From Promethearchaeia archaeon (lineage in GTDB: Archaea; Asgardarchaeota; Lokiarchaeia; Sigyniarchaeales; SOKP01), in assembly GCA_036478875.1 (NCBI GenBank), contig JAZGEW010000025.1, forward strand, positions 10,132 through 74,131: a stretch of DNA of 64,000 nt, given 5' to 3'. Shown here one piece after another: positions 1-64,000 of this stretch. The notes beneath the pieces were generated by a model. That model made no database searches. It had not been told where the DNA came from and saw only the letters and a list, made by a program, of their open reading frames with translations. How positions within the stretch are numbered: position 1 is the first letter of the stretch; the number at the start of each line of letters is the position of its first letter. The translations under genes and the position numbers were made by a program.

Positions 1-723
1 TATTTGTCTATCATTCAAATTCAACCTTAGGATATAACCTAAGCCGAAATAAAATTGATTTTCAGGAATTGAATCTATAGGAGATCTACTCGTGACTTCT
101 TTTAATACATCAAATAATAAAGCTTTTGAAGCAATATGGTCCTCAACATTAAAAACCAAATAATAGAGTGCGTGATACCAAATCTTATCGCGTTTATTCT
201 TAACATAATCTAAAAACTTCTCTGGTGTGATGATTTCCTTTACTTCAAGCTCTTTTCTTTTTAAGAGTTCTTGTTTAATCCTTTCCTCCAATTCCTTAGG
301 AATTCCATGAGTAGATTCAATTTTACTTACTTCTCCAGATACTACCTCAACTTCTTCGTGCTTTACTGTTTCAATAGCTTCTTGCATTTCTCTTAATTCA
401 TCAAAATCAATTTCGTCCATATCGGAAAAATCCGAAATCATTGCTTCTTTAAATTCTTGCTCTTCTTTGATCTCATCAATAATTACTGCTTCTTCAGATA
501 TGTCTTCACTAATTATCTCATCTTCAGATAATTCTTCACCTTCCTTGACTTTCTCAATTGCATCTTGTATTTCTTGAAGCTCTTCCATGTCCAAATCTTC
601 TAAATCAGAGAAGTCACTTTCAAGAGCTTTCATATCTCTAAGATAAGTTTCTAAATCATCATCTTTTTCTTCAATTTCTTCAGTGTCTTGTTTTTCAAAT
701 TCTTTTTCTTGATTTTCGTTCAT
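1..723 (-). CDS. Hypothetical protein with long acidic N-terminal region containing an internal repeat (partial; runs off window start)
   Basis: Manual translation from ATG at 723 (MNENQEKEFEKQDTEE...) stays open to base 1. It is absent from the ORF track because no stop lies in the window. Confidence 0.8.
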   Translation of the reverse strand, partial: MNENQEKEFEKQDTEEIEEKDDDLETYLRDMKALESDFSDLEDLDMEELQEIQDAIEKVKEGEELSEDEIISEDISEEAVIIDEIKEEQEFKEAMISDFSDMDEIDFDELREMQEAIETVKHEEVEVVSGEVSKIESTHGIPKELEERIKQELLKRKELEVKEIITPEKFLDYVKNKRDKIWYHALYYLVFNVEDHIASKALLFDVLKEVTSRSPIDSIPENQFYFGLGYILRLNLNDRQI

Positions 724-826
724 TTTTATTTATATAAGGTTTTTGATTTTAATTTTTGATAATTGTATAATTAAATTATTTATAATCGTATAATTAAAAT
801 TGTTCTATATATTAATAGACTTTAGT

Positions 827-1537
827 ATGGAAAAAATTAACTTAGGAAATTTTAAAGGAATAATCTTCGATATGGATGGTGTGATTTATGATATTTCTGA
901 AGCAATTAAGAAAGCTGTTGATGATTCAGTAGAGAAATATGATATGAACGTCAACCCAGATGAAGTAATGGAAGAAATAGCCCATTTGATTGAAGAAATC
1001 CAAAATTATCCCATACCTAAAATTCTGTTAAATTCATACGATTTGTTAAAAGTGAAATTTTTAGAAGGAATTAGTTTCTTTAAGAAGCTACGAATCGCAA
1101 TCTTTATGTTTAACCAATTTAATAAATATAAAGAAGCTGAATCAACGATATTTAAAGGTATTGATGATTTAATTTCAAATTTGGCTAAAAATGTGAAGCT
1201 AGCTATTTTAACAAATAATAAAAGCCAATATGCAGAAGAAGTTCTAGAGAAATTCAATCTTTCTAATTATTTTAGTACTATAGTTGGTTTTAACGATGTT
1301 TCAGAAGTTAAACCTAATCCTGAAGGTATTCTTAAAATACTTGATAAATGGAATCTTAAACCTGAAGATGCGATTTTTATTGGAGATATGACAACTGATA
1401 TCGAAGCAGGTAAGGCTGCAAATGTTACAATGATTTGTGTCGCAAGTGGACTTGCTCAAAAAGAAACTTTAAAGAACCATCAGCCAAATATCTTGGTAGA
1501 TAATACTGAGCAATTAATTAAGCTCTTCAATTTTTAA
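827..1537 (+). CDS. HAD-superfamily hydrolase (phosphoglycolate phosphatase-like)
   Basis: Motifs FDMDGVI, LTN, KPNP and IGDMTTD. ATG at 827 is preferred over the TTG at 800. Confidence 0.9.
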   Translation: MEKINLGNFKGIIFDMDGVIYDISEAIKKAVDDSVEKYDMNVNPDEVMEEIAHLIEEIQNYPIPKILLNSYDLLKVKFLEGISFFKKLRIAIFMFNQFNKYKEAESTIFKGIDDLISNLAKNVKLAILTNNKSQYAEEVLEKFNLSNYFSTIVGFNDVSEVKPNPEGILKILDKWNLKPEDAIFIGDMTTDIEAGKAANVTMICVASGLAQKETLKNHQPNILVDNTEQLIKLFNF

Positions 1538-1713
1538 TTAAGAAATATAAAAGAATTGAAGAATTTTTTTATTGAACTTCTTTTAAATAATAATATGAAA
1601 TCATAAAGTAGAATCCTAATAGATTGTACTTTTATTATTGTTTTAGCAAGGCTTAAAAAATCTAATTTATACTATAAGGAAAACAAATAAATAAAAAAAT
1701 ATATGTCTAAACG

Positions 1714-2268
1714 ATGAGTGAAAAAGCTTTTGGGTTTAAAATAACGGTGGTTGGGGATAGGGCAGTCGGAAAAACATCATTAATTAAAAGATATACAATA
1801 AATACGTTTGAAAAAGATTATATTTCTACTTTAGGCATGCAATTTTCGAAATATGAAGAAATAGTAAATAATAAAATGGTTGAATTATTCTTATGGGATT
1901 TAGCTGGTCAAGAATCATTCAGCACCCTACGTGATAGATTTTATAAAGGAAGTAGCGGTGCTATTATTGTTTTTTCTCTTGCTCCTGAAGAAATTGAAAC
2001 ATATCGTCATATTGATAAATGGAGATCAAATATCAAAGAAGGCTGTGGGAGTGTTCCTATATTATTATTTGGAAATAAAGCTGATTTAGTTGATCAAAAT
2101 GCAATAGCCACTAGCCCACATTATGAAACATCAGATGTTCATGTTAAGAAATTCGCTCAAGATCATAATATTATGGGATATTTTAAAACAAGTGCTTTAA
2201 CAGGGCAAAGTGTTTCTATTGCTTTTAAAAAACTCGTTGATAAGCTATATCAACGAGCCACTATATGA
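1714..2268 (+). CDS. Rab-like small GTPase
   Basis: G1 GDRAVGKT, G3 WDLAGQE, G4 NKAD, G5 TSA. Confidence 0.92.
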   Translation: MSEKAFGFKITVVGDRAVGKTSLIKRYTINTFEKDYISTLGMQFSKYEEIVNNKMVELFLWDLAGQESFSTLRDRFYKGSSGAIIVFSLAPEEIETYRHIDKWRSNIKEGCGSVPILLFGNKADLVDQNAIATSPHYETSDVHVKKFAQDHNIMGYFKTSALTGQSVSIAFKKLVDKLYQRATI

Positions 2269-2451
2269 ATCTCTTTGTTTATCCTGCTTTAAGTGTCTTT
2301 TTTAAAATATAGAGATAATATAAGTCTTTTAATTTTAGATATTCGATTTGATTATTAAATTTCAATGAGAAATTGTTATGTAAAAATTTAAAATATCTAA
2401 CTTTTACTATTTAAGTAAGGGATATTGTCTTTTGAAGGTTGATTTAAAAGA

Positions 2452-3024
2452 ATGAGTGATGAAGAAATTGGATACGGGTTTAAAGTGGTGATTATCGGAG
2501 ACGGTGCAGTAGGGAAAACGTCATTAATTAAAAAATATACACAAGGAGCCTTTCAAGAACAATATATTGCAACTTTAGGGACACAATTTTCTAAATATGA
2601 AGAAGAAATTGATGGAGAGAAAGTTGAATTGTTTCTTTGGGATATTGCCGGACAAGATCGATTTCAAGCACTACGTCAAAGATTTTATATAGGGAGCAGT
2701 GGCGCGATAATCGTTTTTTCTCATGCTCCAGAACAAGGACAATCATATGATCATGTTACCAGATGGCTTGATGATCTTAAAAAACATTGTGGAAATATAC
2801 CATTAATTTTATTTGGAAACAAAGTTGATTTAGTTGATGAGACAACATTAGGGTCAAATCCGAGCTTACCGACTGCTGACGCTAATGTGGAACAATTTGC
2901 TAAAGAAAACAGATTTGTTGGGTATTATAAAACGAGTGCATTAACAGGCGATGGAGTAACGGATGCTTTTAAAGTACTTGTTAAAAAACTATATATGATT
3001 GCTAAAATATCAAGTTTCTCTTAA
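2452..3024 (+). CDS. Rab-like small GTPase (tandem paralog of 1714..2268)
   Basis: G1 GDGAVGKT, G3 WDIAGQD, G4 NKVD, G5 TSA. Strong visible similarity to the upstream gene. Confidence 0.93.
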   Translation: MSDEEIGYGFKVVIIGDGAVGKTSLIKKYTQGAFQEQYIATLGTQFSKYEEEIDGEKVELFLWDIAGQDRFQALRQRFYIGSSGAIIVFSHAPEQGQSYDHVTRWLDDLKKHCGNIPLILFGNKVDLVDETTLGSNPSLPTADANVEQFAKENRFVGYYKTSALTGDGVTDAFKVLVKKLYMIAKISSFS

Positions 3025-3175
3025 ACTTAGCTCATTATCTTATCATTATTGTTACTGGTTTTTTACTTGATTTATATTATTTCTTTCTTTTTTAACTTTT
3101 AAAAATCATCATTAATATTCATATAACATGCTTATTAATATGAGATAATGTAATTTTAAAAATTAGGTAAATAGA

Positions 3176-3547
3176 ATGATGCTAGATATAACTCTAAATT
3201 CTTTATATATTTGTGTCAAGAATATGGACCGTGCTATCAAATTTTATGAAAATTTTTTTGAACAACCCATTTTTAAAAAGGATAAAATTTTCAGCATTTT
3301 TGATATAAAAGGTTTTAGATTTTGCCTCTTTAATAATAGTGAAGTGAATGAAAATGTTACTTGGGGAGATAATTGTTTGCCAAGCTTTGAAGTTAATGAT
3401 ATAAATAAATTAATTGAAAAGCTCAAGATATTAGAAAGAGAAATAGTATTTCCTCTAACAAAAATATTTGATAAATGGGTTTTAGAATTTAAAGATACTG
3501 AAGGTAATGATATAGAAGTTTATAGCAAAATAAATAATATAATATAA
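3176..3547 (+). CDS. VOC/glyoxalase family protein
   Basis: V-x-NMDRAIKFYE N-terminus and FKDTEGNDIE C-terminus. Confidence 0.85.
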   Translation: MMLDITLNSLYICVKNMDRAIKFYENFFEQPIFKKDKIFSIFDIKGFRFCLFNNSEVNENVTWGDNCLPSFEVNDINKLIEKLKILEREIVFPLTKIFDKWVLEFKDTEGNDIEVYSKINNII

Positions 3548-3570
3548 GAAAATTAAGATAAAAAATGATT

Positions 3571-5853
3571 TTAGGTCCGTTTGTAAATAAACCGCTCCCA
3601 ACTTTTTCTGGAAGGCATTTCTTCAGGCATTCCCTTTCTTCTACGAATCTCCATAATGAGATCTTCTTCTAAAGAGCCAGGAACTTTTTCAAATCCTAAA
3701 AATTCATATCCAAAGAAAGCTCTTCCCTGTGTTGAGCCTCTAATATCATCAGCAATGCCGATAGTCTCTGCCGCAGGGATTTGACCTTGAATTCTGACAT
3801 ACTCACCCTCTGGAACAACATTGGTAATTCGACCACGTCGCTTTGTTATGATAGCAGTGACACTTCCTTCAGTTCCTTGTGGTGACTTTATGTCTATTTT
3901 CTGGACTGGTTCGAAGATATGTGGATTTGCGTCTAGCATGGCTAATGACATAGCAGAAAACGCCATTCCCGCAATCTGTCCATAAGATGTGTGTCTGGTA
4001 TCCTCGTGAATAGTCATATCCGTAAAAATTACTTTAATTCCAGTAGCAGGTTCCTTTGCTATAATACAATTACCTAGCCAATCTCTAAAAGCTGCACTCA
4101 AATAAGATTTAACACGATCAAATCTCTGTAATCCCGAAGTACCATTTACAAGAGCACTTCCTTGATATACATCAACAATACGTTTGGCTTCTTTTGCATC
4201 CCATCCAGCTTCTTCTCTAAGTATTTTAGCTCGATCTTTATCATTTTGTAAATCATTAACTTTCCCGGTTTCGATCAGATGTTCAGTTATTTCATCCAAA
4301 GGTTCTATGTATAATAAAATACGATTATGCGAGTTTGCTGATTTGGTATAATAAGTTGGACTTTTTTCAGTAATTTTTTCTCTATAAACGATTATTGGTT
4401 CTCCGATATTAATATTAACTTGTTTATTTATCCTTTTTACTAAAATCTCGATCTGTAATGGATCGATTCCTGATAGAATAAATTCTCCTGATTCTTCATC
4501 CCTTCTATATTCTGCTGTTGGATCTGCTTTAAGCCATTTGCTTACAACATCATCTAATTTATCAATTTCATGCGGATCTTTTGGTTTAATGCTTCTAGAG
4601 ACAACAGCTTCACATGCATAATGAATTTTTTCGAAAGAGGGTAATCTCTTCCTTTCTTCTCTATCTTTAGGTACGGCATTGGTCGACATAAAAGTCTCTC
4701 CAGAAGGGCAAATAAAACCAAATATTGCAAATAAATTACCTGCAGGGATCTTAGGAATGTCTAAAATGTCCGTAATTTCCATAACACCTAATCTTTTCAC
4801 TCGATTGCTCGAATCACTATTTACTAGATAAATTGAATCAGTTTGATTAAACGTACCCGAAAAAACACGACCTATAAGAGTTGGTTGAAAATTCCTCTTA
4901 GGATCAAGGAATATCTTGGTAATCATCCCGTACAGTGGCCCGTTTGGGTCACTCTTCTGTAGAGCTTTACCTAATTCGGAATTTAGGTCACCTCCCCATA
5001 TATGAGGGATTCTATATTTGGAAGCTGCAATAGGATCTGGAAGATGGTCTACAATCATTCTTAACATAGGCTCATCCAAAGGTAAATTATCTCTTAACCA
5101 CTGGATATCTCCTTCATTATATTTCTCAAAAACATCTTGAGGTTTCATACCTTTTTCAAGTAAAATTTCATAAGTAAAACCCCATCCATGTTTAGCTGAG
5201 CCAACCGCAACGGAATTTTTAGCAAAATCAATACTCCAATTTGATCCTTCAGGTCTTACTTTTTTAATTAAATCATTAATTTCTCTTGTGATTTTATCGA
5301 TTTTCTCAAAAGTTTCTTGAGGACTTAGTTTTAATTCACTTATCAATCTGTCAACCTTGTTAATATAAAGAACGGGTTTGCAGTATTCTTCACCAACAGA
5401 CAATCTAATATTAGTTTCTGTTTGTGTCATAACTCCTTCAAGAGCGTCTACTAAGATTATAGCACCATCTGAACCTCTGAGGGCTCGAGATACTTCCCCT
5501 GTAAAACTGATATGACCGGGAGTATCATTAAGTTGGATAATATAAGGTTCTTCGTCATCAGGTTTTCTCGAATCATTAAATGCCAGGAGTACTACAGAAG
5601 TAAAAATTGTGATGCCTCGCTCTTGCTCCTCGTCTTTCAGTAAACTAAGTATGTCTTAATTTATATCTGAATCGGTCATTTGGAGCTGTCCAGCGTCTTC
5701 AGGTCTCATAAGCCCAGCTCTGCGTAGCAAGTAGTCGGTGGCTGTTGTTTTGCCATGATCTATGTGAGCGGTGATTGAAAAGATTCTTTTCTTCTCATAT
5801 GAGCCAGAAGTAACGAGTGCGCTGATTTCATCAGGATTCTTTACTTTAACCAT
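3571..5853 (-). CDS. fusA: Translation elongation factor EF-2 family protein, two exons (5853..5665 + 5634..3571), 750 aa after splicing
   Basis: AHIDHGKTT lies in ORF 5656..5853. The same frame resumes after a 30-nt insert with DEEQERGITIF...NDTPGHISF...DALEGVMTQTET and joins ORF 3571..5430, which has NKVD and EF-2 domains II-V. May be the Asgard aEF-2 paralog. Confidence 0.92.
5635..5664 (-). other. Putative 30-nt bulge-helix-bulge mRNA intron in EF-2
   Basis: mRNA reads UCAG-AU^A-UAAAUUAAG-ACAUA-CUUAGUUUA-CUGA-AA^G: 4-bp central helix UCAG/CUGA, two 3-nt bulges and a 9-bp hairpin. Contains in-frame UAA. Removal gives TDSD|DEEQERGITI. Confidence 0.88.
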
Positions 5854-6021
5854 AATTTGTTCACAATGACTTTATATATTTATAACTAAGAAAGAAAAAG
5901 TATGAAGTCATAAAAATTTTATGAATTTCAGCTATAAATCACTAATCTATACCATTTTACGATAAGTACAAATTTATAATATCTAACTCTACTAAGATCT
6001 TATCTATTAAAATTAAGACGG

Positions 6022-7365
6022 ATGAAGGTTTTTTTTTTGAGTAATTATTTTGTATTGCATCTATCAACAACCATTGTAATTATCCTTGCTACATTAATAT
6101 TTGCTAGTGTATGTTTTAAAAGAAGGGATTTATACTCATGGCTTTTAGCATATATATCAGCTACTTTATCCGAACTCTTTAGGTTATTTTCTCAAGAACA
6201 ATATGATACTTTAGAATTAGTAGCTATTACATTTTCGGCTCTTAGTGTCTTGATATTTATAATTGCTGTGTCTCAAGAGTATTATCGAACTTTTTCGAAA
6301 ACTACTAAGATACAAACGACAGCAATTCTTTTACTATTCAATAGTCAACTAATTGGTACCTTTATACTACAAGCATTAATTGCACTTTTTCTATTCATAG
6401 CATTGTTCTTGAGTATAAGAATTTATTTTAAAAAAAGAACACCAACACATGCATTCATGAGTTTTATTCTAATTTCAGGATTCCTACAATTAATTGCTAG
6501 CATTCTTAGAGATCAAGGATTCTCCGGAGCTGATGAATTTATGGAATTCTCCAGAATTGTAATGGTTACTGTAATGCTTATAACTGGAGTTGTTGTTATT
6601 ATTGAAGATAAAATTCTTAGATCAGAAAATGAATATCGCTTAGCTTATAGTAGAGCAGAATTCTATAAAGATCTATTTGTTCATGATATTAATAATATTC
6701 TTCAAAATTTACAGTTTTCATTAGAAATTATGTCTCAAAATTTAGAGGGGTATGAAAAAAAAGAGAAATTAGATGAAATGCTAAAGATTGCGAAGTCCCA
6801 AGTAAATCGGGGGGCTGAACTAGGTTTAAATGTAAAAAATCTCTCTGATTTAGAGAGGGGAGCTATTAAAAATGAACCGATAGAAATATATAACGTACTG
6901 GAGCAAATTAGTAATGACATAAAAACAAAATTCTCTGAAGAAGAAATCAAGATTGATATTATTAGTGATCGAGATAAAATATATGTTAATGCGAATATAC
7001 TGTTAGAAGATGTATTCCGAATTATATTAAATAATGCAATAAGATATAATGATAATCCTATAAAAGAAATTTCAATTCAAATTTCTAAGATAGTAAAAGA
7101 TTTCGGCTCTGATATAAAAATAGAATTCATAGATAATGGAGTCGGAATCCCAGATACTATGAAAAAGACTATTTTTCAACCTGCTTATAAGAAGACAAAA
7201 GATTTTAGGAGAATTGGATTAGGATTATTACTTGTAAATGAAGTAATAGGAAGTATTTCCGGGAAAATTTGGGTTGAAGATAAGGTTCAAGGTGATCATA
7301 CACAAGGCAGCAATGTTATTATCTTAATCTCTGAAGCTTCTGGAATTTTAGATATAGAACGGTAA
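6022..7365 (+). CDS. Membrane sensor histidine kinase
   Basis: Multi-TM N-terminus, H-box HDINNILQN, N-box NNAIRY, DNGVGIP and GLGL. Confidence 0.92.
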   Translation: MKVFFLSNYFVLHLSTTIVIILATLIFASVCFKRRDLYSWLLAYISATLSELFRLFSQEQYDTLELVAITFSALSVLIFIIAVSQEYYRTFSKTTKIQTTAILLLFNSQLIGTFILQALIALFLFIALFLSIRIYFKKRTPTHAFMSFILISGFLQLIASILRDQGFSGADEFMEFSRIVMVTVMLITGVVVIIEDKILRSENEYRLAYSRAEFYKDLFVHDINNILQNLQFSLEIMSQNLEGYEKKEKLDEMLKIAKSQVNRGAELGLNVKNLSDLERGAIKNEPIEIYNVLEQISNDIKTKFSEEEIKIDIISDRDKIYVNANILLEDVFRIILNNAIRYNDNPIKEISIQISKIVKDFGSDIKIEFIDNGVGIPDTMKKTIFQPAYKKTKDFRRIGLGLLLVNEVIGSISGKIWVEDKVQGDHTQGSNVIILISEASGILDIER

Positions 7366-8805
7366 AATAATATTTTTCAATACATTTATGGCTTTTTTTC
7401 CTGAAGAACTTACTGTATGAAATGCGGTTGATATATTAACAACATTAAAATTGTTAGGAATTTTATTCTTAACAAATTCTTTTAAAAAATCAGAGAAATT
7501 ACTAAATTCCCTTATAGTTTCTATCCAGAAATAACCTTCTTTTTCAAAATATTCTGGATTTTTTTTCTTAAAATTAATGGCATGTGTTTCTTCTGTAATT
7601 GGGGGACCTTTACGAATATAGGTTTTTGAGATATTAGGTTTTTCACAAAAAATAGCTAAATTATACTGGTTCTTCTCTTCTTCAAAATATACTTCAAATA
7701 TAATTTTTCCAAATCGTTCAAAATGAGAAAATTCTTTTTCTCCATTAGTTTTAATGCTTTCTCCTAAAGAATATAGTTTATCTCTGTTAATAGTATAATG
7801 GATTTTAACATCAACATTTTGTAATTCAATAATATAAATATTTGAGAGGATGATATCTTCTTTATTTGATAAATTTACCTCTGTAATTGGTCTAATCCTA
7901 AAAAATTCTGGACTTGGTTGTTTTAAGAATTCACTAACTTTTTGATTGCAATATTTATATGCTTTTTCGGATATTGCTGAAGCTACATTCCGATTTTTGT
8001 CAATTGGATCTATGATAATAAGATAATCATTTTGAAAATGGGTAATTTTACTTAATTCCTTTTCATTTCTACCATAATAATCTAGTGGATTCTTATCAAG
8101 TTTATTAAAGTTGTTAAAAAGATTTGTTAAATTTTCAAAATAATAAATTAATAATTCAGCGCTATAACCAATAAATCCAATTTTTCCTATTGCGCTTTTA
8201 TCACCATAACTATAACAAGATTTAAAAAATTGTTTTAAAAGCCTTATATCATTTTTTTGGTCATGATTCAATTCTTTTTTTACAAAGCTCCCATGCCAAG
8301 GAGATCTATCAACCGCAGTAATAGGACCATTCTTTTTAATGAATTCCAAATCTAAGTCAAAATATAAAACGATATCAATCTTTACTTTTATATCATTGAA
8401 AATGTATTCCACTGTAACATATGGATGCTCAGCATATAATAAGCGGGGGTTAATAAAGTCATCTAAAGTCAAACTTGGAAGAATCCAATTATTACATAAT
8501 GTTAAAAAATCTTTTTTAGAATATTTTTTTAATTTACTTTTACTTAAACCTTCATACTTAGGCTTATATTGGCTATAATCTAACCCTATAAAAAGATCGA
8601 TATCAAAATCATTTTTTAATTGCGTTTGTTTGATTCCAGTTGAACCTTGAGGTTCTATTTTTGTATAATCAATTTTTAATTCTTTTGCCTTTCTATCTAA
8701 TAACTCTTGTAATTTTTCAGTTATTTTTTTAATTAAGTCAATTTGTTTTTGAGTTGGAGTTATTTCTTTGAGAATTTCTGCAAAAATATGGTTAAAATTT
8801 GTCAT
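7348..8805 (-). CDS. cca: Class I (archaeal) CCA-adding tRNA nucleotidyltransferase
   Basis: GSTGIKQTQLKNDFDIDLF, YAEHPYV, TAVDRSPWH, GFIGYSAELL and DPIDKNRNVA. Confidence 0.92.
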   Translation of the reverse strand: MTNFNHIFAEILKEITPTQKQIDLIKKITEKLQELLDRKAKELKIDYTKIEPQGSTGIKQTQLKNDFDIDLFIGLDYSQYKPKYEGLSKSKLKKYSKKDFLTLCNNWILPSLTLDDFINPRLLYAEHPYVTVEYIFNDIKVKIDIVLYFDLDLEFIKKNGPITAVDRSPWHGSFVKKELNHDQKNDIRLLKQFFKSCYSYGDKSAIGKIGFIGYSAELLIYYFENLTNLFNNFNKLDKNPLDYYGRNEKELSKITHFQNDYLIIIDPIDKNRNVASAISEKAYKYCNQKVSEFLKQPSPEFFRIRPITEVNLSNKEDIILSNIYIIELQNVDVKIHYTINRDKLYSLGESIKTNGEKEFSHFERFGKIIFEVYFEEEKNQYNLAIFCEKPNISKTYIRKGPPITEETHAINFKKKNPEYFEKEGYFWIETIREFSNFSDFLKEFVKNKIPNNFNVVNISTAFHTVSSSGKKAINVLKNIILPFYI

Positions 8806-9055
8806 CTACAAATCTAGAATAATTTCTGATACTTTGTATTAGTTAATTCGTGAAGATTTAAAATAATATAATAACTTCTAAATAAATTAACCTATAATAA
8901 CCTAAAAATTTTTTCTAACTTAATTATTTGAATATTAAAGTATAAATTAACATGATATTCTTGATACATATGCAAGAGCAAAAAATAGGAAGTAGACATG
9001 TCGGGAAAAGATTAAAAAAGAAGAAGCTTTTTTTTAATAACACTTCATTGTCCCT

Positions 9056-9427
9056 TTATTTTGTATTAAAGCACCTTACAAACTCAGAATATTGATGGAT
9101 ATATTTTGCTTTTTTTAATAATACTTCATTGTCCCTATTAACTTTTTCACTTTCATCTATATCAGAAATTAGAATTGTTGAGTTTTTTGAAATTATTTTT
9201 CTTCGTTTCATCCCAGAAATAGGTCTATATCCATGAGAAACTGAAAGAAGGCACAACAGACTTCCGGATGAAGAATTAAGCGTACTTTTATTCTTTAATA
9301 GTAATGGAACTTCAATAACAGCATAACACATTATTCCTATACTGCTATCACTTAAAATATAAGCTCTGACCTTATTTAACCTCTCTATACTTTCTACAAT
9401 ATGCAAGACACCTATTAATACATTCAT
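9056..9427 (-). CDS. Hypothetical protein (doubtful)
   Basis: 123-aa ORF with no recognisable motif. Confidence 0.25.
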   Translation of the reverse strand: MNVLIGVLHIVESIERLNKVRAYILSDSSIGIMCYAVIEVPLLLKNKSTLNSSSGSLLCLLSVSHGYRPISGMKRRKIISKNSTILISDIDESEKVNRDNEVLLKKAKYIHQYSEFVRCFNTK

Positions 9428-9559
9428 AAACCAATTAACTCCACAGATCCCTCCAGTCTAGTAATTTAACATTTGGTAATTTTATGCCTGTTTGTCTTTC
9501 GAATTCATCTCAAACGCTTTTTTTGATATATACCAATCAATATTGCAATCTTTTGATGA

Positions 9560-11365
9560 TCAACTTCCCCACCATGGATGATTGGTCTTTCTCATTAAAA
9601 TTATAAATTCTCTTAGAGCTTGTTTTTGATCTGTTGTTAATTCATCTATAAACCTTCCCATTAGTTGCCTGACATGAGATTCTGGGACATTAACAAATAG
9701 GGTTTCATCTTTTTCTATATCGCGACCTATTTCAATACCACGGATAGAAATAGCTACTTCTGAATCTTTAGGAGCTTTCTCGACTGTTTGCCCTTTATCT
9801 TGAATTTGATGTACTCTTCTAACTCTTTTTCCCTTATCAGTAATTAATTGAACTTTTGGATATAAAGTTCCAGCTTCAACATATACTCCAAAAACAGCGG
9901 GATCTGAATTTCGAAATATAAATTCTGGAAACATTTTAATTTTTGCCGGTAAAATAAGTTCACTTAAACCTTTCGCAGTATCTTCTGCTTTTCTTATTTC
10001 TGCATATTCGATATATTCTTCTAGTAATCGATAAATAACATTATTCGTGAAAATTCTTATATTATCTTTAATAGCTTGTTCATTAGCTTCAGGTAATATC
10101 GGAACATTAAATCCTAAAACTGTTGCAGAATATGGGTCTAGTTGTTTAACTATATTTGCGTTTATAATATCTTCTTTTTTTATTGGCCCTACATCAGCAA
10201 TACTGATTTTCACTCCATTTTGTGTAAAATGATTTTCTAACGCCTCAAGTGAACCTAAAGTATCTGCTTTTAAAACAACTCCTGCTTTATCAGTTTTTAT
10301 CCTAATACCTTCTACTTCGGATTCAATTTCTTTATATATGGATTCTTCTTCGGAAGGATCCATAATACCTCTAAATGGAGAACCTGCTACAACATCATCT
10401 ATATTTGGAGAGAGAATTTTAATACCTGCAGCAGCACTAACAACATCAACTGAATCAAATTTTTGTCTTGGATCTCGAATTTCATCTAGAGGTTTTGGAA
10501 TTAATAGAGCTCTTACTTTAGATTTAATAGGTTTTTCTAATCCCCCAACAATAAATTCATCTCCTTTATGAATTATACCATCATAAATAAGAACATCCAT
10601 TGTTTTTCCTTGACCTTTCTCTTTTTTAACTTCTAATACAACTCCTTTAGCTGATCCTTCAGAAAATTTAAGATTTGTAGTTAAATATTGCTGAACCAAT
10701 CCCATTAAAATCATTAAAAGTGTTGAAATTCCCTCTCCTGTTTTACCGCTAGTTGGAACAATCGCTATTTTCTTGGTAAAATCTTTTATTTTATCATAAC
10801 GATCAATTCCTTTGAATCCTTCTTCTAAAAAATTACCTATTATCTGTAAAATTTTTTCATCTAAGAAATCTTTAACATATGGTTTTTGTGATTGGTAGGA
10901 ATCGAGAAAATCAGCGTCTTGTTTTGATTTCCAACTAGAAATTCTATCTATTTTATTAGCAGCAATAACGAAAGGTGTTTTTCTCTCTTTTAAAATTCGT
11001 ACAGATTCCCAAGTTATAGGCATCGTTCCAGCAGTGACGTCAATAACTAAAATTGCAATATCTGCTACCGCGCCTCCTCTTCTTCGTAGATTTAAAAAGG
11101 CTGCATGACCTGGTGTGTCTACAACTAATATTCCGGGAAGATTAATTTCTTTTTCAGCAAATTCTTGTTTAGATTTTCTTAAAAATTCTTTTATATCTCC
11201 TTTTGGAAAATATGAAGCGCCAATGTGTTGAGTAATTCCTGCAGCTTCTCTTTGCTGAACAACAGTACCTCTGATATAATCTAGTATAGTAGTTTTTCCA
11301 TGGTCTATGTGACCAAGAATACAAACAATCGGAGCTCTAATTATCTTATTTTCAGTTTCAGTCAT
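9560..11365 (-). CDS. infB: Translation initiation factor aIF5B (IF-2)
   Basis: PIVCILGHIDHGKTT, GITQHIGA, DTPGH, NKID and KADTLGSLEAL. Confidence 0.97.
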   Translation of the reverse strand: MTETENKIIRAPIVCILGHIDHGKTTILDYIRGTVVQQREAAGITQHIGASYFPKGDIKEFLRKSKQEFAEKEINLPGILVVDTPGHAAFLNLRRRGGAVADIAILVIDVTAGTMPITWESVRILKERKTPFVIAANKIDRISSWKSKQDADFLDSYQSQKPYVKDFLDEKILQIIGNFLEEGFKGIDRYDKIKDFTKKIAIVPTSGKTGEGISTLLMILMGLVQQYLTTNLKFSEGSAKGVVLEVKKEKGQGKTMDVLIYDGIIHKGDEFIVGGLEKPIKSKVRALLIPKPLDEIRDPRQKFDSVDVVSAAAGIKILSPNIDDVVAGSPFRGIMDPSEEESIYKEIESEVEGIRIKTDKAGVVLKADTLGSLEALENHFTQNGVKISIADVGPIKKEDIINANIVKQLDPYSATVLGFNVPILPEANEQAIKDNIRIFTNNVIYRLLEEYIEYAEIRKAEDTAKGLSELILPAKIKMFPEFIFRNSDPAVFGVYVEAGTLYPKVQLITDKGKRVRRVHQIQDKGQTVEKAPKDSEVAISIRGIEIGRDIEKDETLFVNVPESHVRQLMGRFIDELTTDQKQALREFIILMRKTNHPWWGS

Positions 11366-11490
11366 TTTATGCCACGAATCTCAGATTATACATTTAATAT
11401 AATTTTACAATGCTTATGGTATAAAAATATTTACCATAGGTTTAGAATTTTATTTTAAAACTTAAAAAATTTCTAAGGAAAGATTGCAAA

Positions 11491-14385
11491 TTATTTAGGG
11501 TTAAGATATGGTTTTAAATATTGAGCAGTAAAAGATTTATTATTTGTAATAATTGCTTCAGGTGTGCCTTGAGTTACAATATTACCTCCTTTTTCACCAC
11601 CTTCAGGACCAAGATCAATAATATAATCAACAGATTTTACAATATCCATATTATGTTCAATAATAATTACAGTATTACCGTTATCTACTAATTTTTGAAG
11701 AACTTTTAATAAATAATTAATATCAAACGAGCTAAGACCTGTTGTAGGCTCATCTAAAATATAGAGCGTATTTCCAGTACTTGTTTTTCTCAATTCTCTA
11801 GCAATTTTTAAGCGTTGTGATTCTCCACCACTCAGAGTAGTTGAAGATTGTCCTAATTCTAAATAACCTAATCCAACATCTACTACTGTTTTAATTGTTC
11901 TTTTTAAATTTGGAAAACTATCGAAGAATTCTAAAGCTTGGTGAAATGTCATTTTTAATACATTATAGATCGATTTTCCGCGATATTTAATATCTAATGT
12001 TTCAGCATTATATCTTTTACCTTTACATAAATCACATTTTATATAGACATCAGGTAAGAAATACATTTCTTTTAAGATATATCCTGTGCCCTTACACTTT
12101 TTACAATGACCAGCTTTTGTGTTAAAACTAAATCTTCCTTTCTTATAACCCCTTTCTCTAGATTCTGGTAATCCCGCAAAAGTTTCCCTGATATAATCCA
12201 GTGCTTTAGTATAAGTAGCGGGGACTGATCTTGGAGTTCTTCCTATAGGTGATTGATCAATATTTATAATTTTATCTATCTTCTCAAAACCAATTATTTT
12301 ATCAAATTTTCCTGGATTTATTTTAGAACTCCGAGTATTTATTATATTATGGAGCCCTTTATATAAACAATCAATAATTAAGCTTGTTTTTCCCGCCCCA
12401 GAAACACCTGTAATACAAGTAAATACCCCTAAAGGGATTTTTACACTAATTCCCTTTAAATTATTTTCTTCTGCTCCTTTTATTTCAAGAATATCTTTAT
12501 TGATTTCTCGTCTACTCTTTGGAATTTCAATTCTTTTTTTCCCTGATAAATAATCTCCTGTTAAAGTATTTGAATTAATTATAGTTTCTATTGTCCCTTC
12601 AGCTACTATTTCACCTCCTCTTTCACCTGCTAATGGCCCTAAATCAATGATATGATCTGCATTACGCATTATTGCCTCATCATGTTCAACTACAATAACT
12701 GTATTTCCTAAATCCCTCAATTTTTTTAACATATTAATAAGACGAGAGATATCTCTTTGATGTAACCCTATACTAGGTTCATCTAATACATATAATACTC
12801 CTACTAAACTTGATCCTAATTGAGTAGCTAATCGAATTCTTTCCGCTTCTCCCACAGATAAAGTGTTTGAACGACGGTTTAATGAAATATAATCTAACCC
12901 AACATTATCAAGAAAAGCTAATCTATCCAATATTTCTTTTAACACTTCTTTAACTATTATCTTTTCAGTTTCATTTAATTGTAGTTCTTTGAAAAATCTT
13001 AGGGAATCCTTAACAGCAAAATTAGATACATCAGAAATACTAAGATTATTAATAGTTACAGCTAAACTTTCTGGTTTTAACCTTTTACCATTACACTGAG
13101 GGCAATCTATCCGATTCATAAAACTTTCATAAACATCACGAGCCCATTCTGAACGAGTTTCCATATATCTTCTGTGAAGTATTGGAATTATACCCTCAAA
13201 GGGTTTTACAACTTGCCAAGAAGATTTAAAATCACTATTTTGATTTTTATCGTCATTATTATCACTTTCAAAATGAAAATTAATTGATTCATTTTCAGAT
13301 CCAAATAATATTTTATGAAGTTTCTTTGGGTCAATATCTTTAATTGGAGTCTTTTTAGTGTCGAATCCATAATGCTTCGCAACTTGTACTATAGTTTGCC
13401 AAGAATATCCATTTAGAGATCCAAATCCCGGAATATCTCTAATTGGTGTCTCTTGCACCGGAACATCTAAATCATTTCCTAAAAGTAAACCATAGTCAAA
13501 TTCCATAACATTGCCTAAACCACTACAATATTTACAACTTCCATGAGGAATGTTAAAGGAAAACATTTTATGATCTATCGGAGGAAGTGAAATTTCACAA
13601 TCAATACAAGCAAGATGTTCAGAATAAATTTGTTCCTTTTTTTCGACAATCTCAACAATTACTAAACCATCTGATAGTTCTAATGCTGTTTCAATAGAAT
13701 CAGCTAGTCTTGTTTTAATATCCTTCTGCATTACTAATCTGTCAATAATAACGTTAATATTGTGCTTGACATTCTTTTCCATAGAGATGTCTTCATCTAA
13801 TGTATATTGAATCCCATCTATTTCTACTCTAACATATCCTTGTTTCTTTAAATCTTGTAAAAGCTCTTTGTATTCTCCTTTTCGATCTCGTATAATGGGG
13901 GATTTAACGATAAATTTTTGTTTTTCTCCCATAGAATCTAGTACTTGTTTAATAATTTGTTGGGGTGTTTGAGGTTTTATTTCTTTCCCACAATTAGGAC
14001 AGTGAGGAATACCAACATTGGCAAATAATAATCGATAATAATCATAAATTTCAGTCACTGTACCAACTGTACTTCGAGGATTTTTAGAGAGTGGTTTTTG
14101 CTCAATTGCAATTGCAGGAGATAAACCTTCTATTGAATCCACATCAGGTTTATCCATTTCTCCTAAAAATTGCCTTGCATAACTCGATAATGATTCTAAG
14201 AATCTTCGTTGACCTTCTGCATATAAAGTATCCATTGCTAAACTACTCTTTCCACTTCCACTAATTCCTGTAATAACAACAAGTTTATTACGAGGAATAA
14301 TAACATCAATGTTTTTAAGGTTGTTCTGTCTTGCTCCTTTTATAATTATAGAGTCTACTTTCATTTTATATACTGTATATATCAA
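11491..14385 (-). CDS. uvrA: Excinuclease ABC subunit A
   Basis: Two ABC ATPase modules (GISGSGKS, GVSGAGKT), EGQRRFLESLS and zinc fingers. Confidence 0.97.
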   Translation of the reverse strand: MIYTVYKMKVDSIIIKGARQNNLKNIDVIIPRNKLVVITGISGSGKSSLAMDTLYAEGQRRFLESLSSYARQFLGEMDKPDVDSIEGLSPAIAIEQKPLSKNPRSTVGTVTEIYDYYRLLFANVGIPHCPNCGKEIKPQTPQQIIKQVLDSMGEKQKFIVKSPIIRDRKGEYKELLQDLKKQGYVRVEIDGIQYTLDEDISMEKNVKHNINVIIDRLVMQKDIKTRLADSIETALELSDGLVIVEIVEKKEQIYSEHLACIDCEISLPPIDHKMFSFNIPHGSCKYCSGLGNVMEFDYGLLLGNDLDVPVQETPIRDIPGFGSLNGYSWQTIVQVAKHYGFDTKKTPIKDIDPKKLHKILFGSENESINFHFESDNNDDKNQNSDFKSSWQVVKPFEGIIPILHRRYMETRSEWARDVYESFMNRIDCPQCNGKRLKPESLAVTINNLSISDVSNFAVKDSLRFFKELQLNETEKIIVKEVLKEILDRLAFLDNVGLDYISLNRRSNTLSVGEAERIRLATQLGSSLVGVLYVLDEPSIGLHQRDISRLINMLKKLRDLGNTVIVVEHDEAIMRNADHIIDLGPLAGERGGEIVAEGTIETIINSNTLTGDYLSGKKRIEIPKSRREINKDILEIKGAEENNLKGISVKIPLGVFTCITGVSGAGKTSLIIDCLYKGLHNIINTRSSKINPGKFDKIIGFEKIDKIINIDQSPIGRTPRSVPATYTKALDYIRETFAGLPESRERGYKKGRFSFNTKAGHCKKCKGTGYILKEMYFLPDVYIKCDLCKGKRYNAETLDIKYRGKSIYNVLKMTFHQALEFFDSFPNLKRTIKTVVDVGLGYLELGQSSTTLSGGESQRLKIARELRKTSTGNTLYILDEPTTGLSSFDINYLLKVLQKLVDNGNTVIIIEHNMDIVKSVDYIIDLGPEGGEKGGNIVTQGTPEAIITNNKSFTAQYLKPYLNPK

Positions 14386-14405
14386 TTAATATTAAAAGAA
14401 AAATT

Positions 14406-16412
14406 TTACACTTGTACTTTATAAGTTTGCTTAAATTCTTTTATCTTGTCTCTTAAGTAAGCAGCATCCTCAAACCTTAGTTCTTTTGCTGCCATGAACA
14501 TCTTATCCTCAAGATATTGAACTACAATATCAATATCTCCTTCTTTTTCTAATTCCTCTATTTTATCTTTTACTTTTTGTTTTAACCTTTTAACCTCTCT
14601 TTCTTTAAATTCTTGTCCATCTGAAAGAGATTTTAAAATATTTTTTTTAATTGTTTGAGGCGTGATGTTATTCTCTTCATTATGTTTTATCTGTTTATTT
14701 CTTCTTCTAGTTGTTTCCTCAATCGCCGCTTTCATTGCGGGTGAAATTCTATCTCCATATAATATAGCTTTTCCTTCAACATTTCTTGAAGCCCTACCAA
14801 TAGTTTGTATTAAGGAACGTGTATCTCGTAAAAATCCTAATTTATCGGCATCTAAAATAGCAACTAATTGAACTTCTGGAAGATCTAATCCTTCTCTTAA
14901 AAGATTAATACCAACTAAAACATCATAAGTCCCATCTCTCAATTGACGTAAGATTTCAAATCTTTCAACTGTACCTACTTCCGAGTGTAAATAAGTTATT
15001 TTCAACCCTAGTTCATTATAATAATCAGCAATATCTTCAGACATTCTTTTCGTAAGAGTTGTTACAAGAGTCCTACCGTTTTTTGCAATGACTTTTCGTA
15101 TTTCTCCTAACAAATCATCAATTTGATTTTCTGCAGGTCTTATTTCTACCATCGGATCAACAAGACCAGTTGGTCGAATTATTTGTTCTGCATAAATTCC
15201 TCCACTTTTTTCTATCTCGTATTTTGCTGGTGTCGCACTCATAAAAATTATAAACTTAATTTTATTCTCCCATTCTTCAAATGTAAGGGGTCTATTATCA
15301 TAGGCACTCGGTAAACGCCATCCGAAATTTACAAGATTCTTTTTGCGAGAGCGATCTCCACCTATCATTCCATGGATTTGCGGGATAGTTATATGAGATT
15401 CATCAACCACTATCAAAAAGTCTTCTGGAAAATAATCTACTAAAGTCATAGGAGGCGTTCCTTGTGGCCTACCATCTAAAGGTCTGGAATAATTCTCTAC
15501 ACCTTTACACCACCCCATTTCTTTCATCATTTCTAAGTCAAATTTTACTATCCTCTCAATATTTTGTGCTTCGGCGTACTTCTTCTGACTTTTGAAAAAT
15601 TGGATTCGTTCTTCCAGTTCTTCTCTTATTAATTCAAGAGCTTTCACTTTATTTTCATCCGGTATGATAAAATGAGTCGCAGGAAAGATCCTATAATTAG
15701 TTACTGTTCTTAATGCATTATTAGATAAGGGGTGAATCTCTGTAATTGTTTCAATTTCATCCCCAAAAAGAGAGATTCTTACTGCATTGTTTAAATATGC
15801 AGGATAGATATCAATTATATCTCCTTTTACTCGTACATTTCCAGGTTTGAATTCAATATCATTCCGTTCGTAATTCATTTTTACAAGGTTCTTTAACATT
15901 TCAGATCTTTTTATTGTCATACCAGTTTCCAAATAGAGCGCAATCTTTTCCCAGAGTTCTGGATTTCCCAAACCATAAATGCAAGAAACTGATGCTACAA
16001 TAATTACATCTTTTCGTGTTCTTATGGCATGTGCTGCTGCTAATCTCAACCGTTCAATTTCTTCATTAACACTAAAATCTTTCTCAATGTATAAACCAGA
16101 TACAGGCATATAAGCCTCAGGTTGATAGTAATCATAATAACTTACAAAATAATGGACTGCATTTTCAGGAAATAGATCTTTTAACTCATTATACAATTGC
16201 GCAGCTAATGTCTTGTTTGGCGCCATAACTAACGTAGGTTTTTGTATTTCTTGAATTATGTTAGCAATAGTGAAAGTTTTACCTGTGCCGGTAGCACCTA
16301 ATAAAGTTTGAAACCTTTTTCTATCTTTGATCCCAGTTTTAAGAGCTTGGATAGCAGATGGCTGGTCACCCATTGGTTTAAAATCAGAGTGAATTTTGAA
16401 ACTTACATTCAT
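14406..16412 (-). CDS. uvrB: Excinuclease ABC subunit B
   Basis: GATGTGKT, YFVSYYDYYQPEAY, DESH, GINLLREGLDLPEV and C-terminal UVR domain. Confidence 0.97.
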   Translation of the reverse strand: MNVSFKIHSDFKPMGDQPSAIQALKTGIKDRKRFQTLLGATGTGKTFTIANIIQEIQKPTLVMAPNKTLAAQLYNELKDLFPENAVHYFVSYYDYYQPEAYMPVSGLYIEKDFSVNEEIERLRLAAAHAIRTRKDVIIVASVSCIYGLGNPELWEKIALYLETGMTIKRSEMLKNLVKMNYERNDIEFKPGNVRVKGDIIDIYPAYLNNAVRISLFGDEIETITEIHPLSNNALRTVTNYRIFPATHFIIPDENKVKALELIREELEERIQFFKSQKKYAEAQNIERIVKFDLEMMKEMGWCKGVENYSRPLDGRPQGTPPMTLVDYFPEDFLIVVDESHITIPQIHGMIGGDRSRKKNLVNFGWRLPSAYDNRPLTFEEWENKIKFIIFMSATPAKYEIEKSGGIYAEQIIRPTGLVDPMVEIRPAENQIDDLLGEIRKVIAKNGRTLVTTLTKRMSEDIADYYNELGLKITYLHSEVGTVERFEILRQLRDGTYDVLVGINLLREGLDLPEVQLVAILDADKLGFLRDTRSLIQTIGRASRNVEGKAILYGDRISPAMKAAIEETTRRRNKQIKHNEENNITPQTIKKNILKSLSDGQEFKEREVKRLKQKVKDKIEELEKEGDIDIVVQYLEDKMFMAAKELRFEDAAYLRDKIKEFKQTYKVQV

Positions 16413-16553
16413 CGTATTAATTAAAGAACTAATGAGATAATTTATAATAAAATAAAATTAAATATATTGACAATAAGACTATAGAAATTCTAATGAATAG
16501 TAACTTTTGATTTTTACTGAAAGGACAAGATGGTAGATAAATTCACTACCATA

Positions 16554-19500
16554 CTATTGTACAATTTCTTCGTGAGTGTCCTCAGCCCCTTCTTGAGTAC
16601 GAACCAATATTTCTATTAACTCGTCCTTAGTAACCCAAGGAAGTTTGTCAATAATCACACTCATATCAATTGTTAATTCTAGTGAATCTCCAGAGCTAAT
16701 CTCTATAATTTCATTATTGAAAGCATCCAAGGAGAAGTATGTATTATTTATATACACAGAATCGAGGACCACATTTAATAAGCCTTCATTTTGAATTAAG
16801 ATTGTCAAAAGTCCATCCTCATATGCTGAAGTTCCTGAATCATCAATAGTTATATTATAATAAGTAGAATCCGTATAAGCGTTCAATGTTTCAATTAATT
16901 CTGCCGAAGAGTTTGTTGTTATCTTTACAATACATTCATCTGAGTTATTAATCATTAGGTTTGGAATATCGAATGTAACTATCGCGCATTCTTGTATATC
17001 TAATGAAGAATCTCCATATGTGTACATAAGATTACTTACCCGAATATTATTTACATATGTATTGTTAAGACTTATTGGTTCATTTCCCGTATTTTTAATT
17101 ACCAATTTTCCTGTTTCATTGGTATATATATAAGATACGGTAGTATTTTCGACATTTTCAATTATTTGAATATCAGATTCAGCTTTAATTGTATGAATAT
17201 ATCCAATATCCGAAGTAACAGTCCCATTAATTCCAAAATTTCCAGTAACACTTACTAATATTTCTTCGTTAACCTCTCCAGAAATACCTGGAACACCGGT
17301 TGCATCTACTTTAATTACTGCTTCTTCATCAGTTTTTAAATTTAAATTTCCAAATTTTATGTCAAAAGGAACTTTCTCTAAAGTTTCAGTCAAGTAAACT
17401 GAATCAAGCCCAAAAATAATTTCTCCGGTATTTTTAACCCGTATTTCTAAAATTATAGTTCCGTCATATTTATAAGCATAGGATTTATCTAAATCGATTG
17501 GAATATGTTTCCTAAAATCGCCGTTTAGAGTTGCTAAAAGTTCGGGAGATAGAATTCGTTCCTGACTTAATATTGAGATAGAAAAGTTTTCAATACTTGA
17601 TGTGAATAATATTTCATCAGAAATATTATTTGGAGTAGCTACACCAATCTTATTAAAGGTCGAAATAGGATGAAAATTTGCTGTTGCATTTGGTATAAGA
17701 ATATTAGCTTTATCTGTTGGTCCAAGGATAGAGGAACCACTTAAATATATCGTTTGGTTAAATGTATTCTTTACTGTGTCATTATTTATGTAAAATCTAT
17801 CTAAAATGATAGTTGAGTCTCCAATATTTTCCACTTCTAAATAAACATCAACAGTGGTATTGCTCTTCTGAATAACTTTACTATTTTCTTTATTAATTTT
17901 GATTTCTCCTTCTTGTGCTTCTTTAACAAAAAAATTGCTAGTGGAATTTATAAAAACATAGTTTCTATCGTATAACGCTTTTGATTGAGCTGCAACGTTT
18001 ATTTTAACAACATCATTCATTTTGAAATTTGAACCTTCAGTATCAATCCAGACAAGCTCTTCAGTTCCATCTTCAACTGTCTTATTGCCCATAATAAATG
18101 GATATTCTTCTCCATTAATTTCTACACCGGTAATGAGCAAATCTTTTTTACCTGTATTTTTCAATTTAAAAGTAGCATAACCACTGTCAAAAACTTCTGG
18201 ATTTTGAATAACAAAACTGGAATCCAATACAGTATAATCAATCCTATATAATTTTACTAAGTGATATTTCGAAATATATTCTGGAATAAATATCATAGAT
18301 TCATATTCTCCATTCTCAGGTATATGAGATTTCCATGTATTTCCATCATCATCATATCTGCCTTGTATAGATCTAGTATAACTATCTTGAAGTTCATTTT
18401 GAGCATTTTCATTGGAGGTAGGTTCACCAGCAAACATTAATTTAACGAGTTGACTTTCAAACCATTGATCTTCTACTAATCCAGTTGATGCATTTCGATA
18501 TTGGCTTTCATCGAAGACAGAATTTTCTGCCCAATTATCTTCTTCCCATCCCATTTGTTTATATATTGCATAATTATCATTACAAATCTGAACCATCCAT
18601 GTCCATTTTCCCTCGTCGCCACCTAAACCTGGAATGAGAAACCCAAAATAGACCAAAACGTAATCCGCATGAAGCCTCCTAAATGCTTTAGCACTGTAAA
18701 TCTCATTAGTCTGCATCAATGCCATACCAGTTAGACCTATCCTAGTTGAATTCATTGTTGCATTATCATTCACAGTTGTTACATTCCCTACCGGAGTAAG
18801 CCAATAACCGTAATCCCACCAGGAGACCACCACATCTGTTCCTTTTAAATTGTTTTTCATCCAAGTTAAAGATCCCTCCCAATCAGTAAGAGCCCCGCCA
18901 GGTACCATTTGTACATGCGACATCTGATCAACAGCAATATCAGTTGCATGAACAACTTGAGCAATACATAAAAAACCAATAACAATATAAACAGCAAATA
19001 CTTCTGAATTTCCTAATGTTTCCTTCAACTGTCTTTTTCGCCTTCTACTAATTCCAACTTTTCTTTCTCCTAAGAAACTACCGAATATTTTTAATATATT
19101 AGCCAAACCATATGCTCCCGCTAATGCTGCTGCTGGAGCAAAAATTAGTATAATACGAATCATACTTCCAGTAAAATAGTACATTAAGATAATAAAGGCA
19201 ATTACAAAAATATCAGCAGCATTTAATCTTTTAAAACAGAAATATACCCCTAAAGGTACAAGAATTAAAGGAATTAACGTGTTATAATAGAAAACACTCC
19301 ATGCACTTGGCATTTGTTCTGCTACTGAAGCAACTAGAGCGATATTTTCACGAAAAAGAGGATTAAGAATTGTCCAAAACCGCGAACCAAAACCAAAAGG
19401 TATAATTTGAGGAGCAACCCAAATTATCACTGCAAATACTAATACTGTTGGAATGAAACCCCACTTTATTATATTTATTAAGTTATCATATAATTTTGGG

Positions 19501-20396
19501 TGTTCGCTCTTTTTTGTATAAATGATGTGAAATATAAGTATAATAATCGTAACAAGAAAAATACCTCCAACATCTAGATCTGAAAATAAACTTCCATGAT
19601 TAAATTTTACATATAACGAAAATATTAGTAACCCTGTACCTTGGACCCCAGCATAAGATATTAATACATTTTCATTATATTTATTCGTTAAAATCAAGAT
19701 TGCACAAAGAATAGGGAATATTAAAAAAACAAATTGATATCCTCCCCAACTTAATGACAAATAACCTAAAAATATACCTCCGATTATTGAATGTGAAAAT
19801 TTTCCTCCACTTATTGCCTTTAAAAAGAAGAGAAATGTCATTAATGTAGCAAATACACCAATTGTTTCATTATCGAAAAATCCGGCGGTAGTACGTTGTA
19901 AGAATCCTGGACTGAAAGCTAAAAAGAATGCTGCAAATAATCCTGTAGCACGATTGAGTACTTCTTTTCCTAAAAGGTACATAACAATTACTGTTATTCC
20001 CCCCATAAATGCCGGAAAGTAAAAACAGATATCATATAATGATATTGGTAATCCAAAAAAATGAAAAATTTTATATATTGAGACTACTGTCATAGTTAGG
20101 CCGGGTCGTAGACCTCCTCTATAATACCCTCCAGGATACCAGCTTTTATAATCTGTCCAATTAAAATATTCATAAAGTGTGTGATCATTTAAATATTCAG
20201 CATTGTACCATTGGATCCAAGGATCAAATGCTTTGATTAGTGTTACCCCTCTGATAAGTGGGCTTAATCTAATAAGAATGGATAGAGTTACTAATAAAAA
20301 TAATGCTATAAAAAATAGAATATTACTAGTTTTTACTGATATTGATGTCCTGACACGATCACGGAAGTTCTTTAGTGAAGTAGAGATCTTTACCAT
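16554..20396 (-). CDS. aglB: Oligosaccharyltransferase AglB/STT3 with long repeated beta-rich C-terminal extension
   Basis: FDPW, DNE, SVAEQ, WWDYG, DNAT and DEGKWTWM motifs. Confidence 0.95.
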   Translation of the reverse strand: MVKISTSLKNFRDRVRTSISVKTSNILFFIALFLLVTLSILIRLSPLIRGVTLIKAFDPWIQWYNAEYLNDHTLYEYFNWTDYKSWYPGGYYRGGLRPGLTMTVVSIYKIFHFFGLPISLYDICFYFPAFMGGITVIVMYLLGKEVLNRATGLFAAFFLAFSPGFLQRTTAGFFDNETIGVFATLMTFLFFLKAISGGKFSHSIIGGIFLGYLSLSWGGYQFVFLIFPILCAILILTNKYNENVLISYAGVQGTGLLIFSLYVKFNHGSLFSDLDVGGIFLVTIIILIFHIIYTKKSEHPKLYDNLINIIKWGFIPTVLVFAVIIWVAPQIIPFGFGSRFWTILNPLFRENIALVASVAEQMPSAWSVFYYNTLIPLILVPLGVYFCFKRLNAADIFVIAFIILMYYFTGSMIRIILIFAPAAALAGAYGLANILKIFGSFLGERKVGISRRRKRQLKETLGNSEVFAVYIVIGFLCIAQVVHATDIAVDQMSHVQMVPGGALTDWEGSLTWMKNNLKGTDVVVSWWDYGYWLTPVGNVTTVNDNATMNSTRIGLTGMALMQTNEIYSAKAFRRLHADYVLVYFGFLIPGLGGDEGKWTWMVQICNDNYAIYKQMGWEEDNWAENSVFDESQYRNASTGLVEDQWFESQLVKLMFAGEPTSNENAQNELQDSYTRSIQGRYDDDGNTWKSHIPENGEYESMIFIPEYISKYHLVKLYRIDYTVLDSSFVIQNPEVFDSGYATFKLKNTGKKDLLITGVEINGEEYPFIMGNKTVEDGTEELVWIDTEGSNFKMNDVVKINVAAQSKALYDRNYVFINSTSNFFVKEAQEGEIKINKENSKVIQKSNTTVDVYLEVENIGDSTIILDRFYINNDTVKNTFNQTIYLSGSSILGPTDKANILIPNATANFHPISTFNKIGVATPNNISDEILFTSSIENFSISILSQERILSPELLATLNGDFRKHIPIDLDKSYAYKYDGTIILEIRVKNTGEIIFGLDSVYLTETLEKVPFDIKFGNLNLKTDEEAVIKVDATGVPGISGEVNEEILVSVTGNFGINGTVTSDIGYIHTIKAESDIQIIENVENTTVSYIYTNETGKLVIKNTGNEPISLNNTYVNNIRVSNLMYTYGDSSLDIQECAIVTFDIPNLMINNSDECIVKITTNSSAELIETLNAYTDSTYYNITIDDSGTSAYEDGLLTILIQNEGLLNVVLDSVYINNTYFSLDAFNNEIIEISSGDSLELTIDMSVIIDKLPWVTKDELIEILVRTQEGAEDTHEEIVQ

Positions 20397-20569
20397 AGTT
20401 TTACATTCAAATTTTTATGACTAACTAATTTAATAACCATAATTAAAAATTGAATATAAAAAAAATCCTTAAGATTAAAATGTTTTTCTTTAATCTAACA
20501 TTTTATAAAATTCAAAAATATATGAAAAGAGTTTGTGAGATTTGGACATATTATTAAAAAATTAAAGAT

Positions 20570-21430
20570 ATGATCTCTATGACTAATTCTAAGTTTCTCT
20601 TTAAAATTTACTACATTGGGAAAAAAAAGTATTATGGATCTCAAAGACAACTCAATTTCTTGACAATTGAGAAATCAATCTTAAGTGTATTAAAGAGTAG
20701 AGGGTATATTCATAAGGTTAATAATTCAGAATTTGAATTTGCCAGTAGAACTGATCGATTTGTATCTGCTCGAGGAGCTTGTTTCACATGTATTATTAAA
20801 AAAGAACCAATATTAATGGAAATTAATAGTGCTTTGCCAAATGTAATTGGCATCTGGGCATATGCAAAAGTACCATTAGAATTCTCCGCCAGATATGATG
20901 CTGTTTTAAGACATTACATATACATTGTGCCTATACCATTTTCTTTTCTTCAAAAAAATTCAGGTATAAATATAAATATTATGGAAAAAGCATGCAAACA
21001 ATTAGAAGGTCGCCATAATTTTCTTAATTTTTCAAAAACAGAAGCAAACGTAAAAAATACTGTAAGAGATATGGATTCTGTAATATTATCAATTCAAGAT
21101 GACTATTTAATATTTCAATTTAAAAGTAAATCGTTTCTAAGGCAACAGATCAGACGAATAATAAAAAAGGTTTTAGATCTAGGAAAAAGTAAAATTCTTT
21201 ACGAGGATTTTCTGAAATTATTTGATATTTCGAAAGTTTTTTCTTATCAACCAGCAGATCCTAAAGGGTTAATTTTATGGGATATCAAATATAATAATAA
21301 TAATGTTAAATTTATTGAAGATTTAAAGTCTAAGGAAAGAATGAATAATTTTTTCTTAAAAAAAGAGATTAAATTCGGTCTTAAAAACTATTTATTCAGA
21401 GCTTTGCAGCATGACGATTTTAGCCAATAA
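20570..21430 (+). CDS. truA: tRNA pseudouridine(38-40) synthase
   Basis: YYGSQRQ, ASRTDRFVSA, GRHNF and FLRQQIRR. Confidence 0.92.
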   Translation: MISMTNSKFLFKIYYIGKKKYYGSQRQLNFLTIEKSILSVLKSRGYIHKVNNSEFEFASRTDRFVSARGACFTCIIKKEPILMEINSALPNVIGIWAYAKVPLEFSARYDAVLRHYIYIVPIPFSFLQKNSGININIMEKACKQLEGRHNFLNFSKTEANVKNTVRDMDSVILSIQDDYLIFQFKSKSFLRQQIRRIIKKVLDLGKSKILYEDFLKLFDISKVFSYQPADPKGLILWDIKYNNNNVKFIEDLKSKERMNNFFLKKEIKFGLKNYLFRALQHDDFSQ

Positions 21431-22363
21431 AGCTTGAAGTTGAATCTCTTCTGTTCCACCTTGACTTAGGCGAAATTCAAATTCAGCTAGTAATTTTGAG
21501 AGTTCGATTTTTAGAGTTTCTTTAACTTTCAGTTCATAAATCTCTCTATGTAGATTTTTTATAATATTTTGACCTGAAAGCCCATATTCCTTTATTAAAT
21601 CATTTAAAAGTTTGATAGATAATAGTAACTGCCCTTCTATTGCAGTATTTAAAATTATCTTTATTTTATCAGGAGGTACTTCTCCAGCAACACGAAAAAC
21701 AATCTCTTCATCTATTTTTTTAGAAATTGTACCACATGATTGTAAATAATTTATTGCTCTTCTACAATCACCTCGAGAAACTTCTATTATTGCATTTAAC
21801 CCTCCAGGAGCTAAAGTAACTTTTTCTTGTTTTGCTACATATTTTATTCTACTTTTAATATCTATATCATTTAGATAAGCAAATCTGAATACTACACACC
21901 TTGATTGAATTGGAGGGATTATTTTATTTGAATAATTGCATATTAAAACCATTCGACAGTTCTTAGTATATTTCTCCATAGTTCTCCTTAAAGCTTGCTG
22001 GGCAGGAGCCGTCATGTTATCAGCTTCATCTAGAATTAGCACTTTATAGGGGATATCTACAGGGGGCCGTGCTTTTGCAAAATCTTTGATATAAGTTCTG
22101 ATCACATCAATTCCACGAGCATCACTAGCATTTAATTCTAAATAAGTCCTATTTACGGCCATCTTTCTTCCATATAATTCTCTTACCATTGCTAAGGCAG
22201 AAGTTGTTTTTCCTGTTCCTGCGGGACCTGCAAAAATAAGATGAGGCATAGATTTATCTTTTATAAATTGTTTTAAGCGTTTGATAATTCCCTGTTGATT
22301 TACTACATCATCTAGTACTCTAGGTCGATATTTCTCAACCCATGGTCGATTCTCAACGATCAT
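21392..22363 (-). CDS. rfcS: Replication factor C small subunit
   Basis: PWVEKYRP, GPAGTGKT, LELNASD, DEAD and SRC. No intein. Confidence 0.96.
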   Translation of the reverse strand: MIVENRPWVEKYRPRVLDDVVNQQGIIKRLKQFIKDKSMPHLIFAGPAGTGKTTSALAMVRELYGRKMAVNRTYLELNASDARGIDVIRTYIKDFAKARPPVDIPYKVLILDEADNMTAPAQQALRRTMEKYTKNCRMVLICNYSNKIIPPIQSRCVVFRFAYLNDIDIKSRIKYVAKQEKVTLAPGGLNAIIEVSRGDCRRAINYLQSCGTISKKIDEEIVFRVAGEVPPDKIKIILNTAIEGQLLLSIKLLNDLIKEYGLSGQNIIKNLHREIYELKVKETLKIELSKLLAEFEFRLSQGGTEEIQLQALLAKIVMLQSSE

Positions 22364-22469
22364 GCTATTTAAGTATGATTTAAATATTTTAGAATAAAAT
22401 ATATTAAGAATTAAATTTGCTTAATTCTTTATTAATATTCATATCCATAAAAAAAACAATGAGATTTGT

Positions 22470-23774
22470 ATGACTGATTTTAAAATTACTAAAATTAAAT
22501 CTAGGTGGATTTTGGATTCACGAGGAAATCCCACAGTTGAATCGGATGTATACGCAGGAAAAAATTATTCCAGAGCGGCTGTTCCCTCAGGAGCATCAAC
22601 AGGAGTTTTAGAGGCACTCGAACTACGAGATGGTGGAAAGGCATTCATGGGAAAACATGTATTAAAAGCTGTGTCCAACGTAAATGAAATACTAGGGAAA
22701 AAATTAATAGGATTTGACGTTAGAGAACAAACTAAGATTGATGAAGAAATGATCTCTATAGATGGTACAGAAAATAAGAGTAATTTAGGTGCTAATGCTA
22801 TTCTATCTGTTTCATTAGCTATAGCAAAATTAGCTTCTCAAATATCTGAAGTCCCCTTGTTTGAACATCTCTATAATTTAGCATATAAGAAGACGAGAGA
22901 GGATTATTTGCTCCCTCTACCTTGCTGTAATATCATAAATGGAGGAGAACATGCAGGTAACAATTTATCAATACAAGAATTTATGATTTTACCTGTTGGT
23001 GCTAATTCTTTTTCCCAAGCTATACAAAATGCGTCTGAAGTGTATCAAAATCTAAAGAAATTATTAGGAAAGAAATATGGGCCTTCTTCTATTAATGTTG
23101 GCGACGAAGGAGGATTTGCTCCTAACTTATCTTTAACATCTGATGCTGTAGAGATAATAATGGAGGCAATTGAGACCGCAGGATTTCTTTTAGGGACAGA
23201 TTTTGTTTTAGGTATGGATGCGGCTGCAAGCGAATTCTATGAAGAGGGAACTTATGAGATTGACGGCAAAAATCTTTCAGAAGAGCAATTATTGGAGTAT
23301 TATATGGATTTAATCCATGAATACCCTTTCAAATCTATTGAGGATCCTTTTGATGAAAAAGACTTTAGAAATTTCTCAAATTTAACAGCTAAGGTCGATA
23401 AAAGTATACAAATTGTTGATGATGATTTAACAGTGACTAACATTAAAATACTAGAAAAAGCGATTAAAGAAAAGGCAGGCAACGCATTACTACTTAAAGT
23501 GAATCAAATAGGATCATTAACTGAAGCTATACAAGCAGCGAAAATGTCTTTTGATAATGGATTTAATGTAATGGTTTCGCATCGTTCGGGGGAAACAGAA
23601 GATCCTTTTATCGCAGATTTAGCTGTCGGACTCTGCACAGGTCAAATGAAGACCGGTGCTACATGTAGATCAGATCGAACTTGCAAGTTCAATCAATTAC
23701 TAAGAATAGAAGAAATGCTAGGAGAAAATGCAAAATATCCTAAAAATTTAGATTCGTGGAAAAATTTTATCTAA
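22470..23774 (+). CDS. eno: Enolase
   Basis: DSRGNPTVE, VPSGASTG, GDEGGFAP, LLKVNQIG and SHRSGETED. Confidence 0.98.
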   Translation: MTDFKITKIKSRWILDSRGNPTVESDVYAGKNYSRAAVPSGASTGVLEALELRDGGKAFMGKHVLKAVSNVNEILGKKLIGFDVREQTKIDEEMISIDGTENKSNLGANAILSVSLAIAKLASQISEVPLFEHLYNLAYKKTREDYLLPLPCCNIINGGEHAGNNLSIQEFMILPVGANSFSQAIQNASEVYQNLKKLLGKKYGPSSINVGDEGGFAPNLSLTSDAVEIIMEAIETAGFLLGTDFVLGMDAAASEFYEEGTYEIDGKNLSEEQLLEYYMDLIHEYPFKSIEDPFDEKDFRNFSNLTAKVDKSIQIVDDDLTVTNIKILEKAIKEKAGNALLLKVNQIGSLTEAIQAAKMSFDNGFNVMVSHRSGETEDPFIADLAVGLCTGQMKTGATCRSDRTCKFNQLLRIEEMLGENAKYPKNLDSWKNFI

Positions 23775-23797
23775 TTCTAATTAAATATTTATTTTTA

Positions 23798-24442
23798 TTA
23801 TTTTTTAATAAATCTGTATATATGAACATCAATCTTCTTAGTTTTTTTAGTATGAAATGGAAATGCTCTTTCTAGTCTTATGCGAAAAGGAAGAACATTA
23901 TCTATTTTCCAACCAAGCTTGTTAATATAGGTTGAAATGAAATTGTAGACTTTCTTATTTGCTAAATGAATGGAATAGACAATATTTGAAAAATAAAATG
24001 CTTTTTCTATGAAAATTCTATCTGCAAATTTAGTTTGCACTCCAAATGGGGGATTCATAATTGTAGTTACTTTCACATTCTGAGAGAACATTCTTTTTGA
24101 AATATGAAAAAACTCAATATCAGCACATATAGGCGATATAATATGGCCTAAATCAAGAGAAAGCACATTTTTCTTTAAAATTTGTAAAGCATTAATATCA
24201 ATGTCTACACTAAGAACATGACTAGCATTGAAAAAGGCACTTGCGATAGATAACCTTCCTGTTCCAGCACCTAAATCAACAATTAATGCTTTATTGATAT
24301 CATTAAATTCAAAACCTGCATAGTAAATTACATCTACAGCACATTCTGCATCGATACAATATTGTTCTAATTGAACTTTAGGATTACTGAATGATTCAGT
24401 GTTTTGTATAATAGAGATTAGTTCTTTTTTGCTAAATTTCAT
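23798..24442 (-). CDS. METTL5-family N6-adenine RNA methyltransferase
   Basis: LEQY, DLGAGTG, NPPFG and FHTKK. Confidence 0.9.
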   Translation of the reverse strand: MKFSKKELISIIQNTESFSNPKVQLEQYCIDAECAVDVIYYAGFEFNDINKALIVDLGAGTGRLSIASAFFNASHVLSVDIDINALQILKKNVLSLDLGHIISPICADIEFFHISKRMFSQNVKVTTIMNPPFGVQTKFADRIFIEKAFYFSNIVYSIHLANKKVYNFISTYINKLGWKIDNVLPFRIRLERAFPFHTKKTKKIDVHIYRFIKK

Positions 24443-24544
24443 CCGAAAAAATGTTTACTCTTTTAAAATTAATACATCAAATTTATTTATCTTATTTAAT
24501 ACTATTTACTTAAGTTAGAAAGAATTTGAGAAATTAAATAAGTA

Positions 24545-25156
24545 TTGTTGATATTATTGAGTAAGAAATCTTATAAAGATAAGGATATTGTTATAACTGG
24601 TCAATATTTAGGTGTAGTAGAAGAATTTCTCCCAGATAAACAATCTACATTTATTAAAGATGGAAAAATATTTGCTAGTAAGACAGGTATGATAAAGGTT
24701 AATGATCAAGAAAGGAAAATTGGAATAAGCACACATCAAGATAAAGATCGAAAGGTTGTAGAAGTAGGAGATATTGTTATTGGTAATATTCTTTTTCTGC
24801 GTCAATACTCAGTTGGAATTAGTTTTTATACAATTAATGGCAAAATTCATTTTAATTCAAGTTGTTTTGGTAATATTCATGTATCACAGATTTCAGATAG
24901 ATATGTTGAAAAAATCCGGGATGCTTTTCAAATAACAGATATTGTACGTGCTCGTGTACAAGAACAAAATTTTAATGAATTTAAATTAAGTACAACCGGG
25001 AAAAATCTTGGAGTTATTTATGCTGATTGTGTTATCTGTGGAGACCCACTTATTAAAATTAGCTATAATAAATTACGATGTGATCGTTGTGGAAATCAAG
25101 AAACAAGAAAAATAGCCAATGATTATGGAAATGTAAAAAATAGTTTGAGATTCTAA
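24545..25156 (+). CDS. csl4: Exosome cap subunit Csl4
   Basis: EEFLP N-domain, S1 domain (IHVSQIS...DIVRARV) and C-terminal CxxC...CxxC ETRK ribbon. Confidence 0.92.
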   Translation: MLILLSKKSYKDKDIVITGQYLGVVEEFLPDKQSTFIKDGKIFASKTGMIKVNDQERKIGISTHQDKDRKVVEVGDIVIGNILFLRQYSVGISFYTINGKIHFNSSCFGNIHVSQISDRYVEKIRDAFQITDIVRARVQEQNFNEFKLSTTGKNLGVIYADCVICGDPLIKISYNKLRCDRCGNQETRKIANDYGNVKNSLRF

Positions 25157-25193
25157 TTATCTTTTTTATTCAGAAAAAATTAAGTGTGTTGTA

Positions 25194-25412
25194 GTGAGAA
25201 AAACAGGTAAAAAAGTAATTCATTTCTATAATAATAGTGGTATTTTGGATAATGCAGTTCGATTTCTTGAAGATATTCAGAAAAAAATAAATTATCTTAA
25301 CCTAAATGTTTCTATTGAAGGAAAAAGTATAAAGATTACACTTTATGGTTCAAGAGATCTCCAACATTTAGCAACCGAAAGATTAAAAGATTTAGCAAAT
25401 CGCTATTTGTAA
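25194..25412 (+). CDS. Small hypothetical protein (possibly DUF2067-like)
   Basis: Lies between csl4 and rpoL, where DUF2067 genes occur in other archaea; IKITLYGS motif. Confidence 0.5.
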   Translation: MRKTGKKVIHFYNNSGILDNAVRFLEDIQKKINYLNLNVSIEGKSIKITLYGSRDLQHLATERLKDLANRYL

Positions 25413-25507
25413 AAGATCAGTTTTTTTTGTAAAACCAAAAAAAATTTATTTGATTTTGTATATTTTAAAGTAAGGTTATCAAATCCTAATCATTGGGAGT
25501 AAAAATT

Positions 25508-26008
25508 ATGGCTAAAAAAAAAGCAACCAAACCAGAAGATACGGAAGAAGATACAATTGATGAACTAGTTGATGATTTATTAGAGGATGAAGAAATTAAG
25601 ACTGTATATCCAAAAATAGATGATAAAGAGAAACTTGAACCATCACCCACATCACCCGAAGAATCAATAGAGGAGGAAGAGGAAGAATTTGAGATTGAAG
25701 AAGAACCAAGATTTCCTGATTATAAGTATCTCAATGTAGGAATAAATAAAGGACTGGGAGAAAATGACTATGAAATATCAGTTGAAGGTCAATCACATGG
25801 ATTCTGTAATATTCTTGTAAAACACTTATTAGAAATTGAGGGTGTTAGTATCGCTGCTTATAAGGTAAATAATGTAGAATTACCAAAAATTTTTATCCGA
25901 CTTGAAAATTCAAATGATTACAAAATTAAAGATATTTTACATAAAGGAATTGAATCACTTAGAGCTAAAGTCATCGAAGTGCAAAAAATATTTAAAAAAC
26001 TTACTTAA
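25508..26008 (+). CDS. rpoL: RNA polymerase subunit L (Rpo11) with acidic N-terminal extension
   Basis: EGQSHGFCNILVKHLL...VSIAAYKV matches the RpoL/RPB11 pattern; conserved csl4-rpoL context. Confidence 0.85.
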   Translation: MAKKKATKPEDTEEDTIDELVDDLLEDEEIKTVYPKIDDKEKLEPSPTSPEESIEEEEEEFEIEEEPRFPDYKYLNVGINKGLGENDYEISVEGQSHGFCNILVKHLLEIEGVSIAAYKVNNVELPKIFIRLENSNDYKIKDILHKGIESLRAKVIEVQKIFKKLT

Positions 26009-26066
26009 AACAGTATTCTTTCTTTTATGAAAAATTTTATAAGAATTCTTAATTCTACTTATCTTA

Positions 26067-26519
26067 ATGGAGTATAAGTATTTAATTACTGATTTAAATC
26101 TAAATAAATCACAAAAGATTATCGGAACCGATAAAGGTTTGGCAAAAATCGGAGACGGAATCGTAAATGTTGCTTATTCAGTAGCAAAATCTATTTTTCT
26201 TACAAAAAACAATCCAAATGATAATACTATTAGAACAGGAAAAAAAGTAGGGAAAACGATTTTAGGTGCTGCCCTAAAAAATGCAAAAATGAAAAGTTTT
26301 GCAAAAACTAGGGCTAATGCTCATGATCTTGCTGATACTGTTGAATCAGTATTAGCGTACGTGTGGCTTGATAATAAAATCTCTCTAAAAGAAATTATTA
26401 ACTTTTTAGCAGATAATCTTTCGGGGGATCTTTATAATAGAACTGAAGAAATTGAAAAAGCAACCATCGCTTTTACCAATCTTTTAAATTATATTAAAAA
26501 ATATCTGCCTGAAAAATAG
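26067..26519 (+). CDS. Archaeal RNase III-like family protein
   Basis: DKGLAKIGDGIVN and AHDLADTVES; conserved position after rpoL. Confidence 0.8.
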   Translation: MEYKYLITDLNLNKSQKIIGTDKGLAKIGDGIVNVAYSVAKSIFLTKNNPNDNTIRTGKKVGKTILGAALKNAKMKSFAKTRANAHDLADTVESVLAYVWLDNKISLKEIINFLADNLSGDLYNRTEEIEKATIAFTNLLNYIKKYLPEK

Positions 26520-26523
26520 AAAA

Positions 26524-27084
26524 ATGAAAGATAATCCCATAACAATTGGATTTGACGATGCAACTTTTAAGTTAAAAACAAGTGTTAAAACAACTCAATT
26601 AATTGGGGTAATCTGTCAAGGAACAAGAATGGTAAGAGTTGTAAGAGATGATATAAAGATAGATGGCAACGATGCAACTGAAAAAATAATAAAACTAGTT
26701 AGAGACAATGAAAAACATGTACAATATATTTTAACTCATACAATAACTTTTGGTGGGTTTAATCTTGTTAATTTAACTGATATCTATAATGAAACAGGAA
26801 AACCTATTATCGCTATAACAGAACGAAAAGTAGATTTCGATTCTGTAGAAAGCGCTCTAAAAATTAAATTCCCTCATACATATAAAAATAAATTAAGATA
26901 TATAGTTGAGGCGGGAAATTTATATGAAACAGAAGTGAATACAGCAGGTGGTATATCAAAAATATTTTTTCATTACAAGGGTATTAGCGTTAAAGAAGTC
27001 GAGTCACTTTTAGAAAAAATATGTATAGACTCCAAACTACCAGAATCAGTGAGAATGGCACACATAATTGGAAAAATATTTTGA
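26524..27084 (+). CDS. DUF99 family protein (endonuclease V-like / endonuclease dU)
   Basis: IGFDDA, DGNDAT, TFGGFN and LPESVRMAHII. Confidence 0.88.
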   Translation: MKDNPITIGFDDATFKLKTSVKTTQLIGVICQGTRMVRVVRDDIKIDGNDATEKIIKLVRDNEKHVQYILTHTITFGGFNLVNLTDIYNETGKPIIAITERKVDFDSVESALKIKFPHTYKNKLRYIVEAGNLYETEVNTAGGISKIFFHYKGISVKEVESLLEKICIDSKLPESVRMAHIIGKIF

Positions 27085-27100
27085 GAGTTAATATTTTTAT

Positions 27101-27574
27101 CTAATCTTTTTCAATTTCATATTCCAAAATTTCACGCATTCTTTCTCGCAGGTCCAATCTGATAGCAGACATTCCATAGGTGGGTATACCTAATTTTTTC
27201 TGAATTTTCTTTGCGTTTAATGCACCTGGAAGATCTTGTTTATTCGCTATAGCAATAATTTTTGTAGTCATATATCGTGAGAACTTTTTAAATGCATCCT
27301 TAGTTTTTTCAATATTATCTTCTGTAGAATCACATACTAAAACAGTCAAGCCTGCACCTCTTAAGAAATCTTGCCACATAAATTGATAACGTTCTTGACC
27401 TCCAAAATCCCAAATATTTACCTTTTTCCCATTGAGTACAGAATTCTCAATATCTAATCCTACTGTCGGATTTCTTTCTTTCGATATCTCTCGACCTTGA
27501 AGTAAAGATACTAAAGATGATTTTCCAACGCTACTTAATCCTAATAGACATATTTTTTGTTTTGTTGTATGAAC
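27101..27574 (-). CDS. Small GTPase (Arf/Rab-like); start codon uncertain
   Basis: The frame of ORF 27101..27379 is open upstream to 27580 and encodes KICLLGLSSVGKSS, PTVG and WDFGGQERY, followed by NKQD and SA. Confidence 0.85.
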   Translation of the reverse strand, partial: VHTTKQKICLLGLSSVGKSSLVSLLQGREISKERNPTVGLDIENSVLNGKKVNIWDFGGQERYQFMWQDFLRGAGLTVLVCDSTEDNIEKTKDAFKKFSRYMTTKIIAIANKQDLPGALNAKKIQKKLGIPTYGMSAIRLDLRERMREILEYEIEKD

Positions 27575-27877
27575 TTTTAATCAACCTTTTCTAAATACAA
27601 TGTTCTTATGTAGAAAAGGCAAATAAAGCTACAAAAAAGAAAATAATATTCGTATGATACCTACATATTCTTTAAAGAATATCTTTATTCTCTAAAATCT
27701 ATTCCTTAGGACTTAAAAAAATTGAAATTAGAAAATAAATACAATTTTCAAAAAATTTAGCTTAAGCTAAAACTCCTTGCTAGAAATAACTGTTATATAA
27801 ATTCAATTCGAAATATTTTTATGGTATTAGCATTAATAAAAAAAGAGGATTATAAAAAAAACAGTATTTTTTGAATT

Positions 27878-29215
27878 TTAAGCTCCAGTTTCAATGTCCT
27901 TAACGATGCCGACCGCGACGGTTTTAGGTTTAATCTGAGAAATTCAGATTGTTCTACCCATATCGCGTACAGCAAATCGGCCCATTTCTGGAAAGTCGTT
28001 ATATTTTTCAAGGCACATTTTTTTAATCGGCTGTAGTTCAACAATGGCAGATTCATTTTTCTTGAGAAACTTAGGTGAGTCTTCTATCACTGCTCCTGTT
28101 TTTTGGTCTAATTTTTTAACTAAACTCGAAAATTTCGCAGCTACTTGTGCTGTATGTGCATGGACTACAGGGGTATAGCCTTGTGCAAGTGCTGTAGGGT
28201 GCCAGATAACTATAATCTGTCCCGTCCATTTTCCCTTTGGTGTGATTACCGTAGGTGGATCTTTTGGATGCCCTAAACAATCTCCTCGACTTGCATCCTC
28301 TAATGTAATACCTCGAATACTAAACCCTATGTTGTCACCAGGAATTGCTTGTTCAATCTCTTCATGATGCATTTCAATACTTCGAATTTCCCCTTCAAAT
28401 TCAGTTGGCATGATAAGAATTTTATCTCCTTTCTTTAAGATTCCAGTTTCAACTCTACCTACAGGAACTACTCCAGTTCCCTTAATTGAATAGGAATCTT
28501 GAATGGGAAGTCTTAAAGGTTTACCAGTCGGTTTTTCAGGAAGAATAAATTGATCAATTGCTTCCATTATAGTTGGTCCATCATACCAAGCTAATTTATC
28601 ACTCTTCTTTGATAAATTATCCATAGCCATTCCACTAGTTGGAATGTAATTTACATCCTTGAAACCAATGCTTTTAAGAAGATCACCAACTGAATCCTTG
28701 CATTCCTTAAATCGTTCCTCAGAATAATCGTAAACATCAGCTTTATTGATAGCAACAACTAATTGTTTTACACCTAGAGTTTGTGCTAAATAAGCATGTT
28801 CACGAGTTTGCCCATTAGCTGCGATTCCAACCTCCATTTCTCCTTTCTTACCTGAAACAACGAGGATAGCAGCATCAGCTTGGCTCGCGCCAGTTATCAT
28901 GTTCTTGACAAAATCTGCGTGGCCTGGCGCATCGATGATTGTGAAGTACTTTGACTTGGTTTCAAATTTTCGAAAAGCAAGGTCAATTGTAATACCTCGC
29001 TGTCTCTCCTCTTTCAACCTATCGAAGACAAAGGCATAAGACCATGAGTCTCTATCATATTCTTTCGCAAGTTTTTCTAATTCACGTGCTTCTCGTTCTG
29101 AGACAGCCCCAGCTTCTATGAGTAAAGCACCCATCATTGTACTTTTGCCGTGGTCAATGTGCCCGATTATGACTAAATTTAAGTGACTTTTTTGTTTTGA
29201 GCTCATTTTAATCAT
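27878..29215 (-). CDS. tuf: Translation elongation factor EF-1alpha, two exons (29215 or 29206..27954 + 27923..27878)
   Basis: GHIDHGKST, RGITID, DAPGH and NKAD. After a 30-nt insert the same frame supplies the missing conserved C-terminus TVAVGIVKDIETGA-stop. Confidence 0.95.
27924..27953 (-). other. Putative 30-nt bulge-helix-bulge mRNA intron in EF-1alpha
   Basis: mRNA reads CGCGAU-AU-GGGU-AG^A-AC-AAUCUGA-AUUUC-UCAGAUU-AA-ACCU-AA^A-ACC-GUCGCG: central helix GGGU/ACCU, 3-nt bulges, 7-bp hairpin and exon-exon helix CGCGAU/GUCGCG. Contains in-frame UGA. Removal gives RDMGR|TVAVG. Confidence 0.87.
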
Positions 29216-29514
29216 TCATTAGTTACTTATTTTTTAAATATTAAATGTAATTTATTTTTTTTAGATGTTAATTGTGAATGTCTGTGAATTTATATTTTTT
29301 ACTATATTTTTTTCCTATATTTAAGCGTAATTATCATATTTCAATAAGTTATATCATGAACTTATTGACGATTATTTTATGGTAATTAATTAGTGTAAAA
29401 CTTAAAATAATTCCATAATATATTGAAGATTTAGTTTCAAATCGAATAAGCTATATAAGTAAGATGAAATTTAACTAGATATTAATGAAATAAATTAAAG
29501 AATATGGGATTCAT

Positions 29515-31379
29515 ATGGTAAATGGATATACTGGTAAAATTCTTAGGGTGGATTTAACAAAGGAAAATATTTCCATTGAAAATCTAGAGGAGATTTTTTG
29601 CAGGCGTTATATTGGTGGAGAAGGTTTTGTAGCCTATTACCTTCTAAAGGAATTAAAAGTTGGTATTGATCCTTTAAGTCCTGAAAATAAACTAATTTTT
29701 GCTACAGGTCCTTTAACTGGATTTGCAATACCCGGAACAGGTAGAAACAGTGTTGGGGCAAAATCCCCATTAACAGGTGGATTTGGTGAGGCAGAAGTTG
29801 GTGGCTATTGGGGGGCTGAGTTAAAACATGCGGGATTTGATGCAATTATAGTAGAGGGAAAAGCAAAAAACCCGTCTATTTATGGATAAATGATGGAGTA
29901 GCAGAAATCAAGGATGCAACTCATCTTTGGGGAAAAATTACTGGGGAAGCGCAAGAGATCATTCAAAAAGAATTAGGGGATAAATTAATCCGTGTTGCTC
30001 AAGTCGGACCTGGAGGGGAACGATTAGTGCGCTATGCTTGTGTTATCAATGATTTAAGAAATGCTGCTGGTCGTGGTGGGATGGGTGCTGTAATGGGTTC
30101 TAAGAATTTAAAAGCTATTGCTGTTAGAGGACATAAAAAGCTTGAAGTTAATAATAAAGAAAAATTGCGGGCGAAAATAAAAGAGTTTAATGAAGTAGCA
30201 TATAAACCTATGAAGAGTTATTTTGAGTTTGGTACGGGAGGAGGGATAATGGAGCAATTTGCTAAATCAGGAAATCTTCCTACAAGAAATTTTAGAGATG
30301 GTGATTTTTCGGGGGCGAAAATGTTAGATCCTGGCATTATGAAAGAAGAAATCGGGCTTACAATGGAGGCGTGTTATGCGTGTTCAATTCGGTGTAAAAA
30401 AGTTGTAGAGATCAAAGATCCTTGGGATGTAGATCCTCTCTATGGAGGTCCTGAATATGAATCGATTGGTGCCTTCGGTTCCAATTGTGGAATTGATGAT
30501 ATAAAAGCAGTTTGTAAGGCAAATGAACTTTGTAATAAATATTCAATAGATACAATTTCAACAGGAGTATCTATAGGGTTTGCAATGGAATGTTATGAGA
30601 ATGGAATCTTAACTGATAAAGATACAAATGGAATAAAATTAAACTTTGGAAATGCTGAAGCGATGGTTAAGATGGTTGAAATGATTTGTAAACGTGAAGG
30701 TCTAGGTGATATTTTAGCGGAAGGTGTTAAAAAAGCTGCTGAAAAAATAAAAAATGGAGCAGATAAGTTCGCTATGCATGTTAAAGGTCAAGAGATTCCA
30801 ATGCATGAACCTCGGTTAAAGCAAGGATTAGGAGTCGGCTATACAATTTCACCTACAGGTGCAGAACATATGGCAAATATGCATGATACATCAATTGCGA
30901 GTGAAAGATCAATAGCTGTTGAGAGTGCTATAGGGATTTTAGAGCCGCTCGAGCTTGATGATTTAGGGGCAAAAAAAGTTCGAGCGTTAGTATATTATAG
31001 TAATTGGCGTAATTTATCTAATGCTTTATTACTTTGCTATTTCTTACCTTGGGATTATGTTGATATACCTGAAATTGTAAGAGCTGTAACTGGTTGGTAT
31101 TCTTCAACCTGGGAATTAATGAAAGTAGGAGAGAGAATTACAACTATGGCACGAGTTTTTAATATAAGAGAAGGACTTACAAAAAAAGATAATTGGTTAC
31201 CTAAAAGATTTTTTCAACCTCATACATCAGGAGCACTTGCAGATACAGTAATTGAACCAGATAAGCTTAAAAATGCAATTACAACGTATTATAAGATGAT
31301 GGGTTGGAATGAAGATGGGATACCTACAAAAACTAAGTTGGAAGAATTAGATGTAGACTGGGTTTCTCAATATCTTTAA
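29515..31379 (+). CDS. aor: Tungsten aldehyde:ferredoxin oxidoreductase (AOR family), interrupted by a -1 frameshift at about 29865-29871
   Basis: ORF 29515..29889 (GKILRVDLT, KSPLTG) continues in the -1 frame as PVYLWINDG...HLWG into ORF 30027..31379 (GRGGMGAVMGSKNLKAI, GPEYE, DTIS). Confidence 0.85.
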
Positions 31380-31402
31380 AAATAAATTTAAGTCGTATAG
31401 AT

Positions 31403-31822
31403 TTAATTTTCTTTTTGTTTTTTATTTTTTTTTTTAGATTTTTCAAATTCTGGGAAATATTCTCCTTTAAGATCGATATATAAATCTTCTTTATTTTCTC
31501 TTAATAGTTGAAAAATTACTTGTATTTCTTCTTGAAAATTTGTTTTATTTCCCTCAGAATCCATAATTTCAATTAAGACTTTATCTTGTAGAAATTTTTT
31601 AAAAACTAAACCCATATCATATATATTGATGTATGTTTCTTTAAAGAAATCCAATAAATGATGTAAGTAAAGTGCTTTAATATAACCTTTCTTATTTTTA
31701 TCTTTTTCATTAAAATACGTAAGTTGTTGAAAAATAATACTCTCATTATGATTCTCAATGTCTATATTATCTTCTTGATAAATAGTCCAATTAAAACCAT
31801 AATCGAGAGTTCTGTTTACCAT
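31403..31822 (-). CDS. Hypothetical protein
   Basis: 139-aa ORF with ATG start that fills the intergenic space. Confidence 0.55.
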   Translation of the reverse strand: MVNRTLDYGFNWTIYQEDNIDIENHNESIIFQQLTYFNEKDKNKKGYIKALYLHHLLDFFKETYINIYDMGLVFKKFLQDKVLIEIMDSEGNKTNFQEEIQVIFQLLRENKEDLYIDLKGEYFPEFEKSKKKNKKQKEN

Positions 31823-32011
31823 ATTCGCAATATTTTTTTTTATTCCAGCTTTTTTAGCCCACTTATTGTGAATAAACCAATTAGGAATTTTATAATCACT
31901 ATTTTTCTGCTTTTTTTATTTGAAAGATGAAAAAAATAAAAAATTATAGTTCATTAATTAAAAATAAGAATTTATAAAAGTTAAATAATAAACTATAGTT
32001 TTATAATAACA

Positions 32012-32833
32012 ATGGTAAGAAGTAAAACAAAGTTTCCTCGGGAAGGAGAATTTATAGTCGCTAAAGTAACAGAAGTACAAAAGCAATATGTATACGTTAA
32101 TTTAATTGATTATGAAGGTTCAGATTATGATGAGAATGCTAGAGGTATGATACATATCTCAGAAATAAGTTCTCGATGGATTAAAAATATTCGTAATTTT
32201 GTTCGAATTGGTCAAAGAGTAGTTCTGCGAGTACTAAGAGTTGATGCAGGTAAGGGACATGTTGATCTATCATTACGAAGAGTTAATTCTGCTCAGAAGG
32301 AAAATCGAATAAAGGAATGGAAATATGCTTTAAAGTACGAGAATTTGTTGCAATTTCTTACAGAAACAGAAGATATTGATATAACACTCGATAAAGCTTA
32401 TGAATTAATTGGTTTTCCAGTTAGAGAGGATTATAATTCATATCAAGAGACTATTGAAAGTCTTAAAGAAAATGGAGAGGAAATTTTATCCCAATTAGAT
32501 GGTATAACAGATGATATGACGAAAGCTTTTTTAAAAATAATTGAAGAAAATGTAAGTATATCTACAGTAAGTATATCTGGTAGAGTAAAGCTTTCATTTA
32601 CTTCAGAAAATGGGATAGCACAAATTAAGGAGTCGTTAATAGAGGCATCAAAAGTAATAGAGCAAAAAGAAACTAGAAATATTAATATAAATTATATTGC
32701 AGCTCCGTTTTATCGATTAGAAGTCGTTTCAAAGGATTACTTAGATGCAGAGAATATTTTATCAGATGCATTAGAAATTATTGAACAAAAAACTGAAAAA
32801 TATAGCGGTACATTTGAATTTATACGAGATTAA
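32012..32833 (+). CDS. eif2a: Translation initiation factor aIF2 subunit alpha
   Basis: FPREGE, S1 domain GMIHISEISSRWIKNIR, VDLSLRRV and APFYRL. Confidence 0.95.
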   Translation: MVRSKTKFPREGEFIVAKVTEVQKQYVYVNLIDYEGSDYDENARGMIHISEISSRWIKNIRNFVRIGQRVVLRVLRVDAGKGHVDLSLRRVNSAQKENRIKEWKYALKYENLLQFLTETEDIDITLDKAYELIGFPVREDYNSYQETIESLKENGEEILSQLDGITDDMTKAFLKIIEENVSISTVSISGRVKLSFTSENGIAQIKESLIEASKVIEQKETRNININYIAAPFYRLEVVSKDYLDAENILSDALEIIEQKTEKYSGTFEFIRD

Positions 32834-32854
32834 ACTCAATCATATGATATAAAA

Positions 32855-33040
32855 ATGACAAAATATCTTCAAAAGTGTGAGAATTGTAATAAGTACGGAT
32901 TGCTGAATCCTGAATCAAAATGTCGTTATTGTGGAGGCAAGTTAATAAATCCAAGACCTCCAAAGTATTCTCCTATAGATAAATATGGAAAATATCGAAT
33001 GGAATATTTCAAAGAAGATTTTGAAAAGAAATTTAAATAA
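32855..33040 (+). CDS. nop10: H/ACA RNP protein Nop10
   Basis: CxxC...CxxC and PPKYSPIDKYGKYR; follows aIF2alpha. Confidence 0.93.
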   Translation: MTKYLQKCENCNKYGLLNPESKCRYCGGKLINPRPPKYSPIDKYGKYRMEYFKEDFEKKFK

Positions 33041-33042
33041 AG

Positions 33043-33711
33043 TTAAGGAAGTTCTATTTTTTCTACAAATTTTTCATATATAAGAATTTTTGCATTTTTT
33101 TGGGGTAAATTAGCAATATCTTCTTTCTCAAAAGGTCCGTAATTAATAAGATCAATACCAACTAAAGGAGGTGTCTTTTTTAAAAATCTCACGAGGGTAT
33201 AATCTATTTTTTCCTTATCTATTACTTCATTAGATTCAGAAACTATGGTCTCCTCTTTTTTATTAGATATTGAAACTTCTGCAATACTTTTCTTTGTTAC
33301 TATTTCTGATTCAATTAATCCCTCAAGCTTACTTTTACTTTCTTGTTCAAAAAGTGAGAGTGATTTTACTTTCTTAAATCCCTTGATTGTACTAACTAAA
33401 TTTTGATAAAGCAATTTTTCTGCTTCAATAACATTATTCAAATTAATTTCTTTAAGTGCTAAAGCAAAATTTATAATTTTTACTTCCCTAAGCTTTAAAA
33501 AATCATTAAATAAGAAGTTAAAATTATCTTTATATGACTTCAGTAAATGGTCCTTTAGTTCGTTCAAGTTTTCTTCTTCATAATTATTGATAAAGTTCAA
33601 ATTTTCTTTATAATAATTAAATAGTTCTTGATTTAACTCAGTTAAATTGGTTTGTTGGAATTCTTCAAGCCATTGTTGGTAAAGTTTTTCATAATCTATT
33701 TGTAAATCCAT
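33043..33711 (-). CDS. GINS complex subunit (Gins15/Gins51 type)
   Basis: Helical A domain then B domain VRFLKKTPPLVGIDLINYGPFEKEDIA; lies downstream of priS. Confidence 0.88.
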   Translation of the reverse strand: MDLQIDYEKLYQQWLEEFQQTNLTELNQELFNYYKENLNFINNYEEENLNELKDHLLKSYKDNFNFLFNDFLKLREVKIINFALALKEINLNNVIEAEKLLYQNLVSTIKGFKKVKSLSLFEQESKSKLEGLIESEIVTKKSIAEVSISNKKEETIVSESNEVIDKEKIDYTLVRFLKKTPPLVGIDLINYGPFEKEDIANLPQKNAKILIYEKFVEKIELP

Positions 33712-33771
33712 AAATATCGAATTTTTTAGTTTAATATAATAAACAGTGTTCTTAAGTTTAAATCTTTTAAC

Positions 33772-35055
33772 TTATACAGATTTTGCAACTCCCTTACATA
33801 ATAAAAAAACCGCAATATGATGAGGAACCTCTATTGTATCACCTAATTTATATGGTCCAAATGATTCACCTTTAATTTTTGTTGCTGGTACATTAGATTC
33901 AATTATTTCTAATTTTTGAATAGTTTGTACTTTACTAACAAATACAATTGGATCCAATTTCTCTACTTGTTCGTCTAAGGGATTATAATCGTCAAGATCA
34001 TTAGGATTCAGTTCTTGAACTTTAAAGCCGGTTTTACCATGTAAGGATCCAGGATACCTAATAAGTCTATGAATATCTATTGATACTGGTACATCAACTT
34101 CAATTCCAATTTGTTCAACAATTGGTTCTAGGAAATTATACCACGTATTTAAAGTAGAACTAACAAGAGTCCAATTATTCGCATTGTTGCTTTTAATTAT
34201 ATTAAGAAAATTATTTTTATAGTTAAGAAAATTTTCAATAAAGTTTTGATTTAAATTAAATTTTCTTTTATCTGATAATAAAGTCTCGATTTCAATGCTA
34301 GACATTTTTAAAATTTCTTCGATTTTTCTATTGATTTTTTGAGACCATCCAATTGTTTCTGTAGAAAAACCAAAAATATTATTTCCCATTTTTCGTAAGC
34401 CTAAAATTTCAAAAGAAATACCTTCTCCTGTAATATAGTCAATTATCTCTCTACGTTCATCACTTGATAATGCTCTTAGGTTATTATCTTCAATTTTCAA
34501 ATGATATCCCCTATGCCCTGAAAAAGCGATTTTTATTTTTTCAATATCAATATTGAAATCAGGTATTAAAAAATCATAAATTAACTTATTTATCTCTTTT
34601 TTAGCAACATTTAAGCATTCTTCACATATCCAAGTAAGTTTTTTCAGTTTTAATTTCCCGCATTTTGGACATTTTTCTACCATTCCCTTTCCATTTTTTC
34701 CACATTCTTTACAATACCATATATCATGATCCTCCTTACAAGGAGTATAAAAATGATCTACATCAATATCGACAATTAAATCACAACCTTGGTATCCTTT
34801 ATTCTTCATATCTTGGTTTTCTGGATTTATATAAAGAGATCCACTTGAATAAACATGTCTAGGTCCGTTATTTATTAAATGTTGTATTAAATTCTCTCTA
34901 TTTGCAAAACCCATGTGTCTTATCATCCTAATTTGCTGATCCCATGGAATAAAACCAAATTCTCTTTGATTAAATAAATTTACTAAAGGAATCTTCTCTC
35001 TATTATCTTTATAATATTCCTTGAATCGGCGTTTTAGATACTCGAAGGACATCAT
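33772..35055 (-). CDS. priS: DNA primase catalytic subunit
   Basis: REFGF, DIDVD, FSGHRGYH and DIHRLIRYPGSLHGKTG. Confidence 0.95.
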   Translation of the reverse strand: MMSFEYLKRRFKEYYKDNREKIPLVNLFNQREFGFIPWDQQIRMIRHMGFANRENLIQHLINNGPRHVYSSGSLYINPENQDMKNKGYQGCDLIVDIDVDHFYTPCKEDHDIWYCKECGKNGKGMVEKCPKCGKLKLKKLTWICEECLNVAKKEINKLIYDFLIPDFNIDIEKIKIAFSGHRGYHLKIEDNNLRALSSDERREIIDYITGEGISFEILGLRKMGNNIFGFSTETIGWSQKINRKIEEILKMSSIEIETLLSDKRKFNLNQNFIENFLNYKNNFLNIIKSNNANNWTLVSSTLNTWYNFLEPIVEQIGIEVDVPVSIDIHRLIRYPGSLHGKTGFKVQELNPNDLDDYNPLDEQVEKLDPIVFVSKVQTIQKLEIIESNVPATKIKGESFGPYKLGDTIEVPHHIAVFLLCKGVAKSV

Positions 35056-36239
35056 TTCTTATCTAGAGTTTGATTTTTTGTTTTTTTTAATTTCTTAGAA
35101 TCACGATATTGTTTGACTTCTATATATTTAAGAGGATGTGAAATATCTTTTTGTACCTCTTGTAACCTTGAAAAATAACCCTCTAAACATAATACATCTT
35201 TATACTCTTTTGCAAAACATAAACTATAGGATTTTAAAGATTTACATGAATATGGTGTATATCCTTTTTTCATGGCATACTTCACTTGATATGCTGTTTG
35301 TTCTCTATTAAAATCAGGTAGTGTTGAAAATACATTAATTATTTTATCCTCAGGATATTTAAGTGAATTTAAGAACCATAATATAAATAATCTTTCAGTA
35401 TGTATTAAATTCTGTCCCTCTTGTGCTTTAGAGAGTATTTCTTTTATACAAGGAGGGAAAGTTTCTGATATATCTTTACCTTCCTTAAAGGTAATATCAA
35501 TCGTATATTCAAATTCTTCCTTTTTTGATTCCCAAATATCAGTTATAGTATCATATAATGCTTTAAATTCTTGAATTTCAAATAACTTTTCTTTAAATTT
35601 GTCTAATTCAGTAGAAAGTTCATTATTTTGAGGCAAAAATTTCATCCGTACATGTTCTTGCAACAATCTATTAATATTTTCGGGTTTAATATATACATAA
35701 CCTTGTCGTACGGCATTATTCACTAATTTACGATATTCATCCTTTAAATTAGAGGCAAGTTTTAAATAGTTTAAATAAGAAATCTTGAAATTTGTTTTAA
35801 AAATTTCTTGTTGATCTTTTACCACAAATTTTTTATAAATAGTTGGTTGTTCGTCATACAATACTTCTAAATTTAAATCCTGGTAAATATAATATAAATT
35901 ATATTCATTTTCTTTATTTAATTCATTGTAAGTGGTTTTGGAGTATATATTTGCTATTCTATTAGAAAGAATTTTGTTGTTTAAAATATAAAGGATAATT
36001 TTTAGTATTAAATAAACATAAATATTATTCTCGTCGAGCTCATATTCCGATAACTGTTCAATATGATTAAAAGCATCATTGAATATGGTTAAAACTCTAC
36101 GTTTTAGATCATTAGATTTATCAGATGTAAAGATTTCATTAATGAAATCTAAAGGATTTTTTGAAGCTATATCGGAATAGTATGTTTTTAAAGAAGGAAG
36201 CCAAGGATATCGCTTTACTAAGTCATATATTTCGCTCAT
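35052..36239 (-). CDS. priL: DNA primase large subunit
   Basis: YPWL N-terminus, FPPCI, PDFN...YQV and YTPYSC...C Fe-S domain. Confidence 0.92.
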   Translation of the reverse strand: MSEIYDLVKRYPWLPSLKTYYSDIASKNPLDFINEIFTSDKSNDLKRRVLTIFNDAFNHIEQLSEYELDENNIYVYLILKIILYILNNKILSNRIANIYSKTTYNELNKENEYNLYYIYQDLNLEVLYDEQPTIYKKFVVKDQQEIFKTNFKISYLNYLKLASNLKDEYRKLVNNAVRQGYVYIKPENINRLLQEHVRMKFLPQNNELSTELDKFKEKLFEIQEFKALYDTITDIWESKKEEFEYTIDITFKEGKDISETFPPCIKEILSKAQEGQNLIHTERLFILWFLNSLKYPEDKIINVFSTLPDFNREQTAYQVKYAMKKGYTPYSCKSLKSYSLCFAKEYKDVLCLEGYFSRLQEVQKDISHPLKYIEVKQYRDSKKLKKTKNQTLDKK

Positions 36240-36543
36240 TGCTCAAAAATTCTCTAATTTCAAATACAAATATTTATAGACTAAAAGACATGATGAGAAA
36301 TAACTTTAATAGATTAAGAGTAAATTAATTTACTGATAATTTTAATAAATCTATTAACTAACTAATAATTTACCATGCTCATCCAGTATAGCAAATTAGC
36401 TAAGTTATAAATCTGTAAGCGTTCATGGTATTAATCAAAAATGAATTTTAAGAACTGATTAGACGTTTTTATAGTTTGACAATATTAGAAAATAGACTCA
36501 TTTTGGATCTATTGAAAAGTAAAAAGTAGTAAATTTATATCAA

Positions 36544-36840
36544 CTAATGGTCAATATGTTTATCCCAATTTTTAGGTTTTTGATTTAATTGCATAATTGA
36601 AACAATTAATATCTCAACTTCTTTAATTTGATAAATTATTCCATATGGGAAGCGTTGGGTTATACATCTTTGACAATTTTGTGATATTTTAGCCCATGCT
36701 TTGGGAAATTGGAGAATTCGATGAATTGTGGAATAAATTTCTTTGGAAAAATCTAGACCTAAACCAGGACTCTTATCTTCATAATAATCAATCGAATCAT
36801 TTAATTCCTCGACGGCTAAGGGATGGAAACTATATTTCAT
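36544..36840 (-). CDS. RelE/ParE family toxin
   Basis: FHPLAVEEL...YYE...GLGLDF...FP...RFPYGIIY pattern; overlaps the antitoxin stop codon. Confidence 0.88.
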   Translation of the reverse strand: MKYSFHPLAVEELNDSIDYYEDKSPGLGLDFSKEIYSTIHRILQFPKAWAKISQNCQRCITQRFPYGIIYQIKEVEILIVSIMQLNQKPKNWDKHIDH

Positions 36841-37070
36841 TTTATAAACCGACTTCGAATATCTTCAAAAACTTTTTCACCTGAAATTGATTGAACTTTA
36901 CCTGAATTGATGTCAGAAATGCGTTTTTCTGCTTCTTCAGCCCATAAATCATCAATTTCTTTTTGAATTGGAACATTAAGACTTTCTATTAATTTATCAA
37001 TTAATATAGTTCGTAGATGTGAAGGTAATGATAATATTTCTTGGATTAATTTTTCGTTTAATTCATTCAT
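36837..37070 (-). CDS. Addiction-module antitoxin
   Basis: LSLP...R..L...L.ESL....D..WAEEAEKR pattern; sits upstream of the toxin. Confidence 0.85.
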   Translation of the reverse strand: MNELNEKLIQEILSLPSHLRTILIDKLIESLNVPIQKEIDDLWAEEAEKRISDINSGKVQSISGEKVFEDIRSRFIK

Positions 37071-37207
37071 CTTTATTCATCTTTATAATCATACAAATAA
37101 ATAATATAAAATCAAACTTTAATTTTTTTTGTTATTAGATTTTAGTAATCAAAAATTTTAATCGTATTTTCGATTATTTCGTTGTAGTTACAAAAAGATA
37201 TTAATAA

Positions 37208-38011
37208 TTAAAACTCATCCATGTCATCGTCGTCTTCAAATTCAGCTTCTTCTACTCTTGGAGCTAGGAAGTAACTTAATTCACCACCTTCAAGAAGATT
37301 AAAGATCATTTTTAATGGATGATCTGTCTTTAAGGATATTTCTAGCTTTTCAGTAATGGATGCTATTTTTAATATTGCTTTCAAAAATGTTAAGGAGTAT
37401 GCTCCACTACTAGTTCCATTAATATCATTCTCGATTAAATCATCTTCATTTAATTCATATTCCATTTCACCAATTTGTCCTGCAGAACTAAAAACTAACC
37501 CCTTTCCCTCTGTTGCGGTCATATTAAGAATTTCAGAATAAATTTCAGCATCTTTTATTGCTTCTACTAAGAATTCTGATTCGATAACCCATTTTGAAGG
37601 ATATTCAATTTTTAATAAATTGTCCATTGGAATTTCTTCAATATCGATATCCAATAAAGCTAAACTAAAAGTTCGCGTACGTGTCATACCTTCTCGTTGC
37701 ATTTTTATTTTTATTTTTTGTTCAGTTTCATTGAAATCAATTTCTACTGAATCATTTGCAGCACTTCTCTTTAAAATCTTATCTAAATCATCCAAGTTTA
37801 ACCCAACTTTTGATTCTTTATCGCATTGATAGTCATCAAAGTTCTCCTTTTTAATTGAAAGTTTTAGCAAACATATTCTACTAGGATCCATCGCTGAAAT
37901 TGTAAACTCTTTAGGAGTAACTCGAAATTCAGTTTCATCAATAATACTCGCAAGAGTTTCAACAATTCCTTTCAAAATCCGACTATTTTCTAATTTTAAT
38001 GTAAAAGTCAT
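37208..38011 (-). CDS. pcn: PCNA sliding clamp
   Basis: AMDPSRICL, YSLTFL and YFLAPRVE, with an acidic tail. Confidence 0.96.
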   Translation of the reverse strand: MTFTLKLENSRILKGIVETLASIIDETEFRVTPKEFTISAMDPSRICLLKLSIKKENFDDYQCDKESKVGLNLDDLDKILKRSAANDSVEIDFNETEQKIKIKMQREGMTRTRTFSLALLDIDIEEIPMDNLLKIEYPSKWVIESEFLVEAIKDAEIYSEILNMTATEGKGLVFSSAGQIGEMEYELNEDDLIENDINGTSSGAYSLTFLKAILKIASITEKLEISLKTDHPLKMIFNLLEGGELSYFLAPRVEEAEFEDDDDMDEF

Positions 38012-38193
38012 ATTCTTTCAGTAAATTTATTCAATTATAATTAAGATAATTTTGTTTGATTCGCATTATTAATAATGTTTAATATTAGTCTTTTAATAAT
38101 ACCAATATTAGGTTTTAAATTAATTATTTATACTCTCTTAAATTTTCAATTTTGTATTAAGTAAATAATTAGATCATTCGTATATAAAAAAAA

Positions 38194-38517
38194 ATGTCTA
38201 ATCCCTACGCAAAGCAAAGAATAATTAAAGATATCAATTTTGATGATGATAAACGAATCCAAGTTACTGGATATATTAAAAACAGAATTAATGATGAACT
38301 TATTGTTTTGGATGATAAAACGGGTCAAATAAACGTTAAGATAATTAATATTGAAGATTTTAATTTTAAAAATAATGATTTAATTAATGTGATTGGAGAC
38401 TTAGAATCAACTGAAGGACAAGTGATCAATGCTGAAATAGTTCAAGATATGAATAAATTAAATTTTGAGTATTACCAAAAACTCTATCAAATCAAAAATG
38501 AACTAGAGCTAACTTAA
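38194..38517 (+). CDS. OB-fold protein, RPA small-subunit-like
   Basis: IQVTGYI...LDDKTGQI...INVIG single OB fold; divergent from PCNA. Confidence 0.7.
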   Translation: MSNPYAKQRIIKDINFDDDKRIQVTGYIKNRINDELIVLDDKTGQINVKIINIEDFNFKNNDLINVIGDLESTEGQVINAEIVQDMNKLNFEYYQKLYQIKNELELT

Positions 38518-38542
38518 AATAATTATTTTCTTCATGATATCC

Positions 38543-38911
38543 TTAATCATCTAGAAATTTTTGAATTTCAATTGTATATCCATTAGGATCCTTGAAGAAA
38601 AAATGATAGATATTAAATTTATGATTAATATGAGGTTTTTCTCCAATGTTTAGCCCTGCCTTAATTAGGTTATTGTAGTATTTATCAACATCCTCAGTAA
38701 CCAATGTTATAATTGGGCTTTTATCATCATGGATGATTGACATATGCTCACAAAATCCTATTTTACTTTGATTATTGATGTTAAATATCAAACAAACATC
38801 CTGATCTTTATATAATGTTAATCCTAGGATATGTACGTAAAAATTTGATGTTTTAGTGAGATCATTTGTCCCCAAAAAAGTAATAAATTCTTTAAATGGC
38901 ATAAATGTCAT
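38543..38911 (-). CDS. VOC/glyoxalase family protein
   Basis: FY..ILGL and FFFKDPNGYTIEIQ. Confidence 0.85.
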   Translation of the reverse strand: MTFMPFKEFITFLGTNDLTKTSNFYVHILGLTLYKDQDVCLIFNINNQSKIGFCEHMSIIHDDKSPIITLVTEDVDKYYNNLIKAGLNIGEKPHINHKFNIYHFFFKDPNGYTIEIQKFLDD

Positions 38912-39033
38912 TTATACATAATTGGTTATTTTATAAAATTCAAAATTTCATATATATTTATAGATTAGATAAAATTTTTTAAATATTAATATTTTTAAAG
39001 GTTATAATTAAAATCTATAGGTAAAAAAACAAT

Positions 39034-39372
39034 ATGGTCGAATTTTGCCCCGAATGTTCAAACCTGTTGCGTAAAAGAATAGATAAAGATAATTCCTTTT
39101 TAGTGTGCAAATGTGGTTATCAAAAAGAAATATTACCAGATAATTCTAAAATAGAGACTCATGTTCAAAAAAAGAAAACAGCATTAGAAAATAATTTAGT
39201 AATTGTTTCTGAAGAAGATAAAATTTCAGTATATCCTAAAACAAAGAGAGATTGCCCAAAATGTATTAATAAGGAGGCTGAAACTTGGCAAATACAAATG
39301 AGGAGTGCAGATGAGCCAAGTACTCACTTTTTTCGATGTACTGAGTGTAAACATACTTGGCGCGAATATTAA
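39034..39372 (+). CDS. tfs: Transcription factor S (TFS/RpoM)
   Basis: FCPECSNLL and C-terminal ribbon with QMRSADEP; acidic catalytic pair intact. Confidence 0.93.
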   Translation: MVEFCPECSNLLRKRIDKDNSFLVCKCGYQKEILPDNSKIETHVQKKKTALENNLVIVSEEDKISVYPKTKRDCPKCINKEAETWQIQMRSADEPSTHFFRCTECKHTWREY

Positions 39373-39641
39373 TTAAATTTAATTACTATTTTTATATTAC
39401 TGAGATATTGAAGAATTAGTGTGAAAGAATAACTGTTTAAATACTTATAGATTACTATTACTTCTTTTATTTTACTGAAAAGGAATACTTTTCATTATAA
39501 TATCTGGAAAAAGTTAGAAATTAAAATATCAAGAGAGCGTTATTTAAAATTACTAAATTTTAACTGTTTTTCTTCTTATATATTAACCTTTTATAATATA
39601 TGTACTAAGAATTAGGGAATTCAAAAAGGCAAAAAGGAAAA

Positions 39642-40127
39642 TTGTTAATGAATAAAGAAAGAAGACAAGAATATCAAAATCTTTTAAAAGAAATATTAAA
39701 AAAAGAAAATACTAAAAAATGTTCTAAATGTAAACAAATTTTACCTGCTACACCAGAATATTTCTACAGAAGAAAAAATGGAAAATTTGGTCTTGATCAT
39801 ACTTGTAAAGTATGTAAAAAGAAATGGGATAAAGTTTATCATAGAGTAAAAAAACATGATGTTAACACCACACAATTTTTTTCTATGTTAGAAAACCAAA
39901 ATCATAAATGCGATATTTGTAAGCAAACACTACATTTTTACGATTATGGTGGAGTACATATCGATCATAACCATAAAACAGGTGAAATTAGAAAAATACT
40001 ATGTTTTCATTGCAATGTTGTTTTGGGCTTAATAAATGATAATAGATTCGTTTTAGCAAATGCAATTTTGTATTTAAAGAAGCATAGAAAAAGATTAACG
40101 AGAAAGAAATTAACTACTCAATTATAA
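39642..40127 (+). CDS. Endonuclease VII-like (His-Me finger) protein with N-terminal zinc finger
   Basis: KKCSKC...CKVC followed by QNHKCDIC...HIDHNHKTGEIRKILCFHCN..LG. Confidence 0.88.
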   Translation: MLMNKERRQEYQNLLKEILKKENTKKCSKCKQILPATPEYFYRRKNGKFGLDHTCKVCKKKWDKVYHRVKKHDVNTTQFFSMLENQNHKCDICKQTLHFYDYGGVHIDHNHKTGEIRKILCFHCNVVLGLINDNRFVLANAILYLKKHRKRLTRKKLTTQL

Positions 40128-40517
40128 AATATTATAGGGATATATAGAATTTCATATTAAGATTGTATTCACAAATTATTCAAAAAAAATAAATAAAGAT
40201 AGAATTAATAAATTATGTTTTTAATCTCGCATTTCCATTCATTATTTTATGATTAAGCACAAATTCAAATAGTGTTCATGTAATTTTATTTAAAAAATTA
40301 ATAAATCCTGTTTTGTCCGATATGCTCCATCTAATAAGGAATTCATTGCAGATATTGGAACAATTGCAGATACCTGTTCTGAAGGGAGTACACTAAAATC
40401 AGCAAAAACATTAAAAATTATGATAACATCTGGTTCGGTAATTCTGAATTGATCAAAATACTTTTTAATAGTTTTTGATATAGAGGTCTTCAAGGAAGGT
40501 TCTAGTATTACAGAATT

Positions 40518-40721
40518 TTAGGAAAGAACTTCTAAAATTTTAGTAAGAATACGTGCTTTGCCCCCAGTTGATTGGAGTATAGTTTTCCCACATACTAAAC
40601 ATTCTACATCCGTTGCAGAACAACCAAAAATGATTTGTTGGTTTCCGCAGTTCAGACACTTTACACGTAAAAACCTACTTTTTGCTTGTGGAATAAGTTG
40701 TTTTTCTTTTTTGTGGATCAT
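40518..40721 (-). CDS. rps27e: Ribosomal protein eS27
   Basis: SRFLRVKC..C...C..CG...TGGKA. Confidence 0.96.
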
Positions 40722-40735
40722 ATTTAATCACTTTT

Positions 40736-41017
40736 TTATACTTCTTGTAATTCGAATCTTTTTACACGATAAGATTTAGCATACTGTTTTTTACCACATT
40801 CAGAACATTCTAATAGTGGTGTAGATCTCTTATTTAACTTAGCGTTGCGGTGAAATATCTCTTTGGGAAAGCTACCATAGCCTCTTTTCTTCCTTTCAAC
40901 TCTTCTGCGTCCTTGGTTCATCATACGTTCTTTTCCTTTCTTGTATAGGGATACATTATGTTTTTTATGTGATCTACAAGTTGGGCAATAACGATTGACA
41001 GTTCTTGGGTACTTCAT
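40736..41017 (-). CDS. rpl44e: Ribosomal protein eL42 (L44e)
   Basis: YCPTC..H..H.V..YKKGK...GRRR...GYG...C..C. Confidence 0.95.
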   Translation of the reverse strand: MKYPRTVNRYCPTCRSHKKHNVSLYKKGKERMMNQGRRRVERKKRGYGSFPKEIFHRNAKLNKRSTPLLECSECGKKQYAKSYRVKRFELQEV

Positions 41018-41178
41018 TATTTAGTGACCTTTAGCTTTAAGAATAAATTTAGTAATTATTCATAAATTTTAAATTTTATTAGTTCTGTTGGTTCTTTTTG
41101 AATAACCATAGTATAATAAAAAATAATTTAAATCTTATTTACATAATGTTAATAAAAACATATTGAATGAGATTTTGA

Positions 41179-42096
41179 ATGTTCAAAGATAAATTTAGCG
41201 AAGGTATAATAAGTGCAAAGCAATTTGACCGAGAAGATATTGAATATATTCTAAAGAAAGGCAATGAAATGATTCAAATCAAGAATTCAAATCTTCTTCA
41301 AGGGAAAATTTTAGCTACATTATTTTTTGAGCCGTCTACTCGCACTCGTCTTAGTTTTGAATCTGCTATGTATAGATTAGGAGGAAGCGTAATCGGATTC
41401 CACTCTGGAGATGTATCGTCTATAAAGAAGGGTGAAAGTATTGCAGACACGATAAGGACTGTAGAGAACTACAGCGATTGTATAGCTATGAGGCATTCAC
41501 TTGAAGGAGCTGCAAGAATGGCTTCAAAATTTGCGAAAATTCCTATCATTAATGCTGGATCTGGAAGTGGGGAACATCCCACCCAAGCATTATTGGATTT
41601 ATTAACTATTACTGAAGAAATTGGAGCATTAGATGGTTTGAATATAGGTATAATGGGTGATCTTAAGTATGGAAGGACAGTGCATTCACTATCAATTCTC
41701 TTATCTAATTTTGATGTAAACATATATTTCGTAAGCCCTGAAAGCTTAAAAATGAGAAACCGAGATAAAGATTTTTTACAACAACGACAAGTTAAATATA
41801 AAGAAATTACTAATTATAGGAAAATATTAGACATATTGGATGTTCTTTATATGACAAGAATCCAAAAAGAAAGATTTGTTGATGTTGAAGATTATGAGAA
41901 GCTAAAAGATTTTTATATCTTTAGAAAAGATGATCTCAAAAATACAAAAGATAATTTCAGATTATTACACCCTCTACCTCGAGTTACGGAAATTTCTCCT
42001 AATGTTGATATTTCAAAAAAAGCAATTTACTTTAAACAAACCTGTTATGGCATCCCAATGAGGAAAGCTCTCTTAGCTGAATTAATGTCTGAATAA
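41179..42096 (+). CDS. pyrB: Aspartate carbamoyltransferase catalytic subunit
   Basis: FFEPSTRT, HPTQ, GDLKYGRTVHSL, RIQKER and HPLP. Confidence 0.97.
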   Translation: MFKDKFSEGIISAKQFDREDIEYILKKGNEMIQIKNSNLLQGKILATLFFEPSTRTRLSFESAMYRLGGSVIGFHSGDVSSIKKGESIADTIRTVENYSDCIAMRHSLEGAARMASKFAKIPIINAGSGSGEHPTQALLDLLTITEEIGALDGLNIGIMGDLKYGRTVHSLSILLSNFDVNIYFVSPESLKMRNRDKDFLQQRQVKYKEITNYRKILDILDVLYMTRIQKERFVDVEDYEKLKDFYIFRKDDLKNTKDNFRLLHPLPRVTEISPNVDISKKAIYFKQTCYGIPMRKALLAELMSE

Positions 42097-42129
42097 AATT
42101 CAAAATATTTTAGATAATTTTATATTCCA

Positions 42130-44115
42130 TTATCCAGTAAAACAATCCCTAAAAGAAATAACCTCTATTTTGGATTCAAAAAGACTTTGTAAAAATCTTT
42201 TTAATGATAATTCATCTATATTTATTTTTTCTATAAACAAAGTCCCTCCGTTGATAATTTTTTGAAATTTTTCAAATAATGCGATCCTTTTATCAAGGGA
42301 AAGATTTGATTCACTCCTAATTATTCTTGATGAATATCGATTTAGATTTTGTTTGAATTGTGTCATACCATTATGCCATGAATCTTTTAGGTAAGAATCG
42401 TAATGAGGTTGACTTAGAATAAAATTGTTGTTATCAAGTTCATTTCTTTCCTCAATTAACTTTTTCATTAAAGATAACACTTTAAAAGCAAATTTTTCGC
42501 TATTTTCTATTCTATCAAGTTCAATTCCGCAATGGTCAAGGATGGCTTCGTTTAAACCGAAAAAACTAATGGATTTCAGAGAATCTCTAAATGCATCTTC
42601 AAAATTCTTATTTAAAATCTCTGAAATAAAGAAATTCCATTGTTTAAGAGGATATAGCTTTTTTCGTACCAATTTCTCTTTGTAATTAAACAATTCAAAT
42701 ATAGCTTTCAATTTATCTTGTATTAGTTCTAAAAATTTATTGTCATCTTTCTTTGCTTCTACTGATATCGTGTGTAAATTCATCAAAATCTTGTCTAATA
42801 TAATTTTATCCTCTTCAGGATTTGGGATTTGAATTATAGTTGAATTCAACAATTTACCATTATTTTTATTGCAAAGAAAGAGATTCCCTTCATAATCTGC
42901 TATAAGACTTCTTAACATATCATATCCTGAATCTATTGAAGAATTTTTCGGCAAATTTAACAGTAATAAGGGGCTCATACGATCTTTACACTGGAGTTTC
43001 AACGAATTAAAGAATTTTTCATCAATTTGAGACAGAATAGAAAAATTTTCTGGTATTTTTCCATTATTATTAAACCCTAATGATAAGTGGGATTTACCAT
43101 CATTAAAAGAAGTATTGAACCTAAATAATTGAGAGGTTAATGTATTAAAGTTGAATAATTGCATATTCGGTAAATCAAACAAAGAAAGAAAATGAGTGTT
43201 GAAATCTCCTAAAAGTAAATCTTCAGAATAAAAATAGCTTAATTGGTATAAAAGATCTATTAAATGAACAATTAAGTCATTTAATTCAGTCCTACTTTTA
43301 ATTTTCTGGTGTTTAAGTGAATTTTTTTTAAGAAGATAATCAGTTAATGTTTTAGTACTGAAATACAAACTTAATGGCCTTAAACTCCAATAATTTAGAT
43401 GTAATAGAGCAATTTCTCCTGTTAAGTATAAATCAGCTAGATTTTTTGGTAGTAGATTCAAAAGTAAAAATTGCTCAGAAACATCAGATCCTAGTCTTTT
43501 TATAAAATTTTCAGGTGTGAACTGCCGTTCTTTAGAATCAAATAATTGAAACACTTCATAGGGGGGCGTTCCTAATCGAGTTAATCTGTGTCTAACCTCT
43601 TCTAAACCATTTTCAAGTAAAACAGCATTAATATATTCACGCATTAGTGGTGCTGTCATATATTCTATGTTTGTTTTAGAAAGCCGTTCCTCTACTTCAT
43701 GGGCAATTTGTCTGGCTAAATAACGATCTAAATCTCCCTCATTAACAAGGTATTCCTCAATTTTGCTTATATCAAATAACTCTTTAGAATATTTTGAGGT
43801 TCGAATCATTTGGGTATTTTTTTGCTTTTTAAGAATTTGTTCAATAGATAAAATCTTATCGATTATTTGGTCCCCTAAAAATGAAATAGAATATCCTTCA
43901 TCAGTGGATTGGATTAATTCACTCTTTTTCAATGTGTTTAAATGAAAAGATAAATTAACAGTAGAAAGATTATGTCCTAAAACTTCTTTCTGAAGCTTTG
44001 AAAATGATAATGGAGCTTGAGTATTTTTTAATTTCTTTAATATGTCAATTCTAATCTTTTGACCTAATGTCTTTAGTTGCTTTTCTAGAATTGTTTGTTT
44101 TTTGTCGGCATCCAC
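42130..44115 (-). CDS. ArsR-type wHTH + ATP-cone + degenerate class III ribonucleotide reductase (NrdD)-like fusion
   Basis: RIDILKKL...SFSKL...LSFHLNTL (wHTH); IRTSK...FD..KI...L..E...A..IA.EVE (ATP cone); TAPLMREYIN..L...R.R.TRLG.P and S..GLNE (NrdD-like). Confidence 0.8.
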   Translation of the reverse strand: MDADKKQTILEKQLKTLGQKIRIDILKKLKNTQAPLSFSKLQKEVLGHNLSTVNLSFHLNTLKKSELIQSTDEGYSISFLGDQIIDKILSIEQILKKQKNTQMIRTSKYSKELFDISKIEEYLVNEGDLDRYLARQIAHEVEERLSKTNIEYMTAPLMREYINAVLLENGLEEVRHRLTRLGTPPYEVFQLFDSKERQFTPENFIKRLGSDVSEQFLLLNLLPKNLADLYLTGEIALLHLNYWSLRPLSLYFSTKTLTDYLLKKNSLKHQKIKSRTELNDLIVHLIDLLYQLSYFYSEDLLLGDFNTHFLSLFDLPNMQLFNFNTLTSQLFRFNTSFNDGKSHLSLGFNNNGKIPENFSILSQIDEKFFNSLKLQCKDRMSPLLLLNLPKNSSIDSGYDMLRSLIADYEGNLFLCNKNNGKLLNSTIIQIPNPEEDKIILDKILMNLHTISVEAKKDDNKFLELIQDKLKAIFELFNYKEKLVRKKLYPLKQWNFFISEILNKNFEDAFRDSLKSISFFGLNEAILDHCGIELDRIENSEKFAFKVLSLMKKLIEERNELDNNNFILSQPHYDSYLKDSWHNGMTQFKQNLNRYSSRIIRSESNLSLDKRIALFEKFQKIINGGTLFIEKINIDELSLKRFLQSLFESKIEVISFRDCFTG

Positions 44116-44339
44116 TTTTCTTATTGTCTCAACACTCTTCTTTAAATCTGCTTAACTAAATAATAAGTTTAACAGTTATATAAAAATTTAGGAATTTTCT
44201 AAATAATCAATGAATTTAGATAATATATAGGTGATATGACTCTTTACTTTAAGGGAGTTAATCTTATTTATAGTTAAATTAATTTTATTTAAAAGAAATC
44301 TAACCTCTAAAGCTCATCATTTCACTATATTGAAGTTAT

Positions 44340-44353
44340 AAAAATTGGACTCC
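44340..44353 (+). promoter_or_regulatory. Conserved upstream motif AAAAATTGGACTCC, copy 1
   Basis: Exact 14-mer ending 83 nt before the ATG at 44436. Confidence 0.6.
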
Positions 44354-44435
44354 ATCATTATTATATTTCAATATGTCAATAAAAATTCATATTATAAATT
44401 TTTAAAAATCTTAAAAAAAAATGTGAAAAATTAAT

Positions 44436-45917
44436 ATGTCAAAGAGAAAACAACTTACTGAATTAGTTTTAGCGGAAACAGAAAAAGAGATTTTAGCGGA
44501 AAGTGGTAAGAATTTTTTCCAAATAGATTTCTTAAAGGCAGCAATGATATTTTTAGTGATCTTTGATCATATGGTAGCATGGGGGGTAAAAAGTGAGATT
44601 GGTGTTGCTTTATGGGAAAGAATCTCAATTCCAGTATTTTTAGTGATAATGGGATTTAATATGGGAATTTCTTTTCAAAGAAAAGGTGTTTCGACGTTAA
44701 AAGAATTATATTCTTGGAGTTATTTTAAGAGTAAGATTTTACGGTATATTGTACCATTTCTAGTTTTATATGGTTTTTCTACGTTAATAGGCTTAATTTT
44801 ATATCAATTTAATATTACAGCGATGTACCATGGACAATATTATCCGGAACACGGATTTATACAATTATTTACTGGGATTTTACCATTTTGGGGTCCTGGG
44901 AATTGGTTTATACCCGTAATTTTCGGCTCCATCTTAATATTTCCTTTAATATATTGGGCTTTTAAAAAGAAACCAGTCTTAACATTAATTCTTTGTTTCG
45001 CTGTTGAAATCGCATTGCAATTAACGGTATTTTTCTTTATTGGCCAAATTACATCTTGGGAAGAATCGTATATCCTTAGTTTGTTTATGACAAGCTTTCC
45101 ATTCTATCTTTCTGCTATTGGATTAGGTTTGTGGTTTTCATTTAATCGTAAGCCTTTTTCAAGACGAAATTTGTTTATCTGGATTTTATTTCCAATTAGT
45201 CTAACATATATGATTTTTTTCCAATTCTTTGGTCTTCGATTCCGGATCGGGAATGTTCCACTTCTCCGAGGAGATTACCATTTCTTGATATTTCCATATT
45301 CAGCAGTTATATTTCTATTAGTAATGATGATATTACCACAGAAATCAGACAACAAATTTTCACGAGCAATTTCATTAATCGGAAAGTCGACTTATCATAT
45401 TTTGCTTACTCAGATGTTAGGATACGGAATGATCTCCGCAATACGGGGAACTCATTATATTATAGATGTAGGATTCACGATTTTGGATGCATTAAACTTA
45501 ATATATGCATGGATTATATTCATATCTTTCGGTGTTTTATGGTATAAAATAGATCAAAAAAAGAACTTAACTAGACGTTTGTTATACTACGTTAATTTCT
45601 TCCTAGTTTTTTCCATAATCGTATTTTACATATTTTCAGTTTTGGTACCACCTGAATTTGATTGGGTACCTCTTCCTATGATTTTTATCCTTATTTATGC
45701 GGGTGTAGCTCTAATTATTAATTTTGCTATTAAAAAACCAATTAAAACAACGACTCTGGCTATTTGGACCTCATTTCTAGTATATAATTTTTTCATTACG
45801 TTTCTCTACTTGGCGATATTGCAACCTACTGAGTATTTGGTACAAAATATTTCTATTGGTACTTTCCTTATCTTCGCAATTATAGGAACAGTATTAGATT
45901 ATACTATTAGGAAATAA
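44436..45917 (+). CDS. Acyltransferase-3 (OafA-like) membrane protein
   Basis: IDFLKA..IFLVIFDH, IPVFLVIMG, GNWF and IGKSTYHI; many TM helices. Confidence 0.85.
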   Translation: MSKRKQLTELVLAETEKEILAESGKNFFQIDFLKAAMIFLVIFDHMVAWGVKSEIGVALWERISIPVFLVIMGFNMGISFQRKGVSTLKELYSWSYFKSKILRYIVPFLVLYGFSTLIGLILYQFNITAMYHGQYYPEHGFIQLFTGILPFWGPGNWFIPVIFGSILIFPLIYWAFKKKPVLTLILCFAVEIALQLTVFFFIGQITSWEESYILSLFMTSFPFYLSAIGLGLWFSFNRKPFSRRNLFIWILFPISLTYMIFFQFFGLRFRIGNVPLLRGDYHFLIFPYSAVIFLLVMMILPQKSDNKFSRAISLIGKSTYHILLTQMLGYGMISAIRGTHYIIDVGFTILDALNLIYAWIIFISFGVLWYKIDQKKNLTRRLLYYVNFFLVFSIIVFYIFSVLVPPEFDWVPLPMIFILIYAGVALIINFAIKKPIKTTTLAIWTSFLVYNFFITFLYLAILQPTEYLVQNISIGTFLIFAIIGTVLDYTIRK

Positions 45918-45985
45918 ATCATTAACATTTCTTCTACTTTTTTTTATTTTTTATGATGACCGAATAATATTAATTTTTAGAAATG

Positions 45986-45999
45986 AAAAATTGGACTCC
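45986..45999 (+). promoter_or_regulatory. Conserved upstream motif AAAAATTGGACTCC, copy 2
   Basis: Exact 14-mer ending 79 nt before the ATG at 46078. Confidence 0.6.
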
Positions 46000-46077
46000 A
46001 ATTTAATTTAATATTAAATGGATAAGATTATTTTTTAAGTTTAGATTTTTTTTAAATATAAGAAAAGAGGTTATTTT

Positions 46078-46749
46078 ATGTCTTGGAATGAAATTAAAAA
46101 AAAATTCAGTGTAGGAACTCTTGGATTATGGATTATTTTTGGGCTTACTACTATTGTAATGATAGCTCTTGTTTTGGGAGAGGTTTTTGATTCTGAAGAT
46201 ATATGGATCCCGATAATTCCTATTGGAGTTTTACTGATAATAGCTATTGCTGCTACAATTGTAGATTTTAGTTCTGAAAGGAAGAGAAAAATAGGCATTG
46301 TTGGAATATGGGCTGTATTTGGGATGACCCTCGTCGTATTTACTGCTCTAATCATTGGAGATGTCTTTGACTCTGATGAATATTGGATTCCTATTATTCC
46401 TGTCGGTAGTTTATTTATTCTAACAATTATCACCACAATTTTTGAATATACTACTGGAGAAATAAAGTTTTGTCCTAAATGCGGAAAATTATTTGAGAAA
46501 AAATGGGATTTTTGCCAGGAGTGTGGCACAAGAATTCTTATGAAATGTCCTTCCTGTGGTGTAAAAGTCAAAGGAAATCCTAAATTTTGTGTGAAATGTG
46601 GAACAAATTTAAGCGAAATTGAAGTCATTCAGACTTCTTCACCTCCAATTAAATTTAAAGCAGAAGGATATACAAAATTATGTAATCAATGTGGAGCACC
46701 AGCTAAACCTGAAGCAAAATATTGTGTATTTTGTGGTGTTTCCCAATAA
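46078..46749 (+). CDS. Membrane protein with duplicated TM hairpin and C-terminal double zinc ribbons
   Basis: Two VFDS..WIPIIP.G repeats and six CxxCG motifs. Confidence 0.85.
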   Translation: MSWNEIKKKFSVGTLGLWIIFGLTTIVMIALVLGEVFDSEDIWIPIIPIGVLLIIAIAATIVDFSSERKRKIGIVGIWAVFGMTLVVFTALIIGDVFDSDEYWIPIIPVGSLFILTIITTIFEYTTGEIKFCPKCGKLFEKKWDFCQECGTRILMKCPSCGVKVKGNPKFCVKCGTNLSEIEVIQTSSPPIKFKAEGYTKLCNQCGAPAKPEAKYCVFCGVSQ

Positions 46750-46861
46750 CAACTTTTTTTTTTTTTAAACTACTTGTAAACAAACAGAAAGTTCCTCTAA
46801 GTTAATAGAATTTTACTTATTGAAATAGAATCTCAATTATATCTATATTATATTTACAAGT

Positions 46862-46875
46862 AAAAATTGGACTCC
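46862..46875 (+). promoter_or_regulatory. Conserved upstream motif AAAAATTGGACTCC, copy 3
   Basis: Exact 14-mer ending 81 nt before the ATG at 46956. Confidence 0.6.
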
Positions 46876-46955
46876 TTCTTAATTATATTACTAATCGCGT
46901 TTATAACATAATATTAATTTCACTTAAAATCTTTAAATAAAAAAGTTAGGTTTAA

Positions 46956-48425
46956 ATGACAGATAAAAAACAATCTACTGAAATAGAATTAGTTTTAGAA
47001 GAAAAAGAGATTTCAGAGGAAAGTAAAGGCCATTTTTTCCAAGTAGATTTCTTAAAAGCAGTTATGATCTTTCTAGTAATTTTTGATCATATGGTAGCGT
47101 GGGGAGTAAAAAGTGAGATGGGTGTCACACTTTGGGAGAGAATCTCTATCCCTGTATTTTTAGTGATAATGGGATTTAATATGGGCCTCTCATTTCAAAG
47201 AAAAGGAGATTTATCGTTAAAACAATTGTATTCTTGGAGCTATTTTAAAAGCAAAATTTTACGGTATATTGTCCCATTTCTCGTATTATATGCTGTATCA
47301 ACTTTTATAGGATTATTTATGTATGGTTTTGATCTTTCAGCTATGTACCATGGACAATATTATCCAAATCACGGCATTATAAACTTATTTGTAGGAATAT
47401 TACCGTTTTGGGGTCCAGGTAATTGGTTTCTTCCAGTAATTTTCTGGTCTATTTTAATTATGCCTTTGCTTTATAAAGCTTTCACGAAAAACCCAATTGT
47501 GGCTTTGATCTCATGTTTTGTTGTAGAAATCATAATGCATTTGATAATATTTTTCCTTATTGGAGAAATTACATCTTGGGAAGAAGTTCATTACCTAAGT
47601 CTTATAACGAACAGTGTTTTCTTTCTTCTCCCAGGTATTGGTTTAGGGATGTGGTTTTCCTTTGGATATAAACTTACAGAAAAGCGGAATTTATTTATGT
47701 GGATATTATTTCCAATCAGTTTAGCATTTTGTATTGCACATCAATTTTTCGCCTTTAGATTTAGAGTTGGTGGTCTCCCACTTTTGAGAGGTGATTATCA
47801 TTTCTTAATTGTACCATATTCAGCATTTTTGGTTTTACTGGCAATAAATTTCCTACCTCAAAAATCAGAAGGGCGAATCTCACGAGCGATTTCTATGATT
47901 GGAAAATCAACATACCATATTTTACTCATTCAAATTTTAGGATATGGAATGATAACTGCTTTTTGGGGCACTCATTATGTTATAGATGTCGGCTTTGGAC
48001 CCGATAAAATTCTCGATATGATTTTTGCGTGGCTGCTATTCATCTCTTTCGGAATAGTATGGTATAAAATAGACAAAAATAAAAACTTATTAAGACGGGT
48101 GTTATTTTCCATTAACTTGTTCATTATCTTTACATCACTCTTGTTTTTTACTTTTTGGGGTCAACTATTTTGGGTACCAATACCTCTTTTGATAATTCTT
48201 ATTTACGCAGTAGCAGCTCTGATTACCAATTTTATTATCAAAAAACCACTTAAAACAAGGAGTCTAAGTTTATGGACTGGCTTTCTGTTGATGACTTTTA
48301 TTATGATGGTTCTTCAGATGAGTGTTCTCCAACCGAATGAGGCGTGGATGACTTTCATTCCGATTGGAATAGTACTTACTCTTGCGGTTGTAGGCACTTT
48401 TTTGGATTATATGAATAGTAAATGA
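46956..48425 (+). CDS. Acyltransferase-3 membrane protein (paralog of 44436..45917)
   Basis: Same motifs; long stretches identical to the first copy. Confidence 0.85.
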   Translation: MTDKKQSTEIELVLEEKEISEESKGHFFQVDFLKAVMIFLVIFDHMVAWGVKSEMGVTLWERISIPVFLVIMGFNMGLSFQRKGDLSLKQLYSWSYFKSKILRYIVPFLVLYAVSTFIGLFMYGFDLSAMYHGQYYPNHGIINLFVGILPFWGPGNWFLPVIFWSILIMPLLYKAFTKNPIVALISCFVVEIIMHLIIFFLIGEITSWEEVHYLSLITNSVFFLLPGIGLGMWFSFGYKLTEKRNLFMWILFPISLAFCIAHQFFAFRFRVGGLPLLRGDYHFLIVPYSAFLVLLAINFLPQKSEGRISRAISMIGKSTYHILLIQILGYGMITAFWGTHYVIDVGFGPDKILDMIFAWLLFISFGIVWYKIDKNKNLLRRVLFSINLFIIFTSLLFFTFWGQLFWVPIPLLIILIYAVAALITNFIIKKPLKTRSLSLWTGFLLMTFIMMVLQMSVLQPNEAWMTFIPIGIVLTLAVVGTFLDYMNSK

Positions 48426-48961
48426 ATTAATAATACTTTTTTTCTTTTTTTATATTTAGTTTAAGGATTTACCGAGAGTTTTATATAGTTACTTGCTCTC
48501 ACCAAAATTTCTTTATATTTTTTATATTTTATAATTTTATGATATTAATTGGTTAATTAATCAACCTTTTTCTTGGTCTCATTAATTTTAATTTCTTCTA
48601 CAATTTTTTTAAAATTTTCTTTATAAAATTCTTTTGGAGTCATTTTTTCTAGATTTTCATTTTTAACAAACCAATTATGTTTTTTAAGTACTTTTATACC
48701 TTAAAACCTCCTTAATTAAGTGATTAAAAGTAAAAGTGAATTATTAAGAAATAGAACTGTCATACACATCCCTATACTCTATAGTTAATTTGATGTTATA
48801 TAAAAGAAAATGGTAAATTTTTGAAGTATTAACTCATTCAAAAAGATTTAATATAAATTCTGGAAATGAACTTTCAAAATAAAAGAATCTAGCTTTTGTA
48901 TTTAAAGAATGAAAGATTTATTTTTTTATAAAAAGTGATTTGATAAAGAAAATAGATTTTA

Positions 48962-49579
48962 TCATCTAGCAGAGACAGCTATTCTTTCAATTTCATCCTT
49001 TCTCTTAACAGCTCTTGATTCTTGACTATTTTTTGCTGCTAAGATTAATTCTTGAGCTATATTTTCCTCGAACTGTCTTTCATTAGAATGAGATCTAGCG
49101 CTTATTGCTTGAGAGAGATATTTAATAGCAAGATCAACTCGCCGTTGCGGTGCGATATCTACTGCTGAAGCGTAACTAATCCCTCCCATAGCTATCTTCG
49201 TCGTTTCTTCTCTAGGTGCGGTACTGATTATTGCATCTATAAAGATTTGTATAGGATTTTGGTCAGTTAATAATTCGATTAAAATAAAAGCACTCTTAAT
49301 ACTTTTAATAAGTTTGCTCTTTTTACCTGAATTATAAGAACTCTTATGACCTCTAATTTTACCTCCAATAAATCCGGGAGATAGTAATCTATTTACGAAT
49401 CTTTCAATTACTGAGACTTTTGAAGATTTCCAAAATCTCTTATGCTCATGTCTACCAGCAGAATGAGGAACGATAATAGGTTTTAAATTGATATAATTTT
49501 CAAGCGTTCTATCCATAATTTCAATATTTGTAAATGGCCACTTATTGAAAAGTTTTATATCTTTCTTTGTTTTACTCAT
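48962..49579 (-). CDS. rps7: Ribosomal protein uS7
   Basis: KLFNKW, PHSAGRH, NPIQ, PREETT and VDIAPQRRVD. Confidence 0.96.
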   Translation of the reverse strand: MSKTKKDIKLFNKWPFTNIEIMDRTLENYINLKPIIVPHSAGRHEHKRFWKSSKVSVIERFVNRLLSPGFIGGKIRGHKSSYNSGKKSKLIKSIKSAFILIELLTDQNPIQIFIDAIISTAPREETTKIAMGGISYASAVDIAPQRRVDLAIKYLSQAISARSHSNERQFEENIAQELILAAKNSQESRAVKRKDEIERIAVSAR

Positions 49580-49591
49580 AAATAATAACCT

Positions 49592-50020
49592 CTACCGTAT
49601 TGGTTTCTCTTTCTTTCCAGCTAAGAGGGCTTTAAGGCTAACACCGTTAACTTTGACCACTTTATATCGTACACCTGGAAGATCACCAATACTCCTACCT
49701 TTTGCTCCGCCAATTCCTTCAACAATTACTCGATCATGTTCTTCTATGAAGTTAAGCGCACCATCTCCAGGTAAGAATGCTGTAACGTTTTTTCCGTTTT
49801 TCTTTAATTGAATACGTACACACTTGCGAATTGCTGAATTAGGTTGTTTACTCTCTCGACCAACTTTTTGCAGTACAATTCCTAATGCTTGGCAAGCTCC
49901 TTCGAGTGGATCAACCTTCTTCTTTAATTGGAGTTTTCTTCTTTTATATTTTGTTTTAGACCATCGAAACTTCTTTCGATTTGCTTTGAGTTTTCTTGCT
50001 GAGTATAATCCTTTTGGCAA
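49592..50020 (-). CDS. rps12: Ribosomal protein uS12
   Basis: [10 protein letters not shown] and DLPGVRYKV; TTG start. Confidence 0.97.
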
Positions 50021-50329
50021 CTTTTTACACCAAAATTTAAATAATTATAATGTGAAAAAATACATCCTTAAACTTAAAATTTATGTATATGAATGAATTA
50101 TCGTACATTTTTTAGTACTAGATCTCATAAAAGAATAAAAACTTCAATTTAATTTATTGAAGTGGTGCTAAAAGACTAAATTTAAGATTTCTACTATTAT
50201 ACTACTATTATCAAAAATTCTAAAAAATTGATTTTTTTCTGATTTTACTACTATTATTCTACTTCTATCCAAAACTCTACTACAAAGATTTAAATATGTC
50301 AATTGTTTATAGTAGTAATAGTGATTAAT

Positions 50330-51526
50330 ATGACAAGAAAGTCTAATAAAAAAAAATATGAACGAATACTTGAACGCCTTGCGAAAGGTGAAAAACAATC
50401 TTCGATTATAATAGCTGAAAAATGTTCTTATGGTACAATTTCAGCAGCAAAACAGTGGGATAAGAATGGAAGACCTGCTACGATTACCACTACAAGAAAC
50501 AGATCAACAAATAGAACTAGAATTGTGCTTTCAGTGCCAAACTTTTGGCTTGAGTACTTAAATGAAGATATAATGTCAGGAATTTGGAATGATTATTCTG
50601 ATGCAATTATTGATGTTATCAGGTTTTTTTACCGAACTCGAATGGAATTTCACACTCATACTCAGATAGAAACCCCTAAAGGTGGTAGAGGGCCTATGGG
50701 TCTAAGAAAGGAAATCATGAAAGAGCTTAAGGAAACTATTACACCTGAGCAAGTCCGAGATTCGGAAAATAAAAATTTAATAAATATAAGTAAATTAAAA
50801 GAATATAAAGAAATCAAAGAAGAGCAGAGGCAAGAATTTTCTAAACAAAGAGAGCTAGTATATTCACAATTTAAAGATCTGGAAACAGAGAAATATGTCT
50901 TTAAAAATTATCACGGAGAACCATTGATAAAAGAAGAATTTGAGGTATTAATGGAATTTGAGCAACAAGTTGGGAGAATTCCTAAATGGGAAGGCAATTT
51001 TACTCAAGGAGATTATATGCCTACGCCAATTGATACAAAGACATATAAATTCAGTTATATCCTTTTAGGTAATCATGTAATTATACTCAATTTATACGGT
51101 AAAGGATTAAATCTTTTACCAGAATCGATTGATCAATTAAAATATTTGCAAACTCTTGATTTAAGAAACAATAATCTAACCGAACTTCCCGAATCTATTG
51201 GAAATTTAGAATTTCTTGAAGAGCTTATTCTCCATGATAATGCACTCAAATCCGTTCCTAATTCAATAGGGAACCTTAAAAATCTTAGATTACTCCATTT
51301 GGACAATAACAATCTTACAACATTGCCTGAAACAATTTGTAACCTTAAAACATGGTATCCTATTGGATTATCTAATAATAAAATAGGTTCACTCAGTGAG
51401 AAAATTCTAAAAATGTGCATGCCGCAAGCAAAGGTTACAAAATATGCGAGGGCGCATGGGATAAGAAAAAAGATTCGGTGTGAGTTAGATTTGGTAGGAA
51501 ATCCTATAATGGAAGCAAAAAAATAG
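50330..51526 (+). CDS. Leucine-rich-repeat protein with N-terminal putative HTH and ribbon-helix-helix modules
   Basis: C-terminal LxxLxLxxNxLxxLPxxIG repeats; RIVLSVP...L...I.SG.W...SDAI..VIR resembles an RHH. ATG at 50330 (ORF track starts at TTG 50303). Confidence 0.8.
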   Translation: MTRKSNKKKYERILERLAKGEKQSSIIIAEKCSYGTISAAKQWDKNGRPATITTTRNRSTNRTRIVLSVPNFWLEYLNEDIMSGIWNDYSDAIIDVIRFFYRTRMEFHTHTQIETPKGGRGPMGLRKEIMKELKETITPEQVRDSENKNLINISKLKEYKEIKEEQRQEFSKQRELVYSQFKDLETEKYVFKNYHGEPLIKEEFEVLMEFEQQVGRIPKWEGNFTQGDYMPTPIDTKTYKFSYILLGNHVIILNLYGKGLNLLPESIDQLKYLQTLDLRNNNLTELPESIGNLEFLEELILHDNALKSVPNSIGNLKNLRLLHLDNNNLTTLPETICNLKTWYPIGLSNNKIGSLSEKILKMCMPQAKVTKYARAHGIRKKIRCELDLVGNPIMEAKK

Positions 51527-51675
51527 GAAGAATTATCCATGTAAAATTAGGATACAATAATAAAATCTCACTAATCACTTTATAGTTTTAATTTTGAAAT
51601 TTTAATCACTCTAAAAGGTAAATTTTGTGATTAAAATAATTGTAATTAATAAATATAAGTTTTAAGCAATAATAA

Positions 51676-52152
51676 TCAGATATTTTTCGTATTAATAATT
51701 ACATTATCAACTTCAAAATACCTTAGAACCAATTCTTTAATTTTTCTTATCATTGAACCCTCTTTTCCAATGGCTTTTCCACGATCTTGAGGTCGTACAG
51801 TTATGATAACGGTTTTCCTTTGATTTCTACTTTCTTTAACTTCAATATTTTGAACCTGAATGGAGTTTTTAGTAGTTTGTAAGATATTTTGGATGAACTG
51901 GTCAAGATCCTCAGAAAAAGCTATAACATCTATCTTTTTTTGGAGTTTCGATTTTAAATCTTTAACATGTTCACCAGCTTTTCCAATGGCTTTTCCTACA
52001 TCCTCTTCTTTTACTAAAAAAATTATTATTTCGGATCCATTATCAGGAGATTTAAAAATCAAGCAATCTTTAATTATTGCGCCAGAAATGTTATTAAATA
52101 ATGAAATAAGTTCCATTGTTTCCCGATCAATCTTAATGTTCTTTTTTAACAT
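51676..52152 (-). CDS. nusA: Archaeal NusA (KH domains)
   Basis: Two GKAIGK.G KH motifs; rpl30e-nusA context. Confidence 0.93.
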   Translation of the reverse strand: MLKKNIKIDRETMELISLFNNISGAIIKDCLIFKSPDNGSEIIIFLVKEEDVGKAIGKAGEHVKDLKSKLQKKIDVIAFSEDLDQFIQNILQTTKNSIQVQNIEVKESRNQRKTVIITVRPQDRGKAIGKEGSMIRKIKELVLRYFEVDNVIINTKNI

Positions 52153-52180
52153 GTAAATATCAAGTTAAGTGTAATTAGAA

Positions 52181-52555
52181 TCATTTAGTTTTTAAAGATA
52201 ATAAAGCGGAATCTCCAAAATCAATTACTCCCATGAGAGAGATCATATATGGCTTAGCACAAGCTAATCCTAAATCCCAACTTGAACCTTTATATTTATA
52301 GATAAAGATTTTATCATTTAAGAGAGAATTAAAATGATTTAATCGATTAAGTAATTCTGCCGGACAATTTCTACTCACGATAAGCATCTTGAAAGGATTG
52401 TTTCTAAATAATTTCTTTATAACTTGGTTTTTTCCATATAAAATCTTACCGGTTTTATAAGCGACTTTGATATTAGTATTGACATCAAATTCTTTAGTTT
52501 TTTTCCTACTTAGATCAAGTTTGGTATCAGTAGTTTTGTTCTCTCTCTTTGCCAT
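52181..52555 (-). CDS. rpl30e: Ribosomal protein eL30
   Basis: KTGK..YG, NCP and GSSWDLGLACAKPY. Confidence 0.93.
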   Translation of the reverse strand: MAKRENKTTDTKLDLSRKKTKEFDVNTNIKVAYKTGKILYGKNQVIKKLFRNNPFKMLIVSRNCPAELLNRLNHFNSLLNDKIFIYKYKGSSWDLGLACAKPYMISLMGVIDFGDSALLSLKTK

Positions 52556-52658
52556 GGTAATTTCAATCAGTATCTATATAATAAGTAATAAGTATAATAC
52601 TTTTTTAACTTTTTTTAAAGCACTTTTATGATTTTTATTCGACATTAAAAGTTTTCGA

Positions 52659-53864
52659 TTAGCCGCTAGTTTTTTTCTTTTTTTTTAATATGGCCAGATT
52701 AGCATCCAGATCAAACATTACGTTTACACGTCCTGATCCGATTGGTGAGATTTGTCCTACAATAACATTCTCAGGAATCCCCAAAAGTCGCTCTTCTTCT
52801 CCATAAAGCCCAGCATCAAGCAGTTGATTAACTGTAACTTCAAATGCAGCTCGAGCGAATACACTTGATTTTGAACCAGAAATTCCGTGTCTTCCAATAG
52901 ATTGTATTGAACCGGAGTAACACATTAAATCGGATAAAATTAAAAGATGCCTTAAATCTACATCTAAACCTTGTTGTTCAAGGACTTTTTGAGCTTCCAG
53001 AATTATCATTTTACGTGCTGCTTCAACACCATATAACTTTTCAATTTCATGAATATGATTTGAACCAGTTCTTGTCACGTCTACTCCTTCAATCTGTATT
53101 ACACCTTGCATGTTAGTACCTTCAGTTTTAATTATCCACTCTTTTCCATCATCTGAAGGAGTTAATAATCCTCTCTTTACACCTCTAATCCCTTTTACAA
53201 CTTTTTTAAGGATCTTTTCTCTTAATTTTTGTAAACTCTGTAGATCTTCTATTCCAGGATCGATAATTATAGAATTACCCTCACGCTTTATTGTTCCTTT
53301 TTTCTTATAGCGTTTTAAAATATCTGGAATTTCATTAATTTCAATCCCTTTTTTCTCACAAATTTCTGGGATTAAATTAATTACAATATTCCAATTTACA
53401 AAATCAAGGTCAACATCATGAGTTATTTGTTCTATACGTATTTGTTCAATGCGATTATGAACTTCAATTGCTTTATCTTCACTTTCATTGTATGGTTTTT
53501 CTAGATAAATCGTCATTTGAGGTGTACTGGGAAAACGACGTGCATCCACAATCTCGATAAGGCGGGGTAATCCTTGAGTTACAGAGAATTCTTCCACCCC
53601 TGCGTAGTGAAAAGTTCTCAGTGTCATCTGGGTTCCAGGTTCACCAATTGATTGGGCAGCAACAGTCCCCACCGGTTCTGAAGTTTCTACAAGAGCATTA
53701 CTAAAATTAATAAAGATCTTATTCAATAAATATTCGAGTTGTTCTTCCTCTAAATCCTCATCAATTACTTTTTCCCTAATCTTATTGATTAAATCTCCAG
53801 GAATTCCGTCCTCTTGTAAAATATTTAATTCTTTATCCAATAATTCTGGAGTTACTTTTACCAT
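52659..53864 (-). CDS. rpoA2: RNA polymerase subunit A'' (Rpo1C)
   Basis: [29 protein letters not shown] and RAAFE. Confidence 0.98.
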
Positions 53865-53896
53865 TATTAGATTCCCTTCTTTTTAAAATATTTATT

Positions 53897-56824
53897 TTAT
53901 CCTAATTTTTTTTCTTTCCAGTCTAAATAAGCCTTGGTTTCTTTACTTCGCCAAATGGCATTTTTACCAGTTTCTTTCTCAAATTGTTTCATTAAGGTTT
54001 CTTCATCAGATTCATCTTTTTTTGGTTTAGTTTTTGGTTTAGTACGTTTAACGGGCTTATCTTCAGAAATAATTTCTTTTTTTGGTACTGATTTTTTAGA
54101 TTTGGATACTTTTTTTATTTCTTTTCGTACTTCGTTAACATCCAAAGCTTTAGCTTTTAATAATAAAACGTCTAAATTAACAGCAGCACCATGATCGGTA
54201 TGCATAGGATCTATTCCATCATCTCCCCAACGGAATTGGATAACATTTTTATCTGAATTTCTAACAGTACCATCATTTTCAACAACCATATCTTGTAATG
54301 CATTTACTAACCTTCGTTGCATATATCCTGATGTGGAAGTTCTTACAGCAGTATCAACTAACCCTTCTCTTCCTCCCATTGCATGAAAGAAAAATTCTAC
54401 TGGTTTTAATCCATTTCTATAAGAGGAGGAAACAAAACCTCTAGATTTAGGTGAGAGATCATTGACTTTAAAGTGAGGTAATGTTCGCATACTATATCCT
54501 CGATTAATTCTTTCACCCCTTATTGCTTGTTGTCCAACTACGGCAGACATTTGCCCTAGATTTAATATATTACCTCTAGCTCCAGACTTAGTCATAATAA
54601 CAGAATGAGCTTCATCCCCAATAAATTCTGCTGCGGTCTCTTCTGCTTGTTTCCTGGCTTCGGCTAATACTTGCCTGATTCTTAATTCTAAAGTTTCTCT
54701 CATTGAACGTCCAGGGGCTCTTCTTAGAATAGTTGTATCATTAGTATGGAATGCATCAATCAATTTCTCAGATTCTGCAGTTGCATCATCTAAAATCTTT
54801 TGGATTTCTTTATATGCATGTCCATGCACATAAACCTCATCTAATCCCATTGTTATTCCATTCTGTCTTATAACATACAAGAGCATCTTAGTTGCACTGT
54901 CTAAAAATTGTCTTCCTAGAGCATTCCCATGATCTTTAATAATACGTTGTAATATACTATTTGATTGCATCGCACCAAAAGAATTTTCATCAATAGTTCC
55001 AGTTATTAAATGCCCATTTTTAATTACAACATATGCATCATAGAGGCAATCTTCTTCCTCACAGATTTCACATTTCTTACAAAACTTTGATTTCACTTTG
55101 AGATTAAGATCATCTGGGAATAAGGTACTGAAAATTTGTTTTCCAGAATACAGTGGTTCTGGGTCAGTCTTTACAGGTATGATTTGATCCAAGCTAAAAA
55201 GAGGATTATTTTGATATACATCACCAAGATATAATAATTTCAAAGTGTCTTTTTTATTATATAATGAGTCCTTACTTGTAAATTGAAATACACTTGAAAT
55301 AAAATCTTGAATCCCACCTAAGATTGGTCCACCAAATCGAGGAGATAATATATGCTCTTGAACTTTAAGAAGTAGTTCCGCTTCTGTACGAGCTTCTTCA
55401 CTTTGAGGCACATGTAAATTCATTTCATCACCATCAAAATCAGCATTATAAGGTGGACATACAGTCAAGTTTAATCTGAAAGTTCTTCCTTTCATTATCC
55501 TTACTTCATGAGCCATTATTGACATGCGATGAAGAGAAGGTTGACGATTAAATAGCACTAAGTCTCCATTATTTAGATGACGTTCAATCGTAAAACCTGG
55601 TGCGAGCATATCTGCTATAATCTTCCTGTTTTTCACATATCGAAGATCTATTCTTCTACGATCGTTACGAATAATATAGTTAGCACCAGGATGATTAAAA
55701 GGTCCATTTAAGACCATTTGTTTCATTTCCTCAATATTCCAATCATTTACATTAGTGGGGATCGTTAAAATTTGTGCAATTTCTATTGGTACTCCAACTT
55801 CATTAATACTTATATAGGGGTTTGGTGAAATAACACTACGAGCAGAAAAATCAACTCTTTTACCACTAAGGTTGCTCCTAAACCTACCTTCTTTACCTTT
55901 TAATCTTTGCGTTAAAGTTCTAAGGGCTCTACCGGAACGATGTCTAGCTGGAGGGATACCAGATACTTGATTGTCAAAATAAGTAGTAATATGATATTGT
56001 AATAATTCCCAAAGATCTTCAACTATTAAATGTGGGGCTCCCGCATCAATATTTTCTCTCAATCTTTGGTTAATTCGAATAACATCAACCAATTTATGCG
56101 TCAAATCATCTTCAGAACGAATACCACTATCTAAAGTAATTGATGGTCTCGCACATACGGGAGGGATTGGTAAGACAGTAAATACAACCCATTCAAGTCG
56201 TGCATTTTCAGGTGAAATACCAAGGATCCTAAGATCAACATCACCGACTTTCTTTAGGCGTTCTAAAATCTCAATGGGTGTTATTCTCCGTGAACCTTTT
56301 CCTTCTTCTTCTTCATAAAAAGTAGTTGGTTTCTCAATAATTATTTTTTTCTTCTTTGCTCCACAATAAGGGCATAATTTTGCTTTTCTTGCCCTTTTAA
56401 AAACAATTTTAGCCGCATCCTCATCACCCTCAAAAAATATTTTCCTATGTTGTGATTGTTCTTGTCTGAATTTTTCTTTTTCCTCTTCAGTAAGCATTAA
56501 TTTGCTACATTCGGGGCAAATGCTTCTTAATACTTTAAGCACTTTCTTGGCATATCCTACGTGAATGACGGGTCTAGCTAATTCTATGTGTCCAAAATGA
56601 CCCATACAATTACTCACAAGATTTCCACATGTTTGACAACGTTGGCCAGGTTCGATTGTACCTAGTCTTTGGTCCATAAGTCCACTCGGGATCGGAAGAC
56701 CATCCTCGTCGTACGTATCAGCAGTTATTATACGCGCAGCAGACATTTTACGGATTTCGTTTGGACTTAGTAAGCCAAATTTAATCTTTTCAATCATTTT
56801 CATTTTTGAAAATGTATAACTCAT
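53897..56824 (-). CDS. rpoA1: RNA polymerase subunit A' (Rpo1N)
   Basis: YNADFDGDEMN, GHFGHIEL and GKRVDFSARSVI; has an extra C-terminal tail. Confidence 0.98.
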   Translation of the reverse strand: MSYTFSKMKMIEKIKFGLLSPNEIRKMSAARIITADTYDEDGLPIPSGLMDQRLGTIEPGQRCQTCGNLVSNCMGHFGHIELARPVIHVGYAKKVLKVLRSICPECSKLMLTEEEKEKFRQEQSQHRKIFFEGDEDAAKIVFKRARKAKLCPYCGAKKKKIIIEKPTTFYEEEEGKGSRRITPIEILERLKKVGDVDLRILGISPENARLEWVVFTVLPIPPVCARPSITLDSGIRSEDDLTHKLVDVIRINQRLRENIDAGAPHLIVEDLWELLQYHITTYFDNQVSGIPPARHRSGRALRTLTQRLKGKEGRFRSNLSGKRVDFSARSVISPNPYISINEVGVPIEIAQILTIPTNVNDWNIEEMKQMVLNGPFNHPGANYIIRNDRRRIDLRYVKNRKIIADMLAPGFTIERHLNNGDLVLFNRQPSLHRMSIMAHEVRIMKGRTFRLNLTVCPPYNADFDGDEMNLHVPQSEEARTEAELLLKVQEHILSPRFGGPILGGIQDFISSVFQFTSKDSLYNKKDTLKLLYLGDVYQNNPLFSLDQIIPVKTDPEPLYSGKQIFSTLFPDDLNLKVKSKFCKKCEICEEEDCLYDAYVVIKNGHLITGTIDENSFGAMQSNSILQRIIKDHGNALGRQFLDSATKMLLYVIRQNGITMGLDEVYVHGHAYKEIQKILDDATAESEKLIDAFHTNDTTILRRAPGRSMRETLELRIRQVLAEARKQAEETAAEFIGDEAHSVIMTKSGARGNILNLGQMSAVVGQQAIRGERINRGYSMRTLPHFKVNDLSPKSRGFVSSSYRNGLKPVEFFFHAMGGREGLVDTAVRTSTSGYMQRRLVNALQDMVVENDGTVRNSDKNVIQFRWGDDGIDPMHTDHGAAVNLDVLLLKAKALDVNEVRKEIKKVSKSKKSVPKKEIISEDKPVKRTKPKTKPKKDESDEETLMKQFEKETGKNAIWRSKETKAYLDWKEKKLG

Positions 56825-57269
56825 AAATTTAAAACCTCAATAATTTTACTTTCTTTTTTATATTTTGAAGAAGAAGTACAACTCATGGGAGAAAACATCC
56901 TCTATAACAATTATTAGATGTTAATTTTAAAAAAAAATAAGAATACAAGTCTTCCACTGTACATAAATAAAGATAGCAAATATTAAAAATTTTACTGTTT
57001 TGGGCACTATTAATATTACTCTGATTATATTTCATAAATTTAAATGTTTATTAAAATCAAGTTTTAGATTATCAATATTTTAAATATTTTCAAAGTAAAG
57101 TATTCATTTGAGAGAAAATTGAACTTAATCATAATAGTGAAGATTTCTTAGTTAAATAAATACTAAAGACTCATAAAGTAATATTTGACAGATTTTGATA
57201 AGTTTCATATTTCAAATTATTAAGCCTTAAAAAAGAATTTAATTTATCAATTAATTTAATTACATAATA

Positions 57270-57878
57270 ATGAAGATAATTGATGTTTTTAGAAGTAGAA
57301 TAATCTTATTTTTTATTCAAATACTACTTTTAAGCCTTTTTATTTATAGTATAGGTTATTATCTTGAAATAGACCTTGATTTGGGTATTTTAATGGAGCG
57401 AGAAATAATTATAAAATTTTTAGCAAACTATACTTTGTTTAATGATTTATCTGGTTTCTTTTTTCTATATATTAGTTGGATTTTGGTATCATTACTTCCA
57501 ATTTTCATTTATAATAATTTTAAAAAAGCATATTCAATGAACTTAATGACATTTTTCTTCCCAAATTTTTTCCTTTATGTATTTTTACGGAGATACTCTC
57601 GAGAATATTTTAATTCTTATTTTCAATTTCATTTTTTACATACACTCCTACTCGGAATTGTAATCGTGGGTTTATCAATTGTATTTTCTCTAATTTTAAA
57701 AAAATTCCTAAAATTTAAGAGTGAAACTCAATTAGAAGATTTATCTTTTATCGCTAACAAAAATAGAATTGAATGTCCGAAATGTGGAGCGGAATTTAAT
57801 TCTACACCTAAATTCTGTTATAATTGTAATGCTGATTTAACAGTAATAATTAAGGAAAAAAATGGAAAAGAAGAATAA
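57270..57878 (+). CDS. Membrane protein with C-terminal zinc ribbon
   Basis: About four TM segments, then CPKCG...FCYNC. Confidence 0.75.
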   Translation: MKIIDVFRSRIILFFIQILLLSLFIYSIGYYLEIDLDLGILMEREIIIKFLANYTLFNDLSGFFFLYISWILVSLLPIFIYNNFKKAYSMNLMTFFFPNFFLYVFLRRYSREYFNSYFQFHFLHTLLLGIVIVGLSIVFSLILKKFLKFKSETQLEDLSFIANKNRIECPKCGAEFNSTPKFCYNCNADLTVIIKEKNGKEE

Positions 57879-59331
57879 ATTGAGCTCATTAGAATTATTA
57901 TTTAAACCTAAAAATGTAGTTATTTTTAACTTTAATCAAAAAATATCTTTTTTTGTTAATGGTTTTAAGAGACAAGGTTTTGATTTAAACAGATTATATT
58001 TAATTTCAACGAATGAAGAAGAATATTCGGATATAAAATGTTATAAAACGTTTGATGATATTCAAGAAGACACAATTGATCTGTTAATTTTATCTGTGAG
58101 AAGAGAATTGCTTATTAAATCATTAGGAGATATTCTATCGAAAAAGAAAGTGAAATTCGTTCATATATTTACCGCAGGAACAGGAGAATTTGACGAGTTA
58201 GGCATGGAAATTGAATATCAGTTGAAGGAATTATTGGATAATTATAAAGATACAAGAGCTATTGGTCCAAATTGTATGGGGTTATACAGTCCCCGAGGGA
58301 AAACAGCTTATTATTCCTCATTTCCAATAGAAGAAGGGAATATTGGGCTTATTTTCCAATCAGGGGACCTACATTCTAAGATGATTAAATTTGGGTCAAA
58401 AAGATATGGTCTTAGATTTTCAATAGGAATTAGTATTGGTAATTGTGTAGATATTCAAATTTCAGAAATTTTGGAATTTTTTAATCATGATGATGCTACT
58501 GATGTCATTTGTGTTTATTTTGAGGGAATTTCACCTCTTTATAAAAATGAGGGTAAAATCTTATTCAATGTTTTAAAAAAGATGAAAAAGCCTGTATTAT
58601 TTATGAGAGGTGGAAGGACAAAAAGAGGACAAACCGCAATATTAACACATACTGGAGCTTTAGCAACAAAAAGTGATATCTGGAGTGCAATATTTAAACA
58701 AACACCTGTAATCGAAATTCCTCCATCACTTGATGATTTAGTCGATCAAGTTTATCTCTTTTCTCATTATATTCCTCGAGTTAAAGATGATAATAATGAT
58801 ACTATTTATCCTGTAAATAAGCGAGCATTGGTTATACTCTGGTCTGGTGGTTTTGGAATTTTAGCTACTGATACTTTAACAGAATTAGGATTAGAATTAC
58901 CTCATTTTGAAGGCGAAACTTTAGAGAGCCTCAAAAAAATATATCCTTTAAAAATTGGTAGTTTATCAAATCCACTTGATTTACCATGGATAATAGATCG
59001 CAAAGAGTTTGTAGAATTGGGTAAAGCTGCCATTGGTGAAAATATTGATTTAGTAATAATTGAAACAGATGCATGGAGGGATATGGAAGATGCACATTTC
59101 AAAAGTTATTATAGTAATCTTTTAGCATTGAGAGCCTACGTGGAATCACTAAATAAGAGTTTTATCATCATATTACACCAATATCCTAGTGAGTCTCAAG
59201 CAAAATTTACCGATATGTTAATGAAAGATGGATTCATTGTTTATCCCACAATTGAAGGAGCCGCTAAATCTTTCTTGAAATTATATGAATATGGTAAGAG
59301 ATCAGTAAGGCTAAATAAAGAAGTAAACTAG
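57862..59331 (+). CDS. ADP-forming acyl-CoA synthetase alpha-subunit-like CoA-binding protein
   Basis: IGPNCMG, QSG, SIGN, HTGALA (phospho-His), SGG.G....D and NPLDL. Confidence 0.85.
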   Translation: MEKKNKLSSLELLFKPKNVVIFNFNQKISFFVNGFKRQGFDLNRLYLISTNEEEYSDIKCYKTFDDIQEDTIDLLILSVRRELLIKSLGDILSKKKVKFVHIFTAGTGEFDELGMEIEYQLKELLDNYKDTRAIGPNCMGLYSPRGKTAYYSSFPIEEGNIGLIFQSGDLHSKMIKFGSKRYGLRFSIGISIGNCVDIQISEILEFFNHDDATDVICVYFEGISPLYKNEGKILFNVLKKMKKPVLFMRGGRTKRGQTAILTHTGALATKSDIWSAIFKQTPVIEIPPSLDDLVDQVYLFSHYIPRVKDDNNDTIYPVNKRALVILWSGGFGILATDTLTELGLELPHFEGETLESLKKIYPLKIGSLSNPLDLPWIIDRKEFVELGKAAIGENIDLVIIETDAWRDMEDAHFKSYYSNLLALRAYVESLNKSFIIILHQYPSESQAKFTDMLMKDGFIVYPTIEGAAKSFLKLYEYGKRSVRLNKEVN

Positions 59332-59409
59332 TTCTTATCATTTTTAATTTTCATATTTAAGCAAAATATAATACAAAACAATTTATGTATTCTTTAATTC
59401 AAATATTCA

Positions 59410-60387
59410 ATGTTAGGAGAACTTATCGCAATTTCAGCAGTGCTTACATTTGTTGGATCTAATGCGATTTTTCGCAAAACAGAACATGAGGTTAGTCCAA
59501 CTTTTATTAATTTCTTTCGAACAGGTATAGGTACATTAACCTTCATTCTTATCATTTTATTTCTAAACCAATTTAATCTTTTATTTGTGATACCATGGGA
59601 ATTATGGTTATTATTAATTTTAAGTTTCATTTTTGGCCAAGTAATTGGTGATACTGCTTATTTTACTGCTCAAAAGGAATTAGGAACTACAATAGCTCTC
59701 GCGATTTCGATGACTTTCCCTCTTTTTACTTTTATTTTATCTCTGATCTTTCTTAATCATCGCTTTACACCTAATTTACTTTTAGCTCTAATTTTGATTG
59801 GAATTGGAATTACTGTTATTGGAAAATCAAAAATAAACTCTGATAATTCAAGGATAGAAAAGGAATCTCGCTCACAACTACCAATAAAAATCAGATTTCA
59901 AGAAATTTTCAAAAAAGATTTTATGAAAGCATTAGGATTTTGTTTTATTGCAGCCATAGGGTGGGCTATCGGAGCTGTTTTAATTGAATTTACGATTGGT
60001 CAAATAGATCAAATTATTCATGCTGAAGAACTGAGTTCTATTATAGGAAATGTGATTAGGTTTCCATTTGCATTATTTATTTTAGGCTCAATGGTGTTGA
60101 GAGAAAATCATTTAAAGAATAAAAATGATAATTCGAAAAAGCAAAAGATTTCTCTTCGCTCATGGAGTTTTTTATTAGTTGCTTCTATAATAGGAACTTC
60201 ATTAGGTGCATATCTTTATACTGAATCTGTACATATAGCAGGAGCAAATGTTGTATCCTTAATAGCAAGTGCAGCCCCTTTATTTGCACTTCCGCTAACT
60301 TATTTTATAAACAAGGAAAAAATAACAAAATGGGGTTTTTTTGGGGTAATTTTAACTATTTTGGGAGTTATTATTATTTTATTCTAA
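59410..60387 (+). CDS. EamA/DMT family transporter
   Basis: Two 5-TM repeats; ends KEKITKWGFFGVILTILG. Confidence 0.88.
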   Translation: MLGELIAISAVLTFVGSNAIFRKTEHEVSPTFINFFRTGIGTLTFILIILFLNQFNLLFVIPWELWLLLILSFIFGQVIGDTAYFTAQKELGTTIALAISMTFPLFTFILSLIFLNHRFTPNLLLALILIGIGITVIGKSKINSDNSRIEKESRSQLPIKIRFQEIFKKDFMKALGFCFIAAIGWAIGAVLIEFTIGQIDQIIHAEELSSIIGNVIRFPFALFILGSMVLRENHLKNKNDNSKKQKISLRSWSFLLVASIIGTSLGAYLYTESVHIAGANVVSLIASAAPLFALPLTYFINKEKITKWGFFGVILTILGVIIILF

Positions 60388-60401
60388 GTAAAAAGCTAAC
60401 T

Positions 60402-61481
60402 TTATTCATAATATTGTTCAAATAATTTTAATTCATCTGAAATACTTTTTAATTTAGCCATCTCCTCTTCACTTGGGGCTTTTTCCTCATAAATGTCATA
60501 TTCCTTCAATTTAAGACTTTTTCTAACTTGCTTTTCTAATTTATTTATTTTTGTCTTAGTCGCAAAATACTTTATCATCTTGAACTTCAATTTAGTAATA
60601 GATTTCTCCCATTCTTTTACAAATTCACCATTTTGAATTTCCTTTAATATTTCAGCCATTTTAGGCTTAAGGGGAAGCTTCCGAAATCTTATACCTCTAC
60701 TCATCGCCCCATATTGACTTGTTTGGGAGTGAAACTCGACTTGCTTAACTAAACCAATATCCGCAAATTTTTTGTACGTATACGACATTTCATTACTCAT
60801 ATACATTTCAATCAAAACCGCTTCGGGAGGGTATCCTGCATCAATTAGTGTGTAAATACTTGATAATAAAACTCTTCCAAATGCTGGACCAAATGCTTGT
60901 TCATTAAATAAATCTAATTCGGCTTCTTGCTTAAATGTTAACACTATCGCACCTTTTTTTAAAGTACCAATCCCTTTAGCTAGAGCAAGTAATATCTTTT
61001 TGGCTTGTCCAGAAAAGTCTTGTTCAATCGCAATAAAACTAAAAAATCCTTCATTTTTAAGAAAATTCTCTCTCACTCCAACACCTATCATTCTGGGAGC
61101 AATTAGTAATACATCTACATTTTTTGGTGGTTTCAAAAGCTTAAAACCAATATTATACCCGCTCGCAAATACAATTACTGATTCTGATTTAAGGTTTGGC
61201 TTAATTTTTTCCTCGAAAACCTCATTCATAACCTCATCTGGAAGTAATATAAATATTATATCAGATTTCTGAGTTGCTTCTGTTACCGAGAATACTGAAA
61301 ATTTATCATTTATGGCGATACTCCTATAATTGTCTTCAATATTACCTATAATTACATTTAAGCCGGAATCTCTTAAATTAAGGGCTTGGGCTCTTCCCTG
61401 ATTTCCATAACCGATTATACCAATTGTTTTATCATTTAAAATTGAAAGATCTCCATCTAATTCATGAAAAATTTCTACCAT
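60402..61481 (-). CDS. ilvC: Ketol-acid reductoisomerase
   Basis: IIGYGNQGRAQALNLRDSG, LLPDE, DLFNEQ and SQTSQYG. Confidence 0.93.
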   Translation of the reverse strand: MVEIFHELDGDLSILNDKTIGIIGYGNQGRAQALNLRDSGLNVIIGNIEDNYRSIAINDKFSVFSVTEATQKSDIIFILLPDEVMNEVFEEKIKPNLKSESVIVFASGYNIGFKLLKPPKNVDVLLIAPRMIGVGVRENFLKNEGFFSFIAIEQDFSGQAKKILLALAKGIGTLKKGAIVLTFKQEAELDLFNEQAFGPAFGRVLLSSIYTLIDAGYPPEAVLIEMYMSNEMSYTYKKFADIGLVKQVEFHSQTSQYGAMSRGIRFRKLPLKPKMAEILKEIQNGEFVKEWEKSITKLKFKMIKYFATKTKINKLEKQVRKSLKLKEYDIYEEKAPSEEEMAKLKSISDELKLFEQYYE

Positions 61482-61553
61482 GCTTAAGATCTCCTAATAC
61501 TACTATATATGATATAAAAAAGAGATCTCTTAAAAATTAGTTGACAAACTTCT

Positions 61554-62144
61554 TTATGGCAATCGATCGTAATCTAATTTATTTTTGTTTAAAATTCTAA
61601 TAACTAGTTCCTTAAAGATTAATTGGATATTATAATCCTCCTTTGATGAAGTCTTACAAAAATCATTTTCTTCATGTCTTTCCATGAACCTATTAATTAC
61701 TAAATCATCTACTTTAGATTTCTCATCTACAGTTTTAACAAGATCATTTTTAGCTCCAATACACATTCTTACAGTATTTGCTTGATTATAATCTTCTAAT
61801 TTCTCATACCACCAGTCTAATCTTAGCAGGGTTTGAAGATCTATCAAATTAAACACCATGAAAATGCCATTAGCTCCATTAATATAATACGGAAATAATT
61901 TTTTGAATTGTTCTCGTCCACCAAAATCCCAGATACTAATTCGAACGAATGTATTCTCTCCATCCACAATAACAGGAAGATCTCTTGTATAAAACTCAAT
62001 TCCTAGAGTTTCTTTAGTATTCACATCAAATGTATTGAAACATAATCTTCTTGCAATACACGTTTTCCCTACACGCTCTTGACCAAGAATGCAAACTTTA
62101 AAGATATAAATAGGTTTTTTATCAATCTCCTGGGCATTTTGCAT
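61554..62144 (-). CDS. Rab-like small GTPase with degenerate motifs
   Basis: GQERVGKT, WDFGGRE, AKND and TSSK. Confidence 0.85.
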   Translation of the reverse strand: MQNAQEIDKKPIYIFKVCILGQERVGKTCIARRLCFNTFDVNTKETLGIEFYTRDLPVIVDGENTFVRISIWDFGGREQFKKLFPYYINGANGIFMVFNLIDLQTLLRLDWWYEKLEDYNQANTVRMCIGAKNDLVKTVDEKSKVDDLVINRFMERHEENDFCKTSSKEDYNIQLIFKELVIRILNKNKLDYDRLP

Positions 62145-62310
62145 GATTGGGTTAATCTCCTGATTCTATTTTTATGTTAAGTATTAGTTTTCTTATAATT
62201 TTTTATAGTACATGATCTATAATTAAATAAAACTAAACTTAATAATTAAAAATAAAAGCTCGGATTTATAAGTTTTGAACATATAAATATAAATCGGTGT
62301 CAAATAGGTT

Positions 62311-62775
62311 TTGAATGAAAAAGAGTTATTCTCAGATTATGAACCAAAAACAACTCCAGATACGGTTCATGACTATTTACGAAATCCAGAGTCATTTGTA
62401 TTTGAAATAATGGAGGAAATCGGACAGCCAAGCTTAGATAAACTAAAAACATTCATCGATTATTTCATTAAATACAAGACTAAGGCAGAACATAATCCTG
62501 GTGGTTATCAGGAAGGTAATATCGCAATCGGTGCTGACCCAGATCAATACTATCCTTCTGAAGAAGAGATCCTTGTTTCTGAATTAGGGAAAATGATACA
62601 AAACATTATAGATTCAAATTCAAAAAAAATCATAGATAAGAGTAAAGAAAAAGATGGAATTAACTCTCAAACACTAATATTTAACGAAATTTACTTCCGA
62701 CATGTAGATGTAATGGGTTCTGGACGGTTTTTCTATGCTGAGAAAAAGAAATCTGAAATTAAATTAAGAATATGA
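62311..62775 (+). CDS. Hypothetical protein
   Basis: 154-aa ORF with TTG start and protein-like composition. Confidence 0.65.
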   Translation: MNEKELFSDYEPKTTPDTVHDYLRNPESFVFEIMEEIGQPSLDKLKTFIDYFIKYKTKAEHNPGGYQEGNIAIGADPDQYYPSEEEILVSELGKMIQNIIDSNSKKIIDKSKEKDGINSQTLIFNEIYFRHVDVMGSGRFFYAEKKKSEIKLRI

Positions 62776-62817
62776 AAACTCTATGTTCGTTCACTCAATT
62801 TTTAAGAACTGATATTC

Positions 62818-63879
62818 TTATTTTGTAGATTTTAAATTCACTTTTCCCTTAGAAATAATTTCTACATAAGATGGTTGCATATGTTGCCAAGATCCACTAT
62901 TCAATATTTCTACTTCCTGATTGTTTATATTTCCATAAGATACTCCACTATGATGAGTATGTCCATATATAACATGGTTAATTTTTGAAAAGTCATATTC
63001 ATCATCCTCTAAGAATTCTTTTATTTCATCGAAATAATAATCAGGATTACTTGCCCGTTCCCATTTTTTCATAATACGCATGTTAGTTTTAATTAGGTTA
63101 AATTCCAAATTACTTAATTCTGAAAAAAGTACATCTATTGACTCAATAGACATATTTTTAAGTTTTACTAACTCTTGTTTCATCTGTTTTAATGTAATCG
63201 GTTTGATTTTTCTTCCCTCCTTAATGACTTCATTCCAAAAATAATCGTAAGTTTCTTTTACTTCAAACTTTTTATTAGAAATTAAGGATTTCCATATTTG
63301 TCCTATAAAAAATCGATGTATATCACTATCAAATTGATAACCATGTGTCATAAAACAACTATAGTCGGTGTCTAAATCAAGTCCCTCAATTTTTATTTTC
63401 TTAATTGGATTATTTTCAATTTGATCTCGTGAATCGTATAATAGGAGCATATCTTCGTTGTTCCACTTTTTTAATAGTAAATATTGACAATATAACTCTA
63501 CATTAAATAATTCACTGAGATCACTATTCTTAAATTTGAGCAAAAACTTAAGTTCTCGACGTTTAAATTTTTCGTCGTAATCTCCAGTAACAGGAATTTC
63601 ATGATTCCCAAGGACAAATATGAGATTAATTGATTTTTTAATATCTAGTAAAAGTGTGAAGATTTCTTGGATTTTTTCCCTTTTTAAAATACGTTCAGGA
63701 ATATCCATACATAAATCAATAAAATCCCCTAGTATTATAAGAGCTTGTAGTTCATTCCCGAACCCTCCACTAATAATGTCTTTTAAAAATTGAATAAATA
63801 ACTCTCTTTCACTATCCAAAGAGCCTAAGTGAACGTCTGAAGCAACTAAAATTATAGGTTTGATTTCACCCATTTTCAA
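62818..63879 (-). CDS. Calcineurin-like metallophosphoesterase
   Basis: SDVHLG, GDFID, GNHE, THG, GHTH and NSGSW. Confidence 0.9.
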   Translation of the reverse strand: MKMGEIKPIILVASDVHLGSLDSERELFIQFLKDIISGGFGNELQALIILGDFIDLCMDIPERILKREKIQEIFTLLLDIKKSINLIFVLGNHEIPVTGDYDEKFKRRELKFLLKFKNSDLSELFNVELYCQYLLLKKWNNEDMLLLYDSRDQIENNPIKKIKIEGLDLDTDYSCFMTHGYQFDSDIHRFFIGQIWKSLISNKKFEVKETYDYFWNEVIKEGRKIKPITLKQMKQELVKLKNMSIESIDVLFSELSNLEFNLIKTNMRIMKKWERASNPDYYFDEIKEFLEDDEYDFSKINHVIYGHTHHSGVSYGNINNQEVEILNSGSWQHMQPSYVEIISKGKVNLKSTK

Positions 63880-64000
63880 TTATCCTTTTTATACATGAAT
63901 TGTTAATATCTAATTATAATAGAATACACTAGAATTATTAAAGAGAATTGTCTAAATCTAAAAAATAAAATTTATATATCATATTTACCAGAATCAATAA

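What the first reader, a model, noticed from the sequence alone, without database searches (positions are those of the whole stretch)
5635..27953. Candidate system: BHB-type mRNA micro-introns in both translation elongation factors of an Asgard archaeon
Seen: two unlinked translational GTPase genes (EF-2 at 5635..5664, EF-1alpha at 27924..27953) each carry an insert of exactly 30 nt. The inserts are unrelated in sequence but share one architecture: a 4-bp central helix made by exon-1/intron pairing, two 3-nt bulges, a hairpin with a 5-nt loop and an in-frame stop codon. Established: the archaeal tRNA splicing endonuclease EndA cuts BHB motifs after the second bulge nucleotide and RtcB ligates the exons; the classic protein-coding example is crenarchaeal cbf5 pre-mRNA. 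Applying that cutting rule restores the conserved reading frame in both genes. Inference: this lineage splices essential mRNAs with its tRNA machinery, which could tie elongation-factor supply to EndA/RtcB activity and is relevant to the origin of eukaryotic non-spliceosomal mRNA splicing. Automated annotation would call these genes pseudogenes or truncations. I do not know of a description for these genes, but I cannot check the literature.
Basis: partly seen in the sequence, partly recalled or inferred. Interest (0 to 1): 0.96.

Follow-up and report, generated by a model that had tools for sequence, protein, structure and literature searches.

The report
Tiny tRNA-type introns inside archaeal protein genes
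Two essential translation-factor genes of an Asgard archaeon are each interrupted by a 30-base insert shaped like the introns that archaea cut out of tRNAs, and related genomes show this is a real, evolving class of protein-gene introns rather than gene decay.

Summary
Each has a 4-bp helix between exon 1 and the intron's 3' part, two 3-nt bulges and a 23-nt hairpin. Cutting after the second bulge base restores the frame.

The case is wider than reported. The same genome holds at least five more: a second EF-2 paralogue, RNase HII, an LsrF-like aldolase, an FGGY kinase and mevalonate kinase. Same-genus genomes carry the same or other 29-33-nt inserts, present in some species and absent in others. 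Pairing is kept at 85-97% of cells against 24-51% in slid controls, with some compensatory changes, one between exon and intron. Four lengths shift the frame, so read-through is excluded.

EndA (two kinds), RtcB and archease are encoded. No RNA evidence could be obtained.

Verdict: bulge-helix-bulge mRNA introns, most likely spliced by EndA and RtcB. This is a new variant of a known kind. I found no description in eight literature searches.

The parts
5665..5853 (-). EF-2-family gene, exon 1 (63 codons, holds the AHIDHGKT P-loop)
   Evidence: ORF 5656..5853. Translation. Best NCBIfam hit is aEF-2 TIGR00490, 616.6 bits, below the 738 cut-off.
5635..5664 (-). 30-nt intron of the EF-2-family gene ('position A'), in-frame TAA. 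Hairpin h' is 5663..5641 and H3 is 5640..5637.
   Evidence: The orthologous insert was seen in 15 of 54 genus genomes. In alignment A1, 97.4% of pair cells are paired against 25-47% when slid, and one pair switches A-U to G-C.
5634..5670 (-). BHB core of the EF-2 site. H5 is 5670..5667, the 5' bulge is 5666..5664, the 3' bulge is 5636..5634, and each cut falls after the second bulge base.
   Evidence: The outer exon-exon helix is weak here (2 bp in the MFE fold), so this is an HBh'-type relaxed motif.
3571..5634 (-). EF-2-family gene, exon 2 (687 codons plus stop)
   Evidence: EFG_III, EFG_IV and EFG_C domains.
27954..29215 (-). EF-1alpha exon 1
   Evidence: TIGR00483 scores 583.2 bits, above the 540.1 cut-off. 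It is the only EF-1alpha found in the genome; the next hit is 31% identical.
27924..27953 (-). 30-nt intron of EF-1alpha, in-frame TGA. Hairpin region is 27952..27930 and H3 is 27929..27926.
   Evidence: It was not seen at this site in any of 29 orthologous loci or 51 further loci (some of these are the same genomes).
27923..27959 (-). BHB core of the EF-1alpha site. H5 is 27959..27956, the 5' bulge is 27955..27953 and the 3' bulge is 27925..27923.
27914..27967 (-). Outer exon-exon helix h. CGCGA at 27967..27963 pairs with UCGCG at 27918..27914.
   Evidence: The MFE fold of 71 nt is -25.9 kcal/mol, z = -5.13, and 0 of 200 shuffles fold as well. Exon 2 uses G or C at five successive third codon positions where relatives mostly use A or T.
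27878..27923 (-). EF-1alpha exon 2 (last 14 codons plus the split codon and TAA)

Best explanation
The inserts are archaeal bulge-helix-bulge (BHB) introns inside protein-coding genes.

Proposed mechanism. The gene is transcribed with the insert. In the pre-mRNA, four bases of exon 1 pair with four bases near the 3' end of the intron (helix H). A 3-nt bulge lies on each side of H, and the rest of the intron forms a roughly 23-nt hairpin (h'). In some genes an exon 1/exon 2 helix (h) closes the motif. The tRNA-splicing endonuclease EndA cuts after the second base of each bulge. Here EndA appears to be a two-subunit enzyme of the broad-specificity type. RtcB, helped by archease, then joins the exons and probably circularises the 29-33-nt intron. 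Only the spliced mRNA encodes the full protein. Unspliced mRNA meets a stop codon or a frame shift.

Shown: the inserts, their geometry, their conservation and turnover among related genomes, frame restoration by the cutting rule, and the presence of the enzyme genes.

Inferred: cleavage by EndA, ligation by RtcB, circular introns, and any regulatory use.
For: 1. Geometry. All 11 distinct introns examined have 4 of 4 H pairs at the exact register that restores the frame: 44 of 44 pairs, against 14-17 of 44 when the 3' partner is slid by 1-3 nt. Four of the 11 were found with H as a search criterion, so only 7 are independent tests.

2. One gene, not two. Pfam domains cross every insert as a single stretch (RNase_HII, DeoC, FGGY_N, and GTP_EFTU three times). 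Mevalonate-kinase exon 2 starts at profile position 11 of TIGR00549.

3. Not artefact or decay.
- The EF-2 position-A insert is in 15 of 54 genus genomes and a second insert, position B, is in 4. One genome has both, and all have otherwise open frames.
- The RNase HII hit carries in-frame stops in 50 of the 52 genus genomes that gave a match, 54 searched. One of the 50 (G022) matches only downstream of the site. I read the insert itself in 30 fetched loci.
- The mevalonate-kinase insert is in 10 of the 14 genus genomes that gave a match, and the other 4 are contiguous.

4. Structure under selection (cells paired; range in slid controls):
- EF-2 A: 97.4%; 25-47%.
- EF-2 B: 96.2%; 25-50%.
- RNase HII: 93.4%; 24-46%. 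The exon-exon helix is 99.5% paired, and 1 of 500 shuffles reaches the paired fraction.
- Mevalonate kinase: 84.6%; 37-51%. An exon Gly-codon change from GGU to GGC is matched by an A-to-G change in the intron (pair types CG 7, UA 2).

5. Read-through excluded. Lengths of 29 nt (RNase HII in G024), 31 nt (mevalonate kinase), 32 nt (EF-1alpha after HGK in G001, G005 and L113) and 33 nt with two stops (L108) occur in otherwise intact genes.

6. Machinery. Three EndA-domain genes of two kinds are present, one kind with and one without the His of the recalled Tyr-His-Lys triad. RtcB and an adjacent archease are present. Published analysis assigns Asgard archaea an (alpha-beta)2 EndA with the L1 loop that goes with relaxed motifs (PMC5829648, passages).

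7. Same design in tRNA genes. 16 of 27 tRNA genes found by ARAGORN are 100 nt or longer, and clear 29-30-nt BHB introns with 22-23-nt hairpins occur in tRNA-Pro, tRNA-Thr and tRNA-Ala.

8. The cutting rule fits the canonical tRNA case, where the first two anticodon bases lie in H and the splice site is 37/38 (PMC4090602, passage; the last step is my inference).
Against: - There is no RNA evidence. No public run held more than 0.36 of the sampled words. None of the 4 runs laid covered the EF-1alpha intron or exon 2. Contigs that end at 27950-27957 run on into intron-less exon 2 sequences with many synonymous differences. These are relatives without the intron, present in both a DNA run and an RNA run.
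- The EF-1alpha insert and the P-loop insert of the second EF-2 gene are unique to this one metagenome-assembled genome (88% complete, 6.4% contamination). They have no independent DNA confirmation.
- The motif is not statistically enriched genome-wide.
- The outer helix h is weak or absent in several introns, including EF-2 A.
- The hairpin of the second EF-2 intron is barely stable: 0.0 kcal/mol for the hairpin alone, -1.3 kcal/mol with z = +1.4 for 61 nt.
- H has three G-U pairs in RNase HII, and its outermost pair is unpaired in 5 of 9 distinct mevalonate-kinase sequences.
- Covariation counts are modest, at 1-3 pairs with double changes per alignment, and related sequences inflate the shuffle tests.
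Confidence: 0.85

Rival explanations
1. The interrupted genes are pseudogenes or decaying copies, and the inserts are junk insertions.
For: Each insert carries stops or shifts the frame. The genome is a MAG with 6.4% contamination. A second, intron-less RNase HII fragment lies on another contig (G000:C7, 67% identical).
Against: EF-1alpha is the only copy found, and both EF-2 paralogues are interrupted. The exons stay open and are 79-96% identical in protein across species that carry the insert. The RNase HII insert persists across a family in which protein identity falls to about 57-60%. Pairing is conserved.
Confidence: 0.02
2. The ribosome skips the insert during translation (programmed bypassing as in phage T4 gene 60), or reads through it by recoding.
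For: The gaps are short, contain a hairpin and carry a stop soon after the break. These are features recalled from gene 60.
Against: No matched take-off and landing codons are present. In EF-2 the last exon-1 codon is GAU and the last three gap bases are AAA. The conserved feature is exon-intron pairing with two 3-nt bulges, which bypassing does not need. The same design occurs in tRNA genes, which are not translated. Read-through is excluded by up to three stops in one insert and by the 29-, 31- and 32-nt lengths.
Confidence: 0.04
3. The inserts are removed at the RNA level, but by something other than EndA and RtcB, such as another endonuclease or ligase or an unknown ribonucleoprotein.
For: No enzyme assay exists for this lineage. 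Several motifs are relaxed, with weak h or G-U-rich H. An IRE1-type RNase domain was not found, but that search had no positive control.
Against: The geometry and cut positions are exactly those of EndA substrates, and the genes for EndA, RtcB and archease are present. Crenarchaeal cbf5 and Haloferax HVO_1309 show that EndA does act on mRNAs (PMC10485636 and PMC7714728, passages).
Confidence: 0.06
4. The inserts are assembly artefacts, strain heterogeneity, or DNA elements excised from the genome before expression.
For: The two G000-specific inserts have no independent DNA support.
Against: Orthologous inserts carrying substitutions occur in many independently assembled genomes, including single-contig genomes G023 and G006. 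An artefact would not reproduce the BHB register.
Confidence: 0.03

Closest known systems
cbf5 pre-mRNA intron of Crenarchaeota (Watanabe 2002, Yoshinari 2006, Yokobori 2009; seen only as cited in passages of PMC10485636, PMC7714728 and PMC5829648)
   Same: [quoted passage not shown] It is cut by a hetero-oligomeric splicing endonuclease and the exons are ligated. It is gained and lost among related species.
   Different: The genes and phylum differ. Here there are at least 7 interrupted genes in one genome, including EF-1alpha and two EF-2 paralogues. Sizes are stereotyped at 29-33 nt, and several alternative positions occur within one gene across species. Splicing has not been shown experimentally here.
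[quoted passage not shown]
   Same: The motif is the same: a 4-bp H, two 3-nt bulges and flanking helices. The presumed enzymes are the same. In this genome the size class (29-30 nt) and hairpin design also match.
   Different: The host RNA is an mRNA, so the exon half of the motif must be built from codons. Synonymous sites appear to be recruited for this. That preprint does not contain the word mRNA (0 occurrences).
HVO_1309 5'-UTR intron of Haloferax volcanii (PMC7714728 and PMC10485636, passages)
   Same: An mRNA is cut by EndA at BHB sites.
   Different: That intron lies in the untranslated leader of one gene in a euryarchaeon with an alpha2-type enzyme. The introns here interrupt reading frames.
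XBP1/HAC1 unconventional mRNA splicing in eukaryotes (PMC10485636 passages for the RtcB/TSEN context; the intron details are recalled)
   Same: A very short intron is removed from an mRNA without a spliceosome, and the exons are joined by an RtcB-family ligase in animals. Splicing changes the reading frame or the protein's C-terminus.
   Different: Cleavage there is by IRE1 at twin stem-loops, not at a BHB. No IRE1-type RNase domain was found here, though the search lacked a control.
Translational bypassing in phage T4 gene 60 (recalled)
   Same: A short non-coding gap with a hairpin and a stop lies inside an ORF.
   Different: That mechanism needs matched take-off and landing codons and acts on the ribosome. 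Neither fits here.

Membership tests
Archaeal BHB (bulge-helix-bulge) intron | [quoted passage not shown] | tested here: met
   4 of 4 H pairs with 3-nt bulges in all 11 distinct introns; slid controls give 14-17 of 44. H is 100% paired in EF-2 A and B, 95.5% in RNase HII and 86.1% in mevalonate kinase.
Archaeal BHB (bulge-helix-bulge) intron | At least one flanking helix (h from the exons or h' from the intron); the strict form has both | tested here: met
   h' hairpin: 6-9 of the 9 outermost positions paired in the 10 introns with a 22-25-nt hairpin region. The FGGY intron (26-nt region) has 6 outer pairs and then an irregular inner part. h is strong in RNase HII (7 pairs, 99.5% paired) and in EF-1alpha. 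It is weak in EF-2 A and others, which are therefore the relaxed HBh' form.
Archaeal BHB (bulge-helix-bulge) intron | Excision at the bulges restores the functional RNA | tested here: met
   Cutting after the second bulge base restores the frame and the conserved motifs in all cases, including the 29-, 31-, 32- and 33-nt introns. Intron-less orthologues have exactly the predicted junction.
Archaeal BHB (bulge-helix-bulge) intron | Cleavage by EndA, exon ligation by RtcB, circular intron | not testable with these tools
   No RNA data cover the sites. This needs RT-PCR, RNA-seq or an enzyme assay.
Archaeal BHB (bulge-helix-bulge) intron | The host encodes EndA and RtcB | tested here: met
   PF01974 gives 3 hits over the cut-off. 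PF01139 gives 1 hit of 573 bits. Archease gives 145.8 bits, next to RtcB.
Relaxed-motif (HBh'/hBH) substrates of broad-specificity EndA | (alpha-beta)2 or epsilon2 EndA with a specificity loop | tested here: inconclusive
   Two kinds of EndA-domain protein are present (C59/C156 and C36). The second lacks the His at the catalytic position, as read from the sequence; the triad is recalled. I did not examine the L1 loop. The published assignment for Asgard comes from PMC5829648 (passages).
T4 gene 60-type translational bypass | Identical take-off and landing codons flanking the gap | tested here: not met
   In EF-2 the take-off codon is GAU and the gap ends in AAA. In EF-1alpha the junction falls inside a codon.
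IRE1-dependent XBP1/HAC1-type intron | IRE1 kinase-RNase, and twin stem-loop cleavage sites | tested here: inconclusive
   PF06479 was not found in the 88%-complete genome, but the control genomes did not ring either. The structure seen is a BHB, not twin loops.

The most novel reading that the evidence does not exclude
These 29-33-nt elements are a mobile or recurrently generated class of micro-introns. They colonise both tRNA genes and highly conserved protein-gene sites in one Asgard family. They are gained and lost on the time-scale of species, and copies may move between sites that share a short target (GGUAR|A in RNase HII, EF-1alpha and the second EF-2 gene). That would be a living prokaryotic example of intron proliferation in mRNAs served by a protein-only splicing machinery, in the closest archaeal relatives of eukaryotes.
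Probability: 0.3. Interest if true: 0.95.

Novelty: new variant of a known kind. Interest (0 to 1): 0.85.

Why it matters
- Until now, protein-gene introns removed by the tRNA-splicing enzymes were known from very few archaeal mRNAs. Passages of a 2023 review name cbf5 and HVO_1309 and say more probably remain to be found.
- Here an Asgard lineage carries at least seven in one genome, three of them in the essential elongation factors. Alternative positions, gains and losses occur among sister species.
- This makes three things testable in the archaeal group closest to eukaryotes: how such introns arise, how coding sequence adapts to form the splice motif, and whether translation-factor supply depends on EndA and RtcB.
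- It has a practical consequence. Gene callers will report these genes as truncated or broken. That distorts completeness estimates, phylogenomic marker sets (EF-1alpha and EF-2 are standard markers) and metabolic reconstructions.

Tried and rejected
- **Motif-only census.** I scanned the genome for a 4-bp H plus ORF joining at insert lengths of 14-100 nt. True and decoy geometries gave equal counts (for example 1289 against 1327 at 30 nt). Adding a hairpin criterion gave, at 30 nt with at least 8 of 9 arm pairs, 19 hits against 5 and 15 for the decoys. A dicodon coding-potential filter did not separate true from decoy and dropped three real cases. A loop ending in TTC gave 15 hits against 8 and 15. 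The census of at least 7 is therefore a lower bound found by eye and homology, not a statistical estimate.
- **RNA evidence.** The look-up of sequencing runs found a best share of 0.36 and no holder of this strain. Read laying on 27700-29300 with X1, X18, X20 and X22 gave no cover of the intron or exon 2, and nothing from X22 was laid. No conclusion either way.
- **Intron sequence family.** An 18-nt core of the RNase HII hairpin with up to 4 mismatches gave 279 hits, against 157-342 for 10 shuffled patterns. There is no enrichment.
- **Other families sampled in this genome.** No stops were found in tRNA-synt_1 (3 hits), Cpn60_TCP1 (2 hits) or AAA (14 hits). A partial AAA hit on C17 is a gene fragment, not an intron.
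- **AOR gene in the window.** It is broken by a 1-nt frame shift in an A6 run, not by an intron.
- **Rfam on the window.** No match at gathering score.
- **IRE1 domain search.** No hit and no positive control.
- **Lateral transfer of the EF-2 intron.** G043 and G050 are 93-95% identical in the 60-nt windows over the intron against 75.6% over the gene. Shared ancestry plus structural constraint explains this as well, so it stays open.
- **Literature.** Eight searches found no description of BHB introns in Asgard protein genes or in EF genes.

Full report
**The observation**

Both genes are on the minus strand.
- The EF-2-family gene reads through 5853..3571 with one in-frame TAA inside a 10-codon insert at 5664..5635.
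- EF-1alpha reads through 29215..27878 with an in-frame TGA inside a 10-codon insert at 27953..27924.
- Pfam and NCBIfam see one gene in each case. GTP_EFTU and the later EF domains run across the inserts as single stretches. EF-1alpha passes the TIGR00483 cut-off, 583 against 540 bits. The EF-2-family protein best matches aEF-2 at 617 bits, below the 738 cut-off.

**The anatomy**

In both inserts, four bases of exon 1 pair with four bases near the 3' end of the insert. The pairs are UCAG/CUGA in EF-2 and GGGU/ACCU in EF-1alpha. Three unpaired bases follow on each strand, and the 23 nt between form a hairpin with a 5-nt loop.

Cutting after the second base of each bulge removes exactly 30 nt. 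This is the register of the canonical tRNA case. There the first two anticodon bases lie in the 4-bp helix and the splice site is 37/38 (PMC4090602, passage; the arithmetic is mine).

EF-1alpha also has a strong exon-exon helix. The 71-nt fold is -25.9 kcal/mol with z = -5.13. EF-2 has almost none, so it is the relaxed HBh' form.

**The motif alone is not evidence**

The genome has 29% G+C. Scans for the geometry plus ORF joining gave as many hits with decoy geometries as with the true one. Everything below therefore rests on homology and comparison.

**More cases in the same genome**

Searching the genome with EF-1alpha showed that 3 of 6 translational GTPase genes are interrupted. The third is a second EF-2 paralogue on contig C13. 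It has a 30-nt insert with a TAA inside the P-loop, between the Lys and Thr codons of HGKT, and the same geometry.

Reading the scan lists by eye for conserved junction peptides turned up four more:

| Gene | Insert length | Position |
|---|---|---|
| RNase HII | 30 nt | inside DEAGRG |
| LsrF-like DeoC-family aldolase | 30 nt | within the DeoC domain |
| FGGY kinase | 33 nt | inside ITNQRET |
| Mevalonate kinase | 31 nt | inside LFGEH |

Pfam domains cross the three in-frame inserts as single stretches. Mevalonate-kinase exon 2 starts at profile position 11.

All 11 distinct introns I collected, counting four from relatives, have 4 of 4 H pairs. That is 44 of 44, against 14-17 of 44 when slid. 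Four of the 11 were found with H as a criterion.

Three other families sampled (class I aminoacyl-tRNA synthetases, thermosome, AAA) showed no stops in 19 hits.

**Related genomes: EF-2**

The closest relatives are recorded as Promethearchaeota or Promethearchaeia MAGs, so 'Asgard' holds.

In 54 genomes of the genus, the EF-2 position-A insert occurs in 15. A different 30-nt insert with three stops occurs in 4, just before IDHGK (position B). One genome has both. The remaining genomes have uninterrupted genes of exactly 30 nt less.

Across the 14 complete position-A sequences:
- The loop varies freely.
- H and the bulges hardly vary.
- One hairpin pair switches between A-U and G-C, and two others between U-A and U-G.
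- 97.4% of cells pair, against 25-47% in slid controls.
- Position B behaves likewise on 4 sequences.

**Related genomes: EF-1alpha**

EF-1alpha shows four further positions in other species:
- 32-33 nt after HGK, in G001, G005, L108 and L113.
- 30 nt before IIGHIDHGK, in G019.
- 30 nt after PGHAD, in G004, and in L099, whose insert and flanks read the same.

The C-terminal insert of this window was seen in none of 29 plus 51 orthologous loci, some of which are duplicates of the same genomes.

**Related genomes: RNase HII and mevalonate kinase**

The RNase HII gene carries in-frame stops in 50 of the 52 genus genomes with a match, one of which (G022) matches only downstream of the site. In all 30 loci that I read the insert is there. 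One of them (G024) has a 29-nt version that shifts the frame.

In a class-wide draw:
- 19 genomes of the family's other genera have stops in the gene and 19 do not.
- None of the 11 matches outside the family has stops.
- I did not read those sequences, and three of those matches start after the site.

On 29 sequences, 93.4% of cells pair (24-46% slid), the exon-exon helix pairs at 99.5%, and exon 2 is nearly invariant at synonymous sites.

The mevalonate-kinase 31-nt insert is in 10 of 14 genus genomes and absent from 4, which have the exact predicted junction. An exon GGU-to-GGC change is matched by an A-to-G change in the intron.

**What this excludes**

- Pseudogenes. The exons stay intact over long divergence, no spare copies of the EF genes were found, and structure is conserved.
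- Assembly artefact. Orthologous inserts carrying substitutions occur in many independent assemblies, including single-contig genomes.
- Read-through or recoding. Up to three different stops occur in one insert, and lengths of 29, 31 and 32 nt occur in intact genes.
- Ribosomal bypassing. There are no matched take-off and landing codons. The conserved feature is a BHB, and tRNA genes of the same genome carry introns of the same size and design.

**Machinery**

The genome encodes three EndA-domain proteins of two kinds. Two closely similar copies keep the His of the recalled catalytic triad. They may reflect two strains in the bin. The third copy lacks that His. The genome also encodes RtcB and, next to it, archease. 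Published analysis gives Asgard archaea an (alpha-beta)2 EndA with the L1 loop associated with relaxed motifs (PMC5829648, passages).

**What is missing**

No run holds this strain, so RNA evidence is lacking. Contigs of relatives, from both a DNA run and an RNA run, reach the 5' splice site and continue into intron-less exon 2 sequences with many synonymous differences. This says nothing about splicing.

**Comparison with what is known**

In the passages I read, the known mRNA substrates of the archaeal splicing endonuclease are:
- the crenarchaeal cbf5 intron;
- a 5'-UTR intron of Haloferax HVO_1309. A 2023 review says more are likely to exist.

A 2026 preprint documents heavy, repeatedly gained tRNA introns in Asgard archaea but does not contain the word mRNA. 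Eight full-text searches found no description of BHB introns in Asgard protein genes or in elongation-factor genes. Supplements were closed.

I therefore file this as a new variant of a known kind. The mechanism is the same, but the hosts are new, there are many per genome, the size is stereotyped, and turnover among species is visible.

**Open leads**

- The two inserts unique to this genome (EF-1alpha, and the second EF-2 gene's P-loop) and the old RNase HII intron all sit at GGUAR|A.
- They are more alike than the average pair. Identity over 48 nt is 62% between the second EF-2 and RNase HII introns, and 52% between the EF-1alpha and second EF-2 introns. The mean of 28 pairs is 35% with sd 9.5.
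- This hints at copying between similar sites, as reported for tRNA introns in Thermoproteales (recalled; the preprint passage alludes to shared intron families there). The numbers are small, and an 18-mer scan found no wider family.

Noticed in passing
G000:C13, locus L008 3584..3613 (minus strand): A third elongation-factor intron. It is 30 nt with a TAA, splits the P-loop of a second EF-2 paralogue between the Lys and Thr codons of HGKT, and has the same BHB geometry but a very weak hairpin. Among the genus genomes searched, only G000 and G005 have a stop in this gene, and in G005 this site is contiguous.
   Followed up: yes
L081 970..999 (-), L082 1015..1044 (-), L083 574..606 (+), L084 1188..1218 (-), on G000 contigs C110, C144, C8 and C34: Four more interrupted genes: RNase HII (30 nt), an LsrF-like aldolase (30 nt), an FGGY kinase (33 nt) and mevalonate kinase (31 nt, frame-shifting). 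RNase HII and mevalonate kinase were traced through relatives. The aldolase and kinase introns were not.
   Followed up: partly
window 29515..31379 (+), A6 run at 29865..29870: The aldehyde:ferredoxin oxidoreductase gene is split into two overlapping frames by a 1-nt shift in a run of six A. This could be a sequencing error, a real frameshift or slippage. It is not a BHB intron.
   Followed up: partly
window 27878..27923 against relatives (loci L009-L031, L085-L134): Exon 2 of EF-1alpha uses G or C at five successive third codon positions in a 29% G+C genome, where relatives mostly use A or T. These bases build the outer helix with exon 1. This may be codon adaptation to the splice motif, or co-transfer of flanking exon with the intron.
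   Followed up: partly
EF-1alpha, second EF-2 and RNase HII introns of G000: The three introns share the exon context GGUAR|A. They are 42-62% identical over 48 nt, against a mean of 35% for 28 pairs. This may be an intron family that spreads between similar sites. The sample is small.
   Followed up: partly
L073 (G043) against L039 (G050), EF-2 gene: The 60-nt windows over the intron are 93-95% identical between two species whose EF-2 genes are 75.6% identical overall. The cause could be structural constraint, retained ancestry or lateral transfer.
   Followed up: partly
G000 tRNA genes, e.g. C136 tRNA-Thr, C132 tRNA-Pro, C93 tRNA-Ala: 16 of 27 tRNA genes found by ARAGORN are 100 nt or longer. 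Several carry 29-30-nt BHB introns with 22-23-nt hairpins at non-canonical positions. ARAGORN found only 30 tRNA genes in all, three of them with implausibly long introns.
   Followed up: partly
G000:C7:2-481 (-): A second, partial RNase HII gene lies at a contig end. It is 67% identical to the C110 copy and lacks the insert. It looks like a fragment from another member of the family (the bin has 6.4% contamination) rather than a paralogue.
   Followed up: no
G000:C59 (L077 1180..1773) and G000:C156 (L078 962..1564): Two closely similar copies of the catalytic-type EndA subunit sit on different contigs. This is either a recent duplication or two strains in one bin.
   Followed up: no
L028 (G019) EF-1alpha, codon 172 of the aligned gene: A single in-frame TAA stands where relatives have a Glu codon. 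It is not part of any insert, so it is a sequencing error or a real nonsense change.
   Followed up: no
G000:C79:20273-22088: Archease and RtcB are neighbours on opposite strands.
   Followed up: no
window 9560..20396 (-): Between the two EF genes lie uninterrupted genes for aIF5B, UvrA, UvrB and a 1280-residue STT3-type oligosaccharyltransferase. The two introns are therefore not part of one operon.
   Followed up: partly
G000:C17:18549-18704 (+): The C-terminal half of an AAA ATPase has no N-terminal half upstream. It is a gene fragment.
   Followed up: partly

What the first reader, a model, noticed from the sequence alone, without database searches (positions are those of the whole stretch)
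5635..5664. 30-nt BHB intron in the switch I region of EF-2
The mRNA reads ACCGAU-UCAG-AU^A-UAAAUUAAG-ACAUA-CUUAGUUUA-CUGA-AA^G-ACGAGG. The inner hairpin is 9 bp with one G-U pair and stacks directly on the bulge. The outer exon-exon helix is weak, so this is a relaxed BHB. Splicing gives TDSDDEEQERGITI, the conserved D-x4-EQERGITI spacing of EF-G/EF-2, and a 750-aa protein. Unspliced RNA encodes only a 65-aa peptide. Both exons are otherwise intact.
Basis: partly seen in the sequence, partly recalled or inferred. Interest (0 to 1): 0.9.

Follow-up and report, generated by a model that had tools for sequence, protein, structure and literature searches.

The report
Splicing-type mini-intron inside archaeal EF-2 gene
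A 30-base insert with a stop codon interrupts the essential translation factor EF-2 of an Asgard archaeon and has every sequence hallmark of a tRNA-type (bulge-helix-bulge) intron, a kind of intron known so far in the coding part of only one archaeal protein gene.

Summary
The EF-2 gene (minus strand, 3571-5853) is interrupted at 5635-5664 by 30 nt that are in frame and carry a TAA. The RNA folds as described: a 4-bp helix UCAG/CUGA, two 3-nt bulges and a 9-bp inner hairpin.

The intron reading is strongly supported by comparison, but not by RNA data.
- 40 of 54 orthologues readable at the site lack exactly these 30 nt and read TCAGAT|GAYGAR. That is the junction the bulges predict.
- 14 of 54 genus genomes carry the insert; a covariance model added 6 carriers, five of them in two other genera.
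- The hairpin keeps pairing through compensatory changes.
- Both exons stay intact under strong purifying selection.
- Splicing endonuclease and RtcB ligase genes are present.

The same kind of insert occurs at four other points of EF-2 genes, one of them 31 nt long. In this genome it also occurs in three more genes: the EF-2 paralogue, an FGGY kinase and a DeoC-family aldolase. Presence is patchy on the gene tree (at least 10 changes), so gain or loss is frequent.

No RNA run was available, so excision is inferred. I file it as a new member of a known kind (closest: the crenarchaeal cbf5 intron). Confidence is about 0.88.

The parts
5665..5853 (-). Exon 1 of aEF-2 (63 codons, ATG at 5853-5851; holds the P-loop AHIDHGKT)
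   Evidence: NCBIfam aEF-2 TIGR00490 profile positions 15-60 and Pfam GTP_EFTU 2-35. Intact in 13 of 13 carriers checked.
5635..5664 (-). 30-nt BHB-type intron
   Evidence: Absent as an exact 30-nt gap in 40 of 54 readable orthologue rows. Fold. Covariance model hit of 55.7 bits, E 2.7e-10 (this sequence was part of the model).
3571..5634 (-). Exon 2 of aEF-2 (687 codons plus TAA stop), starting DEEQERGITI (switch I)
   Evidence: TIGR00490 positions 62-718 and Pfam GTP_EFTU 49-187, EFG_III, EFG_IV, EFG_C. dN/dS 0.02-0.07 among carriers.
5667..5670 (-). 5' strand of the central 4-bp helix (exon UCAG)
   Evidence: Pairs with 5637-5640. TCAG is present in 13 of 13 carriers and 25 of 39 non-carriers.
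5637..5640 (-). 3' strand of the central 4-bp helix (intron CUGA)
   Evidence: All 4 pairs are kept in 13 of 13 distinct rows. Three of the 4 pairs change on both sides between the two insertion sites.
5664..5666 (-). 5' bulge A-U|A; the splice site lies between 5665 and 5664
   Evidence: The boundary is fixed by the intron-less orthologues.
5634..5636 (-). 3' bulge A-A|G; the splice site lies between 5635 and 5634
   Evidence: The boundary is fixed by the intron-less orthologues.
5641..5663 (-). Inner hairpin: 9-bp stem (5663-5655 with 5649-5641, one U-G pair) and 5-nt loop (5654-5650)
   Evidence: 94.9% of cells are paired, and 2 pairs change on both sides.
5656..5658 (-). In-frame TAA inside the intron; it ends the 65-aa product of unspliced RNA
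5682..5686 (-). 5' strand (GCUCC) of the distal exon-exon helix; a further UG at 5678-5677 pairs with CG at 5632-5631
   Evidence: Folds. GCTCC is present in 13 of 13 carriers and 3 of 39 non-carriers.
5625..5629 (-). 3' strand (GGAGC) of the distal exon-exon helix
   Evidence: GGAGC is present in 12 of 13 carriers and 2 of 39 non-carriers. Both motifs together occur in 12 of 13 against 0 of 39, with independent-pair sign test median p 0.016.

Best explanation
The 30 nt at 5635-5664 are a bulge-helix-bulge (BHB) intron in the coding sequence of the organism's only canonical EF-2 (aEF-2).

Proposed steps:
1. The pre-mRNA folds so that exon bases UCAG pair with intron bases CUGA. This 4-bp helix is flanked by two 3-nt bulges, stacked on a 9-bp intron hairpin, and closed at a distance by an exon-exon helix (GCUCC/GGAGC).
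2. The tRNA-splicing endonuclease EndA cuts once in each bulge. Asgard archaea have the two-subunit, broad-specificity type.
3. RtcB ligase joins the exons, giving ...TDSD|DEEQERGITI and a 750-aa EF-2.
4. Unspliced RNA stops at the intron's TAA after 65 residues, so no EF-2 with a disrupted switch I is made.

Shown here: the anatomy, the exact junction, structural conservation, intact and constrained exons, and the presence of the enzyme genes.

Inferred: the cleavage and ligation themselves, and any regulatory role.
For: 1. Exact junction. In 40 of 54 orthologue rows readable at the site the 30 nt are missing as one block and the text reads TCAGAT|GAYGAR. The end bases do not allow the boundaries to slide. 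They coincide with cuts after the second base of each bulge.

2. Profile continuity. Exon 1 covers aEF-2 profile positions 15-60 and exon 2 covers 62-718.

3. Structure.
- 96.4% of pair cells form standard pairs, against 31-43% with partners slid by 1-3 columns. Five pairs change on both sides. The covariation score is 0.352 against 0.139 in shuffles, reached by 0 of 500.
- RNAalifold independently predicts the hairpin, the central helix and the distal helix.

4. Rank 1 of 1985 ORF-joining BHB candidates in the genome.

5. Not a dead gene.
- 13 of 13 carriers keep both exons free of stops. The only gaps are 3 alignment columns in 6 rows.
- dN/dS in exon 2 is 0.02-0.07.
- The genome has only this gene and a 33%-identical paralogue.
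- The single-contig carrier G023 likewise has only two such genes.

6. The same architecture recurs at other sites.
- P-loop AH|IDHGKT in G018, G041, G069 and G042, with helix GCGC/GCGU.
- A site 6 nt upstream in G104, with helix ACAG/CUGU.
- A 31-nt insert in G077 that shifts the frame, so it cannot be read through.
- The paralogue aEF-2p of this genome.
- An FGGY kinase: Pfam FGGY_N positions 1-78 | 79-245, and an exact 33-nt gap in 31 of 32 orthologues.
- A DeoC-family aldolase: an exact 30-nt gap in 29 of 30 orthologues.

7. Machinery.
- Three EndA-domain genes of two kinds. One kind is closest to chain B of the two-subunit PDB entries 3p1z, 3ajv and 2zyz.
- One RtcB gene.
- Passages of PMC5829648 state that Asgard archaea have the (alpha-beta)2 EndA with the L1 loop, which they link to relaxed BHB recognition.
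Against: - No observation of the spliced RNA or of the excised intron.
- The helix directly outside the bulges is a single U-A pair, so the strict hBHBh' form is not met. One carrier (G090) also lacks the distal GCUCC/GGAGC pairing.
- Within the 13 switch-I carriers alone, covariation is thin. One pair changes on both sides, and 'further pair types' is below the shuffles. Much of the covariation comes from comparing two different insertion sites.
- Several sister inserts do not fold better than shuffles: z = 0.08 for the paralogue's, -0.99 for G069's, -0.93 for G077's.
- Across the genome, BHB geometries that join open frames are not enriched over expectation. At 30 nt there are 28 observed against 21.9 expected.
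- The tie between flanking synonymous sites and the intron could be hitch-hiking by recombination rather than selection for a helix.
- That the cut falls after the second bulge base is recalled, not read in a held paper.
Confidence: 0.88

Rival explanations
1. Programmed translational bypassing. The insert stays in the mRNA and the ribosome hops over it, as in phage T4 gene 60 or the mitochondrial 'byp' elements (both recalled). The hairpin would help take-off.
For: The insert is short, holds a stop, and starts with a stable hairpin. In the paralogue's insert the codon before the gap and the last codon of the gap are both AAA, which would suit take-off and landing.
Against: For the window's insert the take-off codon would be GAU and the last codon of the gap is AAA. 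Landing on the next Asp codon (GAC) would give a protein one residue shorter than all 40 intron-less orthologues, which read SDDEEQ. For the P-loop insert (CAU ... UAA) the next His codon lies inside the P-loop, so landing there would delete part of it. The stop is the third codon, not next to the take-off codon. Bypassing does not explain why a 4-bp helix and two 3-nt bulges sit in exact register with the boundaries at every site examined.
Confidence: 0.04
2. The insert is a disabling insertion. The gene is a pseudogene, or a split gene whose 65-aa and 619-aa pieces are made separately.
For: Read literally, the frame is broken by TAA. ORF lists give 65 aa, and 619 aa from the next ATG.
Against: Both parts are conserved and free of stops in 13 of 13 carriers, with dN/dS 0.02-0.07. 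The 619-aa ORF would lack the P-loop, switch I and the DxxG motif region, which lie before its start. No other canonical EF-2 was found in G000 or in the single-contig carrier G023. The insert is spread over at least three genera.
Confidence: 0.03
3. Stop-codon read-through or recoding. The 30 nt are translated, adding 10 residues to switch I.
For: The insert is a multiple of three and in frame.
Against: The P-loop insert holds two in-frame stops, TGA and TAA. The G077 insert is 31 nt and shifts the frame. Ten added residues would sit inside switch I, whose spacing is invariant in 40 intron-less orthologues. The encoded 'peptide' varies in the pattern of an RNA stem, not of a protein.
Confidence: 0.02
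4. Assembly or sequencing artefact.
For: The window comes from a metagenome-assembled genome of 162 contigs with 6.4% contamination.
Against: The same insert, with its own substitutions, stands in 14 genus genomes and in 6 more genomes found by the model. One contig each from two DNA runs of different studies bridges it without gaps.
Confidence: 0.01

Closest known systems
cbf5 pre-mRNA intron of Crenarchaeota (Watanabe 2002, as cited in Yokobori 2009; I read the abstract and Background of PMC2738675)
   Same: A BHB-like intron inside the coding sequence of a housekeeping RNA/translation gene. It is cut by EndA and shows lineage-specific presence and loss.
   Different: Different gene and phylum: Cbf5 of this genome is uninterrupted. 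Here there are several insertion points in one gene family and at least four interrupted genes in one genome. Turnover is much faster: at least 10 changes among 47 congeneric rows, against at least two independent losses reported for cbf5.
BHB intron in the 5' UTR of Haloferax volcanii HVO_1309 (PMC7714728, passages)
   Same: An mRNA substrate of the splicing endonuclease.
   Different: It lies in the untranslated leader, not the coding sequence. The host has a different EndA type, which per PMC5829648 (abstract) cannot cut non-canonical introns. It has been shown by experiment, which this one has not.
Non-canonical tRNA introns of Asgard archaea and Thermoproteales (PMC11291895 passages; preprint 10.64898/2026.10.13.758758, abstract and one passage; PMC4090602 passages)
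   Same: Same motif (4-bp helix, two 3-nt bulges, relaxed hBH/HBh' forms), same enzymes, repeated gains. The preprint's title and a section heading state repeated gains for Asgard tRNA genes.
   Different: The host RNA is a protein-coding message, so splicing restores a reading frame rather than a tRNA fold. A term search of the preprint found 'mRNA' 0 times.
HAC1/XBP1 unconventional mRNA splicing in eukaryotes (PMC4090602 and PMC13149111, passages)
   Same: A spliceosome-independent cut in a structured mRNA, with exons joined by a tRNA ligase (RtcB in animals, recalled). The unspliced message gives a different or truncated product.
   Different: The nuclease there is IRE1, not the tRNA endonuclease, and splicing is a regulated stress switch. 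No regulation is shown here.
Translational bypass elements (T4 gene 60, mitochondrial byps; recalled, no paper read)
   Same: Short inserts holding stops inside essential genes, with a hairpin.
   Different: Matched take-off and landing codons are missing at two of the three sites checked. The exact 30-nt equivalence to intron-less genes does not fit hopping.

Membership tests
Archaeal BHB intron (EndA/RtcB substrate) | A 4-bp central helix flanked by two 3-nt bulges on opposite strands (definition: PMC4090602 passage) | tested here: met
   UCAG/CUGA with bulges AUA and AAG. All four central pairs are kept in 13 of 13 distinct rows.
Archaeal BHB intron (EndA/RtcB substrate) | Both splice sites lie in the bulges, and removal restores the functional product | tested here: met
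   The 30-nt gap of 40 intron-less rows begins and ends inside the two bulges and cannot be slid. aEF-2 profile positions 15-60 | 62-718.
Archaeal BHB intron (EndA/RtcB substrate) | Strict hBHBh': an outer helix directly adjoining the motif | tested here: not met
   Only one U-A pair adjoins the motif. The exon-exon helix GCUCC/GGAGC lies 11 nt and 4 nt away and is missing in carrier G090.
Archaeal BHB intron (EndA/RtcB substrate) | Relaxed HBh' form: central helix plus inner helix h' | tested here: met
   A 9-bp inner stem stacked on the bulge, with 94.9% of cells paired across 13 distinct rows.
Archaeal BHB intron (EndA/RtcB substrate) | The structure, not the sequence, is conserved (compensatory change) | tested here: met
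   Five pairs change on both sides. The covariation score is 0.352 against 0.139, reached by 0 of 500 shuffles, and slid controls stay at or below 0.07. It is weak within the switch-I set alone.
Archaeal BHB intron (EndA/RtcB substrate) | The host encodes a broad-specificity splicing endonuclease and an RNA ligase | tested here: met
   Three PF01974 genes of two kinds and one RtcB gene, all over their cut-offs. The L1 loop itself was not checked here; its presence in Asgard archaea is taken from PMC5829648.
Archaeal BHB intron (EndA/RtcB substrate) | Excision and exon ligation seen in RNA, or cleavage in vitro | not testable with these tools
   No run on record as RNA holds the stretch.
cbf5 intron of Crenarchaeota | The intron lies in the cbf5 gene | tested here: not met
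   Cbf5 of G000 is one open frame of 342 aa with no stop inside the match.
Translational bypass element | Matching take-off and landing codons at the two ends of the gap | tested here: not met
   GAU ... AAA at this site and CAU ... UAA at the P-loop site. Met only for the paralogue's insert, AAA ... AAA.
Self-splicing group I / group II intron | A catalytic RNA core of hundreds of bases | tested here: not met
   The insert is 30 nt. Rfam finds no family in the window at gathering scores.
aEF-2 (NCBIfam TIGR00490, equivalog) | Whole-protein score over the curated cut-off of 738.45 bits | tested here: inconclusive
   Exon 2 alone scores 582.7 bits and exon 1 scores 29.9. The joined protein was not scanned, because typing joined sequence is barred. 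TIGR00490 is the best family for both parts. The domain-IV loop keeps HxDxxH with RG replaced by TS. PMC6143161 passages describe a serine or glutamine at the glycine position as the pattern of the canonical EF-2 of most Lokiarchaeota. I found no such loop in the paralogue.

The most novel reading that the evidence does not exclude
These are not isolated relics but a living population of roughly 30-nt BHB mini-introns colonising protein-coding genes in this Asgard family.

- One genome holds at least four interrupted genes, and three of those inserts were seen in no other genome of the genus that could be aligned.
- EF-2-family genes have at least five insertion points within their first 65 codons.
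- One copy of the switch-I intron sits 6 nt upstream, at a second ...CAGAU site.
- One deep-branching species carries an intron identical to that of distant congeners.

This would point to mobility guided by the 4-nt pairing between the intron's 3' end and the exon. The route could be reverse splicing by the endonuclease and ligase followed by copying into DNA, or homing-like recombination.

All four introns of this genome lie within the first 80 codons. That bias could reflect a need to splice before the first ribosome arrives. If true, the closest prokaryotic relatives of eukaryotes gain and lose introns in protein genes through a protein-only splicing system.
Probability: 0.4. Interest if true: 0.92.

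Novelty: new member of a known kind. Interest (0 to 1): 0.82.

Why it matters
A 2020 paper states that only one BHB intron had been reported in an archaeal mRNA apart from its own 5'-UTR case. That one is in cbf5 of Crenarchaeota (PMC7714728 passage).

This finding puts such an intron into the essential translocase EF-2 of an Asgard archaeon. It also shows the intron is one of several in that genome and that its presence changes quickly between species.

Three consequences follow.

1. Gene callers will report these genes as truncated or broken. Proteomes and marker-gene sets of such genomes will then contain errors. EF-2 is itself a phylogenetic marker.

2. The system lets intron gain and loss in protein genes be tested within one genus of more than 50 sequenced species.

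3. It bears on the debate about where introns in protein-coding genes came from. In the archaeal group closest to eukaryotes, the tRNA-splicing machinery appears to act on messages too.

My full-text searches found no report of a BHB intron in an Asgard protein-coding gene or in EF-2. The library lacks most subscription journals and all supplements.

Tried and rejected
RNA evidence. The look-up of sequencing runs listed no holder on record as RNA. Two runs labelled metatranscriptomic, marked 'probably DNA', were laid.
- No piece from them is listed across the insert.
- 'Joined' forms appeared only as loose ends. Their flanks carry the codon choices of intron-less relatives, and the same joined form stands in a DNA run (X2). 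They are therefore other species, not spliced RNA.
- I draw nothing from this about expression.

Genome-wide enrichment test. BHB geometries (4 + 3 bp) that join two open frames are not more frequent than expected at any length from 15 to 110 nt. The largest excesses were 50 against 32.9 at 45 nt and 46 against 34.2 at 48 nt; at 30 nt the counts were 28 against 21.9. The scan cannot count introns. It can only rank candidates.

Covariance model R1 (17 sequences).
- In G000 it finds only the EF-2 intron. It does not find the paralogue's, the kinase's or the aldolase's intron, so these are not one sequence family by that measure.
- blastn-short found no donor copies in the genome.
- Five weak R1 hits outside EF-2 (E 0.005-0.03; G139 twice, G025, G134, G077:C11) lie in open frames without a stop, at gene ends or outside any clear frame. 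I could not support them.

Rejected scan candidates. Judgements by eye rest on my recollection of the protein families.
- C103:38385-38411 joins a gcvT-like end to a gcvH-like start.
- C64:17461-17508 joins a ribosomal protein S17 end to an L14 start.
- C39, C55, C65, C108, C118, C147 and C157 also look like neighbouring genes.
- C144:1697-1725, in a small GTPase (Arf/Ras hits on the left part only), is better explained by a one-base frame shift at a run of G.
- C84:3906-3965 and C80:8196-8255 stayed undecided.

Other negatives.
- The apparent 174-nt insertion in G060's EF-2 is a scaffold gap of N with duplicated flanks.
- My first independent-pairs test for GCTCC used a slice that was off by one and is void. 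It was repeated correctly.
- PMC3064391 is not held. What I say of Tocchini-Valentini 2011 would be recall, so I leave it out.
- Supplements of papers were not opened. Those of PMC6143161 and PMC5829648 may list EF-2 gene models or EndA types that bear on this.
Full report
WHAT IS THERE. An EF-2-family gene lies on the minus strand from 5853 to 3571. Read straight through, it gives ...QMTDSDIN*DILSLLKDEEQERGITI... The 30 nt at 5664-5635 are therefore in frame and hold one TAA (5658-5656). Upstream are 63 codons with the P-loop. Downstream are 687 open codons. ORF lists give a 65-aa product for the unspliced text.

- exon UCAG (5670-5667);
- bulge A-U|A;
- a 9-bp stem with one U-G pair (5663-5655 with 5649-5641) and a loop ACAUA;
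- intron CUGA (5640-5637);
- bulge A-A|G.

RNAfold recovers the hairpin and the UCAG/CUGA helix (-11.4 kcal/mol, z -2.84). Its minimum-energy form extends the helix by one U-A pair at the expense of the 3' bulge. It also pairs GCUCC (5686-5682) with GGAGC (5629-5625).

WHICH GENE. Exon 1 matches NCBIfam aEF-2 (TIGR00490) at profile positions 15-60. Exon 2 matches at 62-718. Pfam finds GTP_EFTU, EFG_III, EFG_IV and EFG_C.

The genome has one other EF-2-family gene, 33% identical. The window's protein keeps the HxDxxH loop of domain IV with RG replaced by TS. I found no such loop in the other gene. Passages of PMC6143161 describe this pattern in archaea that lack diphthamide synthesis: a bona fide aEF-2, with a serine or glutamine at the glycine position in most Lokiarchaeota, beside a paralogue (aEF-2p) that lacks the loops. 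So the interrupted gene is the only candidate translocase.

Record titles of relatives read 'Promethearchaeota' or 'Promethearchaeia archaeon'. That class holds Promethearchaeales and Candidatus Helarchaeales.

THE COMPARATIVE TEST. All 41 genomes of the first sample, G000 included, have the orthologue. In the genus, 54 genomes were searched and 52 matched at E <= 1e-200. The open frame is 694 aa in 14 genomes, 720 aa in 2, and about 750-769 aa in most others.

An alignment of 55 loci shows why.
- Fourteen rows carry the 30 nt: G000, G001, G007, G013, G016, G017, G018, G023, G043, G050, G051, G054, G062, G067.
- Forty rows lack them as one clean block and read TCAGAT|GAYGAR.
- One row is cut off by a contig end.

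The last base of exon 1 differs from the last base of the insert. The first base of the insert differs from the first base of exon 2. The boundaries therefore cannot be slid. They fall after the second base of each 3-nt bulge, the same relative place in both. I recall this as the rule for the two-fold symmetric endonuclease. The held review states only that the two bulges provide the splice sites (PMC4090602).

STRUCTURE CONSERVATION. I aligned the 14 switch-I introns with 3 P-loop introns (see below). On that alignment:
- 96.4% of pair cells are standard pairs, against 31-43% when partners are slid by 1-3 columns;
- five pairs change on both sides;
- the covariation score is 0.352 against 0.139 in shuffles, reached by 0 of 500.

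Stem position 3 alternates A-U and G-C within the switch-I set. Three of the four central pairs differ on both sides between the two insertion sites (UA/GU, AU/GC, GC/CG).

Against this, the switch-I set alone gives only one doubly changed pair, and some measures do not exceed the shuffles. The rows are close relatives. 'Pairs with a change on both sides' was reached by 52 of 500 shuffles.

FLANKING EXON BASES.
- All 13 carriers readable upstream have CAGCTCC...TCAGAT.
- 12 of 13 have GAGGAGC downstream.
- Among 39 non-carriers, GCTCC occurs in 3, GGAGC in 2, and both together in none.
- In 7 phylogenetically independent pairs the motif goes with the intron in 6.8 on average and never against it (median p 0.016).
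- The Ser codon is TCA in 13 of 13 carriers. It varies (TCA, TCG, TCT, AGC, AGT and others) in non-carriers, 25 of 39 having TCAG.

This could be selection for the central and distal helices, or co-transfer of flanks with the intron. I cannot separate the two. Carrier G090, in another genus, lacks the distal pairing, so that helix is not obligatory.

NOT A DEAD GENE, NOT AN ARTEFACT.
- Exons 1 and 2 are free of stops in 13 of 13 carriers.
- Exon 2 has dN/dS of 0.02-0.07. Exon 1 has dN of 0.02-0.08 with saturated dS.
- The single-contig carrier G023 has only this gene and the paralogue.
- One contig each from two DNA runs of different studies bridges the insert without gaps.
- The first ATG after the insert would give a 619-aa protein without P-loop or switch I.

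DISTRIBUTION AND TURNOVER. A covariance model was searched in 151 genomes sampled from the order. It gave 24 places below E 1e-5, in 22 genomes.
- Beyond the carriers already aligned, these are G060 (switch-I type) and G042 (P-loop type) in the genus.
- In two other genera of the same family they are G114, G147, G077 and G113 (g14) and G090 (g16).
- I inspected these seven. Six carry the switch-I intron at the switch-I site. G042 carries the P-loop type.

The gene tree was built without the introns and their flanks, by the quick method. On it, the 14 carriers among 47 genus rows need at least 10 changes of state. Shuffled labels give a mean of 12.2, and 7% of shuffles need 10 or fewer. Presence is thus almost unstructured. 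That implies many precise losses, many gains, or recombination that uncouples the site from the rest of the gene. The deep-branching G043 has an intron identical to that of G001 and G050, which hints at transfer.

THE SAME THING ELSEWHERE. This is the strongest support that a process, not an accident, is at work.
(a) P-loop site AH|IDHGKT. A 30-nt insert with TGA and TAA, helix GCGC/GCGU, bulges AU|C (AU|U in G069) and AA|A, and a 9-bp stem with compensatory changes. It occurs in G018 (which has both introns), G041, G069 and G042.
(b) G104. A homologous 30-nt intron sits 6 nt upstream (MTD|SDDEEQ), with helix ACAG/CUGU and a perfect 9-bp stem (z -3.13).
(c) G077. A 31-nt insert at AHID|HGKT shifts the frame. 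Its central helix has 3 pairs and one mismatch.
(d) The paralogue aEF-2p of G000. A 30-nt insert with TAA after GHIDHGK, helix UGGU/GCCA and a poor stem. It is present in 1 of 30 aligned orthologues.
(e) FGGY kinase, G000:C8:4473-4505. 33 nt with TAA, helix AAUC/GAUU. Pfam FGGY_N positions 1-78 | 79-245. It is absent as an exact block in 31 of 32 orthologues.
(f) DeoC-family aldolase, G000:C144:21914-21943. 30 nt with TAA, helix CAUG/CGUG and a 7-bp stem. It is absent as an exact block in 29 of 30 orthologues.

At every one of these sites a central helix of 3 or 4 pairs and two 3-nt bulges stand in register with the boundaries. Among the 11 GTP_EFTU-domain genes of G000, only the two EF-2-family genes have an internal stop. 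Cbf5 is uninterrupted. All four introns of G000 lie within the first 80 codons. My scans did not ask for that, but the remark is post hoc.

MACHINERY. G000 has three EndA-domain genes over the Pfam cut-off.
- Two are near-copies of each other by eye. They are most like chain B of PDB 3p1z, 3ajv and 2zyz.
- The third is distinct and most like 1a79.
- There is one RtcB gene.

PMC5829648 (passages) reports that Asgard archaea have the (alpha-beta)2 endonuclease with the L1 loop, which it links to recognition of relaxed BHB motifs. ARAGORN calls only 30 tRNA genes in the genome, 19 of them with an intron. That tool is unreliable for such genes. The result still fits reports of heavily interrupted Asgard tRNA genes (PMC11291895 passages; preprint 10.64898/2026.10.13.758758, abstract).

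RIVALS.
- Translational bypassing needs matched take-off and landing codons. They are absent at the switch-I and P-loop sites, and hopping would shorten a conserved motif.
- Read-through fails on the two-stop insert and on the 31-nt insert.
- The pseudogene reading fails on selection and on the lack of another translocase.
- The artefact reading fails on independent assemblies.

WHAT IS NOT SHOWN. Excision in RNA, the role of the distal helix, and whether splicing is constitutive or regulatory are all untested. The direction of change (gain or loss) is also unknown, because the tree is unrooted with respect to the trait.

NOVELTY. A 2020 paper states that, apart from its own 5'-UTR case, the cbf5 intron was the only BHB intron reported in an archaeal mRNA (PMC7714728). 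My searches found no report for Asgard protein genes or for EF-2. The only paper that holds both 'elongation factor 2' and 'bulge-helix-bulge' is a 2010 genome paper that I did not open. I file the finding as a new member of a known kind. The surrounding picture is of several genes, several sites and fast turnover.

Noticed in passing
L002:3584-3613 (minus) = G000:C13:38283-38312: The EF-2 paralogue (aEF-2p) of the same genome is interrupted in its P-loop (GHIDHGK|TT) by a 30-nt in-frame insert with TAA. It stands in BHB register (UGGU/GCCA, bulges AAA and AAA) but has a poor inner stem. It is present in only 1 of 30 aligned orthologues.
   Followed up: yes
L200:874-906 (+) = G000:C8:4473-4505: An FGGY carbohydrate kinase is interrupted by a 33-nt BHB-type insert with TAA. 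Pfam FGGY_N positions 1-78 lie before it and 79-245 after it. The insert is an exact block missing in 31 of 32 genus orthologues.
   Followed up: yes
L233:915-944 (minus) = G000:C144:21914-21943: A DeoC/LacD-family aldolase is interrupted between ...AIDHG and YFGN... by a 30-nt BHB-type insert with TAA (helix CAUG/CGUG, 7-bp stem). It is missing as an exact block in 29 of 30 genus orthologues.
   Followed up: yes
L020:3690-3726 (minus), L042:266-302, L043:266-302, L099:601-637 (minus): A second intron position in aEF-2 (AH|IDHGKT, 30 nt, two in-frame stops) occurs in G018, G041, G069 and G042. G018 carries both introns. In G018 a 9-bp exon-exon helix closes the motif.
   Followed up: yes
L102:601-636 (minus), genome G104: A homologue of the switch-I intron is inserted 6 nt upstream, after a second ...CAGAU, with matching helix ACAG/CUGU. 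It looks like intron sliding or re-insertion at a look-alike target.
   Followed up: partly
L096, minus strand, about 120 nt upstream of its switch-I intron; genome G077: A 31-nt, frame-shifting insert at AHID|HGKT sits in the same gene that also carries the switch-I intron. Its central helix has 3 pairs and one mismatch.
   Followed up: partly
L266:590-630 = G000:C144:1689-1729: A small Arf/Ras-like GTPase gene changes frame at a run of four G. A one-base frame shift (assembly error or real) explains it better than the 29-nt BHB candidate my scan proposed.
   Followed up: partly
L022, start of the EF-2 gene; genome G013: Where the other orthologues have the ATG (or GTG) start codon, G013 reads ATA. 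Its start codon is unclear.
   Followed up: no
L100 (G060:C111), middle of EF-2 exon 2: An apparent 174-nt insertion is a run of N with duplicated flanks, that is, a scaffolding gap.
   Followed up: yes
G000, whole genome: ARAGORN finds only 30 tRNA genes in an 88%-complete genome and calls an intron in 19 of them, three of 29-30 nt. Many tRNA genes are probably missed because of unusual introns.
   Followed up: no
L103:601-638 (minus), genome G139:C108: A weak covariance-model hit (E 0.017) lies in frame and without a stop inside a gene that I did not identify. I could not tell whether it is an intron without a stop or chance.
   Followed up: no

What the first reader, a model, noticed from the sequence alone, without database searches (positions are those of the whole stretch)
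27924..27953. 30-nt BHB intron near the 3' end of EF-1alpha
The ORF stops at GRFAVRDMGRTI, but the conserved ending TVAVGIVK lies 30 nt further on in frame. The structure has a central helix GGGU/ACCU, bulges AGA and AAA, a perfect 7-bp hairpin AAUCUGA/UCAGAUU set off by a 2x2 internal loop, and an exon-exon helix CGCGAU/GUCGCG. Canonical cuts rebuild the Arg codon AG|A. Unspliced mRNA would give a near-full-length EF-1alpha lacking the last beta-strand of domain III, which may be inactive or an alternative isoform (inference).
Basis: partly seen in the sequence, partly recalled or inferred. Interest (0 to 1): 0.9.

Follow-up and report, generated by a model that had tools for sequence, protein, structure and literature searches.

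The report
Spliced mini-intron in Asgard EF-1alpha gene
The only elongation factor 1-alpha gene of this Asgard archaeon is interrupted by a 30-base stretch that folds into the shape cut by the archaeal tRNA-splicing enzyme, and it belongs to a family of such mini-introns in protein-coding genes of this lineage, a feature so far described only for one gene in a distant group of archaea.

Summary
Observation confirmed. Interpretation supported by comparison only; there is no RNA evidence.

Window 27924-27953 (minus strand) is a 30-nt in-frame insertion carrying a TGA. It lies in the sole EF-1alpha gene of a Promethearchaeota (Asgard) MAG.

- All 23 same-genus EF-1alpha genes read lack it.
- Six metagenome contigs carry a homologous insertion at the same site. 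With the window that makes 5 distinct sequences.
- The bulge-helix-bulge fold is kept in 88.8% of cells against 19-48% for slid controls. Four pairs show compensatory changes.
- Exon 2 differs only synonymously.
- In four contigs the invariant Arg codon exists only after cuts at AG|N and NN|A.

The same architecture recurs elsewhere: a 4-bp helix, two 3-nt bulges, a 9-10-bp stem and a 5-nt loop, 30 or 32 nt in all.

- Three other EF-1alpha sites, one of them 32 nt and frame-shifting.
- aEF-2.
- An EF-2 paralog, also in this window at 5635-5664.
- RNase HII, in 49 of 51 genus genomes.

The genome encodes EndA and RtcB.

Best reading: an EndA/RtcB-spliced pre-mRNA intron (0.88). Literature searches found only the crenarchaeal cbf5 case.

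The parts
27954..29215 (-). EF-1alpha exon 1 (420 codons plus AG of the Arg codon)
   Evidence: ORF list and translation. NCBIfam TIGR00483/NF008969 above cut-off. It is the only EF-1alpha-class match in the genome: E 4.6e-287, with the next match at 3.4e-27.
27924..27953 (-). 30-nt bulge-helix-bulge intron, with an in-frame TGA at 27946-27944
   Evidence: Absent in 23 of 23 same-genus genes read. Homologous copies at the same site occur in 6 metagenome contigs. Covariation shown. Fold z = -4.5.
27881..27923 (-). EF-1alpha exon 2: the A that completes the Arg codon plus 14 codons (TVAVGIVKDIETGA); stop at 27880-27878
   Evidence: Translation. The same residues follow RDMGR without a break in relatives. 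Among the intron-bearing copies, the first nine codons differ only at third positions.
27956..27959 (-). Central helix, 5' strand (GGGU, exonic)
   Evidence: Pairs with 27926-27929. 100% of cells are paired in 5 distinct sequences. The fourth pair is U:A here and A:U in the others.
27926..27929 (-). Central helix, 3' strand (ACCU, intronic)
27953..27955 (-). 5' bulge AGA; inferred cut between 27954 and 27953
   Evidence: Position is inferred from the canonical BHB rule. It is confirmed by homologs in which the third bulge base is U and only this cut gives Arg.
27923..27925 (-). 3' bulge AAA; inferred cut between 27924 and 27923
   Evidence: RNAalifold offers an alternative in which the first A pairs with U27960.
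27932..27950 (-). Intron hairpin: 7 bp plus loop AUUUC. It is a 9-position stem in homologs; in the window the two basal positions are A.A and C.A.
   Evidence: Stem pairs 3, 5 and 6 change on both sides in homologs.
27962..27967 (-). Exon-exon helix, 5' strand (CGCGAU)
   Evidence: Intron-bearing alleles have 9-11 of 11 exon-exon pairs. Among 58 intronless alleles, 35 have 7 or 8 pairs.
27914..27919 (-). Exon-exon helix, 3' strand (GUCGCG)
5635..5664 (-). A second member of the family in this window: a 30-nt BHB intron (in-frame TAA) in an EF-2 paralog. Exon 1 is 5853..5665 and exon 2 is 5634..3571.
   Evidence: The same insertion is present in 14 genus genomes and absent in the others read. 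97.2% of cells are paired against 23-45% for slid controls, with one compensatory pair.

Best explanation
Window 27924-27953 (minus strand) is an archaeal bulge-helix-bulge intron inside the coding region of the only EF-1alpha gene of a Promethearchaeota (Asgard) archaeon.

Inferred mechanism:
1. In the pre-mRNA the last exon-1 bases (GGGU) pair with the intron's ACCU. This gives a 4-bp helix flanked by two 3-nt bulges.
2. The intron's own hairpin closes one side. An exon 1-exon 2 helix (CGCGAU/GUCGCG) closes the other.
3. The splicing endonuclease EndA cuts after the second base of each bulge.
4. RtcB joins the exons (AG + A = Arg) and probably circularises the 30-nt intron.
5. The mature mRNA encodes a 435-aa EF-1alpha ending ...RDMGR-TVAVGIVKDIETGA.
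6. Unspliced mRNA would stop three codons into the intron and give a 423-aa protein without the last 14 residues.

Shown here: the insertion, its fold, its covariation, the coding constraint on exon 2, the junction position, and the presence of EndA and RtcB genes. Inferred: that cleavage and ligation happen, the enzymes responsible, and the fate of the intron.

The element belongs to a family of like-built 30-32-nt mini-introns in protein-coding genes of this genus and family (EF-1alpha at four sites, aEF-2, an EF-2 paralog at two sites, RNase HII, and probably a DeoC-family aldolase).
For: (1) The insertion is real and lineage-specific.
- 23 of 23 same-genus EF-1alpha loci read RDMGRT.. without a break.
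- In 51 of 54 genus genomes with the gene, only G000 has a stop at this site.

(2) Independent copies exist.
- A degenerate pattern scan of metagenome contigs gave 58 stretches. Six of them are EF-1alpha genes with a 30-nt insertion at the same site.

(3) The structure covaries (7 sequences, 5 distinct).
- 88.8% of cells pair, against 19.2-48.0% for the six slid controls.
- 4 pairs change on both sides. 1 of 500 shuffles reaches this.
- RNAalifold, without my structure, predicts the same central helix, stem and exon helix.

(4) Coding constraint continues after the stop.
- Exon-2 codons 1-9 differ only at third positions among the five sequences.
- The intron's 'codons' change freely.

(5) The junction is fixed.
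- In L222, L225, L231 and L272 the unspliced codon is AGU (Ser). Only the cuts AG|U ... NN|A give the Arg found in all intronless genes.

(6) The same architecture recurs, with 4/4 central pairs in 11 of 11 elements parsed.
- Among them is a 32-nt, frame-shifting insertion in the EF-1alpha P-loop of three species. Read-through cannot explain that one.
- The RNase HII intron is in 49 of 51 genus genomes. It keeps 85.6% of cells paired against 22.8-48.3% for slid controls, with 4 compensatory pairs and 0 of 500 shuffles (45 distinct sequences).

(7) The machinery is present.
- Three ORFs match the EndA catalytic domain. The two that were scanned also carry the N-terminal domain.
- One RtcB gene.

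(8) This is the sole EF-1alpha copy, so it must yield a working product.
Against: - No RNA evidence. No run covered 27700-27940, and the RNA and DNA contigs that reached the site came from relatives without the insertion (uninformative).
- The window's own motif is relaxed, not canonical. Two non-standard appositions (A.A, C.A) lie between the 5' bulge and the hairpin. The exon helix is separated from the central helix by one U:A pair and a 1x2 internal loop.
- RNAalifold prefers a 5-bp central helix with a shifted 3' loop.
- Among 54 species representatives only this MAG has the insertion. The MAG is 88% complete with 6.4% contamination, and I could not confirm the insertion in reads of the same organism.
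- Structure alone is weak evidence in this 29% GC genome. A loose scan for a BHB that also restores an ORF found 297 hits against 290 for a decoy pairing rule.
- Transcription and translation are coupled in archaea (general knowledge). Ribosomes may therefore reach the intron before it is removed. How that is avoided is unknown.
Confidence: 0.88

Rival explanations
1. Translational bypass (a ribosome 'hop'). The ribosome takes off before the TGA and lands 30 nt downstream, so the mRNA is never cut.
For: There is a stop codon right after the presumed take-off region and a stable hairpin over it. That superficially resembles the phage T4 gene 60 bypass element, which I recall rather than tested.
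Against: - There are no matching take-off and landing codons. Here they would be ACA and ACC. The other family members have none at all.
- A hop would not need the 4-bp helix or the two 3-nt bulges, yet these are kept by compensatory change.
- In four homologs the Arg codon is assembled from AG + A across the element. That needs a joint inside a codon, not a hop between codons.
Confidence: 0.02
2. Stop-codon read-through or recoding. TGA is read as an amino acid and EF-1alpha carries a 10-residue insertion.
For: The insertion is a multiple of three and in frame.
Against: - Family members carry TAA, TAG and TGA, often two or three stops each. No single reassignment fits.
- One member is 32 nt long and shifts the frame.
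- The 'inserted peptide' is not conserved, while the RNA pairs are.
- The insertion would fall in the C-terminal stretch (RDMGR|TVAVGIVK) that is unbroken in every intronless homolog read.
Confidence: 0.02
3. A broken gene or an assembly artefact. The 30 nt are a mis-assembly, or a recent insertion that inactivated the gene (or came from a contaminating strain).
For: The genome is a MAG with 6.4% contamination. No independent reads or contigs of the same organism cover the site. The exact 25-nt core was not found in metagenome contigs.
Against: - It is the only EF-1alpha gene in the genome.
- Six independent contigs from other assemblies carry a homologous insertion at the same site, with synonymous-only change downstream.
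- Like elements are kept in RNase HII in 49 of 51 genomes.
- The insertion has exactly the register that restores the frame.
Confidence: 0.03
4. The BHB is cut but mainly serves regulation. The usual product would be the truncated 423-aa protein or a cleaved, unstable mRNA, with splicing rare or conditional.
For: The window's motif is relaxed, which could make splicing slow. The in-frame stop is kept in all five same-site copies.
Against: - The sole EF-1alpha gene must give active factor.
- Exon 2 is under purifying selection.
- The missing 14 residues are conserved in all homologs read.
- The kept UGA lies in the conserved top of the stem, so it need not be selected as a stop.
Confidence: 0.05

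Closest known systems
BHB intron in cbf5 pre-mRNA of Crenarchaeota (Desulfurococcales, Sulfolobales). Source: PMC2738675, of which I read the abstract and some passages. The 2002 and 2006 papers I saw only as references in PMC5829648 and PMC12397907.
   Same: A protein-coding gene interrupted by a short intron that forms a bulge-helix-bulge motif. It is removed by the tRNA-splicing endonuclease. Its presence is patchy, with gain and loss among relatives. It is linked to hetero-oligomeric EndA.
   Different: - Different phylum (Asgard/Promethearchaeota).
- Different host genes (EF-1alpha, aEF-2, EF-2 paralog, RNase HII).
- cbf5 itself is uninterrupted in 54 of 54 genus genomes.
- Several genes per genome are affected, and several sites per gene.
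- A uniform 30-32-nt build.
- Splicing is shown by cDNA for cbf5 but not here.
Non-canonical tRNA introns of Asgard archaea. Sources: PMC11291895 (passages read) and bioRxiv 10.64898/2026.10.13.758758 (abstract and sections 2.2 and 2.5 read).
   Same: Short intervening sequences at BHB motifs, gained many times, with presence or absence differing between close relatives and no known route of arrival. In this genome, tRNA-Ala introns of 29-30 nt at position 32/33 have the same build: helix, bulge and mini-hairpin.
   Different: - Those papers treat tRNA genes only. A term search of the preprint found 'mRNA' 0 times and 'protein-coding' once, in another sense.
- Their intron-rich classes are Jordiarchaeia and Atabeyarchaeia, not this lineage.
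- Here the host is an mRNA, so reading frame and translation matter.
Canonical hBHBh' substrate of archaeal EndA, and the relaxed motifs cut by (alpha-beta)2 and epsilon2 enzymes. Source: PMC5829648, passages read.
   Same: A 4-bp helix between two 3-nt bulges. Flanking helices on both sides. Cuts at symmetric positions.
   Different: - In the window both flanking helices start with mismatches, so the motif is relaxed.
- The paper says Asgard EndA is (alpha-beta)2 with the L1 loop that allows relaxed substrates. I did not test for that loop in this genome.
Programmed translational bypass (phage T4 gene 60). Recalled from memory; no call.
   Same: A stop codon plus a hairpin inside an ORF, and a downstream frame that continues the protein.
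   Different: There are no matched take-off and landing codons. The conserved features are those of a BHB, and the joint lies within a codon.

Membership tests
Archaeal BHB (EndA-spliced) intron | A 4-bp central helix flanked by two 3-nt bulges on opposite strands | tested here: met
   GGGU/ACCU with bulges AGA and AAA. The central helix is paired in 100% of cells across 5 distinct same-site copies, with one compensatory pair. RNAalifold allows a 5th pair that would shift the 3' bulge.
Archaeal BHB (EndA-spliced) intron | Flanking helices h and h' stacked directly on the bulges (strict hBHBh' form) | tested here: inconclusive
   - Window h': two non-standard appositions, then 7 bp.
- Window h: one U:A pair, a 1x2 loop, then 6 bp.
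- The homologs L225 and L272 have 9 of 9 stem pairs.
This fits a relaxed motif rather than the strict form.
Archaeal BHB (EndA-spliced) intron | Cuts at the symmetric bulge positions give a functional mature RNA | tested here: met
   Removing 27953..27924 gives a 435-codon ORF with the conserved RDMGR-TVAVGIVK. In four homologs only this register rebuilds Arg. This is inference from sequence, not a cleavage assay.
Archaeal BHB (EndA-spliced) intron | Structure conserved by covariation among homologous copies | tested here: met
   4 compensatory pairs, 88.8% of cells paired against at most 48% for slid controls, and 1 of 500 shuffles. The set is small (5 distinct sequences, related to each other), so the shuffle figure is not a probability.
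Archaeal BHB (EndA-spliced) intron | The genome encodes the splicing endonuclease and an RtcB-type ligase | tested here: met
   Three PF01974 matches over cut-off. The C59 and C36 ORFs carry both EndA domains. There is one PF01139 RtcB match at E 3.3e-172. Subunit roles (alpha or beta) and the catalytic triad were judged by eye only.
Archaeal BHB (EndA-spliced) intron | Spliced RNA and excised (circular) intron observed | not testable with these tools
   No run held the organism. Contigs reaching the site were from intron-less relatives.
cbf5-type archaeal pre-mRNA intron | Host gene is cbf5, at the conserved crenarchaeal position | tested here: not met
   cbf5 (TIGR00425) has no stop inside in 54 of 54 genus genomes. 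G022 is in two overlapping pieces. The element therefore works like the cbf5 intron but is not that intron.
Programmed translational bypass element | Identical take-off and landing codons flanking the skipped stretch | tested here: not met
   The codons here are ACA and ACC. No matching pair was seen in the other family members.

The most novel reading that the evidence does not exclude
These 30-32-nt elements may be a mobile family of protein-spliced mini-introns that still spreads into mRNAs, and possibly tRNAs, of Asgard archaea. Entry sites would be chosen at the nucleotide level: the intron's 4-nt strand pairs with the exon, and the junctions look alike.

Hints for this reading:
- The EF-1alpha intron sits in three separate places of the gene tree (at least 4 gains or losses). 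The nearest relative of each intron-bearing allele lacks it.
- The aEF-2 intron, found only in this genome, is 21/30 identical to this genome's RNase HII intron. That is the best of 118,160 BHB-like 37-mers. The two share the exon strand UGGU and the junction UGGUAR^A. EF-1alpha has GGGUAG^A.
- Four of nine sites lie at or next to the nucleotides that encode (I)DHG(K), including one in an unrelated aldolase.

If true, intron gain into protein-coding genes by an RNA-level route (reverse splicing by EndA and ligase, then copying into DNA) could be studied in the closest archaeal relatives of eukaryotes.
Probability: 0.3. Interest if true: 0.9.

Novelty: new variant of a known kind. Interest (0 to 1): 0.8.

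Why it matters
1. Reach of archaeal mRNA splicing. BHB introns in archaeal protein-coding genes are cited in the papers I saw only for cbf5 of Crenarchaeota. The 2018 and 2025 EndA papers cite just those three cbf5 references. Six literature searches found no report for Asgard archaea. If confirmed, mRNA splicing by the protein-only tRNA-splicing machinery also operates in Asgard archaea, on core translation genes among others.

2. A natural system for studying intron gain. The introns are present or absent between close relatives and occupy several sites per gene. That allows study of how such introns arrive and where they can persist.

3. Annotation and phylogeny. Gene callers will truncate or split these genes. 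EF-1alpha comes out as 423 instead of 435 aa, and aEF-2, the EF-2 paralog and RNase HII come out in two pieces. EF-1alpha and EF-2 are, to my knowledge, markers used in archaeal-eukaryote phylogeny, and split genes lower the completeness estimates of MAGs.

4. An open mechanistic question. How does an archaeon with coupled transcription and translation avoid translating into an unspliced intron?

Tried and rejected
- RNA and DNA reads. The run search found no run with more than 0.27 of the sampled words. Laying X1, X2 (DNA) and X17, X18 (RNA) gave no cover of 27700-27940. Contigs ended at 27950-27957 with loose ends that read exon 2 of intron-less relatives. One RNA contig had 1 difference in 120 nt of exon 1, but the consensus loose end of the two X17 records at that place differed at 8 of 30 positions from the window's exon 2. 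Nothing can be concluded on splicing or on the DNA of this organism.

- Exact 25-nt intron core in metagenome contigs: 0 matches.

- Genome-wide scan for BHB plus ORF restoration. With variable stem and loop, and at least 40 codons on each side, it gave 297 hits against 290 for a decoy pairing rule. It has no discriminating power, so I cannot say how many mRNA introns the genome holds. The stricter fixed-architecture scan gave 83 hits with an in-frame stop. Most of them are AT-rich gene ends. From 12 that I looked at, RNase HII and the aldolase looked real. The other ten I left unresolved.

- Degenerate regex search for further copies of the intron's 3' part: only noise apart from the two known copies.

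- Read-through with X against NCBIfam. The match ended at residue 428, profile position 419 of 427, and did not bridge the insertion. Uninformative.

- PF01791 search of the genus. It did not list the G000 C144 gene at E <= 1e-25. Whether relatives carry or lack the aldolase insertion was therefore not tested. Pfam does match it through the insertion at E 2.3e-18.

- Rows not examined:
  - Loci L025-L030 (other families) did not match my motif.
  - L163 (contig end) was not resolved.
  - L213 and L221 did not match my motif.
  - L225 and other rows with under 420 nt upstream, or not matching my regex, were dropped before the tree. 64 of 82 were kept.

- EF-1alpha versus aEF-2 intron similarity (17/30) is weak. 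47 of 17,849 background elements do as well.

- Supplementary files of papers were closed. The supplements of the two Asgard tRNA-intron papers might list non-tRNA introns that I could not see.
Full report
**What is there**

The minus strand of the window carries an EF-1alpha gene. The ORF 29215..27944 (423 aa) ends ...GRFAVRDMGRTI at a TGA. The same frame continues with ISQIKPK and then TVAVGIVKDIETGA, to a TAA at 27880-27878. NCBIfam names the ORF EF-1alpha, but the match stops at profile position 414 of 427. Relatives read RDMGRTVAVGIVK without a break.

The 71-nt stretch folds at -26.1 kcal/mol, z = -4.5, and 0 of 200 shuffles do as well.

**Whose genome**

The window is contig C25 of a 3.43-Mb, 162-contig MAG. 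It is 88% complete with 6.4% contamination and 28.9% G+C. The closest public EF-1alpha loci are titled Promethearchaeota or Promethearchaeia MAGs, with some mixed Asgard labels.

It is the only EF-1alpha gene in the genome. The next best match has E 3.4e-27.

**Is the insertion specific?**

- All 23 same-genus loci I read (L002-L024) lack it. Loci L025-L030 from other families did not match my motif and were not read.
- In the whole genus, 51 of 54 genomes have the gene. Only G000 shows a stop at this place.

**Independent copies and covariation**

The exact core was not found in metagenome contigs. A degenerate pattern spanning the site returned 58 stretches:

- 46 are trivial matches in uninterrupted genes.
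- 6 are unrelated ORFs.
- 6 (L222, L225, L231, L245, L265, L272) are EF-1alpha genes with a 30-nt insertion at the same site.

With the window this makes 7 sequences, 5 of them distinct. On the structure I wrote down:

- 88.8% of cells pair, against 19.2-48.0% when the partners are slid by 1-3 columns.
- Four pairs change on both sides: the fourth pair of the central helix (U:A here, A:U elsewhere) and stem pairs 3, 5 and 6.
- One of 500 shuffles reaches this.

The set is small and the sequences are related, so the shuffle count is not a probability. The slid controls do keep relatedness, and they show no compensatory change at all. RNAalifold, given only the alignment, predicts the same central helix, stem and exon-exon helix. 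It adds a fifth central pair that would shift the 3' bulge by one.

**The junction and the coding constraint**

In the window the 30-nt deletion can be placed in four registers, because AAC is repeated. The homologs settle it. In L222, L225, L231 and L272 the third base of the 5' bulge is U, so the unspliced codon is AGU (Ser). Only a cut after AG, joined to the last base of the 3' bulge (A), gives the Arg that every intron-less gene has. That is the position expected for a BHB motif: after the second base of each bulge.

Downstream of the in-frame stop, the first nine exon-2 codons differ among the five sequences only at third positions. The intron read as codons changes freely (TI*ISQIKPK, IS*ISQLNPI, LS*IYRLSLK). 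A stretch kept as coding behind a stop codon is what splicing predicts.

**A family, not a singleton**

The same build was met repeatedly: exon strand of 4 nt, 3-nt bulge, 9- or 10-position stem, 5-nt loop, intron strand of 4 nt, 3-nt bulge, for 30 or 32 nt in all. All 11 elements parsed have 4 of 4 central pairs, and removal restores a conserved motif.

1. **EF-1alpha at three other sites.**
   - G019, before IIGHIDHGK (30 nt).
   - G004, in APGHAD|FVKNM (30 nt).
   - G001, G005 and G045, in GHIDHGK|ST. This one is 32 nt, so the frame shifts. That excludes read-through for this member.

2. **An EF-2 paralog**, present in 51 of 54 genus genomes.
   - Site A (DSD|DEEQERGITI) is occupied in 14 genomes, including this window at 5635-5664. 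97.2% of cells pair against 23-45% for slid controls. One pair is G:C in 8 and A:U in 3 distinct sequences.
   - Site B (AH|IDHGK) is occupied in 4 genomes, one of which has both sites.

3. **The main aEF-2 gene.** Only G000 has a 30-nt insertion, right after GHIDHGK.

4. **RNase HII**, at GIDEAG|RG.
   - 49 of 51 genus genomes have a stop inside a match that is 30 nt longer than in G063, which lacks it.
   - I read 47 of these plus G000. L213 and L221 did not match my motif.
   - On 45 distinct sequences, 85.6% of cells pair against 22.8-48.3% for slid controls. Four pairs change on both sides, and 0 of 500 shuffles reach the score.
   - In the central helix, the intron bases opposite exon G are mostly U or C, and those opposite exon U are A or G.
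   - In an order-wide sample of 121 genomes, stops inside the match occur only in this family's genera. None occurs in the 18 genomes of the three other families that have the gene. G037's match there is 630 nt long without a stop, and I did not read it.

5. **A DeoC-family aldolase** of G000 (AIDHG|YF) is a further candidate. It was not checked in relatives.

The stops inside these elements are TGA, TAA and TAG, often several per element. A changed genetic code is therefore excluded.

**Machinery**

- G000 has three ORFs of about 200 aa with the EndA catalytic domain.
- The C59 and C36 ORFs also carry the N-terminal domain.
- The C59 and C156 ORFs are near-duplicates. The C36 ORF is divergent. 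This would fit catalytic and structural subunits of a hetero-oligomer, but I judged that by eye only.
- One RtcB gene is present.
- PMC5829648 (passages read) states that Asgard archaea have (alpha-beta)2 EndA with the L1 loop, which allows relaxed motifs. I did not test for that loop here.
- aragorn finds only 21 tRNA genes, 12 of them called with an intron. The two tRNA-Ala introns are 29-30 nt at position 32/33 and have the same mini-hairpin build.

**How it most likely works**

Transcription through exon 2 lets the exon-exon helix and the central helix form around the intron hairpin. EndA cuts both bulges. RtcB joins AG to A and closes the intron into a circle. The mRNA then encodes a 435-aa factor. 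These steps are inferred from the known pathway, not shown.

A ribosome that arrives first would stop at UGA and release a 423-aa protein without the 14 C-terminal residues. Whether this happens, and what becomes of that protein, is open.

**Rivals**

- Bypassing fails. There are no matched take-off and landing codons, and the joint lies within a codon.
- Read-through fails. The stops are mixed, one member is 32 nt long, and the 'peptide' is unconserved.
- An artefact or dead gene fails. Independent homologous copies exist and exon 2 is under constraint. However, the DNA of this very organism could not be re-checked.
- A mainly regulatory cut cannot be excluded, but it is hard to square with a single essential gene.

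**History and possible mobility**

A tree was built from the last 453 nt of the gene: 64 rows, 6 of them intron-bearing, from 82 candidates. The same-site intron falls in three separate places. At least four gains or losses are needed, and starred branches force four. The nearest relative of each intron-bearing allele lacks it (L264, L261, L237).

Intron-bearing alleles have 9-11 of 11 exon-exon pairs. Of 58 intron-less alleles, 13 reach 9 or more. Either the helix is selected once the intron is there, or introns settle where it already exists.

The G000-only aEF-2 intron is 21/30 identical to G000's RNase HII intron. No other of 118,160 BHB-like 37-mers reaches 21, and several reach 20. Both have the exon strand UGGU and the junction UGGUAR^A. 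EF-1alpha has GGGUAG^A.

Four of nine sites lie at or beside the nucleotides for (I)DHG(K), one of them in the unrelated aldolase.

These are hints of copying to look-alike sites, not proof. The Asgard tRNA-intron preprint found no general arrival route for tRNA introns (section 2.5).

**What is known**

Searches for BHB introns in protein-coding genes together with Asgard, Lokiarchaeota or Promethearchaeota terms returned no report of such introns. What they did return:

- The crenarchaeal cbf5 work (PMC2738675).
- EndA structure papers that cite only the cbf5 references for pre-mRNA (PMC5829648; PMC12397907).
- Two papers on Asgard tRNA introns: PMC11291895 and the 2026 preprint.

The library holds open-access papers and bioRxiv only, and supplements were closed. 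A report elsewhere is possible.

cbf5 itself is uninterrupted in 54 of 54 genus genomes.

**Verdict**

The element works like the cbf5 intron and like non-canonical tRNA introns. It is not the cbf5 intron. It is a new host gene, in a new phylum, and one of a family. What is missing is RNA evidence.

Noticed in passing
window 5635-5664 (minus); exons 5853..5665 and 5634..3571: An EF-2 paralog in the same window carries a 30-nt BHB intron with an in-frame TAA (DSD|DEEQERGITI). The same intron is in 14 genus genomes and absent in the others read. A second site (AH|IDHGK) is occupied in 4 other genomes.
   Followed up: yes
G000 contig C13:36197-38404 (minus); locus L293: The main aEF-2 gene of this genome, alone among 54 genus genomes, has a 30-nt insertion with TAA right after GHIDHGK. 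It is 21/30 identical to this genome's RNase HII intron and 17/30 to the EF-1alpha intron. The exon junctions are alike (GGUAR^A).
   Followed up: partly
G000 contig C110:14469-14498 (minus); loci L173-L220: RNase HII is interrupted at GIDEAG|RG by a 30-nt BHB intron in 49 of 51 genus genomes, with covariation. The intron is confined to this family in an order-wide sample. Some genera (g12, g15) have matches about 45 nt longer, which I did not read.
   Followed up: partly
G000 contig C144:21914-21943 (minus); locus L292: A DeoC/LacD-family aldolase has a like-built 30-nt insertion with TAA at AIDHG|YF. Its nucleotides (GAU CAU GGA) are the same as at the GTPase P-loop sites. It was not checked in relatives.
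   Followed up: partly
L021 (G019), L024 (G004), L022/L023/L171 (G001, G005, G045): EF-1alpha of other species has like-built introns at three other sites. The P-loop one is 32 nt and shifts the frame. G019 also has a lone in-frame TAA where relatives have a Glu codon (YS*DRF), unexplained.
   Followed up: partly
whole genome G000: aragorn finds only 21 tRNA genes in an 88%-complete genome, and 12 are called with introns. Two tRNA-Ala genes have 29-30-nt introns at position 32/33 built like the mRNA introns. Many tRNA genes may be hidden by multiple introns.
   Followed up: no
window 27101-27571 (minus) and 26524-27084 (plus): Next to EF-1alpha lie a small GTPase (TIGR00231, E 1.3e-16) and a homolog of endonuclease dU (NF001977, below its cut-off).
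   Followed up: no
window 27951-28070, run X17 (RNA contigs): One 151-nt RNA contig matches exon 1 with 1 difference in 120 nt. The consensus loose end of the two X17 records at that place continues into an intron-less exon 2 that differs at 8 of 30 positions from the window. This could be a chimeric contig, or a close strain with a different 3' end (recombination at the intron site?).
   Followed up: no
G022 contig C51:6293-7254: cbf5 of one genus member is in two overlapping frames. This could be a frameshift, or an insertion whose length is not a multiple of three.
   Followed up: no
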